DNA of 64,000 bases from Bilabrum cf. latius. Taxonomy: Eukaryota. The notes beneath the pieces were generated by a model that did no database searches, was not told the origin of the DNA, and saw only the letters and a program-made list of their open reading frames with translations. The stretch is taken from contig OZ237746.1 in the NCBI GenBank assembly GCA_965178125.1, positions 1-64,000 of the forward strand. Direction: 5' to 3'. A program made the position numbers and the translations under genes. Positions 1 through 64,000 of this stretch are shown here, piece after piece (positions within the stretch are counted from its first letter, which is position 1; each line of letters starts with the position of its first letter).

Positions 1-752
1 CCCTAACCCTAACCCTAACCCTAACCCTAACCCTAACCCTAACCCTAACCCTAACCCTAACCCTAACCCTAACCCTAACCCTAACCCTAACCCTAACCCT
101 AACCCTAACCCTAACCCTAACCCTAACCCTAACCCTAACCCTAACCCTAACCCTAACCCTAACCCTAACCCTAACCCTAACCCTAACCCTAACCCTAACC
201 CTAACCCTAACCCTAACCCTAACCCTAACCCTAACCCTAACCCTAACCCTAACCCTAACCCTAACCCTAACCCAAACCCTAACCCTAACCCTAACCCTAA
301 CCCTAACCCTAACCCTAACCCTAACCCTAACCCTAACCCTAACCCTAACCCTAACCCTAACCCTAACCCTAACCCTAACCCTAACCCTAACCCTAACCCT
401 AACCCTAACCCTAACCCTAACCCTAACCCTAACCCTAACCCTAACCCTAACCCTAACCCTAACCCTAACCCTAACCCTAACCCTAACCCTAACCCTAACC
501 CTAACCCTAACCCTAACCCTAACCCTAACCCTAACCCTAACCCTAACCCTAACCCTAACCCTAACCCTAACCCTAACCCTAACCCTAACCCTAACCCTAA
601 CCCTAACCCTAACCCTAACCCTAACCCTAACCCTAACCCTAACCCTAACCCTAACCCTAACCCTAACCCTAACCCTAACCCTAACCCTAACCCTAACCCT
701 AACCCTAACCCTAACCCTAACCCTAACCCTAACCCTAACCCTAACCCTAACC
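1..752. repeat. Terminal telomere (CCCTAA)n, i.e. TTAGGG type, left chromosome end
   Basis: About 125 near-perfect CCCTAA units from base 1; one CCCAAA variant near 271. Confidence 0.98.
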
Positions 753-760
753 CCAAACCC

Positions 761-3700
761 GAAACCGCCCTGGGTAGGTTTTGAAACCGCCCTGGGTAGG
801 TTTTGAAACCGCCCTGGGTAGGTTTTGAAACCGCCCTGGGTAGGTTTTGAAACCGCCCTGGGTAGGTTTTGAAACCGCCCTGGGTAGGTTTTGAAACCGC
901 CCTGGGTAGGTTTTGAAACCGCCCTGGGTAGGTTTTGAAACCGCCCTGGGTAGGTTTTGAAACCGCCCTGGGTAGGTTTTGAAACCGCCCTGGGTAGGTT
1001 TTGAAACCGCCCTGGGTAGGTTTTGAAACCGCCCTGGGTAGGTTTTGAAACCGCCCTGGGTAGGTTTTGAAACCGCCCTGGGTAGGTTTTGAAACCGCCC
1101 TGGGTAGGTTTTGAAACCGCCCTGGGTAGGTTTTGAAACCGCCCTGGGTAGGTTTTGAAACCGCCCTGGGTAGGTTTTGAAACCGCCCTGGGTAGGTTTT
1201 GAAACCGCCCTGGGTAGGTTTTGAAACCGCCCTGGGTAGGTTTTGAAACCGCCCTGGGTAGGTTTTGAAACCGCCCTGGGTAGGTTTTGAAACCGCCCTG
1301 GGTAGGTTTTGAAACCTCCCTGGGTAGGTTTTGAAACCTCCCTGGGTAGGTTTTGAAACCTCCCTGGGTAGGTTTTGAAACCTCCCTGGGTAGGTTTTGA
1401 AACCGCCCTGGGTAGGTTTTGAAACCGCCCTGGGTAGGTTTTGAAACCGCCCTGGGTAGGTTTTGAAACCGCCCTGGGTAGGTTTTGAAACCGCCCTGGG
1501 TAGGTTTTGAAACCGCCCTGGGTAGGTTTTGAAACCGCCCTGGGTAGGTTTTGAAACCGCCCTGGGTAGGTTTTGAAACCGCCCTGGGTAGGTTTTGAAA
1601 CCGCCCTGGGTAGGTTTTGAAACCGCCCTGGGTAGGTTTTGAAACCGCCCTGGGTAGGTTTTGAAACCGCCCTGGGTAGGTTTTGAAACCGCCCTGGGTA
1701 GGTTTTGAAACCTCCCTGGGTAGGTTTTGAAACCTCCCTGGGTAGGTTTTGAAACCGCCCTGGGTAGGTTTTGAAACCGCCCTGGGTAGGTTTTGAAACC
1801 GCCCTGGGTAGGTTTTGAAACCGCCCTGGGTAGGTTTTGAAACCGCCCTGGGTAGGTTTTGAAACCGCCCTGGGTAGGTTTTGAAACCGCCCTGGGTAGG
1901 TTTTGAAACCGCCCTGGGTAGGTTTTGAAACCGCCCTGGGTAGGTTTTGAAACCGCCCTGGGTAGGTTTTGAAACCGCCCTGGGTAGGTTTTGAAACCGC
2001 CCTGGGTAGGTTTTGAAACCGCCCTGGGTAGGTTTTGAAACCGCCCTGGGTAGGTTTTGAAACCGCCCTGGGTAGGTTTTGAAACCGCCCTGGGTAGGTT
2101 TTGAAACCGCCCTGGGTAGGTTTTGAAACCGCCCTGGGTAGGTTTTGAAACCGCCCTGGGTAGGTTTTGAAACCGCCCTGGGTAGGTTTTGAAACCGCCC
2201 TGGGTAGGTTTTGAAACCGCCCTGGGTAGGTTTTGAAACCGCCCTGGGTAGGTTTCGAAACCGCCCTGGGTAGGTTTTGAAACCGCCCTGGGTAGGTTTT
2301 GAAACCGCCCTGGGTAGGTTTTGAAACCGCCCTGGGTAGGTTTTGAAACCGCCCTGGGTAGGTTTTGAAACCGCCCTGGGTAGGTTTTGAAACCGCCCTG
2401 GGTAGGTTTTGAAACCGCCCTGGGTAGGTTTTGAAACCGCCCTGGGTAGGTTTTGAAACCGCCCTGGGTAGGTTTTGAAACCGCCCTGGGTAGGTTTTGA
2501 AACCGCCCTGGGTAGGTTTTGAAACCGCCCTGGGTAGGTTTTGAAACCGCCCTGGGTAGGTTTTGAAACCGCCCTGGGTAGGTTTTGAAACCGCCCTGGG
2601 TAGGTTTTGAAACCGCCCTGGGTAGGTTTTGAAACCGCCCTGGGTAGGTTTTGAAACCGCCCTGGGTAGGTTTTGAAACCGCCCTGGGTAGGTTTTGAAA
2701 CCGCCCTGGGTAGGTTTTGAAACCGCCCTGGGTAGGTTTTGAAACCGCCCTGGGTAGGTTTTGAAACCGCCCTGGGTAGGTTTTGAAACCTCCCTGGGTA
2801 GGTTTTGAAACCTCCCTGGGTAGGTTTTGAAACCGCCCTGGGTAGGTTTTGAAACCTCCCTGGGTAGGTTTTGAAACCGCCCTGGGTAGGTTTTGAAACC
2901 GCCCTGGGTAGGTTTTGAAACCGCCCTGGGTAGGTTTTGAAACCGCCCTGGGTAGGTTTTGAAACCGCCCTGGGTAGGTTTTGAAACCGCCCTGGGTAGG
3001 TTTTGAAACCGCCCTGGGTAGGTTTTGAAACCTCCCTGGGTAGGTTTTGAAACCTCCCTGGGTAGGTTTTGAAACCTCCCTGGGTAGGTTTTGAAACCTC
3101 CCTGGGTAGGTTTTGAAACCGCCCTGGGTAGGTTTTGAAACCGCCCTGGGTAGGTTTTGAAACCGCCCTGGGTAGGTTTTGAAACCGCCCTGGGTAGGTT
3201 TTGAAACCGCCCTGGGTAGGTTTTGAAACCGCCCTGGGTAGGTTTTGAAACCGCCCTGGGTAGGTTTTGAAACCGCCCTGGGTAGGTTTTGAAACCGCCC
3301 TGGGTAGGTTTTGAAACCGCCCTGGGTAGGTTTTGAAACCGCCCTGGGTAGGTTTTGAAACCGCCCTGGGTAGGTTTTGAAACCGCCCTGGGTAGGTTTT
3401 GAAACCGCCCTGGGTAGGTTTTGAAACCGCCCTGGGTAGGTTTTGAAACCTCCCTGGGTAGGTTTTGAAACCTCCCTGGGTAGGTTTTGAAACCGCCCTG
3501 GGTAGGTTTTGAAACCGCCCTGGGTAGGTTTTGAAACCGCCCTGGGTAGGTTTTGAAACCGCCCTGGGTAGGTTTTGAAACCGCCCTGGGTAGGTTTTGA
3601 AACCGCCCTGGGTAGGTTTTGAAACCGCCCTGGGTAGGTTTTGAAACCGCCCTGGGTAGGTTTTGAAACCGCCCTGGGTAGGTTTTGAAACCGCCCTGGG

Positions 3701-5250
3701 TAGGTTTTGAAACCGCCCTGGGTAGGTTTTGAAACCGCCCTGGGTAGGTTTTGAAACCGCCCTGGGTAGGTTTTGAAACCGCCCTGGGTAGGTTTTGAAA
3801 CCGCCCTGGGTAGGTTTTGAAACCGCCCTGGGTAGGTTTTGAAACCGCCCTGGGTAGGTTTTGAAACCGCCCTGGGTAGGTTTTGAAACCGCCCTGGGTA
3901 GGTTTTGAAACCGCCCTGGGTAGGTTTTGAAACCGCCCTGGGTAGGTTTTGAAACCGCCCTGGGTAGGTTTTGAAACCGCCCTGGGTAGGTTTCGAAACC
4001 GCCCTGGGTAGGTTTTGAAACCGCCCTGGGTAGGTTTTGAAACCGCCCTGGGTAGGTTTTGAAACCGCCCTGGGTAGGTTTTGAAACCGCCCTGGGTAGG
4101 TTTTGAAACCGCCCTGGGTAGGTTTTGAAACCGCCCTGGGTAGGTTTTGAAACCGCCCTGGGTAGGTTTTGAAACCGCCCTGGGTAGGTTTTGAAACCGC
4201 CCTGGGTAGGTTTTGAAACCGCCCTGGGTAGGTTTTGAAACCGCCCTGGGTAGGTTTTGAAACCGCCCTGGGTAGGTTTTGAAACCGCCCTGGGTAGGTT
4301 TTGAAACCGCCCTGGGTAGGTTTTGAAACCGCCCTGGGTAGGTTTTGAAACCGCCCTGGGTAGGTTTTGAAACCGCCCTGGGTAGGTTTTGAAACCGCCC
4401 TGGGTAGGTTTTGAAACCGCCCTGGGTAGGTTTTGAAACCGCCCTGGGTAGGTTTTGAAACCGCCCTGGGTAGGTTTTGAAACCGCCCTGGGTAGGTTTT
4501 GAAACCGCCCTGGGTAGGTTTTGAAACCGCCCTGGGTAGGTTTTGAAACCGCCCTGGGTAGGTTTTGAAACCGCCCTGGGTAGGTTTTGAAACCGCCCTG
4601 GGTAGGTTTTGAAACCGCCCTGGGTAGGTTTTGAAACCGCCCTGGGTAGGTTTTGAAACCGCCCTGGGTAGGTTTTGAAACCGCCCTGGGTAGGTTTTGA
4701 AACCGCCCTGGGTAGGTTTTGAAACCGCCCTGGGTAGGTTTTGAAACCGCCCTGGGTAGGTTTTGAAACCGCCCTGGGTAGGTTTTGAAACCGCCCTGGG
4801 TAGGTTTTGAAACCGCCCTGGGTAGGTTTTGAAACCGCCCTGGGTAGGTTTTGAAACCGCCCTGGGTAGGTTTTGAAACCGCCCTGGGTAGGTTTTGAAA
4901 CCGCCCTGGGTAGGTTTTGAAACCGCCCTGGGTAGGTTTTGAAACCGCCCTGGGTAGGTTTTGAAACCGCCCTGGGTAGGTTTTGAAACCGCCCTGGGTA
5001 GGTTTTGAAACCGCCCTGGGTAGGTTTTGAAACCGCCCTGGGTAGGTTTTGAAACCGCCCTGGGTAGGTTTTGAAACCGCCCTGGGTAGGTTTTGAAACC
5101 GCCCTGGGTAGGTTTTGAAACCGCCCTGGGTAGGTTTTGAAACCGCCCTGGGTAGGTTTTGAAACCGCCCTGGGTAGGTTTTGAAACCGCCCTGGGTAGG
5201 TTTTGAAACCGCCCTGGGTAGGTTTTGAAACCTCCCCCGAGTAGGTTTCA
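761..5250. repeat. Subtelomeric 22-bp satellite (GAAACCGCCCTGGGTAGGTTTT)n, about 203 copies
   Basis: 22-bp period (units at 783, 805 and so on); clustered CGC>CTC variants and rare TTTC variants. Confidence 0.97.
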
Positions 5251-5286
5251 ATACGCCATACTTGCACTGAATGAAGTACAATGAAT

Positions 5287-7092
5287 CTGAGGAACATTTG
5301 GCCAATGTTGTGGCCCTAGGCCGTCCCAACGCAATTTGAACGGTCTTCATATCTCCTGTGGTTGCCGAGATCGTATCCCGCAGGATTTCAGCATGAAAAT
5401 CTTCAAGGCCCAATATTGGCGCCGTGCGTCAAAAGCGGAACCTGAGGAACATTTGGCCAATGATGTGGCCCTAGGCCGTCCCAATGCAATTTTAACGGTC
5501 TTCATATCTCCTGTGGTTGCCGAGATCGTATCCCGCAGGATTTCAGCATGAAAATCTTCAAGGCCCAATATTGGCGCCGCGCGTCAAAAGCGGAACCTGA
5601 GGAACATTTGGCCAATGATGTGGCCCTAGGCCGTCCCAACGCAATTTGAACGGTCTTCATATCTCCTGTGGTTGCCGAGATCGTATCCCGCAGGATTTCA
5701 GCATGAAAATCTTCAAGGCCCAATATTGGCGCTGCGCGTCAAAAGCGGAACCTGAGGAACATTTGGCCAATGTTGTGGCCCTAGGCCGTCCCAACGCAAT
5801 TTGAACGGTCTTCATATCTCCTGTGGTTGCCGAGATCGTATCCCGCAGGATTTCAGCATGAAAATCTTCAAGGCCCAATATTGGCGCCGCGCGTCAAAAG
5901 CGGAACCTGAGGAACATTTGGCCAATGATGTGGCTCTAGGCCGTCCCAACGCAATTTGAACGGTCTTCATATCTCCTGTGGTTGCCGAGATCGTATCCCG
6001 CAGGATTTCAGCATGAAAATCTTCAAGGCCCAATATTGGCGCCGCGCGTCAAAAGCGGAACCTGAGGAACATTTGGCCAATGATGTGGCCCTAGGCCGTC
6101 CCAACGCAATTTGAACGGTCTTCATATCTCCTGTGGTTGCCGAGATCGTATCCCGCAGGATTTCAGCATGAAAATCTTCAAGGCCCAATATTGGCGCCGC
6201 GCGTCAAAAGCGGAACCTGAGGAACATTTGGCCAATGATGTGGCTCTAGGCCGTCCCAACGCAATTTGAACGGTCTTCATATCTCCTGTGGTTGCCGAGA
6301 TCGTATCCCGCAGGATTTCAGCATGAAAATCTTCAAGGCCCAATATTGGCGCCGCGCGTCAAAAGCGGAACCTGAGGAACATTTGGCCAATGATGTGGCC
6401 CTAGGCCGTCCCAACGCAATTTGAACGGTCTTCATATCTCCTGTGGTTGCCGAGATCGTATCCCGCAGGATTTCAGCATGAAAATCTTCAAGGCCCAATA
6501 TTGGCGCCGCGCGTCAAAAGCGGAACCTGAGGAACATTTGGCCAATGATGTGGCTCTAGGCCGTCCCAATGCAATTTTAACGGTCTTCATATCTCCTGTG
6601 GTTGCCGAGATCGTATCCCGCAGGATTTCAGCATGAAAATCTTCAAGGCCCAATATTGGCGCCGCGCGTCAAAAGCGGAACCTGAGGAACATTTGGCCAA
6701 TGTTGTGGCCCTAGGCCGTCCCAACGCAATTTGAACGGTCTTCATATCTCCTGTGGTTGCCGAGATCGTATCCCGCAGGATTTCAGCATGAAAATCTTCA
6801 AGGCCCAATATTGGCGCCGCGCGTCAAAAGCGGAACCTGAGGAACATTTGGCCAATGTTGTGGCCCTAGGCCGTCCCAACGCAATTTGAACGGTCTTCAT
6901 ATCTCCTGTGGTTGCCGAGATCGTATCCCGCAGGATTTCAGCATGAAAATCTTCAAGGCCCAATATTGGCGCCGCGCGTCAAAAGCGGAACCTGAGGAAC
7001 ATTTGGCCAATGATGTGGCCCTAGGCCGTCCCAACGCAATTTGAACGGTCTTCATATCTCCTGTGGTTGCCGAGATCGTATCCCGCAGGATT
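5287..7092. repeat. 155-bp tandem satellite, about 11.6 copies
   Basis: Near-identical units with a 155-bp period, mirrored by repeated 73-aa ORFs spaced 155 bp apart. Confidence 0.96.
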
Positions 7093-7154
7093 TTGTCAAA
7101 AAGTGAAGATGAAAATATTTTTCCCCGACCCTGTCCCTGACTTTATAATAGATA

Positions 7155-7625
7155 CCCTAACCCTAACCCTAACCCTAACCCTAACCCTAACCCTAACCCT
7201 AACCCTAACCCTAACCCTAACCCTAACCCTAACCCTAACCCTAACCCTAACCCTAACCCTAACCCTAACCCTAACCCTAACCCTAACCCTAACCCTAACC
7301 CTAACCCTAACCCTAACCCTAACCCTAACCCTAACCCTAACCCTAACCCTAACCCTAACCCTAACCCTAACCCTAACCCTAACCCTAACCCTAACCCTAA
7401 CCCTAACCCTAACCCTAACCCTAACCCTAACCCTAACCCTAACCCTAACCCTAACCCTAACCCTAACCCTAACCCTAACCCTAACCCTAACCCTAACCCT
7501 AACCCTAACCCTAACCCTAACCCTAACCCTAACCCTAACCCTAACCCTAACCCTAACCCTAACCCTAACCCTAACCCTAACCCTAACCCCTAACCCTAAC
7601 CCTAACCCCCCCCTAAACCCCTAAA
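7155..7625. repeat. Interstitial telomeric tract (CCCTAA)n, same orientation as the terminal telomere
   Basis: About 70+ perfect CCCTAA units, degenerating into C-rich variants on the proximal side. Confidence 0.96.
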
Positions 7626-7639
7626 ACCCCCCCCCCTTG

Positions 7640-7757
7640 ACCATATCGGCGCCGCGCGAGTAAAACGGAATCTGAGGTACAAATGGATCATGCTATGCCC
7701 CTGCCCCTTCCAAATGCAGTTTGAATCATCTTCATATCTGCCGTGGTTGCCGAGATC
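7640..7757. repeat. Diverged partial copy of the 155-bp satellite
   Basis: GGCGCCGCGCG...GGAATCTGAGG...TTTGAATCATCTTCATATCTGCCGTGGTTGCCGAGATC is colinear with the 155-bp unit. Confidence 0.85.
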
Positions 7758-7763
7758 TCAACT

Positions 7764-8363
7764 TGGTGGGGCTAGCAGGTTGGGTGTGCGGGCGATGGAT
7801 GAGGCTATGGTGCCTTTGGTGGGCTAGCAGGTTGGGTGTGTGGGCGGTGGATGGGACTATGGTGCCTTTGGTGGGGCTAGCAGGCTGGGTGTGTGGGCGA
7901 TGGATGAGGCCATGGTGCCTGTGCTGGGGCAAGCAGGTTGGGTGTGCGGGCGGTGGATGAGGCCACGGTGACTGTGGTGGGGGTAGCAGCTCGAGTGTGT
8001 GGGCGGTGGATGGGGCCATGGTGCCTTTGGTGGGGCTAGCAGGTTGGGTGTGTGGGCGGTGGATGGGGCCATGGTGCCTTTGGTGGGGCTAGCAGGCTGG
8101 GTGTGTGGGCGGTGGATGGGGCCATGGTGCCTTTGGTGGGGCTAGCAGGCTGGGTGTGTGGGCGGTGGATGGGGCCATGGTGCCTTTGGTGGGGCTAGCA
8201 GGCTGGGTGTGTGGGCGGTGGATGAGGCCATGGTGCCTGTGCTGGGGCAAGCAGGTTGGGTGTGCGGGCGGTGGATGAGGCCACGGTGACTGTGGTGGGG
8301 GTAGCAGCTCGAGTGTGTGGGCGGTGGATGGGGCCATGGTGCCTTTGGTGGGGCTAGCAGGTT
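7764..8363. repeat. G-rich 53-bp minisatellite, about 11 copies, with a 318-bp higher-order repeat
   Basis: GGATGGGGCCATGGTGCCTTTGGTGGGGCTAGCAGG recurs at 8008, 8061, 8114; variant CCACGGTGACTG at 7963 and 8281 (6x53 apart). Confidence 0.92.
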
Positions 8364-8570
8364 GCCGCTGCCTTAGGTTACATCATCCCATGAATGAGAT
8401 GTACTGAGTGGATGTTTGCAGCCTGCAGGTGGTGCGGTCAGGCGAGAACAAACTTGAACTGTCTATCGTTTGCAGGGGGTTCGGTGTGACGCGATTGTCA
8501 TGCCATGATCGGCTCTGTCAGTGATGAGTGTGCCGCTGGCCAGCTATCTATCGTCATGCTAGCCGTCCAT

Positions 8571-10271
8571 TCATTCGGACCCACTCCTAGAGCCCCTCCT
8601 CTTGCGGCCCCCTTTCCCGACACCCGCCACCAAGCCCTCTGACCCCCTCTCCCCCCACCGCACGCGTCCCTCCTTGTCCATGCGGTCCTGCTCCTGCTGG
8701 TACCACTGCTCCATCGCGACCGACATCTGCTCCACGCTGCTCTCGCACAAAGCCACGGGCGCAGGCAGGATGCACATGCGGCCCAGCACCTTGCCCCACC
8801 GATCCGCGTCCTGGGCCGCCCACGTCTGCTGGTGCATCACGATGAACCCGTCCTTCTGCAAGTGCCGCAGGAAGCCCGGCCTGTCCTCGCCTACGTGCAC
8901 GTGCTGGTAGATGCACAGGTCCTCGCTGGGGTCGCACCACCTGTCCTCGCCCGCCCCCGCGTCATTGGGCGCGCTCAGCTCCTGCATGCCCCCCTCTGCC
9001 GGGCTGCGCTCCCCGGTGGGGGGCGAGGGGTCCGTCCCGTCCTCCCCCAGCCCGGTGGCCTGGTACCAGGGGAAGAAGAACGCCCTGGCCTCGGGTGATA
9101 GCCCCTGCCTGAGCCTCTTGCGGTGGGCCATGGCGGTGTTCTCGAAGTCCTGCAGCGGGTTGGTGAACCGCTGCTGCAGGCCAGCCACCATGCCGGCGGA
9201 CGGGGCCCGCTCGAAGTTGTCGTGGTCGAAGCCGCTGTTGGCCTTCCGGTACGTGTGCGCGGTGTCGAAGAGGGTCTTGTTCATGACCTTGAGCATCATC
9301 ACGAACCCGCTGAGGAACCAGGGCTGGTTGTACAGCAGGAAAGTGGGGATCTTGAGCAACAGGAACCACAGCCGCTGCAGCATCGTCTCCTGCGGATAGG
9401 CCTCCACGCGATCGGCCACGGCCTTGGCCAGGGCCTGCGAGTGTGTCGCCATGATGCCCCCTCCCATGGCAGTGGGCAGCTTGTCCTGGCCTCCAGAGTA
9501 CAGACTCACGTCTACGGATGGCTGCACGCGCCACCGGCTGTACGGCCCGCCCTGCACCGTGTCCTCTACGATGAGTGCACCTGCCCTGCGGTACGGCTCG
9601 CACCAGTCCATCCCGTACCTGACGCCAAACATGTGCGTGACTACTACCATGCCCACCTCGCTGGGCTCGGGGAGTGCTGAGATGCCACCGTTGCCATCTG
9701 GGACGACTAACCGCCACGATCCAGTGCAATCAGGGTTCACATCTAGGTCCATACTTATCAGCCGGGAAGGATCATCCTTGCAAGCGTTCTACATGACAGC
9801 CAAGAACCCATTCCTGTGCATAAGCGGAGACACAAGAATCTTTTTGCCCTTGCAAGACCATTTATGCCCATCGTTTACCGGTTTCGCAGCGGTTCCTTTC
9901 TTTTTATAGTCGCCTCCTTTCATCTCCTAGCTCGACGGAGACGAGGCGCCAGCGCTTCCGGCGAGACGAGAGTTCTTGCGCGGCAGGGTCTGAGCATCAG
10001 GCTGTTCGCTAGCCTCAGCTTCGTGCAATTCAGTCACAAGCGTATAGAATAGCGACCTGCATGTGTACCCATAAACTCCATGCCGTCCATCATCGTCGAA
10101 CTTGTGCAGCAGCTGGGGCTTTCCAAATATCAGTGATTGAACAGGCGCCCAAACGGCAAGCACAAAGTGGTACCAAAAGAACCACCAAGTCACGTGCAGA
10201 TAGGCTGGCACGGCAGCATGCGGGATCCATGGAGACTTGATCGCCTGCTCCTTGGCCTTGGAATCGGCCAT
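8571..10271 (-). CDS. PLP-dependent DegT/DnrJ/EryC1/StrS-like aminotransferase-fold protein
   Basis: Motifs VTHMFG, IVEDTVQG and YSGGQDKLPTAMGGG. ORFs 9927-10436 and 8571-9752 are in one frame, joined through two TAGs. Ends TGA. Confidence 0.7.
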
Positions 10272-10461
10272 GGAATTTCCGAATTGGGGTTTTCTTGGGT
10301 AGACGGGGAGCTGTGGTCTGGAAAACCTTAATCTATACGTTACTTTATTTTCGAGGCGTCCATGAAGCGGCCAAACGAGCACATTTGAGAGCCTTTCATC
10401 GGGGCAGCATTGGATCTGGATCAAAATAACACGCAAATTATGTGAGGCAGTTGCTGCTTAG

Positions 10462-11733
10462 TTATGCCCCAGCCCCGCACCCTTCGATCCCGCACACGCC
10501 CAGCCAGGGCGGGTCGAACCACGTGTGCCGATCGTCGCCCACCCAGGCTTGGAACGGCAGCACCTTGCCTCCAGGCCCGTCTGTGAGGTGCACGGACGCA
10601 TTGAACGCGTACCCGGTGGGCTCATACCCGGGCATCTGGATCGCAGGCACGGTTGTGTTGAGGCTCCCGTCCATAACCTGAGGGGGCAGCAGCCCTGCCC
10701 GCACCAGCGTGTGGACGTCCCGGGCGTAATACCCCACGGTGGCCTGCAGCTGCTTCTGCGCGTAGTACACGGCGGCCAGTGCCTGCCTTGCCCCCCACAC
10801 GCTGTCTCCTCGCCACTGGGCCTGCGCCTCGCTAGGGGGCTTGCTCGTGAACTGCAAGAAGCCCCACCGCTCGGGGAGATGCATGTTGATGGCCCCCTGC
10901 TCGCTCCACACCCAGTTGTGCTCAGGCATGTCGGGCACCTTGGACCAGTGGCACCGGACGCCCCGATCGATCTCGACCTCCGAGTCGCCTCCAGTGGCAG
11001 GCTGGTTCGGCTCGCCGCCGCAATCGCCAGCCTTCGTGACGTTCCATTCGACTCTGGAAAAGTCAAGCCTCCACTTTTCTCCTTCTCGAGGTGGCGCAGT
11101 GGCGATGCCGCTCTAGTTTGCGACATACCTCTCGAGCGGCAGGGCCAGCTCGACTTGCCAGCCTCTAGCTGGTCCGGCCAGCGGATCATCGAAAGGCCCA
11201 TCGGCCCAAGCAGCTGAACGAACCTACGGCTCTCCTCCGATGTTAATCGGCTGCCCCCCGTCCGCGTACGGCTTCGTGAGTGTGAGCCACCAAGTTGTGT
11301 TTATGACGTTCGCTTCCAGTTCTAGATAGTGTCGGGATGAGCCTGAGGGGTCGATGAATACCTCAAAATCATTATCAAGGAATACGACATCGTCATGCTG
11401 CGTTTGGTTTGCCCAGAGTGCGTCGTCTTGCAGGTCAGCTCCAACGTAAAGCCATTTTTCGTCCCATCTCATCTTTGCCCGCGTTCGGAAGTACGGGGGC
11501 TTCACCGCATCCCCCTGGATGTCAACAAATTCGGAAGTCCAAGGAGCGGCAGCCCATGCGGGGTCATCCAGTTTGCCGTCCATGCGTGGTGGCGCTTCGC
11601 CTGGCTGAATCTTGCTGACGACGTAGTGCTAAGGAAACGGGATCAGCCCCTTTGGGTAGCTAGCATGTGCCAATGACACAAGAATGTATCCAATGCTTAG
11701 CACATGAGCAGAGTGGAGCACCCAACTTCGCAT
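10462..11733 (-). CDS. Secreted carbohydrate-binding family 9-like (DOMON-like) protein
   Basis: Signal peptide MRSWVLH...AHA; motifs DGKLDDPAW, DNDFEVFIDP, WRLDFSRVEW, NWVWSEQGAINMHLPERWG. One frame with 3 TAGs. Ends TAA. Confidence 0.82.
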
Positions 11734-11926
11734 ATTTCTGCTGGTTGTGGCCTGTCGAAATTCCGATCATACTCCGGATGCTCTCAGATGCACTGAAACG
11801 TGAACAAACAAACGACCACCCGTTGGTTGTCAACCAAGCCACCATCACGTACTGCATACTTTCATGCTAGTGTCTCACTTATGCGTGCAACTGGTTCAAA
11901 TGATGATACGAACTGGTGTGCTCCCA

Positions 11927-13972
11927 TCAGTCTGCCTTCGCGGCAGGTCTCCTGCCAATTGCTGTTAGGCCAGGTTGTGCGACGGGACTCCCCGGCCCAG
12001 CCCCACTGCCAGCAGTGCTAGTGCTAGTGGAAGTCGAACCCCCTGGTCTCCCAGCTCCTACCCCGTTCATAGACGTCTATCCTCCCCAGCTCTGTTGCCC
12101 GTTTCCATTCGATGCACCCTGCGGGTGCGTGCCTGGAGTCCCTGCGTGCTACGGTGTTGGACTGCCCGCCGCTGCGCTGCCAGTGGTACTGACACCCACC
12201 CCTGCCAGTGGTGACCCTACAGCACTGCTCTACCCCGCTCCCTGGCCCAAACCGGATCCATGCCCGAAGCTGCCAGCTGGGGGGCGCCCACCGGCCGCGG
12301 CTGCTGGCTACGATTGTCTGGGACCCGGACCGGATGGCCTGGCCTGCTGTAGCCCTGTCGAAATCTTGCCTACCATACCAGAGAGCCCCTACGCAGCAGC
12401 TGCAGCCGCTCCTAGCGCAAACGCCCCGGCCCCCTTTCCCCTGCTACCTGGTTTCAGTCGCCTCCCCGCCTGTCCGACCGCGGCCCCGAACGCACCCAGC
12501 GCCCCCGCCGCTCCGCCCTTGCCCTTGACCCAGTTGGACAGCCCGAACACCCACGAGTCCAGCAGCCTTGCAACGGTGAACACGCCGCCCGCCACCGCAC
12601 ACAGCCCCACCAGCAGCTGCGCCAGCGGCTCCCTCCGCTCCTCCCGCCGCACCATGAACGGAGAAAAGTCGTATACGAAGAACACCCCCGGCAGCACCGC
12701 CTGCCGCACACCTTGCACGACCGCAGGCCTGAACTGCGTGGCCACGGAGAACTGGTTCGACTGCAGCGGCTCTCCGCCCAGTGGCTGGTAGAGAGTGGGC
12801 ACCAGCTTGATGTAGTACTGGTACACGCCGGCGCCCTCCTCCGGCAGCTGCACCACCTCCTCAAGGGGCGCGTGCATGCCTGGCAGGTCCTGCCCGAACC
12901 TGAGGTAGTGCACCGTGTGCGACACGTTGAATTTGGGTATGTCCTGCGGGTTGAACTGGTGGATGTGCCGCGAGTCCTGCACGTGGATCTCACCCAGCGC
13001 AGCGTTCAAGTTGCCTGCCACTTTGTTCACAAGCAAGTATCCCTGCAGGTTACAGCCCTCCCCTTCCTGGCTCTGCTCGGCCGGGTCTCGGCTCGAGGGC
13101 ACGTCCTTGCACTGGCTGGCGATCTTTGACACGGCCGCGGCATTCCATCCCTTGTCTACATAGGCGGCCTTGAGCTCTTCGCATGTGTTGCAGCACTTGC
13201 GAGACGCTGATTCCGCCCCGTAGCACGACTTGCAGTCACCTTCCTTGACGACCTTGAGCTCCTCGGCCTCCAGCGCGTCCTGCACCTCCCACGGCAAAAG
13301 ATGCGGAAAAGCAGGCGCCGCAGGGTGCAACGTGTTTTTACGCAGCCGTGTCTTGGTGATAACATGCTCATGTGTCTGCTACTGGTCCCCTGACACGTCC
13401 ATGGCATCCAAGTTGATCTCTGCGGTGGGAGGGCGAGCACATGGACGGGAGCAGCAATCGCCCACTCGTTAGCAGGACTGCCGCGTGGCAGTATCGGTAG
13501 CTCACTTTTGCAATTTAAGGCGTGGAATGATACATTAAAGTCTATCTTGAGCTTCTGGCCAAACGAGGGATCTACGACCATGTGGTCGTGAATTTCTATG
13601 GTCAAGTAGCGAGCTATCTCGGATAGAGTAAGGATTGCTACGACAGCCATCGACAATAAGCTCACTGCGAAATTTGAATGCACCTGAATAGTCCGTTGCA
13701 GCACAGTGTGGTGTTGAGGAAGACGCAGTTGGTGCCACGTGCATTCGAAGGCTGCCACCGCATCCTTCAAGTAGGCCCAGTAGCCAGTATTACCGCAGCA
13801 GTGCGAACTCACTGGCAGCACCCGATCTAGTCTATGTCCTCTCTACTTTCTTCAGTTTTGGAAACATGTCAACGCCCTTGAGCTACTGCACGATAGATGC
13901 CTGCTACGTTGGCCGAAGAGTGGTGGCTCCACCTGAGCTTCCAGCCTTGCGTCGCCTCATCCCAGAGCTCAT
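11927..13972 (-). CDS. ERGIC3: ER-Golgi intermediate compartment protein 3 (Erv46-like); introns approx. 13665-13812 and 13420-13505
   Basis: LKGVDMFPK, DAMDVSGDQ*Q, CKSCYGAE, CCNTCEE, EGCNLQGYLLVNKVAGN, PGVFFVYDFSP, CAVAGGVFTV. Multiple in-frame TAGs. Ends TGA. Confidence 0.92.
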
Positions 13973-14241
13973 AACGACCAATATCTGCGAGTGAGCTGCT
14001 CAGGAGTATACGAGGTGTAGGACAAAGAGCAGCAGCACACTATAACGCGGGTCTCGGAAATAAGTCTGTTTTGACTTGAAACAGCTCCTTACATTTCGAA
14101 CCCGAGAAGCCAGCGCTGTGCGTTAGTATAAAAGGCTACATTTAGTCTATCTGCTTCGTTCACGGCTCTTTTTGCATACCACAAGGCTGAATATTAGTAA
14201 ATATACACTTTGTTAGCATCTATGCAATGATAACTGCTGAC

Positions 14242-15534
14242 ATGAGCAGAAAACTTGCAGTTGCTGCGGTGTGCATGGTAGCTTTGGTTTCAGCTGTACA
14301 GTCGCCCCAATCAAGTTATTAGACTGGAACGCTTCCAAATGGGTTAACAATGAGAGTCCCAGTTGATATTCCCGAGGAGCTTGCGAGTTTCCGAAGGGAA
14401 TAGTATCCCGGGCAGTAGCAGCAGGAGGGGATGCGGTTTGCAAGGACCTAGCATGATCAGGGCGTCAGGTTGAGTCGGCCAGAAGGTTCCTCAGGGATTC
14501 CAATCTATGGACCTACCGGATCCGGTGTGTACGGCAGTCAGGCCCTGCCTCCAGGTGTCTTGCAGCCGCTCGGGGCTGGCGGGTACGACATGCACGCATA
14601 CCCGGGGCTAGCCGGCCCAGCAGTCGGGGGTCTGGGGGGACAATATGGTGGCTTGACGGCCAGCAATACGGCTGCATGGGCCCGTGGGATGGGGGCGCAG
14701 CACGTGCTATCTTAGTTGAGCCAGCAGGACCCCGGCTTGGCGTGGGTGCAGCAGCAGCACCTGGTGCAGAAGGCCCACGTCTCGCAGGAGATCATCGCGC
14801 TGCAGAGGGAGGGCCTTCTTAGGCAGAGGGACGTGGCTGTTGCACAAGCAGCCGTGCACCAGGCCCAGCGCGTCCTGCAGCACGCCCAGGCCCTCCAGCG
14901 CGCGGTGTCAGACCGAGTGGCTGCCCTCAACAAGCAGATGACTGCCCTCGACCTGGCCCAGCGCAGGGCGGCAGACCAAGCGCAGCTGAGGGCGCTTACT
15001 GCAGCGCTGGCGGAGGCCAAGGCGGCCAATGAGGCGGTATCCGGCGCTTAGGCGGGCCACGAGGACCTGATCGCCCAGCTGGAGGCCAAAGCCAAGGAGG
15101 CCCGGGAGCGGGTGAGCAAGGCATCGGGGGACATTGGGAAGCTGCTGGGGGGCAAGGGGGACGAAGGGGGGAAGCAATATGAAGGTGGGCAGGATGCAGG
15201 GGCCGGCAGCGAAGCGGGAGGGGAGGCAGAGGGCGAGGGCGCCACGCTGCTAGCAGTGCATTCAGGTGCGGGTAGCGGGACAGTGCAGGCAGCTGCAGCT
15301 GCAGCTGCAGCGGGCCAGTCTGCGACAGACAGCGTGCAACGCGTCGACTCCGGCGAAAGGCTAGGCAGGTCCAGCGGATAGAAATCATAGGAAACACCGG
15401 TGCATGCCGGGGCGGCGCTGGATGGCCACAGGGGGCGACTTGCGAAGGGTTCAGCAGAGAACAGCTAGGTTGAGGGGGAGAGCAGGAAAGCTTCTTTGGG
15501 GCTGCGTGGATCTGGTCACGGGCACGCTTCATGA
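14242..15534 (+). CDS. Hypothetical secreted Gln/Ala-rich coiled-coil protein
   Basis: Signal-like MSRKLAVAAVCMVALVSA. Three same-frame ORF fragments joined by TAGs, including CAG TAG CAG CAG at 14413. Ends TGA. Alternative in-frame ATG at 14227. Confidence 0.72.
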
Positions 15535-15617
15535 ATGCACCATTTGACGAAGACACTGTATGACTGAATATTGACATCATCCCGATGATTCTGGCAATTA
15601 CAAGCCGCATGCACGCC

Positions 15618-15977
15618 TCAGACTCTCGCCCGCTTGCTGGGCCCGCCCGCCCCTCGGCCCCGGTGCATGGCCAGCGCCTGCCCTGCCGCGCTCTCCCCCC
15701 TGCTCTGCCATTTGCGGCCCCCCATCACGGCCGCAGACGGTAGCTCACCTCGCCCCTGCATCCCCGTTCCTGCCCCCGCCCCCGATCCCGGGAGCGGAGA
15801 CCCGCCCCCGCTCAGCCCAGGCACCCTGCTCCCGTCCCACGCCTCCCGCATGGACACTGGCACTGCCTCGTCTAGCACTGCCAGTGCCCTGCATGTGAGC
15901 CTCAAGAGTGACACATCAATGGAGTCCGGCAATCGGAGGTGCAGCCACACGCGGAAGCTGGCTGCCTCGGACTGCTA

Positions 15978-16029
<52 letters not shown>

Positions 16030-18044
16030 GCGCTGGAACTGCTCGTGGTGCTACTTCCAAGCACAGGGCCAGCACTCGTCACAGCAATCCGCTCCAACAC
16101 AGCAACGCCAATACAGGGGCGGTGCCAGGCGGGCTGGCGGGGACTCGCGGCAGCAGCCCGTGCTACTGCAGGCGCGGGCCGGCTGTATGCAAGCCCCTCC
16201 GCCGCCCCTGCCGCCGCGTGGGCCAGGTCACGCCCATCCACCGGCCCCAGGCTCTCGGTGCGGCCGAATGCACCATCCCCTGCGGCCCCTACATCTGCAT
16301 CGGGAGCGCCCAGCAGAGCCACGAACCTACCGACGCAGGCCCTCCACGGGGCCAGCACGGCAGGCCCCCAGTAGGGCTCCCTGGGGGCCAGCAGGGAGAC
16401 ACCGCTGGCCGGCACTCTCACCTCGCGGCGGCCCCTGAGCAGACCCGCTGGGCTGCACGGACCCCTCCTTGGGTGCAGCAAGGCTCCGGGAGAGTGCCGG
16501 AAGCGCTGCAGTGGGGTGCACAAAGCATCGCCCATGGCTGCGTCACCTGCTAGTCGATCCGCACGCGGCCAAACGGCATCGTCCGGTCCCATCCCCGCAT
16601 GGGGGTCCATCCAAGGGGCCCTCGCTTTCGGCATTGAGTGCAGTAACAGCTGGATCCAGCGGACACTCCTTCCCACTGCAGCAGAGGGCCGCGTGAGTCC
16701 AGTGCCCTCGGGCTCATCCGGTTTTCTCGACGCAGCGGTGGTACCGGGACTCGGGCTGCTGCCGTACGTTAGCGCTGTGGAAGAACCGTCTGTGCCTTTG
16801 CTCCCCGAGTCTTCGTTCGTCTCTAGTCGAGCCGCCATTACAGCTGCCCTTACCTTTTTTACAGCTGCCTGCGCCGTTTCGAGGTCCAGATGCTCCCATG
16901 GCCCCCCTTTGTAGACCAGCGGCCCCCTGTCCGGCACACCGGGGGGAAGCACACGGAGCGGCCGCTTTGGAGCAGAGCTGCCGGATGCGCTGGCTGATGC
17001 CCCGTGGGCCCCCAGTGTCATCACACTCGTCACACCAAGCTCGGCACAAATGGCTCTCAGGGTCATCAGACCGGCCCCCTTGACCCAACCACAGGTATTC
17101 ACGACAAGCAGAGGACGAGGGGTCGGGGCCCTACTTGCGCTGCTTCCGGCCCGACCACAGCCGGCACCCTCTCCAGCGCTGGCCCATGCCGCTGCCTCCG
17201 TTTCTAGTAGGCGCCTCATGGCGCGACCTGCTGCCGCACAGCAAGCCACAAATCCGCGGGGGTCAGCCTCTGGAGACGTGGCCCCGTAGGCGAAGCAGAC
17301 GGACCCACGCGGGCTTGTCATGGGTCGGGCCCCGTCGCAGCACGCGGGCGGCTCGAGCAGCCAGGGGAGCTGGATACCGCCTGCAAGATGGGACGATGGG
17401 ACCCCTTCAGCATCGGGTGTGCCGCTTGTCATTGGCAGCCTCGCAGTTGTGGCCTCGGACCGGGCAACTGCGCCGCACACCAGCCCGGGCCCCCCCAGCA
17501 GGGACTGACCCACGTCGCAGTCCAGGAGGGCCAATGGGCGGGCCGGGCGAGCTGCGGGGCCCGGCACTGAACTTGCAGCAGCTACTGGCTGACTGCCTGA
17601 TCCAGCCGCATTCATCAGCAGCGTTGCCAGCGTGCTCTTGCCGGAGCCCTGGGGCCCGACTACAGCGACTACATCGACATCGCGTGCCGGACTGGTCGTG
17701 GGGCTACCACCAGAGCCCCACAAAACAGTTTCTAAACCCAAGCTCCACGAGGATGGCAGGACTATCGACTGTGTGGTCGATTTCCAGGCAGACAAGGTTT
17801 TCGGGCTGTATGATGAATGCTTCGGGACAGCAAACTTCGCGAACTGCAGCACTGCACCATCGCCCCCAGCAGATAGGACTGGCTTAAGCTGCCACAGAGG
17901 AACGTCAAACGCTACAGGTGCAGCCTGGAGCAACTGGAACGCATTCACCGATGCAGATCCGTCAACCAAAGTGACAAAGCCGTGCGGCACAGGCAGTGGT
18001 ATCGTCTCATGCGGGGCAAGTGTTACAGAATTTATATATGGCAT
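15618..18044 (-). CDS. NOL9: Polynucleotide 5'-hydroxyl kinase, NOL9/Grc3 (Clp1-family P-loop)
   Basis: VVGPQGSGKST, LLDCDVGQS..GPG, LVVNTCGWVKGAG. TAG at 15975 is read through into same-frame ORF 15618-15950. Ends TGA. Confidence 0.85.
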
Positions 18045-18202
18045 TGGACTTAAGGTTTAACGGGCACCATATTCAAATTTCCCGCTATCTGTGGCCGATA
18101 AATACCAGTTGCCTTTTCGTTCTTTCACCGGAACGTTCGACGGGGTTCTCTGGCGATTTGAAAAAATCCAGGAGTTTAGAATCCAGGCTATTCATACCTC
18201 CA

Positions 18203-19581
18203 ATGGCATCTTAGAGCGCAGCATCCAGACTTGCTGGTAGATAGGATGATGATGATCTTGATTACGAGCTTGGATTAGGAACGGCTTCACAGGTATCGGT
18301 GGCCTAGGGCGATGGCACGAAACAAAGCGGGTCGAAAAGCAGCACGAGTGCATCATCGTCTGCTGCCAGATCGAACCTGGAAGATATGCTTGAGGATGAA
18401 GATTTTGGAATTAATACGGGTGGTACTGCCGGGAGGTCCACGGACCCTGCTCGCGGGCACGTTTCGAAGAGCGATGACGATGTCCTCGACGACTTGTTGC
18501 GAGCAGCCGGGCGTGATGATGCCGTGGCTAGCAGCGCGATGCGTGGCGGTACAGAATCAAGTGATGGATCTAGCCTGGGCCGACTAGGGGACGGATCTTC
18601 TGCTGCCGAAGACAGCGTATCGCTGGACGGCAGCATGAGCATGGGGTTCTCAACCGATATGGACACGTCGGGGCTGGAAGGTGACGACGACATGCTGGGG
18701 GTGTCTCCTGCCATGGCTATCTGCGAGCCTGATCCTCGCGTCGAGGTACTGGAGCGAGCCATAGAGCGCGAAAAAGTGAGCAACGGCCGGTCCGCCAGTG
18801 CGCGACGGCGCCCGAGTTTGGATGCTTTATAGCACACCCTGCCACCATTGCGTCCATTCGCTGCAACTGCATCCAATTGTCCCCCCTTTGACTTTAATAC
18901 CACCGCATTCCCACCTCCCAACCCGTACCCTTCCCCTCCCCTCCCTCCCCTCCCTCCCTGGACTTCCTGCAGTCGTGCCCCGAAGTGCTCCCCTACGAGG
19001 ACGAGCTCATCGAGTCCCTGGGGAACAAGCTGGACAGGGAGGAGGCCTTCCTCTCATCCAGCGCATCGAGACACCTGGACCCCCTGTTGAGAGAGCTCAG
19101 GGAACACGACTCGCACAGGGGCAGGTATCAGCTTGCCACATATGCCAGGGTCAGGCTGTGCAAGCTGCGTGGACAGCTCTTCTACCTGGCCTCTCACGAG
19201 GACGTGTGCGAGGCTAGACTCAGCGGGGCAGAGCACAGGTTCGTCAAGGACGCCTACCTGGCGCTGTCCAAGCATCTCCGGGGTTCAGTGCTGCAGCACC
19301 TGAGGGGCCGGCTGTCCCAGGTCAAGGACCCGCGGCTGGCCAGGGGCCCGCGGGTGGACAGGTATGTGACCGTGCGGTGCGAGGAGTCGGTGGGGCCCGT
19401 TCCGCTAGATCCCGCGGGGGGTTCTGGCCCTGGATCCGCGGAGAGTGGCATGCCCAGGGTACTGTCCTCGCAGCAGGACGAGGAGGAAAAGGACGCCTCG
19501 TTCGACGAGGGGACCGTGTACATCGTCCGGTATGACAAGGTGCGGTCATTGATCCACTCGGGCAAGTTGTAGTTGATATAA
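18203..19581 (+). CDS. GINS4: GINS complex subunit SLD5; intron 18776-18972
   Basis: EK|SCPEVLPYE, YQLATYARVRLCKL, P.VDRYVTVRC, YIVRYDKVRSLIHSGKL*LI-TAA. Acidic N-terminal extension contains 3 TAGs. Confidence 0.9.
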
Positions 19582-19911
19582 ATAGAAGCAGACTGCTATG
19601 CTCTTACAGTCAGATTCTGTGCGAACAGGGCTGTGGTGTTGCTTTTTTGCGCCAAGCTGCTGTCGGTACCTTTGTAGGGTGGGGTTGGGATCAAAACGAG
19701 CGAAATCAGATTTATCGTTCAGCGCAAGACTCACCGACCAACCGGAATCAAGCCGTCGCGATTTAGGCACTGGCTGCCACTAATCGAAGTAAAAGTAGAA
19801 TCTTGCAGAACGGGGACCTCGCATACGCCGCATTTGTCGGATTGGAAGGTCCAGCAGTACCGAATCAAAGTCCGCGCTTGGCTCTGAGAGCAACTCGGTA
19901 CCATCAAAGCA

Positions 19912-21120
19912 ATGGAGTGGGCACCTCTAGATTTCTACAGGGCTTCATCCCTAACGCATGAGACGTAGCGGGCGAAAGAGCTCTACGAGGCAGCGCTCGC
20001 GCGCCGAGACGCTGCTCAAGTTGCGGCTCTGCGCGCTTCGATGGAGCAGCGCATCGATGAGCTGCAACAGTTTTTCGTCGCTCATTCGGACGACGAGAGA
20101 GCCCTTTTGTTTGAGACTCAGCGCCTGTCGTTAAGATCGCTGCTAACAAAGTTTGCATCTGGAACAGCGGCAGCTGGTGGGAAGGGTGGAGCTGCCGCGA
20201 GAGCTGGCGAATCTGGCGTTGCGGGAGGAGTGTCCTCGGCATTGACAGCGTCTGGGGTGGGCAGGGAGGCTGCAGGCAGCAGCCACAAAGCCCGTTTGGT
20301 AACGTCCGGCGGTAAGCGCATCACTGACGATGCTCGACTGACCGTGGAGGAGGCCAAGGAGTGGTTCGATTTCGCGGGGGCGCGACACATGCCTGGCTTA
20401 CGGGCCCGCGTGTTCGAGGAGGCAGCCGAGGACCTGGCCTCGCTGCAGCATGACGAGTGCGTTAGCGTGCGACTCATGCGCCGGTGGTTCTTCGCTCACT
20501 ACCGCAAGGGCAAGTGGCGCAAGAGGGGAGATGCGGCCCGCATCGCGGTGAGGGAGGCGGCCACACCGGGCAACCTGGCAAAGGCGGACGCAGACGGACG
20601 CACCCCGGCACCCGCCCCGATTTACTCGTGGGAGATGGGGGCAGCCACCGATGAGGCCATGATGGCAGCCTCGGTGCTGCTGCAGAAAGAAGGGGGGGGA
20701 GATGAGGACGTCCCCGGGGTGGGGGCGAGGAGGTCCGACGGGGGCCGGCTGGCCGTGTCGCCCTCGCACGCGGCGGCAGCAGCCACAGCGGTGGCACAGC
20801 TGCCCCCCGTGGGCATGCCCGCGCCCCGCATCGAGTTCCAGATCCGGCTGTCTCCCAAGGAGTTCGCGGCCCTGTGCCTGCGCAGGAGGAGCGCGGCCGC
20901 CGAGTCGAGGTACAAAAAGAGGGTGGCGGCGGCGGGGGAGCAGCGGCGGCAGGAGCGGGAGGAGATCGAGGAGCAGCTGGCCAAGGATGCGATTCGCATG
21001 AGCGGGCCTTACCTGGACCCGTCCACGATGGACAAGCACATCTACAGGTCGTCCAACCGGGAGATGTGGAGGACGAGGGACGGGTTCAACGTGTCCGCGG
21101 GCAAGCGGCGCAAGGGATGA
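19912..21120 (+). CDS. Hypothetical protein
   Basis: 359-aa ORF with GC3-rich codon bias, extended upstream through one TAG to ATG 19912. Ends TGA. Confidence 0.7.
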
Positions 21121-21364
21121 GCGATTGCCTGCCAGCATGCATATCTGCTGCATAAAGCCGCGAAAGAAGAGGCTAAGGCCTGTCGCGCGCGTGTGTTGTT
21201 CAGCGCGATGGGCGTGTGCATTGGCGCTGGAGCGGCGATTGGTCGCTCTTTGCCTCTGTGATGTGGTGATGCCAACAATTTTCGATTCGTATTCGCGTCG
21301 CATGGCGCATCCACTGCAGATAAAATTTATATGGGGAACGCAGAGCGACCGGCCATTATATTTC

Positions 21365-22714
21365 TCACCCCACCTGCACGGGCCAGACCCCCCTGATGGG
21401 GAAGTCGTTGCCCTTGGTGGCGGCCATGACTAGCTTCTCGTGGGCATGCGCCACCTTGCCCTTGACCAGCCTGCAGTAGATCAGGTTGGCCAGCACGCAC
21501 TCCACCTCCCCGATGGTCAGGTCCCTTCCCGCCCACTTGAAGGCGGCCTGCACTGCCTTGAGCGGCACCAGCCTCGCCTTTGCCTTTAGCTCGCCCGCCG
21601 CATAGGCACACCTCCTCACCAGGTTGCGCTGCACCAGCAGCAGGGCCCTCTCCACCAGCAAGTAGGTACCCAGCTTGAAGTGCTCTGCCTGGGTGGCCGA
21701 CAGCTCGGCCTCGAACCGCCCCAGGTGCCCCGCCCTGAAGGCCTCCAGCAGAGGACCGTACAGCGCGTCCAGCCCGTGCTCCCGCAGGAGGGCGCCAGAG
21801 GGGAGCATGCCCAGGTGCAGTCGCACGGGCACTAGCATGGTCAGGATCTTGCGGGCGTTCCCCGGGTGCCTGCCCCTGCACGCCTCCCAGGCCCTCGTCA
21901 GCGACTGGTTCGCCTGCTTGCAGTCCTCCTCCAGGGCCAGGCAGCTGCCGCGGAAGTAGTGAAACTCCGCCACGATGCCCGGGGCGAATTCCCGCTCGAT
22001 GTCGTACGGAAAACGAGTCTTACTCTCGAGCGGATCGAGCGCGCTGCGGCACTGTTTGAGCTACGAGAGCCTAAAGTAGGTGCGCAGCATGAGCACTGCC
22101 AGGTAGAATCCGGTGCGCTTCTTGCTGCGGTCCAAGTCTGCCATGCGGTGCATGATGCACGCCATGAAGGCGCGCCGCAACAAGGGAATGGTTGTTTCAA
22201 GCATTCGCTTGGATACCATAAAATCAAGGCGACGTTCTGGAGACTCGCCTGCCCCGCTCGAAGCACCAATGGCGGCCCTCCCTCGCTTGCGCTGCCTCGG
22301 AGGGAAGCCCTGCGCGATTCGAACGCAATCACGAGCCACCCCCGCAAGCACAGGTCCAAATGAATTGTCAGGAGCAGATTCAAAGGCTCCAAGGGTGGCC
22401 TCAAGGGCTACCTGGTGCCGACCAAATGCGGCTACCGCGTTGCCATCGCTATCGTGCTTGGCGGCTTCGGCAGCCATGCGGGCAACGTTTCGCCACGGAG
22501 GCTTCAGCTTCGAGCGAATTGCAGTGGCCATGCCCCCGCCAGCCATAGATGCAAGCTCGTGCAACGGCCGGCCGGCTGTGCTCCTAGCCGGTTCGAGCTC
22601 TAGGAGGCCCCGGAGACTGTCCCCATCCTCCGCTGCGATAGCCCTCTGCAGGCCCGAGAGCCACTCTTTAACATCTTCTGGTACGTTTGCTGCCGACCCT
22701 GATCGTTTCAGCAT
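21365..22714 (-). CDS. PCID2: PCI-domain protein PCID2/CSN12/Thp1-like
   Basis: SKKRTGFYLAVLMLRTYFRLS*LKQC, FHYFRG, NARKILTMLVPVRLHLGMLP, EVECVLANLIYCRLVKGKVAH. Two ORFs joined by TAG at 22061. Confidence 0.88.
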
Positions 22715-22822
22715 GCGCACACTGTGTTCCAGTCGAGTTTTGCTCGCCTGAAATCTTATCATCACACCCGCGAGCCTCCGGTCCAAGATGCTGCAGGCAT
22801 TTCTCCAGTTCTTGAAGAGAAA

Positions 22823-23833
22823 ATGGCAGGTGCTGCCGGGCCCTCAAGTAAAGCTGCATCTGTGGCGTCGGCCCCTAAGAGTTTCGCGGCACTGCTGCCT
22901 CCAACTTGGGAGAAGGACGTGGATCGGTGGTTGGCAGATGACGTGCCTGCTTTCGACGTCGGCGGCTTTGTTGTAGGCGATGCAGTGGTGAGCGCTCGAC
23001 TATTGGGTAAATCAGAAGGGGTCATTGCTGGCGTACCGTTCGTAGATGCGGTGTTTCGCCGCCTAGGCTGCGCGGTGAAGTGGCACGCCGAAGAGGGCGA
23101 TGAAGTGCGACCGGTTCACCACGTCGCGACCGTGACTGGACCGTGCCGCAAGGTTCTCCTTGGGGAGCGTACGGCGCTTAATATCCTGGCTAGGGCGTCC
23201 GGGCTTGCCACGCGCTGCGCGAAAGCGGCGCAGCTGAAGCGGGACAGGAAGTGGGCGGGTGAGGTGGTAGGCACCCGCAAGGTCACCCCCGGGTTCAGGC
23301 TGGTGGAGAAGTACGCCCTGCTGGTGGGAGGCTGCGGGACCCACCGCATGGATCTCTCGCACATGGTGATGCTGAAAGACAACCATGTCTGGGCCACGGG
23401 CTCCATCCGGGGGGCCGTGCAGGCTGCCAGGGCGGCGTGCGGGTTTGCCTCCAAGATCGAGGTGGAGTGCAGGTCGCTGGAGGAGGCCAGGGAGGCGTGC
23501 GAGGCGGGGTGTGACGTGTGCATGCTGGACAACTTCACCCCTGCCCAGCTGGAGGAACAGGCCCCCCTGCTCAAGAAGGAGTTCCCGCATGTGGTGGTGG
23601 AGGTCAGCGGGGGGCTCACGCCGGACAACGCGGGGCCCTACATGCTGCCCTGCGTTGACGTGGTGTCGATGGGGTGCCTCACGCAGGGGTACGGCGTGGT
23701 GGATTTCTCCCTCAAGGTGGACAGGGGCAGCGGGGCGGAGGCGGTGCAAGAGGCAGCGGCGAGGGCCGCGAGGCTGGGCGTGGAGGTGACGCAGGGGCTC
23801 AAGGAGGGGGCGGGAGCCACCAAGGAGACTTAA
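22823..23833 (+). CDS. QPRT: Quinolinate phosphoribosyltransferase (nicotinate-nucleotide pyrophosphorylase)
   Basis: LLGERTALN, GTRKVTPGFRLVEKYALLVGG, HRMDLSHMVMLKDNH, KIEVEC, MLDNF, EVSGG. No internal TAG. Ends TAA. Confidence 0.96.
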   Translation: MAGAAGPSSKAASVASAPKSFAALLPPTWEKDVDRWLADDVPAFDVGGFVVGDAVVSARLLGKSEGVIAGVPFVDAVFRRLGCAVKWHAEEGDEVRPVHHVATVTGPCRKVLLGERTALNILARASGLATRCAKAAQLKRDRKWAGEVVGTRKVTPGFRLVEKYALLVGGCGTHRMDLSHMVMLKDNHVWATGSIRGAVQAARAACGFASKIEVECRSLEEAREACEAGCDVCMLDNFTPAQLEEQAPLLKKEFPHVVVEVSGGLTPDNAGPYMLPCVDVVSMGCLTQGYGVVDFSLKVDRGSGAEAVQEAAARAARLGVEVTQGLKEGAGATKET

Positions 23834-23976
23834 TTGGGGCGCCATAGACGAATAGTATCTCGATTCGCACGCAATTCGCACTATTTCCTCGGCTCGGATC
23901 CACCTTGCCGGTGTGGATCCAACACTCGTCACACATTTTCTGGAAGGACGTCCGCGCCAACGGCATTTGTGCAGCA

Positions 23977-25233
23977 ATGCGAGGGGCTGTAGTTGCCTTG
24001 GCACTTGCAGTGGCGTGCCCAGTTGTTCTAGGTGGAGGTCCGCTAGAGTTGACGGATGAAACATTCTCCTAGGTATTGGATGCGGATTCCGGAAAGCAGT
24101 ATTTTATCAAGTTTTATGCCCCGTGGTTAGTGTGTCTGAAAGGAATCGTGTCGCGCGGCAGTACCCCTTGCAACTCTATTCATATGATAAATATCATTTT
24201 TTGATTGCGCAGGTGCGGTCACTGCAAGCGCGCGGAGCCCGAGGTGGAGAAACTCGCTGACCAGCTGGAATCAGACGACGCCAGCAACGTTGTGGTGGCC
24301 AGGCTCGACGCCAGCAAGTATTCCTCGGTCGCTCGCCGGTACGGTGTGCGCGGATTTCCTACGTTCAAGTTGTTCTCCGCCGCCGACGACAAGGTGGTGG
24401 ACTACAAGGGCGGCAGGACCGCCGATGCGTTTTCTAGCTGGATCGCAAGCACGGACGCAGCTGCGGAGGGAGCGAGCATCCCGAAGGGTGACGCCCCCAG
24501 CAAGCCCAAGTCTGCTTCCAAGGGAGCGTCCGGGGGCGGATCGTCCGGCAGCCGAGACGTGGTGACGCTGACGGACAGCAACTTCGAGCACGACACCCAG
24601 GCGGCTACCGGTGCCACCACAGGCACGTGGTTCGTGGCCTTTGTGGCTCCCTGGTGCGGGCACTGCAAGAACTTGCACCCCACGTGGGACAAGCTGGCGG
24701 GCGAGGTCAAGGGGGTGGTGAACGTGGCCCGCGTGGATGCCACTGCGCAGAAGCGCACAGCCCAGCGGTTCGGGGTGCGTGCCTTCCCCACCCTCAAGCT
24801 GCTGCACAAGGGGCGCGTGCACGACTACAGCGGGGCGCGGTCTCTGGAGGCCTTGAAGGAGTTCGCGCTGGGCGGCTTCAAGGAGGCAGGCGAGGGCTCG
24901 AAGGTGCCCCCCGCGCCGGTGACCGGGGCGCCCACCGGTGCGGCGCTGGCCGAGGCCCTCGGGCTGGAGGAGCTGGTGGGGGACCTGCAGGGGATCGCGA
25001 GGAACCACCTCGGGGGGGGGATCGTGCTGGCCTCGGCGGCTTTCACGGCAGGGCTACTGGTGATGCTGGCCATTGCCATCTGCACCATCCCGGCCCCTCA
25101 GGCACAGGTCCCGGTTCCATCGCCCGCGGAGAGGCCCCCAGCCAAGCACACCTTCCGGAGGGTGCCTGACGAGCAGGAGGACGGCCCTGCTGGTGCGAGC
25201 GAGGATGCAGACGCAAGCAAGAAAGACCAGTGA
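23977..25233 (+). CDS. Protein disulfide-isomerase family: two thioredoxin domains, signal peptide, C-terminal TM; intron 24126-24212
   Basis: Two APWCGHCK active sites (the first split by a GT-AG intron), TAG at 24070 (TFS*VL), TM helix and C-terminal KKDQ ER-retrieval motif. Ends TGA. Confidence 0.92.
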
Positions 25234-25388
25234 CTCTTGAGGTGGGCCGCCGAGCGCGATAACGCTGGAGGTAGCTGGGTCGTCCCCGGTGATCCACCCA
25301 ATCGCTCCTTTTCGCACTTGCTGGATGATCCGGGTCCTTCGTGTCCGTTGAAGCATAACTTGCACAAAACAAAGCGTGCAGCGTCACA

Positions 25389-26281
25389 ATGGCATCTAGT
25401 GCGCAACATACCGTCATCATACTGGGATGCCTAACTGCCGGGAAAACGCTTCTGAGACGGCAGCTCGCACGTAAGCTGCTGGCCACGACATGCTGGTAGA
25501 GTGCAGTTGCAAGCACGTCGTGGACGAGGCACGCTGGATATTGCGCGAAACCTTGACCATCTCGCAGGTTCCATCAAATTAATTGAGGCTGGGAAGTCCC
25601 TTGCCGATTCTATCAGGCCCGCAAAAGCTGGGGGGGATGAGAGGGAGGAGCTTGCATCCCCAGAAACTCGACCGACAGTGAGGTATATTTTCCTGCCTTT
25701 CAAGTACATGAAATTACAAGCTAGTGCGAATAAAACATTTAACAACGCGTTTTTAATGCGATTGCCTGCAGACGGGGCTTGAAATCGATAAGCTGACAAC
25801 TGAAAAAGGGAGGTTTGATGCAATCACGTTAAAGGAGGTAGGCGGGGCCATGGCTCCAATTTGGCCAAAATATGTTGGGGATGCCTCGACTCTATTGTTC
25901 GTAGTAGATCTGTCGCAGCCAACACAGCTTGCAGCGGCCCAGCAAGAGCTGTACGGGCTTCTGAGGTCGGGGTTGCCGACATCATCCCGAGCCGGAGTAG
26001 TGTTTGCAAAGACGGACGCACCCGGGCGCATGGACGTGCAGGTAGCCGTGGACGGCATGCGCCTCAGGTCACTCGCGGCTGCTAGGCAAGCAGACGGGGG
26101 CGCCGAGCTCAAGGCATTCGCCTGTTCGTCGCTCTCTGGAAAGGGCCTAGCTCCCATCCTCTCGTGGCTCACCGGCACCGTCCCCGCCCCGGCCAGCGGT
26201 GACAGCGGGGCTGGGGCCGGGCTTGCCAAGACGACGCCTGCTGCTGCTGCTGCTTGTGGGGCTGGAGCCGGTGGCAGTTGA
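25389..26281 (+). CDS. ARL16: ADP-ribosylation factor-like protein 16; introns approx. 25471-25567 and 25678-25771
   Basis: IILGCLTAGKTLL, TRPT|TGLEI, LKEVGGAMAPIWPKY, LLFVVDLS, CSSLSGKGL. Ends TGA. Confidence 0.8.
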
Positions 26282-26288
26282 TATCTGG

Positions 26289-28019
26289 TCAGTGGCTTGG
26301 ACTCTTGGTCTATGCGTGGCTAGCTCCTGCCCTTGCACCTGCACCTGCTCCCGCCCTTGCCCCTGCAGCGGACTACCGTGCAGCAGCAGCAGCAGCAGCA
26401 GGCGCAGTGGCTGTGGCAGACGCCGGCGCAGATGATGACGATGACGATGACGATGACGATGAAGATGAGGCCGGTCCACCGCGGGCCATGGCCTCCTCTG
26501 CGATCTCCCCTTCCCACAACCCCGCCCCCGCCCCCGCCCCCGCCCCGTTCTGCATGGCGGGCATCGCCTCCGAGTCCATCAGGGCAGCGAGGGCGGCTCC
26601 CGGCACGGCGGGCCTCAGGTGCCTGGGTTTGCCCTGCAGCGCCCTCAGCTGCTCAACGGATAGCCCAGCATACTGGTCTCCGATAAATATGGGGGACATG
26701 ACGGCCGCGGGCACACCGGGGGCGGAAGGCGCCCCTCCTCTCGCCGAGGAAGATGACACCATCGACGATGCTCCGCCGCTCAATGCAGTGGCTGGGCGCG
26801 TGGTGGAAGCCGCCACCAATGCGGGCAGGTGCTGCCGAGAAGGTGACGGCCCAGCGGACCCGAGTCCTGGCGAGCCAAGCCCCGGTCCATGTCCATGCGA
26901 CTGCACGGCAGCTGGGCGGCTTGCAGCGGCAGGAAACGGCGGCGGCGACGAGAACTACGGCACTCCCGCAACGGGGTCCACCGGGTTGCACCCAGCCGCG
27001 GCCGCGGCTGCACCGTGCACCTGGGCCAACCCTGCAGGGCCGGAAGCTGCACCGTGCACCTGGGCCAACCCTGCAGGGCCGGAAGCTGCACCGTGCACCT
27101 GGGCCAACCCTGCAGGGCCGGAAGCTGCACCGTGCACCTGGGCCAACCTTGCAGGGCCGGAAGCTGCACCGTGCACCTGGGCCAACCCTGCAGGGCCGGA
27201 AGCTGCACCGTGCACCTGGGCCAACCCTGCAGGGCCGGAAGCTGGCCGCGGTTTGGCGGCACCCCCGTTGCTGCCTCTAGCCCCCTTTCTCACCTGGATC
27301 TCTCCGAGAGACTCTCTGCTGATGGCCATGGAGATGGCCGCCTAGAGGGCCTGGGGCATCAGCTGGCTCCCGTGCTTGGTCTGGATGTGGTGCACCAAGG
27401 AGTGCTGCCTGATGTAAATCTTGTCGCACACTGGGCATTTCCCACCGTCTCCCTTGCCGTGCGTCACGAGCAGGTGCCTTTCCAGAAGCTCCTTGCGAGC
27501 GAAGTGCTTCACACACCCAGGCTCAGTGCAGTGCTGCCTGGTGCCCATACCGTGTTTGGAGTTGATGTGTCGCCGGTAGTGCTCCTTTCGTTTGAACTCA
27601 CGCGGAGGCTAGCAAAGCGTGCAAGTACGATCCTCGGCGTCACCATCTAGTCTAGGCTTCTTGTTGCTGCGAGAAGAGGCTTCCTGCTCGTCGCCTGCAG
27701 GATCCCTCTTTCGTTTCGGCTTGCTCTGTTGCGGTCCCCACGAATCTCCTGGTTGCGCATGCACGCCAGGCGTAGCGGTTGCACTAGCGTACAAAGTATC
27801 ACCAGCTGTACTTCGGTCCGACTTCTTTGCATTTACCGCAGCTGCAGCAGCCGCAGCTGCCGCAGCCGCGGCTGCGCTTCCGTCTGCAGCAGCCCGAGGT
27901 GTAGGATCCCGGGCGGCTTGCCGAGAAGCACCTCTCGCGCCACTCCCAACACTCGCACCTTGCAATCCCACTAGGTGCGCATTGTGTTCATCGTTCAGAT
28001 ATGTGCCAATGGAGTTCAT
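26289..28019 (-). CDS. C2H2 zinc-finger protein (3 fingers) with low-complexity tail
   Basis: CTLC*PPREFKRKEHYRRHINSKH, CTEPGC..FARKELLERHLLVTH, CPVCDKIYIRQHSLVHHIQTKH. Four same-frame ORFs joined by TAGs. Ends TGA. Start uncertain. Confidence 0.82.
27007..27244. repeat. Coding 39-bp tandem repeat x6 (13-aa unit AQVHGAASGPAGL)
   Basis: GCTGCACCGTGCACCTGGGCCAACCCTGCAGGGCCGGAA at 27007, 27046 and onward. Confidence 0.95.
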
Positions 28020-28303
28020 GAGCAGTCGTGTAGCTAGCACCAAATCTGGATAATGCTGCTGAGCAGCTCGGTATGAGGCGATGAACGCAATAGAAACTCG
28101 AGCAAAATCGGGGACAGTATGAAAGTGTAGCTGTTGCCTGTGCCAATCGTAAATCCGTTTGGAAGGCAAAGATAAACAAGTGCAAGTGCAACTTGAATGA
28201 AGTGGTTGGCCCCACGGTGGGGACCCGAGTCAAACGAGCAAACACAATTGCGAAATCAATCCTGTAATGTATTTGTATACACAAGTTTTTCCTCGTTAGT
28301 ATC

Positions 28304-28376
28304 GGGCGTATAGCTCAGTTGGTAGAGTGTCTGCTTAGCATGCAGATAGTCCTGGGTTCAATTCCCAGTGTGTCCA
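28304..28376 (+). tRNA. tRNA-Ala(AGC)
   Basis: 73-nt cloverleaf; anticodon arm TCTGC-TTAGCAT-GCAGA; G3:U70 Ala identity pair; GGTTCAATTCC T-loop; T-run Pol III terminator downstream. Confidence 0.95.
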
Positions 28377-28404
28377 TTCTTTTTTCCCTCCGTTGCTCTT
28401 TATG

Positions 28405-29331
28405 TCACCCCCTTTCCATCATGCTCTCGCGCACCTATTCAACTGGAGCTTCTTCTCCGGGTTTGGCCTCCAGGTTGCCTTGGATGAGGTCCATCACCCG
28501 TTTCACAGCCAGATCCGCCAGTGAATTGTCGTGCTTCACGTCTTCGCTGTAGGGAGCCAGGATGAGCTCAACAGCTAGGGTCCCAGATTTCAAATTGGAA
28601 GCATGCTTGCCCTCCTCCTTCTCTGATCCTTGAACTTCTCGATCCACTTCTTCTTCATCTTCGCCTTCGCCTGCAGCTCCCTCTATGGGCGTGGCATCGC
28701 CCAGGGCGCAGGCAACTCTCACCTCGTGCTCTGCCCCATCCCGCCCTGGTACCCTCACAAGAAACCCGATGGTGGCATCTGGGTCCATCGCGGCCACGGC
28801 CTCCCCGTCCAGGCGCATGCCCGGATGGCCATCCCCATCCGGGGCTAGTCCTCCGTCGGAACTTCCGCTAGCCCTACTACCCTTCGTTTTCTGGAAATCA
28901 ATTTCGCTCAAGGCTCCACTGGCATCCGGCCCCGCCTGCTCCCTTGCCTCCTTCAGCTTGCGCTCGATCATGAGCTTCTCCATCAGCTGCATCTGCTCCA
29001 TGAGCATGTCGTGCAGTTTCTCCACCGAAAGGGCCATCCCATTTTCTATCAAATGTTGCATCATCTCCTCGCTCATCTCCTGAACGGCCTCCTCTGTCGC
29101 GCCCCGATGTCGGGAGATGGAAGCGCGCGTATACCCGCCGGGGTTCATCATACTTGACAGCCATTTAGGCCGCTTTACCCCGTTCACTATTGAGCAGTAC
29201 GGTGTCATGACTGATGAGCATCCTGATTGAAGTCCAGTTGAGGCTATGTGTGCGGTTGTAGCGAGAACCAGCCCAGAACCTGCCAGCAACGTGGTTGGTA
29301 GGGCTACTGCAAGCGTATGAGCGCGCGACAT
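28405..29331 (-). CDS. Hypothetical protein with hydrophobic N-terminus and Met/Glu-rich helical segment
   Basis: Long ORF from MSRAHTLAVA. TAG at 28435 is read through to TGA at 28405. Confidence 0.68.
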
Positions 29332-29911
29332 CAATTCAAGCCAGCTGATTTGGGTCAGTGTTTGTGCATACAAATAAATAAAACAAGCTGTCGGCCTTGA
29401 ATAGTATATCGGGCAGTTTTTCTTAGGTACAATGCGCGACCACCTTGCGCGACCACATCGCGGCTCGCTTGCGGCAGTGCGTTGCACCACACTCAACGGA
29501 ATTAGATCTAGTTTAGCGTCTGTGCAGCCAATTCGCCTTGCATTACGCTGAATTAGGAGATAATCACGCGGCTTGAGGTAATCTTCGCGTCTCATAGCGC
29601 TCTGCAAGGTGCTTATGAGCGCGCGACATCAATTCAAGCCAGCTGATTTGGGTCAGTGTTTGTGCATACAAATAAATAAAACAAGCTGTCGGCCTTGAAT
29701 AGTATATCGGGCAGTTTTTCTTAGGTACAATGCGCGACCACCTTGCGCGACCACATCGCGGCTCGCTTGCGGCAGTGCGTTGCACCACACTCAACGGAAT
29801 TAGATCTAGTTTAGCGTCTGTGCAGCCAATTCGCCTTGCATTACGCTGAATTAGGAGATAATCACGCGGCTTGAGGTAATCTTCGCGTCTCATAGCGCTC
29901 TGCAAGGTGCT
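29316..29911. repeat. Perfect 298-bp direct tandem duplication of a divergent-promoter region
   Basis: TATGAGCGCGCGACATCAATTC...CTGCAAGGTGCT starts at 29316 and again at 29614. Confidence 0.95.
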
Positions 29912-29961
29912 TCCTAGCGCTCTGGTGCTCAGGCTGTCGCTCGCAAGCGGTTGCTTGTCGA

Positions 29962-32433
29962 ATGTTTGGACTTCACGCTGCGCGTCGAGCGCTTGCAGCT
30001 GCCACTGCTGACGACGTATCGAGTAAGCATACCAGTGTCTGGGAATCGAAGCAGTCAAATGATGCTGCCATGCAGTCTCGCATCCCCACTGAAGCCGCCG
30101 AGCAGGGCAGCGCGGACCTGCTCGCCCTGCAGCTGCTGGACGAGCAGGGCCCGTCCAGGAAGGACGCGATGGCAGAGAACGGGTGGCAGCGGTAGCGACA
30201 AAGACAGGTCTCTAATGCTCTGCGCAGTTTCTTGGTGACAGAGCGCGGGATGCCCCTAGAGGTGGCTGACGAGGCGCTGGACAGGGCCGGCCTGGGCCCG
30301 GGGCGCACTTCCAGCACGGGGCGGGCCCCCAGGCGGGCCGGATCAAGGGGTGGGACGCGAGGTGGATCCCGGGGCGTTGGCACCACTGGCAGGGGCAGGA
30401 GCGGCCTCACGAGCAGCCCTCTGGCGGCGGCTGGGAGGGCGGGGTTCCGCGGGATGGGGGGAGGCGGGGGGGGCAGGGGCGCGGGGTGGCAGTCCTCGAC
30501 CGGGGGCAGGCTAAGACAGGGCACTGGTGGGCGCAAGGGGGGTAGACGAGGCAGCACCACGATGCAGGACGTGCATGCCGCCATACGGGCGCAGAAGAAG
30601 CTCCTGCAGGCCCATGCCAAGGCGGGGCAGGGCATGGGGGTCGGCGGTGGACGCGACAAGGGGCACGAGCAGAAGCAGGGGCAGAGGGAAACGGACCTGT
30701 CGCAGTCCGCATCAAGGGGAATTCTCCCCACCACGAAGTTCGCACGCCCCAGGGGTTGCGCTGGGGGCTCGACCCTGTACGACCCCCCGCCCCAGGTGGG
30801 CATGGCTGCGTCCCGGCGCCGCAGGACGGCAAGGAGGGTGCGCCGTGGGGAGCGAGTGGATCGGATGAGGGGACAGAGGAGGACGCTGGCGAGGGCGGGG
30901 GAGCTGGGGCAGCTGCGGGAGTGTCTGCAGCAGCAGAGGGAGGGAGTGAGGGACGGGGAGCTGGCTGCCCGGGTTGCGGTGGGCAAGGGCGGGACCGGCA
31001 CGACTGGGCTGCTGCAGTCGAGGCGCAAGATAGCAGGAGGGTCGGCACGCGCAGGGTCATCCACGTCGTTGATGTTCGGCGCGTCAGCCTCGGGGCAGGA
31101 TTCAGATGACGGGGCCTCCTCGGATGCCTCTAGTCTGGATGGAGCAGACAGGGCGCGCCGCAGGGGAGTCTACCCCGGGGCAGCCAGGCTTAACCCGCTC
31201 ACCGTGGCATTCCGACCAGACGCACCCGATCCGGCCCGGGTGGTGTCCACCAGGCCCTTTGTGCCAGGGGGTCGAGCGGGGGCGGGCGCACCCCCGGCCA
31301 GAGCGGCCTACAGAGGGGGGGGTGCAGTGGACCCCGGCGCCACGCGCAGGCTGCAGGAGAGGCAGCGAGCGGGGCTGGCGGGCCGTCCCAGAGATGAGTC
31401 GGGCCCCACCCTGCAGGCAGGTGAGCCCTACACGGATCCACTGTCACCAAGGGAGGCCTTCCGGGAGCCCTCGTCCCCGCATGCACTGCGTGAGGGCAAG
31501 GTGAGTGCGGTGCGCGCGTGGTCGGTCGATAAGAGGAGGCGGAGGAGGGAGGAGGCCGAGCACAGGCGGGGCATGGGGGCGGCGGCTGCGGGGGCGGGTA
31601 TGGGTAGGGGGGCTGCACGCAGACATGAGTCCTCTCATGGCAGCAGGGACGGAGCGGGGAGGGGGGCGCACGAGATGGGCCTGTCTCTGTCCCTCGCTCG
31701 CGCGGGCTAGGGAGAGGGCAGGAACCGCGGGAGGGATCGGGGCGGCGAGCCTGTCGCTGTCGCTACCGCTATCCCCGGAGAGGAGGAGGGGCAGGCGCCG
31801 CAGTCCACCGGTGGATTGCGGCGGCTGCATTCGGGTGTCAGTTTCCACGGTGATGGGCTCCCCGTGAGCCCAAAGGGCGGGGGCAAGCCGCACTCGTCAT
31901 CCCCCAGGCCGCTGTACGATCCCGCTGACGTGGCCAGGCGCAGGGCCTAGGCAGAAGTGGCTTCGGCGCGCAGGCAGCTGCAGCGGCTGGCGCAGTCTCC
32001 GCGCGGGGATGCGTTCGGGCCCGGGAATGCGCTGCCCGGTCGCTTCTGGGCGGCCGCGGCGCAAGCGGGACCCTCTCACTCGTCACAGGACCCCTCCTCT
32101 CCTAAGGCGCTGCAGGGGGAGGGCGGCATGTCGGGCGCAGAGGAGGTGCTGGCCCTGGATGGGGCTACCCCCCTGCTGAAGTGGGGGTTGAGGGGGGGCC
32201 GGGGCAAGAGGGGACAAGGGGGTAAGGGAGGGAGGCGGCACTCCCTGCAGGCCAGTCCGAGGGCGGTGGGCGCGGCTCGATTCAGGGTGCCTGCGGCAGC
32301 CGAGGGCGGGGGAATCGGGGTGGGCTCCAAGGGGTTCGGCGACCCGCCGGCTCCTCCGTCCGCGGCCCGCAACCAGCTGAAGCGGTGGAGGATCGAGATG
32401 GCCAGGCAGGCGAAAGTGGACGGAGCGCGGTGA
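29962..32433 (+). CDS. Hypothetical Gly/Arg-rich low-complexity protein (about 820 aa)
   Basis: Three same-frame ORFs joined by TAGs (30193, 31708, 31948). Ends TGA. Confidence 0.7.
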
Positions 32434-32643
32434 GAACTCACTTGAGGACACCTTGGACGCGAGAGCACGGCATTGCATCGGGTTCTCTTGCTAGCCTAGG
32501 TCCGCACCCGTGGTGGTGTTGGCTGAGCATTTCTGAAGTTGCAGGGCACTGCCGTGCTTCGCTCAACCAAAGATCGATCACGCAGATCTAGCATCCAGGC
32601 TAATAGCAGTACGCATCGTCCGGTGGCTCCTGCAGTCTCAAGC

Positions 32644-33712
32644 ATGCGATCTGTCTACTTTGGTATTGCCAGCGTGATCGCGGTGACTATGAACCGCGCA
32701 AATGCTGAAGTCAAACCGAAACGGGGATACGTTGCTGACGGTCATGATTCTTCACCAGCTTCTTGCAACGATCCTTACTTACTCTCAAACATGGGATGGT
32801 ACTACGGTAAGATTATGCCTGGTTACAGCGACCGTAGCTTGCCCAAGCTCCGCCTTGCGCTACCGTACCACTCGGTGGATGGTCGTACGGTTGGCTGCGC
32901 GAGTGTCCGAATACCGCTTGGCTTCAGATGCTCCGAACTTTATGTTAGCAGATTACAACGCTGAATCTGCATATTACAAGATGGGATGCCCGCATACCCC
33001 GAGCCCAAAGTTCGTACCGATGGCCTGGTGCATCTCCTCCTTCAATGCGTCAATTCCAGCCGGGACCAACTAGACGTTTTGGCTGGGTGGTAACGAGCCC
33101 AACAACATACACAACTGCAACAAAGAGCCAAGGGTTCTTGCAGAGGCTTGGAAATGGGTTCTCGCCAGGTTCGAAGGCACGGATACTGCCCTGGTAAGCC
33201 CTGCTACCGCCGGGAACGGGATAGCTTGGTTCGACCAATTCTTTGGAAACTGCAGCGAGCTGTACGGACCTGAAGGGTGCAAAACTAGCATGCTTGCCGC
33301 TCACGACTGTAAGAGATCCTGAGATGAACCAGGCGCGCCCCGTGCATGGAAGCACCCTACCGCATGATTCGGCTCGCAAGCACCCCCTCCCGCATGCATG
33401 ATTATGCCCCTGTTCGCAGATTCTTGCAACACCGATGACTTGCTGGGCTACCTGCAGGAGCTGCATGAGAGATACGGGATGCCTGTGTGGCTCACCGAAT
33501 TCGCGTGTGGAGACCACAACGCTCACCGCCCGGTGGATGAGCAGATCGCTTACATGAAGCAAGTGCTGCCTCGGCTGGACGCTGCTCCCTTCGTGTACCG
33601 GTATGCGTGGATGTCGGGGAGGTCCAACCCGGGAGACTACAGGGCACTCCTATCAGGTAACGGTACCCACGCAGCCCTGACCCAGCTGGGCGAGCTGTAC
33701 AACAGCGCGTGA
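32644..33712 (+). CDS. Secreted glycoside hydrolase, GH128 / Glyco_hydro_cc (beta-1,3-glucanase-like); introns 32807-32951 and 33309-33419
   Basis: Signal peptide; [50 protein letters not shown] at 33071. Confidence 0.88.
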
Positions 33713-33858
33713 GCCGGTGTCCTGACCCAGCTGGGTGAGCTGTACAACAGCGCGTGAGCCGGTGTCCTGACCCAGCTGGGTGAGCTGTACAACAGCGCGT
33801 GAGCCGGTGTCCTGACCCAGCTGGGCGAGCTGTACAACAGCGCGTGAGCCGGTGTCCT
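33676..33858. repeat. 45-bp tandem repeat x4 spanning the GH128 stop codon
   Basis: CCTGACCCAGCTGGGYGAGCTGTACAACAGCGCGTGAGCCGGTGT at 33676, 33721, 33766, 33811. Confidence 0.95.
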
Positions 33859-33954
33859 CTCTTAGGGTGACTCGCGACATCCGGATGCGCATTGCATTAT
33901 CAGAGTAGATCTACCCTACCTATAAACGGAGCAAGCATAGAATAAAACCATCTC

Positions 33955-35600
33955 TCAGCTGGCGGGAGAAGCCGCAGCAGCAGCGTCGCCCCCACCGCTG
34001 GCCCCCGCACCTTCTGCTGTCGCCGCCGCCTCCCCCACCCCTTCGTCCTCCTCCGCCTCTCCAACCTGCGTGGCTCCCAGCGCAGCAGTGGGGATGTCAG
34101 GCTCCGCCCGCGCCACCTCCCACAGAAACCCCAGGACCGGTCCCTCCAGCCCCGCGGCACTCAGGTCACCAGGGGTCAGCACACCCGCCAAAGAGGCCCT
34201 CTGCCCCTCCAGCTCCCTGCCCTCTGCTTCAGCCGCCTCCCTGGCCCTCGTCACCTTGGCAGCCAAGATCCGCTTCAGCCGCTGCACCAGCGAGGAAGAG
34301 GCGGCCTGCAGGGCACCCGCCACAGGAGCATCCAGCCCCCCGCTACCAGCCCCAGCCCCAGCCGCCCTGCCCTCCCGAATGGCCCCTTGCACGGCCTGCA
34401 CCAGCCGCTTGTGCAGCACGGTCATGCGGAAGGAGGCCCCCGCCCCCTCCCCCACCACGCACCTGCGCCGGGGCAGGTCAACGTACAGGTCCCACGCGGC
34501 GGGGGCAGCGGCAGCCAGCCCTGGATCCGTGGTGCCCGCCACGTACCAGCCGGCCCGGGCCAGGTCCGCTGCTTCCACCATGGCGGCAGACAGACGGGTG
34601 GCAGCCAGCGCCGCAGTGCCCTGCAAACCGCCCCCGTCCGCCCCGTCCGCCGCGGCCCCCGCCCCGCCCAGAGCCCCCGCCCCTGCCGGTGCCGGCCTGC
34701 CCTCCCCTTTGCCCTTAGCCGCCGCCGCCGCCGCTGCCGCCGCTCTCGATTCCAGCGCCGCCGCTCCCTCCCCCCCTTCCACGGCTGCGGCGAAGGCAGG
34801 CAGAGCCAGGATCCTGGAGGCCCCGGGGGACAGCAGCGGCCTGCAATGCTCCCGCTCTGCCTCCTGGCGGTGAGGGGCCAGCAGCGGGGCGGCACCCAGG
34901 GCCAGCAGAACGTCTCTAGTGCGCGGGGCGTGGACGAGCACCCTCCGCCGCAGCATCACGGCCGTCCAGAGCAGCGCGATGTGCTCGCCCAGCAGCTGAG
35001 CCACCGTGCCCACCCGGCTGCGGGCAGCCAGAGTCTCGGGGCTGGCCGGGGGCGGTCTGGTCCATCGGATCGGGACAGGCGAGGTTTTGGCACCTACAGC
35101 GCTGATATCGGCGCCCTCCGCCTCTAGGGTGTCCTTGCGGGCAGCAGAGAGGAAGGCAGCGAGCACGTCGGTCGGCTCCCCCGTGTGCACGTACCGGGCC
35201 AGCAGAGCCTTCGACAGAGGCAGCCATGCTTCGGGCTACCAAGCGCGGGAAATCACGTGCATGGCAATTCCTGTAGCCTGGTGATTCGCCTCATTCGGAA
35301 GGCCTTCTGTCGTGGTTGCGCTGCGTGTCCGAGGAGCTACGGACCGGAACATGGATCAGAGCTTTCGCAAGGCGGACATACACACGGCGGGAATAGTAAG
35401 AGGACTCTGGATGGATCTTACGTATAAATCCAATGCTTGCCATGTTTGGAATACTGTTCAGCTTCGTCCCACAGCGATCTTGCCGCCAGGACTGCCTCCA
35501 TTGGCGCAGATGAGGACGGGAAGGACCACGTCACCATCGCATCACCGGCTACATCTCTTTCAACAATCACAACAGTATGGGCAGGCGAGGCATCCTGCAT
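33955..35600 (-). CDS. DENND10: DENN-domain protein FAM45/DENND10-like, with one short intron starting near 35421
   Basis: VIVERDVAGDAMVTWSFP, SKHGKHWIY, W*PEAW..L.KALLARY.HTGEP, LLWTAVMLRRRVLVH, YVAGTTD, WDLYVDL, FRMTVLHK. Ends TGA. Confidence 0.78.
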
Positions 35601-35703
35601 CCTTCTACTGTGGCTCAAGGCGAGCTTGCCATGAAAAGGTTTTAATCTTCTTCTTGAAAGTTCAACACGCTACAAAGGACCTCTTGCAAACCCCCCGCCC
35701 TAA

Positions 35704-36210
35704 TCAGTCATTTCGCGCACGTTTCGCAGGCCTGGTGTCAGCACTCTACTGAGAAACCTTAACCACTGCATGCTCCGCGTTCACGACATTCCTGAAGTTC
35801 GCGGGACTAAGTGAAATTGACGGCATCACACCATCCTCATCTCGATCATCATCCTTTAGCTCAGACAGACTGGACAGTTCTTCCGAGAACCGTCTTCGCT
35901 TACTTGCCTTCGGTCGCTTCCACTCACCAGCTTCGGCACCATCCTCGCTCTGCTGGCTCGTATCGTCGTCCGACAGATCTGAAGCTTCTGTCTGGCTGTC
36001 GCTCTCTCCCTCGGAAGCATCGAGCGAGACCCCATCCACATCCTCGGAATCTACCCCCTTACCATTGCGCGGGTACCGCAGCCCCGCAGCCGACGCGCTG
36101 ACCCTGCGTCTTTTGAAGTCCTGCACATGACTCCAGTCGTCTTCCGAGTCGTCGCTGTCTGCGAATTCCAGATGGCAGGCCTTGATGTCATGTTCTAATT
36201 CAACAAACAT
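35704..36210 (-). CDS. Small acidic hypothetical protein with NLS-like basic motifs
   Basis: 154-aa ORF; CAG-TAG read through to ...RPAKRARND-TGA. Confidence 0.55.
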
Positions 36211-36283
36211 ACTATGCCGTGCATGAAAAGGTTACAACCGCCGGCGGCGCTCGGCGACAAGCACATATCTCAAAAACAGCAGC

Positions 36284-37371
36284 ATGCAAGCAGCGCGTGC
36301 AACCAGCATGCAGGCTACAAGAACTGCTTTATTCTGGAAGTCTCTCGGCGCTACCCGATCGGCGCTCCGATCGCGGGCCAGGTTGTTTCCGCCAGGAACG
36401 CGGCGTTGCATCAACATGCATTCAGAGGGCAGCAACTCGTACAGAAAGGACTTGGGGCGCAAAGAGGACCTGCAAGCGGATTATTATCGCGTGTTAGGAG
36501 TTAGCCCTCGAGCAGACACCACTGCAATCAAGAAAGCGTACCACGAGCTCGGTGAGGCTACCACGCATGTCACGATCAGCCGCCCATCTGGCTCAAACCG
36601 CCTCCTGGAATTCATCAGCCCAACATCCATGCACCACTTGCCAGTAGATTGTTACTGTGCGCAGCAAAGAAGCACCACCCTGATGTGGCGGACCCATTGA
36701 GCAGCGACCCTGCATTTTTCTAGCTAATCGCCGAGGCGTATTCGGTCCTGTCAGACGGCGAGGCCCGCCGAGATTACGATATGCAGAGGAGGGCAGGGGG
36801 CGAATTTGAGTTTGCAGACGGCCCAGGTCCCGTTCGCGGGGCGCACAGCGTGCGGTCGAGCGAGCAGGAGGCGGAGGAGCGGCTCCGTCAGAGGGACCGG
36901 CAGGCCGAGCTGCGGCGGCGGAACGAGGGGCTGAGCGTGCCTGGTAGCGAGCGCGAGGTGGAGCTGGGCGGGAAGGGGGGCACGGGCAAGGTGGCGCAGG
37001 CCTAGGCAGACGTCAAGTTCCGGCAGGCGATGGCCAGGCATACCCAGAGGATGCGCAAGGCGGCAGATGCCCGAGGCCTCGACCAGCGTGCCAGGAGGCT
37101 GCAGGTCGAGGTGCCTTCCACAGAGGACACGTCCACCATCATCGGGGCCCCCATGGCAGCCATGCTGGTGGTGCTTGCTGTGATCGCCTGGGGCGCGGTG
37201 ATGTCGATGAGGAACGACCCGGAGGAGGTGCTGCGGGCCCGGCTGGCGGCGAGGGCGGAGATCGAGGACAGGAGGAGGAGGGACGAGGAGGCAGTGGAGG
37301 CGAGGGTGAGGCAGAGGATGCAGGGGCAGGGGATGGGTGCAGGAGAGGGGACTGAGCTGCAACGGCAGTGA
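36284..37371 (+). CDS. DnaJ (J-domain) protein with C-terminal TM, possibly mitochondrial; intron 36552-36664
   Basis: DYYRVLGV...IKKAYHEL|AKKHHPD...FF*LIAEAYSVLSD.EARRDYD. TAGs at 36721 and 37003. Ends TGA. Confidence 0.88.
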
Positions 37372-37500
37372 CAGGCAAGGCCGTGGATTGCGTGGAATGC
37401 ATAGAGGATTCAATCATAACACTTGCTACCAATACGGGTAGTAGAGACATTCACGTAACCACCACCCTTCACGGCCCCATCGATATCCGGGTTGCTTGCA

Positions 37501-39537
37501 TCAATATCGCCTATACCCACCCTGTCCGTACGCTTCGCCCCGCGGCCCAGGTGCACCACCACCATACTGCCCACGATAGTCCTGCTGCATCTAGCCGCCC
37601 ATGTGCATGGCTGGAGGCCGACCCCCTCCTCCTCCCGGTGCTCCCAGCAAGCTACCCCCTGGTGATGCAGGGGCAACATGCCCCCCGTGCTAGTCGGGTC
37701 CCCGCCCGTACCCATGCCCGTATCCACTACCCTGGCTGTGCCCTGCCGGCGGTGGGTAGCCCCCGGGGCCGGGCCCGTATCCTTGAGCCTGACCACGGCT
37801 GGATACAGGACCGTATGCTTGAGCCTCTGCGCGGGTACCGGGCCCTGGGTGCGGATACGCAGGGTGTGGAGGCGGCCCATGCCCATGCCCATGTCCATGC
37901 AAGGGACCAAGCCCAGCCCCAGGTCTGGGCCCAAGAGACACGGTGCCTAAGCCTGCCTGGCTGGGGCCCCACCGTGACCCGCCGCGGGTGGATGGAGAGG
38001 GGAGGGGCGGGCCTGCACTGGGCTTGTCTGGATTCCATGGCTACTCCGAAGATGACGATGATGATGCCGCGGACCCGGCATTGGCTACACCAGCTGCATG
38101 GGCCACGGGAGGCGAGCCTGGGGGAGTCCCCGGGGGAACGTGGTTGCTGCTGGGGCCCGTGTCTCCTGCTCGACTGGTGGAAGCGCTGCTCACTGATGGG
38201 CCGGTCTCTGCGCGGCGCCTATTCCTGGCCATGTTCCGCAGCTCAGCGGCCTCTTGCCTGTAAGCTGCCACCTGCCTCAGCGCACCCATCGCCTCGGTGC
38301 ACCGCTGCTGGTCCCCCGCCGCCAGCTCCTCCTCCCCCTCCAGTCTGCGCCTCACCCTCGGCACCGCCTCCTGGCATGCCCTCTCCACGGCCCTCAACCG
38401 CCTGAGGTGCCTCTGCAGCATCGAGAGCAGGTGCTCCTCGGGGAGGGCGGGGGGAACAGCGCCACCGGACGGGACCGGCTGCTCTGTGCTGGCCTGAGGC
38501 TGGGCACCATTACCAGGCACCACCAGCACCTTGTTCAGTTCCTCACCCTTGCCCCCCCCCGCTTGCTCCACCAGCACTGCAGCCCTCTCCGCGAGCGCCG
38601 CCCCCTCGTCCACATCCGCCAGTGACTCGAGGCCCAAAGAGGTCTCCGCTGCATCTAGGGCCCGCACAGACGCCAAGAGAGCCATGAGCTCCCCCTCATC
38701 GTCTCCCACGCCCACCGGCAGCGCCACACTCCCCTCCCCAGTGGCATTCAGCGCCTCCCCCGCCCCCGCCCCGCCCCCCCCCACGTTCTCCTCCCTCTCC
38801 CACCGCCGCAGCAGGCCAGCCAGGGGACCGTCCTGTGCTCCCACACCGGGGAGCCCCCTCCGTGGTGGAGACAAACCGTCGTGATCATCATGCTCGTCCC
38901 GCCCCCGCTTGCGCCCCGCCAGTGCAGGGGACCCACCCGCCGAACCGAAATCGCTGCTGCTTCGAGTCGCTTCCCCAGAGTCGGGGCCCGCTGGCCCAGC
39001 GTCGATTTCATCCCCGCCAATGTTGAGCCCCAGCTCGGCCCCCAGGTCCAGCGCGGCCTCCACCGCGTCCTCCGTCGCAGCCTCGATGTCCAGGCCGGTG
39101 CCTGCGCCCAGCTGCAAGGGCCTCGGCTCTTCGTTGCCAGCGGCGATACCGTCCAGGCGCTCCGTCAACTTGTGGGGCAGAATATTCCGCTGTTTCCAAA
39201 TCCCGAGCACTCGCAGGACGCGGTTCGACAGGTCGGATCCCCCACTCTTGGTTGCTTCAAAGACGCCAGTCTGGATCGCCAAAGGAAGACCAGCCTCCAG
39301 ATTTGAGTCTGGTCCTTGCCCAGCCGCCCGGACCTAAACGACATCATTCATCAAATAAAATAGCGGAAGCTTCTAGGTCGGCGCGGTCTTTGCGAAAACC
39401 TTGGACCACACGCCAGGGAATGCTTTGAACGTGTTTGCACTGGCCAGAATAGCTGCACGTGCTCGCATAATGCCAGCCTGCGTGCCATCCAGGACTGCAA
39501 GGATGCTCTCAACTCTTTGAACATATTTATCGCTCAT
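37501..39537 (-). CDS. CID (RNA Pol II CTD-interacting) domain protein, RPRD/Rtt103-like, with Gly/Tyr/Pro-rich tail
   Basis: LDGTQAGI, *KLPLFYLMNDVV*, RVLGIWKQRNIL. Several TAGs in frame. Ends TGA. Confidence 0.85.
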
Positions 39538-39683
39538 TCGATCCAAAGTATCGCACGCAGCGACAAAGTTGAGTCTGGTGGGCCGCGGTAGTACAGTGCA
39601 ATGCATGAATGGATGCACTGCACTGTAAGTGTTATGCAGAACCAGCCAACAGGGGACTCACCCGCTCTTGTTACGCTTACAAC

Positions 39684-42600
39684 ATGGCGGTCGCCTCGTT
39701 GGATGGCGAAGGGGTACTAATGGATAAGCTTCCATTGCTCCAGAACTCCATCAAACGCGATCCCGAGGCATATGTGGATGAATTCCGCCTGCAAGTGAGG
39801 ACTGCAATTGCAGGTGCAACCGGTTGTTTCTTGGTCTGGCATGCACGGAGCCCGCGTAGCTCAAGAATAAATGTAGTCAATTCGGTGTTGAACTATTGCC
39901 CAATTCATAATTTCTCTCGCAGCATCGGCATTTCCTTGCCCAGCTTCGATTGCTCGAGCTGAACCCATCCCAAGACGCCGAGACCTTCTGCGCGCTTGCT
40001 CAGTTTCTTGCGCACGTTGCACCGTGCTTTCCCAAGGATCTAGCGGAGCTTCCCGATTAGCTCTTGAACCTGCTTAAAACGCACGCAAGAGCACTGCACG
40101 CCGAGACGAGGCGTGTAGTTGCCCAATCTCTCATGCTGCTCCGTTCCCGCAACATGATCCCACCGGTGCCTCTGCTGCCCACGTGCCTAAATCTTCTGGC
40201 GGTACCAGATAAGCCTCTCAGGACGCTATTGAGTGCGTTCGTTGTGCACGACGTTCGGTCGATCCATCGCTCCGGCCGGCAGCCCCGGCTGAACCGTGCC
40301 TTGATCGCAGTCATCGAGGCCCGGCTGCGCGCGGCGGACGAGAACCCGTCTGCGACGAGGCGCTCGCTGGGCATACTGGTGGACCTGTACCGCCGCCGCA
40401 TCTGGGTGGACGAGCGTGCGGTGAACGTGATCGCTCAGGCGTGCCTGTGCAAGCCCACGCGCGTGGCAGTGGCGGGGGCCCGCTTCTTCCTGGGAGTGGC
40501 TGACGAGGACGGGGAGGAAGAGGAGGACAGCGACGTGGATGACGACGAAGACGCGGCTGCAGGGGCCATGAGCGTGGTCAGCGGCAGGCACAGCAAGGCA
40601 GTCAAAGGGAGGACACCTGCTGGGGGAGGGTCTGGCTCAGGCCCCTCTGTGCCTGACGGGATGCTGCCCCACCAGCACAGCAAAAAAACGAGAAAGAGGA
40701 AGAGGAGGATCGAGCGAGCTGCAAGCGCCGCCCGTCTGTCCCGCTCCCGCACGGACCCCAGCACGCAGGCGGAGCAGGCCATGCTGGCCATGACCCCTGC
40801 CTTGGACATGCTGCACGACCCCCATGGGCTGGCCGAGGGCCTGCTCAAGAGAGTGCGGTCCAGCAAGGACAGATTCGAGGTGCGACTGCTGCTGCTGAAC
40901 CTGTGCACGCGGCTCGTGGGGCACCACCAGCTGATGCTGCCCCCGCTCTACTCCTTCCTGGCCAGATACCTGCAGCCGCACCAGAGGGGTGTCACCCACC
41001 TGCTGGCATACCTGGCCCAGGCCACCCACCCCCTCGTGCCCCCCTCGGACCTGCTGCCCGTTGGCAGGGCCATCGCAGATGCATTTGTGGCGGAGCGGTC
41101 CCCGGGGGAGGCCATGGCCGTGGGGATATCCGCCCTCCGGACGCTGTGCCAGAGGCAGCCGCTGCTGCTGCAGGAGGCTGCCCTCCGGCCCATCGTGGAG
41201 GAGCTGGTGCAGCTGCGGAGGGAGACGAGGGACAGGTCTGTCTCGGCGGCGGCCAGGGCCTTCGTGAACCTGGTGCGGGAGACATCTCCGGAGCTGCTGC
41301 GGGGCCGGGACAGGGGCAGGTTCGCGCAGCTGGGCAGGGCGCCCCTCGTGTACGGAGAGCGGTCCTCGGGGAGGGCGGGGGCGGGGCTGGAGGGGGTGGA
41401 GCTGCTGGAGGTGCTGGGCCTGCTGGACGAGCAGGTGCAGGCCGGCAAGGGCAAGTCAAAGGGAAGCCGGGGAGAAGACGGGGATGAGGATGATGACGAT
41501 GGGGAGGTGGCCAAGGAGGGTGGAGGCAGCAAGGGCGCCTCGTCTGCCTCTGCAGCTGCTTCCAAGGGCAGGTCTATGCAGGGTGTGATGGCCGAAGCCA
41601 TGCCCTCATCTGGGACAGGGGCCAAGGGCACGAGTGGTACCCAGGGGGAGGGTGATGATGACGACGACGAGGATGAGGACGAGGAGGACGATGTCAAGTT
41701 CGAGATCATTGGCGCTTCGTCTTCCAGCTCCTCTTCTGCGGCTGCGTCCTCGTCGTCGTCTTCGTCCTCTGCATCTGCAGGTGCCATCAAGGAGGACTGG
41801 AGCTCAAAGGGAGGGAGGGGGAAGCACAAGCACAGGGAGGGGTCCGGCGTGGACACGTCTCGGGAGGACGAGGAGGCGGAGGGCAAGGAGGCGAGGCTGG
41901 AGGGGTACGGGAGCGATGATGAGGAGGAGGACTGGGCCATCGTTAGGGAGGCCGTGGGGATGTAGGAGGAAGACATGTTTGATGACGAGGATGAAGATGA
42001 AGATGAAGAGGAGGAAGAACAGGCAGAGGCCGAGGGTGGAGATGAGGCAGAGGAAGAGGAAACCTCCCAGGCGCAGGGGGGTGCTGCAGCGGCTGAGGAA
42101 GAAGCCAGCGGTTCAGCTGCTATGGAAGACGGTGAGGGAGGTGAAGACAAGGAAGAAGCAGAGGCGAAGCCCCTGCCCGACCCATCCGCGGCCCAATCGA
42201 TCGTCTCGAGGCGCCCCCTCTCCCAGCGCGAGATCATGCGGCTCAGGATGCTCCGGAGGCTGGCTCTGCAGGCACACGCGCAGGCCACCGGCATGCAGGC
42301 AGCAGCGGAGAGGGCGGAGCGCAGGGCAGCCAAGTTCGCGGGGCGCAGGGGGAAGCGCGCCTCCGACAGCAACGGTGCGAGCCAGTCCCTGTCCCGGATG
42401 GTCAAGGGGGTGGACGTGGGGCAGGCCATGGCCCGGCTTGCCAGGGCCATCAGGGAGTCCCAGGCGGCGAGGGGGGCGGCGGGGACAGACGCGGTGGATG
42501 CGGATGATACGGATGACGAGGGTGCGGCGGCGGGGGCTGCCACAGTGGACCCTCGTGCGCTGGAGAGCGACCGTGCGAGGAAGAAGAGGAGGATCCTGAT

Positions 42601-42850
42601 GCGGTCCGAGAGGCTGGAGAGGGACAAGAAGGAGGCTGCGGCCGAGAGGACCGGGGCCAGGGCGCGGGCGGGAGGCAGCACTAACACTGAGAAGCGGCGC
42701 AAGAAGAACTTTATGATGGTGACCAAGAGCAGGGGCGTGTACGACAAGATCAGGGGGCAGCTGGACGAGCAGCACAAGGCCGTCAAGAAGCACATCAGGC
42801 ATCTGAAGAACGTGGGAAAGCAAACCACAAGGAAGAGGAGGAGAGCCTGA
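39684..42850 (+). CDS. SDAD1: Protein SDA1 (60S ribosome biogenesis); intron 39795-39922
   Basis: LQNSIKRDPEAYVDEFRLQ, LHDPHGLAE, YLQPHQRGVT, PELLRGRDRG, GGSTNTEKRRKKNFMM. N- and C-terminal domains joined through TAGs at 40058 and 41963. Ends TGA. Confidence 0.93.
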
Positions 42851-42989
42851 TTGTTGCTTTCCAAAGACACGTTTCGTTGTTGATGCGATTCATCACGTGA
42901 ATCCTCACAAGCGGAACCAAAGAGTCCACTCATTGCGCGGCGCCGGGCCGTCGGTAGGGCTGCACTTTTGTCGCGTCGAACTTGACGCG

Positions 42990-45574
42990 ATGTCATGCTG
43001 GACGGCATGCGAGGGCTATGCCGTCATGGGGTTGCTTGCATTTTTAAGCATATGGCACGGCCTGCTTGCTGCACTTGTCGTCATAGACTTCTCCGACGTG
43101 AGCGACGCAGCCGCCGCTGGCTCCAATCATCAAGTCGGCAACGCACCAATTGATATGGATGAATTGTTGTCAACTACACCACCTCCGAAACTCACAGGGC
43201 GCTAATACTTTTTGTCGCCGCGAAGAGACGTATACGTGAGCCACTCTGCACCTAAGCTGAGGCATGTAGAGTTGCATCTCTCGCATTGTCATGCTCTCTG
43301 CGTCTGCTACGTTGCCGAATGCCTTCCTCATCACGCAGCGCAATTATAGAAGCATCATTGGTGATACTAGCCACTGTGTCGATCGGGCTAATTTATTCGT
43401 GCCGCAACGCGCCATGCTGCAAGCAGTCTCCAGCTTCGGCCGCTGCTAGCAAGGGGGCCAGCAGCTCCCATGCATCGGCTGGGTTCGGGTGCCGATGTAG
43501 GGGAGCGCACTCCACAGAGGGCGATGAAGTGTCGGGAGCCGGAGGGGCTGCACCAGCCGGTGATTTCGCGCTGAGCTCGATGCTTCGCCGGGTGGCCTGG
43601 ACCGCTGTGGCCCTGGGTTTGTGCAGCGCGGGGGTCACCACCGCCGCGTGGATCGCGTTCGCTCGCCCCTTCGACCCGGATGCGAGCGAGATGGAGGGAT
43701 CCGCGCGCTCCATCCGGCTGGCCCTGCGGCGGCAGGACCGGGCATGTGACCCGCTGCTGGCCAGGGCCCAGGCGGCCTGGGGCGTGCTGCACATCGCCTC
43801 TTTGGTGGCGCTGCTGCTGCTGCTGGTGCTGCCATCCGTGTGCCCCGTGTGCCCCAGGCGGTCCTACGGACACCCCACCCCCGTGCTCAGCAGGGGCGCG
43901 CTGAGGGCCTGCGAGGCGGCGCTGCTGCTGGAGAGGCCGGGCCGGGCATGGAGGGCGGACTGGGGGCGGGGAGAGCGAGAAGGAGAAGGAGAAGTAGAGG
44001 CGGGCGGTGAAGGCCAGGGGCGGGGCCATGCTCCCAGCGCGGAGGATCTGCAGCGGACTGTCAGGGAGAGGGAGATGAGATCGAAGGCGGCGGCTGAGAT
44101 GAAGAGAGCAGGTGTGGCAGGGGCGGGGCTGGGCCGGGTGTAGGAGGGTGCGGGCAGGGACGTGTGCTGCGGGCTGTTTGCTCTGGGCGGGGGCTGCGGG
44201 GGCGGGCTGTGCCTGCCGCTGTGGAGGTGTTTAAGGGCGAGACCTGCGCCCCGCTGCTGCTGCGGCGCGGGGTCGGCGGCTTGTTGCGTCACTGAGGCGC
44301 TGTGCATGTGCCGGTGGGGCGAGGCAAACGGGGCGGGGCGGCAGTGGGGCTGCGAGGCGCCGTGCTGGTGCGCCCGTGTGACGGTGGAGGATGCGGGACC
44401 CGACGGGTTGTGGTGGCGTGTGGAGGAGGCTGCCTGCCAGGAGGCGAGGTGGATCGCCGATGGCCGGGGCAAGCTCACTAGGGCGGTGTGGGACAGGGAG
44501 GAGGAGAAGCAGGAGGCCGAGCTGGCCGGCCAGGTGGCGGCAGTGGTGGCATGGGCTGAAGGGGTGGATGCCGATCCAGAGGAGAAGGGGGGCAGTGGCA
44601 ATTAGGGGGCCTCGAGGGTGCTGCCCGTCTCGGCTCCCTCCTTGGAGGCATTCGCTGGGTCCGTGCCCCCGCCGCTGGCCGGTCCCTCCCGGTCGCTGTT
44701 CCCTGGAGCAGGGGCAGGAGCAGGGGCAGACGGGCAGGGTGGCCACCCCCCTCGGGTGAGCCTTCGTGCAGTGCACGCAATGTCACGGGGAGCGGGAGGG
44801 GTGCGCCGGCGATGGGCGGATGCAGCCTTTCTCGAGTACCGCAGGGGGTGTGTCGGGTGGGCGTGCGCGCGCGTGAACAGCGTGGACGTGTTCGGGTGCA
44901 TCGGGGACGAGTTCCCAGGGGAGGCGAGGGAGCGTGAGGTGTGGTGGGGCACGGGGGAGGAGGAGGAGGCCATGCTGTGGCTCAGGGAACACGCCCCCCC
45001 GGGGAAGGGGGGCGGCAAGGACCCAGAGGACCGACCCCTGGTGGCTTCGCCGCTGCTGCCGGACCAGCTGGCGGTGACTCGCATGATCGCAATGGAGGCC
45101 GCCGGAGACGTGCCCACGGTCCTGGACGACACGCCCGCCCTGCGGCCCCCTGTGCCCTCTGTCCCTGATGAGCCCAGGCTGGGGACTGCCTCGCTGCCCG
45201 CCGACTGGGACCGCGAGAAGGCCCGCAAGCAGACGGAAGATAGGAGGAGGAGCGAGGGGGTGCAGGGGTCGGTGGGCGCGAGGGCCGGAGGGGCCGTGGG
45301 GAGCGGGGCGGCGAGCGGAGGGGTGCGGCGCAGGGGTCGCCCCATGGCCATGGGCAGCCTGCTCACTCCCGGGGGGGTGGGGCAGTCCCGCAGGGAACAA
45401 ATAACCGGCCCCCTGTTGCGTGCTACGGAGCCGCATGAGCTGCAGAGGCGCGCGCGGGAAGCGGCTCTGCTGGGCGAGGAGCATGAGGTCTGGAGACTGA
45501 GGGGGCTGAGGGGGGCGGCTCGGGGCAGGCTCTTCGCGGAGGCCACAGCCAAGGGCATGCAAAAGGTGGGGTGA
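42990..45574 (+). CDS. Hypothetical multi-pass membrane, Cys-rich protein (5' exons uncertain)
   Basis: ORFs 43286-44143, 44162-44605 and 44618-45574 share a frame and are joined by TAGs. Probable short upstream exons with GT-AG borders. Ends TGA. Confidence 0.55.
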
Positions 45575-45680
45575 TGCATCCCGGATGCATTCGAGTGCTA
45601 CATATAGTTGATTGTTGCCAAAAAAAATGAAATACAATCCAATGGATAAGATGGGCTGGCCAGAGTCGCTCAGCCTTGAA

Positions 45681-48600
45681 TCAGCCCCGCCTCCCCCGGC
45701 GAGCAGTTCCCCTGACCCCGCCCCTTCCCACCGCACCAGGGGCAGCCCCCACCTGCATGGTGTTCCCTGCCAGCGGGATGTCCCCCACGGCAGCGAGGAT
45801 CGCGCCCCCGTTCCAGCCTCCCCCCGCCGCGGCTGCACCCCACGCGGCTGCCCCCGCGTCTTCTTCTTCATCTTCCCCTTCCTCGCGGTACTCCTCGTCT
45901 TCGACATCACCCCTGCTTGCACGGTCCTCAAGGCCCCCTTCAGGCGCCCACTCGCCCTCACTGCCTCCCTGCGGCAACTCAACCACACGCTCCCGACTCC
46001 CACCAGGACCAGACCTAGAGCCGCGCCCCGCCCTCCCCCCCTCCTCCAAGTCTTCCAACCTAGACGCCCCGCGGGTCCGCCGCACTGGCGACACACCCGG
46101 GGAGGACATGGAGGGGACTGGGCCCGGCTGAGCCAGCAGTGCATCTGCATGCGCTGCATCAGGCCCCGCCCCCGCCCCCTCACCCATCTCGCTCAGCTCG
46201 CCTGGCCCCGACCTCGATGATGCCCTGGAGCGGCGCACAGACGATGCCCTGGAGTGGTGGGGGGACCCCTGCACAGCAACGGGCTGCAGAGGAGAGGAGG
46301 GCCGGGGGCAGGAGGCCCCTGAGGGAGTGCCCGGGGTGATGGCAGGGAAGCGTTGACTCGTTAGGCCCGCCTGCTCCTGGTGTTCCTTGAGGCCCGGGTC
46401 GGGTGTGTGCCGCTGGCCCTCCTCGTCTTCGGGTTGGTCCACTCGTGGAGCAGCACCCCGCTGGCTGGCTTGGTTGACCTGGAGGGCACTGCTGCTCGGA
46501 CTGTCGATGGGTACTGGAGGAGCACTAACAGGTGCATGGACAGGTGCATTGCCTGGCTGTGCCTGGGAGCGGAGAGCTCTGCCATGCCGTGCGGGGCAGT
46601 CGGGGCGCGTCTGGGCCTGGGTGTGGCTTGCACTGTGCTGGTGCCTGTGCTGGTGCTTGGCAGGTGTGGGCTGCCTCGGGCTGGGATCAAGCTCCTGCTG
46701 ACTGCCTGCTTCTGTCTCTGCTTCTGCTTCTGTCTTGCGGTGCGTCTGCTGACCTCCCTGCTCCTCTCCAGAGCCACGGTCACTGTCCGGTGCTGCCTCT
46801 TCCATCGACCCAGGACCTCTCCCCTGCTCCTCATCCTGCTCTGTCTCCTAGCCCTGACTCCTCTTCTCGGGAGTGGATGGAGGCATGGGCACTGCCCGCC
46901 GCCCAGGTTCGCCTCCTTGCGGCTTCGGTGCAAGACTTGGCCTAGTGCTAGCGGGGTGCTGCGTGGGATCTCTGTTGGGTGAGGGCTTTCTCCTCCTGAG
47001 GGGGCCCCGGGGCGAGGAAGCGGCACCCTTGCCCTTGCCCATGCTCAGCCTGCCCTTACCTTCCCCTCGATCTTGGTCGCTGTTTCGGCCAGTGCGCTTC
47101 TCCTTGAATGGAGCCTTACTTGGCATGTTCCCTCCTCCTGCAGCTGTCTTGCCCCCAGCCAGGCCCACTGTGCCCCCCTCCATGCCGTAGTCCCCCCTGT
47201 CCTCCTTGCCATTGTCTTCCTCAGTGCGCAGCAGAGGCAGCGACACATGGGGCCCTCCATCCACGACCAGTCCACCGACGCTCCTCTCCCCTCCGACCCA
47301 CTCCTCTTCCCCTCCATCCTCCCGGGATCCCTTCTCCGCACGAGCCATTGCCTGCTCCTGCACCACGCCGATCGCAGCTCTTGTGGCAGCCTCCATCACC
47401 GCACTCACCGCCAGAGACACGCCGCCCCCCTGCCCCTGCCCCTGCCCCCTGTCCCCCGCCGCCCTCAGGATCAGCTCTTCAGCCGCGATCCTGAGGTCCA
47501 GCGACTGCAGCTCGGCGGGAGGGAGGGAATCCACCGATTGCTTCTCTCTCTCGCCCATTACTTCCTCCCCTTGCACCGGCAGCACGGGTGGGCTGGCCCT
47601 GGGCACAGCCCTGTCCCGCAGGGAGCGGACCACCAGCGCGGCGCGGGACAGGAAGGGGCCCTCCGTGACGTCCTTGGGCGACGCGTCTGGGTGTGATGCG
47701 TGATGGGGCATGCCACCGTCGGGTGTTCCATCCGAGCCGTCTTCCAGCGCGGGCTGCAGTCGAGCCGCGGTGGTGGTCAGGGGTGGACCCCGGGGCCCCC
47801 TGGGCACGGGCAGGTCACCCGCCTCACCCACGGCCCCCCTCCACTGCAGCTCGGCGACATGCAGCCGTGCATAGCTGGAGGCACCCGTCGATGACACCCG
47901 CTGTCTAGCCGCAGATAGGGCCCTCTGCCTCACCGCGCCAGTGCCAGTGCCGCTGGCCTGGGTCACCTGCCTCCCGCCGGCCCCATCCTGCTCCAAGCTA
48001 GTCCCGCCCGATTCGCCGTGGATCGATCGCGCAGGCACTGATGACCCGCCGGAGCGCGAGGAGGCCACCGACCGTCGGCGCGCTTCTGTCAAAGACCCAT
48101 CACCGCCCGCCCGCTCTCGGTGCCCCCTCCTTGCGCTGCCCCTCCTCCCGCCTGCACCCGCATGCCCTGCACTCGCGCTGCGGGCCCTCCTCTGCACAGC
48201 GGGAGGGGGCGGGGGCTCTGCTTTGGCAGGAGACAGCACGGGAGGGGCGGCGTTCCGAGGCACCCGCACCGGCTGCTCCCTGCCTTTGCCCCTGACCCTC
48301 ATCGCGTCAGCAGCAGCAGCAGCTGACCTCCTGCCGCGACCTTTGAGATGGCCCTGGCTGCGGCTGCCTGCACTGACCCGCGAGGAACTATCGCCCTGCT
48401 CCTGCACTGGTGCATGATTAGCTGCGAGCCCCTGGCCCCGCTTCAGTGGGGCCGACCCAGGGACTCGGATCACCGGTGCACCACGGGCATGTCTCTGTCC
48501 CTGTCCCTGTCCATGCCCATGCCCAGCCTCCCTCCTGGCTTTCTCCGCCAGTCGCGTGTAGAAGGCAGAGCTCAGCACGGACACCTCGCTGCCCTTGCCC

Positions 48601-50864
48601 AGCCGACCCATTCCCTGGGGAACAGAGGCACCCGAGGGGGCGCCCACGTCCACCTGACCATCCTCCCGATCCGCACCCACACCCACAACAGCACCCGCAG
48701 CATCCCCGCCGGACCCCTGGGCCAGCAGCGCCCCTCTCAGCCCCTCCGTCACGGCGCTAGACCCCTGCCTCTCCAGCTGGGCGGTCACTGCGCGGGCGAA
48801 CTCCCGAGGCAGCCTCCTCAGCATGCCCTCGGCTACAGCTGCGTCAGCGTCCACAGCTGCCTTCACCCTCTTGGCCTCGGGCCCGATGCGCCTGCTCCAG
48901 CTGTCCCCAGACGCAGACCGGGGTCGGGGCCTGGTCCCAGAGGCCCAAGCACTGCTGCTCCTGTCGCCTACTCTTCCTCCTGCCCCAGCCCCTGCTGCAT
49001 CTCTACTACGCCTGCCACCGGGCACAGAAACAGACCGCCCCGCCCTCTCTTTCTCTCTCTCCTTCTCCTGCCCACGGCCCCCCTGTCTCCTCGAGTTCAC
49101 CCTGCTCCTTGCTCGCCGCCGCAGGTTCCGCGCCCCCTCGGGCAGCAGGTCGCCCGCCTGTTCCCCAGCGGGGGCGGCACCGGACAGCACCCATGCCTCA
49201 CTGAATTGCGCCCGGGCCCCCTGCGCCTCTGCCGCCATATCCATGCCCTGCCCCTGCCCCTGCCCCTCCCAGCCCTGCGAGATGCCGCGGGAAGCAGCCA
49301 CCGGCCCTCGGCGGTGCTTGGCCCCCACCGCTCGCGTCATCGCCTATCGGTTCCGCACCCACTCTTCGGTGGATGATGCAACGCGCGGCGCCACTCCCTG
49401 GTTCCGCTTCCGCAACGCCCTTCCGACGCGCGAGTCTGTGAACCTGCCGGGCACCCCAGGCGCCGCATTGGACACCCCCAGGCCGCGACCAACCCCTCTG
49501 TCTCTACCCCCGCTCGATAGCTGCAGCCTCTGCTAGCTCAGGCCAACCGAGCGCGCCCCAAAGCCCGGGCCATCCATGAGCCCCATCCTGCTGGGCGCTG
49601 CCCTTGACCCCAGGCCCTGCGCGGCTGCTGTCGCCACAGCTGCTGCTGCCTCCAGCTCCCCGCCAGGTGCAAGCGCCTGCTCCGCCACCTCCTGCCACTC
49701 ACCGTCGTGCGATGCACCCCTCAGCAACGCAGGCGAATCAGGCTGTCCCCTCACCCCCCACTTGGCCCCCCATGCCCCCGTCTCGGCCTGCAGCGAGTGC
49801 CTCAGCAGCTGCGGCGACCCAGTGACCCCCTGTCTGCTGCCCCCCCTTCCCGACTCCAGCCGACTGCGCCTGCCCTGGCCCGACGTCCCCGCCCCCACCC
49901 CGGGGGAAGCAGGGGACGAGGGGCTGGGTCTACCCAGCGGGTGCAAGGCGGACGCCTCCAGCCGCTCCCTGTCCGCTTGTTCCCTGCGGGCCCGCACCCC
50001 CCTCTGCAGCCGGGCCAGCTCGAAGTCCTCCCCCGCCCCCTAGCCCAGCACCCGGGCCCTCTCCCTCCGAACTGCGGCCCGCTGCAGATCCTCCTGCGCC
50101 CGCAGCAGCTGCCTGAGCGCCACCTGGCGAGACCTGGCCGCGCTTGCCACCGTGGGGGACTGCGAGCGGGGCACTGGGGACTTGGATGGAGAGGGCGCGG
50201 GGGAGAGAGGGGCGGCCCTGTTCCCTCCAGGACTGTCTCTGGGGGCGCGGTCCTACCCAGAAGAGGTGCGATACCCTCTTATTCTCTGGCGTGTTCCCTC
50301 TCCGGGTGCATGTACGGCCTCCTGCGCTGAGGACCCGGCGCGGGTGTGCCCCGGGGAGCGGGAGGGGCGCGGAGAGGCAGCTGCAGAGACTGGTTCCACT
50401 CGCATGCGAGGAACAGATGGGCTGCTGTATGACTACGCAGCTGCCTGGCTGTCGGTGCCTTCTGCCGAACCAGAAGTGGCGCGCAGCGACCGCGACTGGT
50501 TTGCGTTGCCCAGGCCACCACCGTCGTGCGACCCCTTTGAAGCTTTTTCAGGCGGCAATTGCAGCGGTCGGCTCATAAATTCCTATTCGCGCCCAGAGGC
50601 GGTCTTTGCTGCAGCGAGGGCGCGGTGCGAAGGGGACGGAGGCGCGGATGCAGCTGCAGATCTGGACTCGCCCCTATCGGATGCCGTGCGAGCCCGAGGC
50701 GGCCGGCGCTTGGAAACACGTTCTTGCGATTTGGATTGTTGCCTGGAAGATGGCGAATCCGACGCGCTGGATCGCACTCCTCTGTGTTGTTGGGTTGGCG
50801 GCTGCGTCAAGTCTCCAACCGCCTGGGCCAACTCTCGGAGCAACTGCGCCTCATCGCGCTCCAT
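45681..50864 (-). CDS. Large low-complexity hypothetical protein (about 1700 aa)
   Basis: ORFs 50583-50885, 49533-49997, 46848-49340 and 45681-46805 are all in one frame and end at TAGs; final TGA. Gaps only partly checked by hand. Confidence 0.65.
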
Positions 50865-51012
50865 CGCAAAAGGTTGGGCTAACAAACGCTATTGACAACG
50901 AAGTTCCCCAATACTGTTTTCCGGCACAGCACCGTATCAACTCTGCAAAACTAGCCTAACCTTGCCCAACAGTCGAAAAGTGCGCGGCGGCGGGTTTTTG
51001 CTCCGGATACTA

Positions 51013-54000
51013 CGTCCCCCTCCCGTGCCCAAGCGTGGGAGGGGGGGGTCCCACGCTTGGGCACCCCTGCCCAAGCGTGGGACCCCCCGTCCCACGCTTG
51101 GGCACGCTACGCCTGGAGCAGTCATCTGACTGCTTCAGCTAGTAGTTTTAAAGTTTTGATGAACTCAAAATAAGTTTTGGCTCACCTACTCTTTACCAAG
51201 ATGATTGAGGATCATGTTGTCGCGGACCAGCCTGTGTTTGGACAGGCGGAACAGATCCTTGGGGGGACGACGAGGATCGGCCCCACAATGATCGCGTTCG
51301 CGCGCAGTTCATAATATCGTTCGTTTTCGATATTTGATTCTGGATATGGATTTGTGCGCCGTTGTACCTTTTGGAAGGCCTGGAACGGGGGAGTGGTTCC
51401 GATGGACCACTTGCAGGTAGACAAAGCAAAGACAACCGTACACCTGACACAAAACGGTCCAACAGATTATGATGGTGCGCAAAGTGGCTATAGCCCATGT
51501 AAACTATCATACTTTTGGCACCAATGTTGGGGTTGCCATTGAGACACAAAGGACACAAGGGCTCGGACACTGTAGCTAAGATTTATCAATGTTTGTGGAG
51601 TCCTTGCATATATGCCTGATCCAGTATATGTCTCTGAATTCGGCTCAACCACAGCTGTTGCAGCACTGATACTGTTGTTCGAATGTGATTGCACTCCACT
51701 TTTGGTTGACCGTGATAGCTCCTTGCCAGCTCCCTTGCCAGCTTCCCGAACCTAATTGTTGCTGCAAGGTAGTGGCAATGCAAACATTCGGAAAATATTA
51801 TTACGCGCATATTCCATATATACTGAAGGTTGAATACGATAGTGACAAAGGGATGCGAACCGGACTACACTTTCACTACCTCACCTGTGATCTACTTCCA
51901 CAGACTGTGCAACGGATCCTTGCCGTAAACCGATCTAAGCTATACTTGCCTAAATTTGGCTAAGTTGTTGCACCGCCTCGAGCGTGCGATAAAACTCAAC
52001 CGAGGTAAGCCGTCGGAGATCCTGCAGCCGGACTCCTTCAGCTCCTCTGATGGTCTACTCAGCATCTCGATAGCCATCGAATAGATATCTACGCACTAAT
52101 TCCAATGTATTTGCGCACTTTTGGCTGCCACATCGTAAGCAGTGCGCATGCATCTTGTCCTTGATACCGAGCCGTGCACCACAAGGTGCAGTGGCCCACG
52201 ATACAGAGCTCATCACGCTGGTTGTAGAGCCCCGCACACACGAATAGTATAATAATAGCTAAAAGGGTACATCTAGACGAATGTGTAGGCGCGAAGAGTT
52301 GAGAATTTAGCCAAACTTTCTTGTTGCCTGCGAACAGCGGAACCAGATCGGATCAAAATCGCCGCGCCACGACCGTTGCAAATCGCGCACAAACAGCCTT
52401 GAGAGCATACATACAGTCAGTATATCAGGCGTTTGCACCTTCCAGTCATTACACTGGAGCTTGTTGCTGCCTTCGTGATTGGTGAGTACCTAGTTTCCCC
52501 AAAAAAACAGTACAATGATTGCGATGTAATGCACCGGCACCGCCAAGCAGGATGTCCCACTCAAATCTCGGAGGCAAGTATTGAATGTTTGCCCTACTCT
52601 AGCATCATTTTATTCAGCAGATCTGATAGATTTGATTCTGGAGCTATGATGCAGACAGCAGCGGCATCAGCCGCAAGCAGTGCGCCCGCCACGCTAAAAG
52701 GTCGTGAATTGGACAATGCTGCCAGCGCGGCACGGCCGATGGATTCGCAATCGCGATCGAGCCGAGCTGTGAGGTCCCCACCTCAGGTAGCTGTAGCAAT
52801 TTCGACCGGGACATTAGATGCAACCTTGTCCCCGCCGAGGGAAATACGAGCAAGGAGCACATTCAAGCTTCGTATAGGCTATGCTACAGCATATGCCAAG
52901 TGAAGCATTTGCACCACGGCTTGGAGGTTGCAATGATATGTCCCGTGTCCTAACGGCGGTGGTGATCGACACCGTAGCCGGCATGCTATGCAGGATTCCA
53001 GGTCGAGATCCGAGGCACGCCGCTACAGCAACTGAGTGCGAGTCGGACACATCATGGAGTCAACCATGTTTACATTCTCCAAGTTCCAATAGTGAACCAA
53101 GATGGACATCCAGGCAAATTCCATCCCGGCAAGTTGGCCAAGGTTAACGAGGCTGATGATGCTGTTGTCAGCTGTGCACGTGGCACTAAAAGTTACGGCG
53201 TGTCTTCTAGTTCAAGTTCGAGCGGGACATCATCTGCATTAGCTCTGAAAGCCAGGCTGTAGGTTCGACAGGGGTTGCTGGCTGCTCGGAGTATATAGAT
53301 GCTGTAGGGCCGCGAGCATGCCGTGTGGCTTCGTCTCGCTGTACCATGCCTTGTATACGCAGGACTGGATGGAGTGTGCGGTGCACATGCGTCCTATGGC
53401 AGTATGTGTCCTTGCTCCACTTCTCGGGCTGCGGTGAGTTCAAGTTGGATATTGCTATGGCTGCCTCGTTGGGTGTCGATGTTCAGTGGGCCTGCGACCT
53501 GCTGGTCGTTGCCGTGTTGACTGCACTCCCGCCCCCCACCGTAGCATGCCGTGTGGCTTCGTCTCGCTGTACCATGCCTTGTATACCATAACCGGCTGTG
53601 CATGCGCTATGAGGCAGGCTTGTACCGCTGCCGTTTCTCCAAGGCCAACGATTCTCCGCTGGCTTGGGATTAAGACATTCGTTGTGCAATATTTTGCATC
53701 ATTTGTCATGGTTTTCGAATTGATACTTTAATTTGTGGTGACCACTCACCGGCCTGGTGCGTGCTGGAGCTGGAAAGCATCGCGGACTCCAACCAGACCA
53801 TGGACTGGGTGGGTCTGACTCTGCCGCAGTAGGGCGAGATCTGAGCGACGTTATCGCGGCAGGGTCAGGGGGGAGGGGGGGGGTGCTGACTCGCTGGACA
53901 AGGCAGAGGAGGGGCTGCTACTAGTAGGCGATGGCTCCGATGCCAGAACGGGCTCGCCTCTGCAGATGGGCGACCTCCTGCGGTCTTCACTAGGCTACGC

Positions 54001-54452
54001 ATCCCCTGGGCCGTGGCATGGAGGCGGGTGCTTAGAGGGTTGGCCAGTCCACCGTAGGCTCGGGGTCTGGCTCGTCGGATACTCCGGGGACGAGGTCTGT
54101 AGAAGGATCGAGTTGAACTGACCTCTGCTTATGACTTGAGTGGCAAGCTTTGCTGCCACATCTTGCGTAGTACTACGTGAGGGTAGCCCTACTGTACCAC
54201 CAATCAGTGGTCCATCGCGTGACACCGAAGTGAATATATTGTAAGTAAAAGAAATATACAACCTACTAGTATAAGTAAGAGCAGCAAGATTCAATGCCAA
54301 GTTTATCCCCCTCCCTGTGCCCAGGCGTGGGTAATTAATTCCACGCTTGGGCAATTGACCATGTGCCCAAGCGTGACCCCACGCTTGGGCACCGGGGGAG
54401 GTGCCCAAGCGTGGGACCCCCCCCTCCCACGCTTGGGCACGGGAGGGGGACG
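51013..54452. mobile_element. Non-autonomous DNA-transposon-like element with 53-bp perfect TIRs and flanking TA
   Basis: 51013-51065 is the exact reverse complement of 54400-54452. TA at 51011-12 and 54453-54. Interior is lower GC with no recognisable transposase. Confidence 0.8.
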
Positions 54453-54501
54453 TATAGGTTCCGCAGTTCCCGACAGTTGCGGCAGCATTTCTGTGTGCGC
54501 A

Positions 54502-55779
54502 ATGAGCTGTGATTGCTGTCGATGCTTTGGTCGCTTAGCGCCGGAGGAGTAGTTTCGTAGATAGCTTATACACTTGGAAGCGAGTAAACGCAACTTGCGC
54601 GTCCGATCCGAAAGCTTGGCAGCAATCCAGACCTGGATAATGATTGCAGGGTATGCTTCATTCATTTGCATACCCGCCCTGTATTTGGTGTTGCTGTTTG
54701 GATTGAAACGCTTTGATGCTGCCTAGTACAAGATACTGTCGTTCTCCCTCTGGGTTGTTGGCAGCTTTTCTTGCTGGCTAGCATACAAAGGAATCGACTG
54801 GTTTCAGGGTAATGTGTCCAGATGGACCGAATAGGCTGAAGAGAAGCGGCAAGCAGTTCTACTTCAGGTCAAGGAAGAGCTACCACTCCGGCTCGCCAGC
54901 ACGTTGCTCTAGCACTTCGACCCCGATGGAAACCACAATTACGTGGTGGAGGACCCAAGGACTGCGGCCACGCTGCGCACAGTGCAGCAGGAGGAGCAGG
55001 CGCTGCTGCAATGCATCAACTAGTTAGCATATGAAATGCATCAGCGGGTGGGCGAGCACGCGGCTCGGGATGTGTTCTCCCGAGTGGGTCCCCTGGTGAA
55101 CCCCTTCATGTCCAGGCTGCCTGCCGTGCAGGCGCTCCGGGGGAACACGTTCGGGGCGCGGGCCATGAGGTTCGTGGCGGGAGCTGCCGTGGGGGATGAT
55201 GATGATGATGGAGGGCAGGGCAACGTGCCTGCCACGGTGGCAGCCAGGCCCCGTGGTGCGGATCGTATCTTGGCCGCGCGTGAGGGTGAGGATGGGGCTG
55301 GGGCACGGGGGCAGGGACGGGGGCTGGGGGCTGCCACGGCGCCACCGGCAAAGGGCGGTGCGGTGGGACTGGATAGGCGTGGCGGGAGACAGGCCGATGC
55401 CGATGGACAAGGAGCTGGCCGAAGGGGGAGCGAGGGCGGGCGTGGGCACGAGGTTGAAGCAGGGTGCGACGAGAGCAGCGGGACCAGTGGAGGCGGGCAG
55501 AGCGAGGGCCTGGGGTCCAGAGGCACGCCTACCAAAGGGGATGCGTGGGGCAGCGGGGCCAGGCAGCCCCGCCGGGCGCTGTCCTTCGGGAGGGGGGCAG
55601 ACTCCGGGGGGGGGGGCAAAGAAGGGGTTGCCAGCGAGGGGGGCACTCCTCCCTTGGGGAACACAGATTCGAGGGAGGGAAAGAAAGGGCTGGATGACGG
55701 GAGCGACGACACGGAGGAAGACCCAGCTGAACACTCGGAATCGAAATCAGCGGGTGGTGACAGCAAGAAAGACCGTTGA
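54502..55779 (+). CDS. Lunapark-like ER membrane protein (two TMs plus coiled coil; no C-terminal zinc ribbon seen)
   Basis: Single frame with 6 TAGs in the first 175 codons. Two TMs, then KRQAVLLQVKEELPLRLASTLL*HFDPD, resembling Lunapark ...AKLILERFDPD. Ends TGA. Confidence 0.6.
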
Positions 55780-55896
55780 TCCCTACCCCCAACTCCCGTG
55801 GGAGATTTCGTGCACGAGTCACAAGCAGAAGCAGTTTAGTACTTGCCGAAATCGCGATAATACCCTCGCATAGTTCGGTAGCCAGCCATTGGACCT

Positions 55897-58800
55897 TCAC
55901 TCGAATCCAAGCGAGCTGAAAAAGGCCCCTGCGTCGTCCTCGCTGCTGCCTCCCTCGGTGCCATCCCCGTGAGCCGCTCCCGTGTCCCCCTCCCCCTCAC
56001 CATCCACCTCAATCGACAGAACAGATCCGCCCCCATCGTATCCGCCATCGCCCGCCCCACCGCGCCCCCCTCTTGGAGACAGCCTCACCCCCGCCGCCCT
56101 AGCCTCCGCTGCTGCACGCCGCCTCTCCCGATCCAATCGAGCAGAGGCCTGGGCGCTGAGCCCTCCCCTGCCGCTGCCAGATCCCTGTCCGCTTCCAAGC
56201 GCCGCCCACCCCTCCCCTCCTCCTCCCCCGGACCCCATGGATCCCATGGAATCCATGGAATCCAAAGAGGCCAGTGAGGCTAGACTCGCCGCATCCTCCC
56301 GATCCTCCTCCTCCCCATCCAGCTGATTGCCACCGCCGCCCCCCCTGCTGCGATCCCTTGATGCATGCCGCGAGGAGGAGGACGAGGAAAGGCCCCCGCC
56401 CCTGCCACCACCCGCCCTGCCCCTGCCCCGCCTCGCCACGGAAGGGCTCGCCCCCACCAGCCTGCTCCTGGCCCCCTTGCCCCCGTGTGCCCCCGGAGAA
56501 GCGTCCCCCGGTGACCTCGACTGGGACACGGAAGGGGACAGCGAGGGAGACCCACCCCGCCCGAGAGACCCGAAGGCGCTGGCCACCGCTGTCCGCACGC
56601 CCGCCTTGCCCTTACCCTGGCCCTAGCCCTTATATTTGCTCGGTGCCACAGGCGCCCGACCTCTGTCTGCACTCGTCACGCCTGCAACCGGGCCATCCTC
56701 CCGGATGGCAGAGAGGCCAGTCCCAGACCTAGCCACCGTTCCCCCATGGTATCCCCCTGTTCCGCCACTGCCACTGCTGATACCACCCACCTGTCCCCCG
56801 CCCCCCACTTTGAGGCTGCCGTATCCCTCCCTGGCCCGCAAAGCACGCAGCGCATCCAGCCCCTGCCGCCCCCCCGTACCGATCCCCACCCCCATGCCCA
56901 CCTGCCCCGCGCCCACGCTCGCCCCTTGGCCGGATACAACCGTCCGGTAGGTCCCATCCTCTGCCAGCAGGCCCCGCCTCGCCCCCTGTTCCCCAGCCAG
57001 ACCCTCACTGCCCTCGCCGCCCCTGCCCCTCTTCCCGCCCCCCCTGCCCAGCGCAGCACCTAGGGCCAGCCCGAGCGCCCCATACCGACTGCACGCACCG
57101 CTCCTCCACGCCAGCCCAGTGCCCAACAGCGCAAGCATCGCAAATGTGCTACCCAGCCCGATGCCCAGCAGCTGCCCGTTCGTTAGCCCTCCCTTGCCCG
57201 GGGTGAACACCCCTGGCCTGACTGTGAAGAGATACTCGGCGGCTGCGTACGGAATGTACCCTCCCCCAAGTCCCCCGCCAAGCCCGAGGGCAGCCTATAG
57301 GTTCCGACCAGCAGCACGGGCAGCAGCACCACCACTAGCAGCAGCAGCAGCACCACCAGCAGCAGCACCACCACCAGCAGCAGCAGCAGCAGTTGCTCGA
57401 GTCCCCCGAACTACCCGACCTGCTCCAGCGCCCGGACCCGCTGCCTCGCTATACCCCCATTCCCAGAGATGCCCCGGGTCTGCTGAGAGATTCACAGTCA
57501 GCACCACCATGCACTGCACGGCCTAAAATCCGAATTTCTGCGGAGGTGCGTTCATCACGAGTCCGACAGAGTAGCCTGACACAACCCCGACCGCATGGTC
57601 AATCCCCCCCTCCCCCTTCCCTTCCCCTTGCAATGTCCCGCCTCCGCCCCCACCACTACTGCTCGGTTTGCCGATGGATACCTGCAGCACATCCTGCGTG
57701 CAGTTGGTCGCAACTGAGTAACGGTACTGCCTGCCCGGGCCCGAGCCAGCGGGGGCTGCCACCATCTGCCACCCCTCGGGCAGAACGAAGGGCTCGGGGG
57801 CCGGCTGGCCCAGGCTCTTGGTGACATCTGGGTGGTGTGGGCCGGCCTCTTGTGAATGCTGCTGCTGCTCATGGAGTGCAATGCTGTCGAGCGTCCCACT
57901 AGAAATGCCCCATCCTTCCTTCTTACCCCCACTAGAAGAACCCCATCCTTCCTCCTAAGCCCCATTGGATCCAGATCCATGGATCGATTCAGACTCGAAC
58001 CTCTACAGCGCCCTCCCGAACTGGTCCCTCATCAGCACGTTGAGCACTGCGGGCTGCGCGTCCCCTGCCCTCATCCAGGGCCGACTGCCCACCGGTGGAT
58101 CGGCGAGCACCACTCTTGGCACAGCAAATGACGGGCACGCGCCTGCAGTCCTCCACAGCACGCACGCGCTGCACGGGCTCGAGCAGTTGAGGCCGAGGTA
58201 CCCCTGGAGCTGCGCGCCGGGGACTGGGCCTGAGGGGCTCGCAGGGGTCGACCCCCATGCACTGTGCGGGGCTGGGATGGCGATGCCGGCCTCCCAGGCC
58301 CCGGGGGTTTGATCGCATGTGAAGACCGTGCGTGATCGGAGCAGGCTGTTGGGGGGGCAAGAGCTGCCGTTGGGCGCCAAAACAGTGGTATTCAGCGCCG
58401 CGACAAAGGATCCTATACCATCCCATGTCCGGGAGGAATTCGATTTGGGTGAAACAGCCAGCAACTAAGTGTTGGTTTCGGCATCGGTTGCAGCATCTTG
58501 ATGGGTGGAACTGGTAGGATCGTGCCAGCGAAGTAATCTTCTCAGGGGATCGCGATCTTCGTTGCTCTACTGGAGCACACCACCCCCAAATCCAATGCAC
58601 TGTGATGTTTGGTTCATCCAGTAGTATTTGGAGCACACGCATAGTGCGTCCTGTCCAGTGCTCGAACATGTACCGTTTGTCCAAAGCGACGGTTCTGATC
58701 CTTCGGATACCGGAGCATCAATACCTGAGCACGGGTTCGCGTACACAGCACTCGTTGATGCGTTTGAGATCCAAGCATGGGGCATGGTACCGCGGTGTTC

Positions 58801-58965
58801 AACTTCTTGTCTCATAGCAGTGCCAATTGCGGACATATTCAAGATCAAGCCTTGCCGAATGGCAACTACGCAATCTTGAGCGCCATCAAGTGAGTTTATG
58901 CAGGTTGATATCGGCTCCGCAGTTGCTACTGCAGCATATAGTACCAAAATAGCACGAAATACCAT
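55897..58965 (-). CDS. Hypothetical type-I membrane protein (about 1020 aa): signal peptide, Cys-containing ectodomain, TM
   Basis: Six same-frame ORFs joined by TAGs; MVFRAILVLYAAVATA signal; TM LLGIGLGSTFAMLALLGTGLAW. Ends TGA. Confidence 0.75.
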
Positions 58966-59181
58966 CAGATCGCCAACATAACAAGCACACGATAACCTAG
59001 AAAATATCCAATCAGCAACAGCTGGGTATTTTGTAACGCGCTATTTTCGTATTTTCCGAGCTGGAGTTGCTCGACTCGGCAATCCAAGTGCACAGTCACA
59101 GCAGTGGCCGCGCACTGTGGCATCCATCAAACACAATCCAATTTAATCTTCCTATTCCTTCTTTGGATTTTTATAGTTGGG

Positions 59182-61158
59182 ATGGGACTGTGTGGGTCAC
59201 GAGTGGTTCCAGCTCAGGACGCTTAGGACCTTCGATCCAACAGGGGAAGCTTCGCAACGAATGGAAGCAACTCAATATTTGACCTCAGCACAGTGGTTTC
59301 AGCTGAAGAAGGCCCTGTTGATGCCGCTGAAAGGCTAGGCTGGGTGATCGCTGCACTTGCAGGGATGAATGAGAAGAAGAGGTCACAGCAAAGCTTGAAG
59401 TAGGCGTTGGCGAGCCGTGCAAAGAGTGAAGCAACAGAATCTAACAGCGTTAAGTCGTCTCATCATTCAGCTGGGTCAGATGATAAACTGTCCGCGAAGC
59501 AAGCAATGCTATTGGAGAAGCAAAAATCCACCACTGATCCAGAGGCAGAGGACGAGGACGCGCCCCCGCTGGCCACCGTGAGGGTACGAGACCTCGTGCG
59601 GGTCCTGCGGCAGGTTCAACGCATGTTGCGTGGCAGACGCGGTCACACACTGCAGCTCAACGAGGACGGCACCATTGCGGCCCCCACCGCTCGCACACAC
59701 GAGCAGGCCGTCAGGGCGCTCTCGGCAGCCATCTTGCGGGTTGGATACGATGCAGCTGCCGATGAAGGCGCCGCGACAGGCAGCTACCTGAACCAAACCA
59801 TCCCTCAGGTCCTGCTTTAGAGTGACCGATCGAAGCCTGGAGCCGCTGATGGCAGTACAGGTGCCTCCCCCGAGGGCCCCCTGCCAGTGGGTGCAATCGG
59901 TCACTCGAAGACTGGGAGACCGAGCGAGAGCGTGACCAGTGAGAGCGTGGCGCGCGATGCTGCCTAGACGACGAACAATGCAGGTACGGGGACGGGCACA
60001 GGCATTGACATGCCAGTCGTTGCACCAGCAGCGGGGGCCATGGCTATGGCTAGGGCTAGGGCTCGTCGGACCGGCCCTCTGCCCCGGCAGCTGTCGGCCA
60101 AGTGGGCCTCCCAGGTGGCAGAGCGGGTGGTGAGACTGCACGGAGAGGAGACTGGCGGAGGGGCGGGAGACGGTGCTGTGGGGGGACACTCGGGGGAGAG
60201 GGAGAGGGAGAGGGAGAGGGAGAGGGAGATGGGGGGCAAGGCATCGAGGGGGCAGGGGCACGGGCGGGCGCGTGGGCGCGGTGGGCGTGCCTCCAGCTTC
60301 AGAAAGGGTCGCCATGATGAAGATAGAGATCACTACAGAGAGGAGGATGAAGGTGCGGGGCCAAACGGAAGCGGGCTAGCGGGGAGCCAGGCCACTGCTG
60401 GCTTGAATAGCAGCCGAGAGCGGTTCCGCAGCGGGCCCAGGGGGGCAGCAGGTACCCGGCTGGGAAACGAGACAGAGGAGGACGGGGTGAGGAGCCTGGG
60501 TATGCCCGTGGGGCCGGGGGCCGCGAGTGGGGACGAGATGGGGGGCCTAGGGAGCTTGGGGTCTCCGGGCGCGCTGCACTCGCACAAGGTAGCCATCGTC
60601 CCTGCGGAGGACGGGCAGCAGGGCGCGAGGGAAGACGAGTATGAGGAGGACGGGCAGTATATGAGCGCCATGCCTTTAGCGGGGGTTGATGGTGTAACGG
60701 GCGCACAGCAGGCACTTGCACAGCCCCAACCCCCCTGCAGTGACGGTGACAAGCCCACCCTGACGGCTGGGTCGCTGGGCGATGCCTCCGACACTGCCAT
60801 CCCCTCTGACACCAAGGAGCACCTAGCCGCTGTGGCACACACAGAGTCAGACACGGCGGGGACTGCCATGCGCGGGTCCTTGCTGCAGAGGCACCAGCTG
60901 CACTCGGCCAGCTTCACTGTGGGCCGGATGGGTGCGCGGCTGCAGGCTGGGATCCTGCGGCACGCGTCCATGGGTCAGATTGTGGGCAAGCGGGGCGATG
61001 TGGGGGGCGGCCTTGGTCGCATCCAGCACCCCTACAGCCCTCTGGTGTCGGACGGCAGTGAAGATGCCTCGAGCGTGGTGCCTTTGTCCCCCTTCCTCAA
61101 GAAAGGCCGCAGCGAGTTGGCGGGTCGCAAGGAGGGCAGTGTCCCCAATGTTTTCTGA
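59182..61158 (+). CDS. Hypothetical protein with N-terminal MGLCGS acylation-like motif
   Basis: Continuous frame with 4 TAGs from ATG 59182 to TGA 61158. Confidence 0.68.
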
Positions 61159-61233
61159 TATTTGGCTAGATCTAGTTTTGCTTGCTTTCTCGCCGTGTTG
61201 GATACCCATAGATCCATACGTGTACTGTTCGAA

Positions 61234-63510
61234 TTACTGGATCCTTCTCAACCTCACCATGCACAACCCAGACATGCCCGAGTCCAGTGGTGTGGCCCGC
61301 AGCATCCCGGGCACATCCTCGCTGGGCACCAGTTTAGGCACCGCTGGCACACCTGCCTCCCGTCCCCCTTTACTTCCAGTCGCACTCCCGCTCTGCTGCA
61401 GGGCCCTCAGCTCCAGGGGCTCTATCTGCAGGACCATGCCTTGTTCCTTAGCCCGCTACAGGACCCACTGTACCACACCCTCATTCTGGCTCCGAGTCAG
61501 GGAACACGTGGCGTACACGACCACGCCCCCCGTCCGGGTCAAACGCACCCCCTGCAGCAGCAGATCCCGCTGCAGCCGCACCAAAGCGGGAGCGGGAGCA
61601 TCTTGTGCATCCTGCACACCGTGTGAGATTGCATGCCCACCAGCGGATGATGTCACATCCTGCACACCGTGTGAGATTGCATGCCCACCAGCGGATGATG
61701 TCACATCCTGCACACCGTGTGAGATTGCATGCCCACCAGCGGATGATGTCACATCCTGCACACCGTGTGAGATTGCATGCCCACCAGCGGATGATGTCAC
61801 ATCCTGCACACCGTGTGAGATTGCATGCCCACCAGCGGATGATGTCACATCCTGCACACCGTGTGAGATTGCATGCCCACCAGCGGATGATGTCACATCC
61901 AGCGACAGAGGTGCGCAGGCCTCGGCAGTTGCGCCACTCTGGTTCGTTGCCCCTGACTATGCGCCAGCAGAGGCAGAGGCCGCACTACTCGTGGCCTCCC
62001 CTTCCTCCTCCCCTGGCAGCCCCGTCCCCGCTAGCACTGCAGGCGCGAACTTGTCCCAGCCCCATGCGTGATACTTTGCCAGGTGTCGGATAGACCCGTC
62101 CGTGCTGCAGGGGGCGTCCACCAGCACGCGGTCGTACTTCCCTTGGTGACACGACGAGGTGCATGCTGGCTCTACCGATGGGTGAGCCTGGGGGTGGGAG
62201 GGCACCATGGCAGGGGCAGGGGCAGGGACAGGGACAGGGACAGGGGCAGGGGCAGGGGCAGGGGCAGATGATGAAATACTACGCCCCTGAGGCGCCGTGG
62301 CGATCCCGAATGGCTCAGGTTGGCCGGCAGATGGCTTGCTAGACGAGTGCGGGTGCTCCGTGGCTGTCGATCCTCCCCCGGCATGGTTGCGTGCCAGCCC
62401 CAGCCCCGCCTCCATGGCCCACGCGGGCTCCTGCAGCCAGGCCACAGGCACTCTGCCGCCCTTCTCCAGCGCACCCGGCCGCCGCCGGATCGCGGCCAGT
62501 CGACTGCTGTCCATCGCGACTCTCGTGTGACGAGTGCCATCCACCGGAGGGGGTCTCTACTTGCCCTTTTCCTTCTTCTGTTTCTTTGACTCGCCAGCAT
62601 GCTGCGCACCCCTGCCCCCAGCGCCCTACCCGGTTCCTCCGGATCCAACTCCGGCTCTGCTGCCGCGCGATGCTCCAGCCTCAATTCTGGCCGCAGCCCT
62701 GGATCTCTTACCCCCAAGACGAGAATCTCTCCCCGATTCAGCCTTCATGCCTTCGTGCCCCTCCTCGTGCCCCTCCTCCTTCTCCTTCTCCTCGCGCCCG
62801 TCTGGCCCCGCCCAGCGCGGATCCTCGTCAAAGAACCGCCCGTCTGCTTCCACTAGGCGCACTCTCCAGTGGCCTCGCGCAATTCCAGGCCCCGCGAGCC
62901 CCGCTCGCCGAGCCAGCCCAGCCGCAATCTGCAGCCGATGCGCGCGGACGTCCACGCCAGTGAGCGAGCCGTGCCGACACATCAGGTCGCCAAGCAGAGC
63001 AAGTTTGCTGCCAGGGGCGCAGCAAAGGTCCAGCACGGAAGGGCCTCGTTCCATGTCCAGAGCTGCATCCGGCTCCCCCACTCCCAGCGCCAGGGCTGCT
63101 AAAATTGAGGATGCGTCGATGCCGTGAAGAGCGCCTGCAGCATACAAAGGAGACCGCTGCAGAGCAACGTCTCCAGGCAGTTGAAACACCCAATTTGCCC
63201 ATGCAACACTACTGGCTAACTGTGCTCCTGCAGTTTCCGGGCCATTCGAGCCCTCCGATGATGTGGACGGCAGCGAAGCACCAATAGAAGCAGGTGGTAG
63301 GGGGCCAATATCACCTGGCGCAGCTGAGTTGGGATGGAACGGACTCAGGCGAGAGTACCGAGCCAGCTCATTCGGTGGGATTTCGTAAATTTTTGTATTC
63401 ACGCCTTCCCGTCTTGCCCAGCTCAGGAACTCCGCCGGTAGGTGGTCACGCACTGCACCTCCACCACTGGTGTGCAGCTTTGATATACCGAATTTAAACG
63501 AATCAGACAT
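61234..63510 (-). CDS. RsmB/NOL1/NOP2/Sun-family RNA m5C methyltransferase
   Basis: GIDASS, VLDLCCAPGSK, YDRVLVDAPCSTDG, GGVVVYATCSLTRSQNEGVV, SGLCMVRLRR. Four ORFs joined by TAGs. Ends TAA. Confidence 0.88.
61608..61900. repeat. Coding 48-bp tandem repeat x6 (16-aa unit DVTSSAGGHAISHGVQ)
   Basis: CATCCTGCACACCGTGTGAGATTGCATGCCCACCAGCGGATGATGTCA at 61608, 61656 and onward. Confidence 0.95.
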
Positions 63511-63680
63511 CAAACATCAATGGTTGAACTTCTTCATATCGGCACAGGTCGGCGCTGTGCTAAATCCGATGCCAGTAGGAAAGCCGGAAGCACCCTCATC
63601 ATCATGATCGTCGCTGGCGGTGCCAGAGTGCGCGAGGCAAAATGTAATTATAGGCATGAGCATGATACATGGCAGTAGTT

Positions 63681-64000
63681 TCAACTCTACTCAGCCACCC
63701 CCCTCCTGGACGCATTCGGTGACTTCTTTCTGCCGCTTGGCCTGGCCACCCCACTGGCAGTCCTGTCTCCTCGGGACCCACTGGCAGTACCTCTAGCAGA
63801 TGAGTGCGAGCTGCTCCGTTCCCTTCCAGCCACGCCGCCCTTCCGCTCCTTCTCTTCCAGCTGCATGGCCTCATTCCGCAGCCGCTGCACCCTTACCGCC
63901 ATGCCCTCCTCCCTGGATCCAGCAGGCCGCATCCTCCTCGCCCTCGCCGCCCGGCCGGCCCGACCGGAGGGGGGCCTTACCTGGCTCTTCGAGTCTGCGC
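63681..64000 (-). CDS. 3' end of a gene running off the window
   Basis: GC-rich open frame ending ...GVAE*S-TGA. Confidence 0.45.

Follow-up and report, generated by a model that had tools for sequence, protein, structure and literature searches.

Nuclear genetic codes that separate UAA from UAG are rare. The code in which UAG alone specifies glutamine, with UAA and UGA as stops, is known from Iotanema and from three ciliates (PMC11687900, PMC5304391, PMC9161772), and the text of a 2024 survey lists UAG-only glutamine for these four, the ciliates being Hartmannula sinica, Trochilia petrani and Protocruzia tuzeti (PMC11687900). In the fornicate Iotanema spirale, a T32G change in eRF1 is reported and a change in its GTS motif has been proposed (PMC5304391; PMC9161772), and according to Panek et al. 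the reassigned tRNA was not obtainable (PMC5304391). Both UAA and UAG are read as glutamine in Tetrahymena, Oxytricha, Ulvophyceae, Hexamita, Streblomastix and Amoeboaphelidium (PMC11687900). Outside nuclear genomes, crAss-like phages using genetic code 15 read TAG as glutamine and stop at TAA and TGA (PMC9523058). For Cafeteria roenbergensis/burkhardae, the available text of PMC6972860 names a non-standard code only for the mitochondrion, where UGA encodes tryptophan. Our literature search, which covered subscription journals and supplementary tables thinly, found only mitochondrial changes among stramenopiles and no nuclear variant.

The DNA analyzed here is a stretch of 64 kb (the window) that begins with telomeric CCCTAA repeats (1–753) and has a GC content of 61.5%, which agrees with the TTAGGG telomeres and richness in GC noted in a preliminary description made from the same letters; the figure for the organism is 63%. 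Our main reading, to which we assign a probability of about 0.85, is that the nuclear code of this Cafeteria-related stramenopile uses UAG as a third glutamine codon and UAA and UGA as stops. Codon-usage scores, Pfam hits and RNA joints served to mark out 26 coding segments (14,296 codons; the two SLD5 exons are two of these); for about 8 of 26 gene models codon usage is the sole basis, without homolog support. The segments contain 77 TAG, 485 CAG and 83 CAA, TAG making up about 12% of glutamine codons, and 23 of them hold at least one TAG. Further exons add three (ERGIC3 exon 1), one (thioredoxin exon 1) and one (a glycoside hydrolase exon), for 82 in-frame TAGs in 24 of 26 delimited genes, a count that includes one spliced gene without TAG (25367–26100) and bears out the earlier figure of more than 20 genes. 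The genes are as follows.

8571..10268, minus strand: gene without Pfam hit, ortholog in L001; TAG at 9929 and 9791; inside RNA contigs of X5, X6 and X7
10462..11733, minus strand: CBM9-like gene; TAG at 11631, 11226 and 11115; ends TAA
11927..13968, minus strand: ERGIC3, three exons; GT..AG introns 13420-13505 and 13665-13812; nine in-frame TAGs in the spliced frame; ends TGA
14242..15534, plus strand: gene without Pfam hit, ortholog in L001; nine in-frame TAGs; ends TGA
15618..18041, minus strand: CLP1 P-loop gene, probably NOL9-like; TAG at 15977
18203..19581, plus strand: SLD5/GINS4, two exons; probable intron 18776-18972; four TAGs; TAA stop
19912-21120, plus strand: TAG-bearing gene (from here to 61158, TAG-bearing genes described no further lie on mixed strands and mostly lack homolog support)
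21365..22714, minus strand: PCID2; TAG at 22063; inside an X5 RNA contig; ends TGA
near 23980-25233, plus strand: thioredoxin-domain gene with TAG
26289..28016, minus strand: C2H2 zinc-finger gene; five TAGs
28405-29331, minus strand: TAG-bearing gene
29962-32433, plus strand: TAG-bearing gene
near 32693-33712, plus strand: glycoside hydrolase gene with TAG; TGA end
33955-35262, minus strand: TAG-bearing gene
35704-36210, minus strand: TAG-bearing gene
36664..37371, plus strand: J-domain (DnaJ) gene, second exon; TAG at 36721 and 37003
37501..39537, minus strand: CID-domain gene; five TAGs
39911..42850, plus strand: SDA1, main exon; TAG at 40058 and 41963; TGA after the SDA1_C domain
43319-45574, plus strand: TAG-bearing gene
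45681-50864, minus strand: TAG-bearing gene
54502..55779, plus strand: membrane-protein gene without Pfam hit, presumably Lunapark-like; six TAGs
55897-58965, minus strand: TAG-bearing gene
59182-61158, plus strand: TAG-bearing gene
61234..63510, minus strand: RsmB/NSUN-type methyltransferase gene; four TAGs; ends TAA

Pfam domains span or flank the in-frame TAGs, and frames free of TAA and TGA run to 1,727 codons. Off-frame readings of the same DNA average 174 TGA, 31 TAA and 78 TAG per frame; the segments were bounded by TAA or TGA, so their zero internal TAA and TGA is partly built in. Total ORF coverage does not discriminate, as treating TGA as sense covers as many bases as treating TAG as sense in this GC-rich DNA. 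ARAGORN and Rfam searches of the 64-kb window found one tRNA gene, tRNA-Ala(AGC) at 28304-28376, and none with anticodon CUA. The window also holds no rRNA gene, no eRF1 gene was seen in it or in L001, and a QPRTase query gave no match among viral contigs.

The identity of the inserted residue was examined with a syntenic ortholog contig (L001; 7.3 kb, about 71% nucleotide identity), all four genes of which carry in-frame TAG. Codon pairs were read across the four genes with TAG scored as X, and sites were considered well aligned when at least 9 of the 14 flanking residues were identical. A glutamine codon lay opposite 11 of 16 well-aligned TAGs (CAG at 8, CAA at 3; binomial 1e-10 against an assumed 6% background); the remaining five faced R, R, T, S and A. 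The corresponding figure for CAG sites, facing a glutamine codon or TAG, was 48 of 68, with no difference between the two rates (Fisher p=1.0). Among all 34 aligned TAG sites, CAG or CAA was opposite in 14 and TAG was common to both species in 2. TAG 9791 faces CAG with 14/14 flanking residues identical, while TAG 9929, where the alignment is poor, has GAA opposite; opposite TAGs 11631, 11226 and 11115 of the CBM9-like gene, L001 has CGT, CAA and CAG, respectively. In ERGIC3 exon 1, compared by eye, one TAG faces Q, two are shared and one faces R. The reverse exchange occurs in the 14242..15534 gene, where L001 shows TAG at window CAG/CAA codons. The ERGIC3 tails are divergent in both species (about 200–260 residues, with 5 and 6 TAGs), both ending KAD-TGA. 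The comparison covered L001, L017 and L019, with 18 other matching loci left out; L017, whose 1,037 bases all match L001, does not count as separate evidence, and the ERGIC3 piece of L019 (56%) has no in-frame TAG.

Closer relatives were represented by predicted proteins. P0001, from a relative at 96% identity, has Q at both TAG sites that it covers (11226 and 11115 of the CBM9-like gene). Proteins P0242 and P0122 begin after TAG 13381 and end exactly at TAG 12391, so the gene caller of that collection takes TAG as a stop, and the Q residues of P0001 are therefore probably encoded by CAR codons. A contig of 4,589 bases appears in the entries of both P0001 and P0242. In the more distant P0346 (47%), the residues at four aligned TAG sites of the membrane-protein gene (54502..55779) are D, D, Q and M.

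Homolog columns were also inspected at the five sites that the preliminary description had regarded as diagnostic of glutamine. All five hold an in-frame TAG where it placed them: SLD5 19570 (+), CID 39336-39334 (-), the J-domain 36721 (+), ERGIC3 13381-13379 (-) and CAG TAG CAG CAG from 14413. Three kept their diagnostic value. The ERGIC3 column at 13381 is Q in 107 of 118 homologs, the last SLD5 TAG, three codons ahead of the TAA stop, aligns with Q in human GINS4, and CID TAG 39336 faces Q of RPRD1A/B. The other two did not: five alignments shown for the J-domain site give K, K, S, S and K, and the poly-Q stretch is not conserved in L001. Q is the commonest residue in the SDA1 column at TAG 40058 (Q 32, E 17, L 10 among 89 homologs), with E/H/E in solved structures; one SLD5 structure has K opposite TAG, CID TAG 39375 faces R, and PCID2 TAG 22063 corresponds to K in human PCID2. 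CBM9 columns in distant homologs are R/K (49/49), G (83) and mostly gap, and NSUN homologs have E/D. Distant homologs of CBM9, the J-domain, PCID2 and NSUN were dropped as a glutamine test because their columns are not diagnostic. A profile decode of 14 TAG sites in three families, two of the sites being the same column in both species, returned Q at 0.977, R at 0.011 and K at 0.010, with all eight control codons decoded correctly. Assignment of UAG to another residue (Arg, Lys, Glu, Leu, Tyr, Trp or pyrrolysine) could draw on those distant K/R or E columns and on the two well-aligned ortholog sites that face Arg codons. That assignment is very unlikely given the decode and the 11 of 16 ortholog sites that do face glutamine codons, with no TAG opposite Tyr, Trp, Leu or Lys at any well-aligned site.

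Transcript evidence came from assembled contigs of three runs in two further studies (X5, X6 and X7). The run records do not name RNA, and X5 is marked "probably DNA"; we infer RNA from joints that skip GT..AG introns retained in X1, a DNA run from which the assembly may itself derive. The contig comparison left out ten further runs, X8–X17, whose word shares were small. The contigs of X5, X6 and X7 have no changed letters. Between 8400 and 28300, 21 of 35 TAGs lie inside spliced contigs, with no other letter, gap or joint at any of them; the other 14 are not inside a listed contig. The RNA check on editing and splicing that the preliminary description had proposed thus gave unchanged TAGs at contig level. 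Repair of TAG in the mRNA, by U-to-C editing to CAG or by removal as tiny introns, is highly improbable on these data, even though contigs are consensus sequences from which rare variants and minority edits drop out. TAA and TGA codons just upstream of the SDA1, DnaJ and SLD5 frames fall in GT..AG introns. In X1, 33 of the 35 TAGs lie inside zero-difference pieces, and the compared region has no indels. Pseudogenes, or systematic miscalling of CAG as TAG, have only the prior rarity of code changes in their favor and are scarcely credible: the TAGs are found again in DNA and RNA assemblies made independently, differ in position in a species whose DNA has diverged by about 29%, and lie in core genes (SDA1, SLD5 and PCID2) that are transcribed and correctly spliced, with internal TAG only and never TGA or TAA. 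The independent assemblies and the L001 codon pairs already largely refute this explanation. Collectively, three separate tests (ortholog codon pairs, homolog columns with profile decode, and unedited spliced transcripts) support glutamine rather than gene decay, as first proposed. The broader proposal of a genome-wide reassignment holds for the window and one 7.3-kb ortholog contig, to which the evidence is limited.

Frames close with TGA in 21 of 25 cases and TAA in 4 (SLD5, CBM9, QPRTase and NSUN), the SLD5 TAA following directly on the last conserved residue, and TGA occupies matching ends in the window and L001. Among about 8 homology-anchored ends, none is TAG (SLD5 TAA; CBM9 TAA/TGA; ERGIC3 TGA/TGA; 14242 gene TGA/TGA; glycoside hydrolase, PCID2 and SDA1 TGA). 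A dual UAG, mostly glutamine but still a terminator at some ends or through leaky eRF1 competing with a suppressor or near-cognate tRNA, would fit the small number of anchored ends, the lower frequency of TAG than of CAG, and several homolog-less genes whose true ends are not fixed and which have TAG 7–14 codons ahead of TGA. We consider it unlikely, as the anchored ends avoid TAG, leaky reading would come at a very high price in an ERGIC3 message with nine TAGs, and no fixed context is seen in the following base (G30, C20, A16, T11). In SLD5, TAG is read as sense opposite a conserved Q just three codons ahead of the stop, which argues against a distance-to-end rule. A context-dependent code with all three stops as sense does not fit, with no internal UGA or UAA in the aligned genes. 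The ciliate-type code with both UAA and UAG as glutamine does not fit either: the spliced ERGIC3 frame and the other segments have no internal TAA, compared with about 31 per off frame, upstream TAA and TGA are intronic, and TAA ends SLD5.

Two single-gene trees place the organism as a Cafeteria-related heterotrophic stramenopile, probably a bicosoecid, in agreement with the earlier impression that it is not a ciliate. In the ERGIC3 tree, the window and L001 group together (100/100) as sister to the Cafeteria clade (99/82) within a nine-row clade (100/99). In the SDA1 tree, where its branch is long and compositionally deviant, the organism falls in a clade of stramenopiles (SH-aLRT 99) and shares an unresolved group with Cafeteria (93). 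Of 120 ERGIC3 hits 57 entered the first tree, and of 89 SDA1 hits 48 entered the second, chosen by rank and named status, without the near-identical P0122 and the partial P0146, and both trees include few named heterotrophic stramenopiles. The marine grazer Cafeteria is the nearest named relative (55% identity in ERGIC3, 40% in SDA1), and its annotated ERGIC3 (440 aa with 17 Q) and SDA1 (880 aa with 23 Q) are both full length. ERGIC3 is also full length, with 17–20 Q each, in five Cafeteria-side relatives and P0134, where the chance of zero TAG at 12% usage is about 0.08–0.11 per relative. As standard-code callers favor full-length proteins, this points only weakly to the standard code in these six.

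By analogy with Iotanema and other published cases, eRF1 would have lost most recognition of UAG, and a predicted tRNA-Gln with anticodon CUA, one base from tRNA-Gln(CUG), would decode UAG but not UAA; CAG-to-TAG transitions would thereafter be silent and could spread. The reassignment may have occurred once the Cafeteria clade had split off, on the branch to the window organism and L001. The predicted tRNA and eRF1 change are directly searchable, since spliced transcript data are available together with an assembly that includes a telomere and with an annotated relative on the standard code. As our literature search showed no nuclear case in stramenopiles, UAG = Gln beside Cafeteria has probably originated anew and independently, in a lineage for which that search gave no nuclear variant. 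The preliminary description's suggestion of an undescribed origin is thus plausible, although this type of code is published for other lineages. It seems somewhat better than even that Stramenopiles have here their first nuclear code variant, which would also be just the second code outside ciliates with glutamine at UAG alone; that it is common to several species in a sister clade of Cafeteria (with relatives at 96–99% and 84% protein identity, perhaps one at 90%); and that it arose in a genome high in GC that stops at UGA, not in an AT-rich one that stops at UAA. Databases under-annotate this clade, because standard gene callers cut its proteins at TAG (P0122, P0242). If the reading is correct, cultured standard-code Cafeteria and its recoded sister would form a tractable pair for studying the way in which eRF1 and tRNA set UAG apart from UAA, and for asking whether recoding alters giant-virus susceptibility. 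Cafeteria hosts CroV and mavirus (PMC6972860), and a 2026 catalogue, in its available text, has all confirmed giant-virus isolates coming from standard-code hosts (PMC13524828), which makes a recoded relative interesting as a host.

Among known systems, code 15 phages make the same assignment but multiply in bacteria with RF1/RF2, an unrelated machinery (PMC9523058). Lineages reading both UAA and UAG as glutamine share the UAG assignment but differ in UAA, which never occurs in frame here. Cafeteria roenbergensis/burkhardae is, like the window organism, GC-rich with few introns (PMC6972860). The three UAG-only ciliates resemble it in carrying sense UAG in most genes (78–91% there, 24/26 here; PMC11687900), whereas UAA is the fixed preferred stop in the phyllopharyngeans (PMC11687900). 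Iotanema is alike in reading UAG alone as glutamine, in not being a ciliate and in having standard-code relatives (Euthynema there, apparently Cafeteria here), but it belongs to a different supergroup, is anaerobic and uses UAA as its primary stop. High GC and UGA-dominated termination thus set this stramenopile apart from the published UAG-only cases, which, as far as described in those reports, favor UAA.

Reading TAG as sense fused fragments of the window into long frames bearing Pfam domains (CBM9_1, COPIIcoated_ERV, CLP1_P, SLD5_C, zf-C2H2, DnaJ, CID, SDA1_HEAT, SDA1_C, RsmB, and a glycoside hydrolase), and a PCID2 gene was recognized through solved structures. In 26 delimited segments (14,296 codons), TAG occurred 77 times, CAG 485, and CAA 83; 25 segments close at a stop, 21 at TGA and 4 at TAA. 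Inclusion of further exons and merger of two SLD5 exons raised the total to 82 TAG codons in 24 of 26 genes, about eight of the gene models being based solely on codon usage. The coordinates that the preliminary description had assigned to five of these codons were all correct in the window sequence. Many of the genes contain long inserts rich in Gly, Ala, and Ser. The 8571-10268 gene has no Pfam match but is kept in the related metagenome contig L001 (68% over 522 residues), and diverged paralogous pieces of it occur on other contigs of DNA run X1. The closest homologs of the CBM9-like protein (10462-11733), at ~40-46%, stem variously from metagenomes (unnamed proteins), marine animals, and bacteria.

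The first part of the window is a chromosome end, with telomeric CCCTAA repeats at 1-753 and satellites reaching ~8.4 kb, beyond which genes are closely packed with few, short introns.

Repeats of the chromosome end
761-5248: 22-bp satellite, 204 copies
5283-7093: 155-bp unit, 11.7 copies
7154-7608: second telomeric tract, internal
Within 1-8361: 53-bp unit, 11 copies

The sole RNA gene found in the window is a tRNA-Ala(AGC) at 28304-28376. Between two divergently transcribed genes, 298 bases are duplicated in exact tandem (29316-29912), and a 45-bp unit present 4.1 times (33676-33858) repeats the end of the glycoside hydrolase gene, namely its final codons and the TGA stop. A stretch of ~3.3 kb (50940-54200) has lower GC (54-57%) and lacks a convincing coding frame; none of four candidates in it gave a Pfam match.

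At least half of the sampled words of 8600-18500 were present in seven runs from three studies. These runs carry three organism labels, and the sharing of one sequence among them suggests a single strain present in mixed cultures. Contigs from four of the runs were placed on 8400-28300. Those from X5, X6, and X7 skipped the following GT..AG introns, which were kept by the DNA run X1.

Introns skipped by X5-X7 contigs
13420-13505: minus strand
13665-13812: minus strand
Near 24125-24212: plus strand
Near 25471-25567: plus strand
Near 25678-25771: plus strand

Because they skip introns and begin and finish near gene ends, we infer that the X5-X7 contigs are spliced transcripts, automatic labeling only guessing RNA. 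They showed no letter changes and no indels. Of the 35 TAGs in 8400-28300, 21 are covered by listed RNA pieces that match without any difference and extend 31 bases or more to either side; the remaining 14 fall within none of the pieces listed, a listing that leaves out 597 others. Zero-difference pieces from X1, possibly the source of the assembly itself, cover 33 of the 35. Joined at the observed splice points, the ERGIC3 frame runs uninterrupted from Met to its terminal TGA; it contains nine TAGs but neither TAA nor TGA internally. At the consensus level, the TAGs are thus not sequence errors, introns, or edits; minority edits would escape such contigs. RNA contigs also reveal the introns of a three-exon gene without TAG at 25367-26100, whose translation, we presume, resembles a small ARF-family GTPase.

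The identity of the encoded residue was addressed with L001 (7,294 bases, ~71% nucleotide identity), which carries four syntenic orthologs from a related species, each with in-frame TAG at positions mostly different from those of the window. With TAG scored neutrally as X and flanks required to share at least 9 of 14 residues, TAG stood opposite CAG at eight sites and CAA at three (11/16), with AGG, CGT, ACT, TCG, and GCC opposite it once each. CAG stood opposite CAG, CAA, or TAG at an equal rate (48/68). Without the filter, 14 of 34 TAGs were opposite CAG or CAA and two were shared, the remainder lying chiefly in low-complexity tails. Among database proteins of relatives, P0001 (96% identity to the CBM9-like protein) spans two of the TAG sites and carries Q at each. 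Two near-identical ERGIC3 proteins, P0122 and P0242, begin past TAG 13381 and finish exactly at TAG 12391; the gene caller evidently stops at TAG, so the Qs of P0001 are most likely encoded by CAG or CAA. Partial proteins of further relatives, P0146 (ERGIC3, 90%) and P0346 (membrane protein, 47%), begin or finish within the gene, as expected if the gene caller had cut these at TAG as well.

In the homolog columns, the ERGIC3 site (13381) aligns with Q in 107 of 118 homologs and the SDA1 site (40058) with Q in 32 and E in 17 of 89; at the SLD5 site (19570), human GINS4 has Q and one further structure has K, and the CID sites are Q in RPRD1A/B (39336) and R (39375). Counter to Gln, the columns are R/K, G, or a gap in CBM9, K or S in the J-domain, K in PCID2, and E or D in NSUN, and P0346 has D, D, Q, and M at aligned TAG sites. 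Genuine CAG codons of these proteins likewise often lie opposite non-Gln columns. A Codetta-like decode using profiles from distant homologs only, over 14 well-aligned TAG sites of the window and L001, returned Q at 0.977 (R 0.011, K 0.010). All eight control codons came out as their proper residues, and of 1000 random sets of 14 CAG/CAA sites, 999 yielded Q.

UAA and UGA behave as stops. A UAR=Gln code was rejected for this organism, as TAA ends SLD5 directly after its last conserved residue; the TAG three codons ahead of that stop is sense. The CBM9 stop is TAA in the window versus TGA in L001, and both use TGA for ERGIC3 and the 14242 gene. The final three ERGIC3 residues are identical in the two species, behind long divergent TAG-filled tails. 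These low-complexity tails (~200 residues, 11927-12524 in the window; longer in L001, 3310-3997) do not occur in Cafeteria's ERGIC3. TGA follows soon after the domains of the glycoside hydrolase, SDA1, and PCID2, and the TAA/TGA codons immediately ahead of the SDA1, DnaJ, and SLD5 frames are intronic. No TAG terminator was found among homology-anchored gene ends; in genes without homologs, UAG may keep a residual stop role.

The top named match for ERGIC3 (55%) and SDA1 (40%) was Cafeteria roenbergensis, whose annotations of both are full length. In the ERGIC3 tree (59 rows), the window and L001 grouped together (100/100), sister to a five-row Cafeteria-containing clade (99/82) within a nine-row clade (100/99); next outside is a EukProt record that we take to be Halocafeteria. 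A quick-search SDA1 tree (49 rows) placed the window, on a long branch, in a clade with the named stramenopiles (99) and together with Cafeteria in an unresolved group (93). We interpret the organism as bicosoecid-like, a stramenopile that lies outside the Cafeteria clade. The accessible text of the Cafeteria genome paper names a non-standard code for the mitochondrion only (PMC6972860).

UAG stands in frame, unedited, and exchanges with Gln codons in two species, and its translation as Gln is very probable (roughly 0.85). A tRNA-Gln(CUA), one base from tRNA-Gln(CUG), would read UAG and could not pair with UAA, and eRF1 recognition of UAG would be reduced. Both a tRNA-Gln(CUA) and weakened eRF1 recognition were argued for Iotanema (PMC5304391; PMC9161772). 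TAG forms 12% of Gln codons in the window and roughly 19% in L001, the latter count taking in some frame ahead of start codons; GC in L001 is lower (54.8%), and the higher share is expected of a synonymous codon tracking base composition.

Full-text literature, with few subscription journals and excluding supplements, yielded only mitochondrial code changes for stramenopiles and no nuclear one, as did the accessible parts of PMC11412368, PMC6723347, PMC12152300, and PMC12153298. The origin is therefore probably so far unreported, and the code may be familiar to those who deposited the 2025 runs. UAG-only Gln codes are listed for Hartmannula sinica, Trochilia petrani, Protocruzia tuzeti, and Iotanema spirale in the available part of PMC11687900, where UAA is the preferred stop of the phyllopharyngean ciliates concerned. 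The present organism behaves alike in its widespread in-frame UAG, the correspondence of UAG to Gln in homologs, the persistence of UAG in transcripts, and termination at UAA and UGA. What distinguishes it among UAG-only Gln codes is UGA-dominated termination and high GC (61.5% in the whole window, 62.7% beyond 7.7 kb, and 72% in third codon positions measured over nine genes).

Follow-up and report, generated by a model that had tools for sequence, protein, structure and literature searches.

Variant nuclear codes have nearly always reassigned UAA and UAG jointly, and the sections on stop codon reassignment in two papers name few cases in which UAG alone changed its meaning (PMC5304391, PMC11687900). 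Joint reassignment to Gln (UAR = Gln, NCBI table 6) is reported in these sections for many ciliates, for Dasycladales, Cladophorales and Trentepohliales, and for Hexamita, Streblomastix and Amoeboaphelidium, aphelids being cited under the same code. The UAG-only cases enumerated in the corresponding part of PMC11687900 are the rhizarian exLh (Leu), Iotanema spirale (Gln) and Scotinosphaera (Ser), together with the phyllopharyngean ciliates (Leu or Gln) and the ciliate Protocruzia tuzeti (Gln). This enumeration agrees with the precedents given in a preliminary description of the DNA studied here, to which it adds Protocruzia tuzeti and Scotinosphaera. According to the portions of the original accounts that deal with codon meaning, I. 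spirale reads UAG as Gln and stops at UAA and UGA (Panek et al. 2017, PMC5304391), Scotinosphaera sp. reads UAG as Ser and likewise stops at UAA and UGA (Li et al. 2021, PMC8271138), and exLh reads UAG as Leu (PMC5304391). The same portion of PMC5304391 reports a T32G change in the eRF1 of I. spirale.

In this work, we analyzed a window of 64 kb, that is, the whole stretch of DNA available to us, and found that it very probably follows a nuclear variant code in which UAG encodes Gln and in which UAA and UGA are the only terminators seen among 26 genes, with a decoding step that we infer. The code is of the UAG-only type and formally resembles NCBI table 15 (TAG = Q, TAA and TGA stops), which fits every frame that we traced; the likeness is to a table and not to a lineage, and the attribution of this table to Blepharisma is described as a mistake in the discussion of codes in PMC5304391. 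Judging from what that paper says on codon use, the window shares with I. spirale all three assignments, the presence of UAG at Gln positions and the use of UAA as a terminator with no in-frame occurrence. On the other hand, I. spirale is an anaerobic fornicate represented by a transcriptome only, in which UAA is the main stop, whereas the window has TGA at 22 of 26 gene ends, a GC content of 62% and a TTAGGG-type telomere. In phyllopharyngean ciliates and P. tuzeti, as summarized by McGowan et al. 2024 (PMC11687900), UAG alone is likewise read as Gln and UAA is a stop. The window differs from these ciliates by its (CCCTAA)n telomere, its long gene-dense arm, its GT..AG introns of 86-148 nt and, for one protein, a closest named homologue in Cafeteria; such non-ciliate features suggest that its origin is probably independent of the UAG = Gln code of ciliates. 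With Scotinosphaera and exLh, as far as the cited summaries describe them, it shares a nuclear code outside the ciliates in which UAG and UAA have become uncoupled, although the residue differs (Ser and Leu against Gln). Organisms using table 6 also read UAG as Gln, but there UAA is Gln as well and TGA is the sole stop, while in the window TAA terminates four of the 26 genes and does not occur in frame.

The window starts at a chromosome end formed by 125 copies of CCCTAA. The telomere is followed by arrays of 22-bp, 155-bp, (ACCCTA)n and 53-bp repeats up to about 8.4 kb, and the sequence beyond is gene-dense. Pfam domains identified in the window include CBM9, ERV/ERGIC3, CLP1_P, SLD5_C, PCI/PSMD3-like, QPRT and thioredoxin, as well as C2H2 zinc finger, Glyco_hydro_cc, DnaJ, CID, SDA1 and RsmB-F, and a tRNA-Ala(AGC) is the sole RNA gene within it. 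For the gene at 55900-59040 and for the shorter proteins, the homologue search returned no homologues. The genes most relevant to the reading of the three stop codons are listed in Table 1.

Table 1. Coordinates of genes and codons bearing on the meaning of TAG, TAA and TGA in the window
Feature	Position	Strand	Stop codon, in-frame TAGs and remarks
Gene without Pfam family ("8571 gene")	8571-10271	-	TGA stop 8571-8573; in-frame TAGs 9927-9929, 9789-9791
CBM9-like gene	10462-11739	-	TAA stop 10462-10464; in-frame TAGs 11629-11631, 11224-11226, 11113-11115
ERV/ERGIC3, last exon	11927-13419	-	TGA stop 11927-11929; six in-frame TAGs (first + strand base 13379, 12389, 12308, 12230, 12149, 12077)
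Secreted coiled-coil-like gene	14227-15534	+	TGA stop; nine in-frame TAGs
SLD5 intron, inferred	18776-18972	+	GTGAGC...CAG; from frame and splice motifs, not from an RNA contig
SLD5 exon 2	18973-19581 including stop (coding to 19578)	+	Exon 1 ends at 18775
SLD5 in-frame TAG, sense (probably Gln)	19570-19572	+	2 codons before the end of SLD5; SLD5_C and the solved chain extend past it to the final LI
SLD5 TAA stop	19579-19581	+	Immediately past profile position 56 of 56 in SLD5_C and residue 221 of the solved chain
PCID2-like PCI gene	21365-22777	-	TGA stop; in-frame TAG 22061-22063
QPRT gene	22823-23833	+	No TAG; TAA stop 23831-23833, 37 codons past the conserved DFSLK core
Thioredoxin/PDI gene, TAG of exon 1	24070-24072	+	...LELTDETFSxVLD..., upstream of FYAPWCGHCK
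DnaJ-domain gene	36667-37371	+	TGA stop; TAGs 36721-36723 (in J domain), 37003-37005
CID-domain gene	37501-39537	-	TGA stop; five in-frame TAGs, 39373-39375 and 39334-39336 within CID
SDA1 gene	39956-42850	+	TGA at family C-terminus; TAGs 40058-40060 (in SDA1_HEAT), 41963-41965
NSUN/RsmB-F methyltransferase gene	61234-63498	-	TAA stop 61234-61236; four in-frame TAGs, 61456-61458 within domain

UAG is a sense codon in conserved as well as low-complexity parts of many expressed genes of this chromosome arm. At least 13 supported genes carry it in frame, and their frames run on through the TAGs to complete domain matches. Within the Pfam-matched stretches (2,035 codons) we counted seven TAG, no TAA and no TGA. 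A larger set of 27 putatively coding segments, with 12,853 codons in total, contained 59 TAG, 456 CAG and 59 CAA, TAG thus amounting to about 10% of all Gln-type codons. When only the 16 segments backed by Pfam, a homologue or RNA were considered (7,590 codons), the count was 41 TAG. In the coding segments, TAG was found 59 times in frame versus 73 and 71 times in the other two frames; the corresponding figures were 0 versus 26 and 41 for TAA and 0 versus 219 and 199 for TGA, these two in-frame zeros being partly circular because the open reading frames were cut at TAA and TGA.

Four sequencing runs were compared over positions 8500-28400, namely X1-X3, which come from two studies, and the DNA run X6. 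Contigs of X1-X3 skip the intervals 13420-13505, 13665-13812, 24125-24211, 25471-25567 and 25678-25771, all of which are bridged by X6. Since the skipped intervals are of the GT..AG type and are kept in X6, we took X1-X3 as spliced RNA, a status that derives from these joints and not from the run records. One of the removed intervals, 24125-24211, is an intron of the thioredoxin/PDI gene. Nineteen in-frame TAG sites, distributed over six genes, lie under contigs of X1-X3; no other letter is listed for these runs, and X6 agrees with the window at the same sites. In particular, no other letters were present in the RNA contigs over the CBM9-like gene (10396-11739) and the PCID2-like gene (21296-22719), nor in the two that span six TAGs of the secreted coiled-coil-like gene (14140-15120 and 14166-15053). 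The TAGs might in principle not be translated as such, being edited to CAG in the RNA, lying in pseudogenes or resulting from assembly error. We found no point in support of this explanation, which we regard as hardly credible: the TAGs stand unaltered in spliced contigs of two studies and in DNA, which excludes RNA editing and assembly error at the covered sites, the encoded domains are intact, and two database proteins of relatives (P0122 and P0255) end precisely where the window has a TAG.

The SLD5 gene brings TAG and TAA within three codons of each other. Positions 19561-19581 of the + strand read GGC AAG TTG TAG TTG ATA TAA in the SLD5 frame, and the translation of exon 2 runs from 18973 as SCPEVLPYEDELIESL...YIVRYDKVRSLIHSGKLxLI (x standing for TAG) up to the TAA. 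Residues 174-206 of the translated stretch match profile positions 24-56 of the 56 positions of Pfam SLD5_C. Additionally, six solved SLD5 sequences were matched, and one of them, chain 8q6o_Q (221 aa), can be aligned as ...HLIRYRTIAPLVASGAVKLI through its final residue, 221. Because both the profile and the solved chain end right before the TAA, the TAG is here a sense codon and the TAA a stop, as had been proposed from the first reading of this sequence. Past the TAA, the next in-frame TGA lies 102 codons downstream and GC falls from 0.66 to 0.51.

Which residue UAG specifies was approached through relatives, distant homologues and profile scores. The protein P0002, which is 96% identical to the CBM9-like protein, has Q at both of the TAG sites that it covers (GGEPQVRAAAW and YVANQSGI); its start is the Met that comes next downstream of the first TAG of the gene, and it has the same C-terminus. 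In a less similar protein, P0254 (66% identical), the second TAG of the 8571 gene is matched by Q with the flanking residues unchanged (LVSPLMHRNGFLAVMQNACKDDPSRL), and the first one, which lies in a variable stretch, by E. Taken together, these two close relatives have Q at three of four covered sites. At the first ERV TAG (DAMDVSGDQxQ), 15 of 17 homologues have Q and the other two H, and the second CID TAG aligns with the Q of RPRD1A/B in LANDVIQ. At the other sites, distant homologues carry K, R, E, H, D, S or Y, polar residues that would fit Gln without singling it out.

We also applied a test similar to that of Codetta, in which six domain stretches with seven TAG sites were translated with TAG as each of seven of the 20 residues and the Pfam bit scores were summed. 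Gln reached the highest sum (539.2), followed by K (534.0), E (531.3), R (531.0), S (527.5), Y (523.9) and L (519.6), which gives Gln a margin of 5.2 bits over K, 7.9 over E, 11.7 over S and 19.6 over L. Single families deviated slightly: for SLD5_C, E was 0.4 bit ahead of Q, and for DnaJ, K was ahead by 0.5 bit. These two preferences, the E found at one site of P0254 and the fact that K, R, E, H, D or S are aligned at the distant-homologue sites more often than Q speak for TAG as a sense codon for another residue, such as Glu or Lys, the Ser of Scotinosphaera or the Leu of the rhizarian exLh. We consider this very unlikely in view of the Q at three of four close-relative sites, the Q column of 15 in 17 and the best summed score among the seven residues tried. 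Ser, which a green algal origin would have suggested by analogy with Scotinosphaera, was rejected together with that origin on the Q evidence, with a score about 12 bits lower and with Cafeteria as the best match, and Leu because it scores about 20 bits below Q and relatives carry Q. The assignment of TAG to Gln, already put forward in the preliminary description, is therefore supported by near-identical relatives, a conserved column and the best profile scores, and as a sequence-based call it relies chiefly on five sites and on the 5-bit Pfam margin over K.

A TAG read as Gln inside genes may still act as a stop in some of them, depending on context, as happens in Condylostoma, karyorelicts and Blastocrithidia. 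Open reading frames cut at TAA and TGA could never reveal such stops, and the coding score falls past the TAGs at 26373-26375 and 58003-58005. Moreover, a TAG occurs 9-29 codons before the TGA in the zinc finger gene (26373-26375), in the gene ending at 28405 and in the CID gene (37591-37593), and it is possible that these TAGs are the true ends of the three genes. Nevertheless, none of the seven homology-anchored C-termini ends at TAG, and in SLD5 a TAG only 2 codons before the stop is needed as sense, which argues against a stop rule that depends on position. The ERV tail beyond the first of its five final TAGs also ends in the K-x-A/D motif of the family and has a GC content of 66%. On balance, for the 26 genes delimited here, an ambiguous TAG seems improbable.

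The ERV gene deserves attention in this regard, as five TAGs fall within its last 155 codons and its tail ends in KAD at the TGA. In eight homologues (P0127-P0130, P0132, P0134, P0135 and P0137) the second membrane helix is likewise followed by a tail, mostly long and of low complexity, that ends in KNA, HRD, KQA, RAE, KDA or KKD. The GC content of the ERV tail (66%) contrasts with the 45-58% of four to five 3'UTRs that could be delimited by the ends of contigs. If the gene stopped at TAG, its 3'UTR would measure 588 nt versus 66-175 nt for genes with TAA or TGA stops, a weak hint taken from contig ends. The TAG at 12389-12391, after which the coding score drops, was taken into account as a real stop and rejected, as the homologue tails are equally long and have the same end motif. 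Judged by homology, SLD5 and ERV show that TAG is apparently read through even near gene ends.

As for the remaining two stop codons, TAA ends four of the 26 delimited genes (SLD5, QPRT, CBM9-like and NSUN) and TGA the other 22. The C-termini of seven genes could be anchored by homology, with TAA in SLD5 and the CBM9-like gene and TGA in SDA1, the PCID2-like gene, Glyco_hydro_cc, ERV and the 8571 gene. The end of the CBM9-like protein at its TAA is common to P0002, and its final ...GC is as in P0007 and P0008. In Glyco_hydro_cc the TGA follows profile position 237 of 237, and the C-terminal GGRKRRGSRSG of the 8571 gene is kept in P0257 and P0286 up to the TGA. An earlier or spliced end of the 8571 gene, which X1-X3 leave without cover at 8500-8657, was considered and dropped because relatives keep this peptide up to the TGA, the gap in cover being no evidence in itself.

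Were the four TAAs read as sense, the frames would extend by 102, 73, 22 and 129 codons up to the next TGA, all with non-coding scores; in three of these genes GC drops from 0.66-0.69 to 0.46-0.56, and in QPRT the coding score changes from +18.7 to -20.2 across the TAA. For a test independent of the cutting of open reading frames, we used a 3-periodic Markov coding score, trained on the Pfam-supported genes and computed in the same frame for the 150 nt before and the 150 nt after every stop triplet, which took the place of a poorly discriminating codon-usage score. Outside repeats, none of 448 TAA and none of 1,356 TGA were called internal (6 and 11, respectively, were called terminal), and among 863 TAG there were 6 internal, 8 terminal and 77 ambiguous calls. 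The coding score exceeded 0 on both sides of no TAA, 26 TAG and 4 TGA, the latter marginal, and it exceeded 2 on both sides of 15 TAG and of no TAA or TGA. The contrast between no TAA and 26 TAG flanked by coding signal is more than chance.

The absence of TAA from genes could also reflect a coupled code, with UAA and UAG both read as Gln and TGA as the sole stop, in which high GC alone keeps TAA out of coding sequences. CAA is only 0.129 as frequent as CAG, so that few in-frame TAA are to be expected under such a code: 0.7 in the Pfam-domain set, where a zero says little, and 7.6 in the set of open reading frames, where none has a probability of about 5e-4 that is partly circular. In the Markov set, which is free of this circularity, about 3.4 are predicted and the probability of none is about 0.03. 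Against the coupled code also stand the four genes that end at TAA, two of them (SLD5 and CBM9) exactly at the C-termini of the family or of relatives, the non-coding extensions past all four TAAs with lower GC in three, the lack of any TAA with two-sided coding signal where 3.4-7.6 were expected, and the entry of the SLD5 extension into the RNA contig of the next gene. We regard the coupled code as highly improbable, and the missing in-frame TAA together with the anchored TAA ends rule it out for practical purposes.

A terminating UAA had been the central proposal of the preliminary description. The family-normal C-termini of SLD5 and CBM9 and the absence of TAA flanked by coding signal bear it out for the window. 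The same is true of its observations that QPRT, the CBM9-like gene and NSUN end at TAA, read again here in the sequence, that the remaining genes end at TGA (22 of 26 delimited) and that no TAA lies inside the traced frames.

With UAG read as Gln and UAA retained as a stop, a dedicated tRNA-Gln with anticodon CUA would decode UAG, the CUA anticodon being unable to pair with UAA. Such a tRNA would most simply have arisen from a mutated copy of tRNA-Gln(CUG). The release factor eRF1, in turn, would have lost recognition of UAG and kept that of UAA and UGA. The window itself contains neither of the two genes. It seems reasonable to predict this combination of an eRF1 blind to UAG and a tRNA-Gln(CUA), which matches the argument made for I. 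spirale in the relevant part of PMC5304391, namely that reading UAG but not UAA leaves only the anticodon CUA and that tRNA-Gln(CUA) is one mutation away from tRNA-Gln(CUG). The same part of that paper mentions tRNA-Gln(CUA) as known from organisms with UAR = Gln. UAG-only codes are natural experiments on how eRF1 tells UAG from UAA and on whether a tRNA(CUA) is the first step. An additional lineage would serve as an independent replicate, in this case one with high GC, TGA as the main stop and about 10% of Gln codons as UAG.

Based on the TTAGGG-type telomere, the 62% GC and the short GT..AG introns, the organism looks different from ciliates and is not obviously a metamonad either. The closest named homologue of the ERV protein is that of the stramenopile Cafeteria roenbergensis (54% identity), followed by Nannochloropsis (40%), animals and a plant (36-41%) and Chloropicon (34%); the placement near Cafeteria rests on the named match of this one protein. 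In the literature consulted, supplements aside, we found no nuclear UAG reassignment for stramenopiles, bicosoecids or labyrinthulomycetes. The type of code has already been published, in Iotanema and some ciliates, and its kind is therefore not new. We tentatively raise the possibility, somewhat short of an even chance, that the window represents an independent and unreported origin of a UAG = Gln-only code in a GC-rich lineage that is neither ciliate nor metamonad, possibly a heterotrophic stramenopile near bicosoecids, and that this code is shared by a small clade. If so, the existing telomere-to-gene assemblies and RNA data would make it possible, for the first time in such a lineage, to read the tRNA(CUA), the change in eRF1 and the succession of events directly from the genomes of close relatives that have or lack TAG at given sites. 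Differences between TAG and CAG at the same sites in close relatives would allow the steps to be ordered.

That the code is common to a clade is suggested by the database proteins of relatives at 61-98% identity, which stop at the TAG sites of the window or are split into fragments. Public protein sets of the organism and its relatives, called by the standard code, hold truncated fragments, including the pair P0254/P0253, and need re-annotation with TAG = Q. Also truncated are P0122 (98% identical), which breaks off exactly in front of an ERV TAG, and P0255 (100% identical), which does so in front of a TAG in the 8571 gene.

Standard stops were used in calling the public proteins of Bilabrum cf. 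latius and its relatives, and among the homologs of the window genes, in which TAG is read as sense, P0122 (ERV/ERGIC3) and P0255 and P0254/P0253 (both homologous to the 8571 gene, which has no Pfam family) either end exactly at TAG sites or are broken into fragments. Judging from these sequences, truncation looks systematic in the protein sets of the clade.

The 8571 gene (8571..10271, minus strand) is also incompletely covered at its 3' end by the contigs of X1, X2 and X3, runs from two studies taken as spliced RNA. In the region 8500-8672, their 3' limits lie at 8658, 8672 and 8664, respectively, that is, 85-100 nt short of the TGA stop and at a G-rich stretch. This is probably an assembly break, since the C-terminal peptide encoded there is kept in relatives. 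Within the gene, at 8933-9192, a single contig from DNA run X6 (8893-9253) carries 13 differences from the window and may represent an allele or a repeat copy; the RNA contigs over the same interval, unlike that of X6, agree with the window.

The window starts at a telomere, which together with subtelomeric arrays spans 1-8361, and 8571 is the end of the first gene inward of these arrays.

Coordinates of the features of the window
Feature	Positions	Strand	Remark
Telomere repeat, (CCCTAA)x125	1-753		
Subtelomeric array, 22-bp unit x204	761-5248		
Subtelomeric array, 155-bp unit x11.7	5283-7093		
Interstitial (ACCCTA)x76	7154-7608		within subtelomeric arrays
Subtelomeric array, 53-bp unit x11	7763-8361		
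CBM9-like gene double stop	10438-10464		TAA, then TAA eight codons further
PCI gene double stop	21356-21367		TGA, then TAA three codons further
Coding tandem repeat, 13-residue unit ASGPAGLAQVHGA, ~6 copies	26292-28229	-	in C2H2 zinc-finger protein
tRNA-Ala(AGC)	28304-28376		
Coding tandem repeat, 16-residue unit VTSSAGGHAISHGVQD, ~6 copies	61237-63516	-	within NSUN methyltransferase

Convergent genes are very tightly packed at two sites, 21295/21296 and 61156-61236. The first is the junction where RNA contigs of the 19888 gene (plus strand) and the PCID2-like PCI gene (minus strand) abut. At the second, only 75 nt separate the TGA of gene 59650-61158 (plus strand) from the TAA of NSUN (minus strand), and overlap of both 3'UTRs is therefore obligatory.

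A search of the 64 kb for tRNAs and Rfam families gave no match besides the tRNA-Ala(AGC). Tandem repeats are also present within two of the encoded proteins, and in the PCI and CBM9-like genes a second in-frame stop follows shortly past the first.
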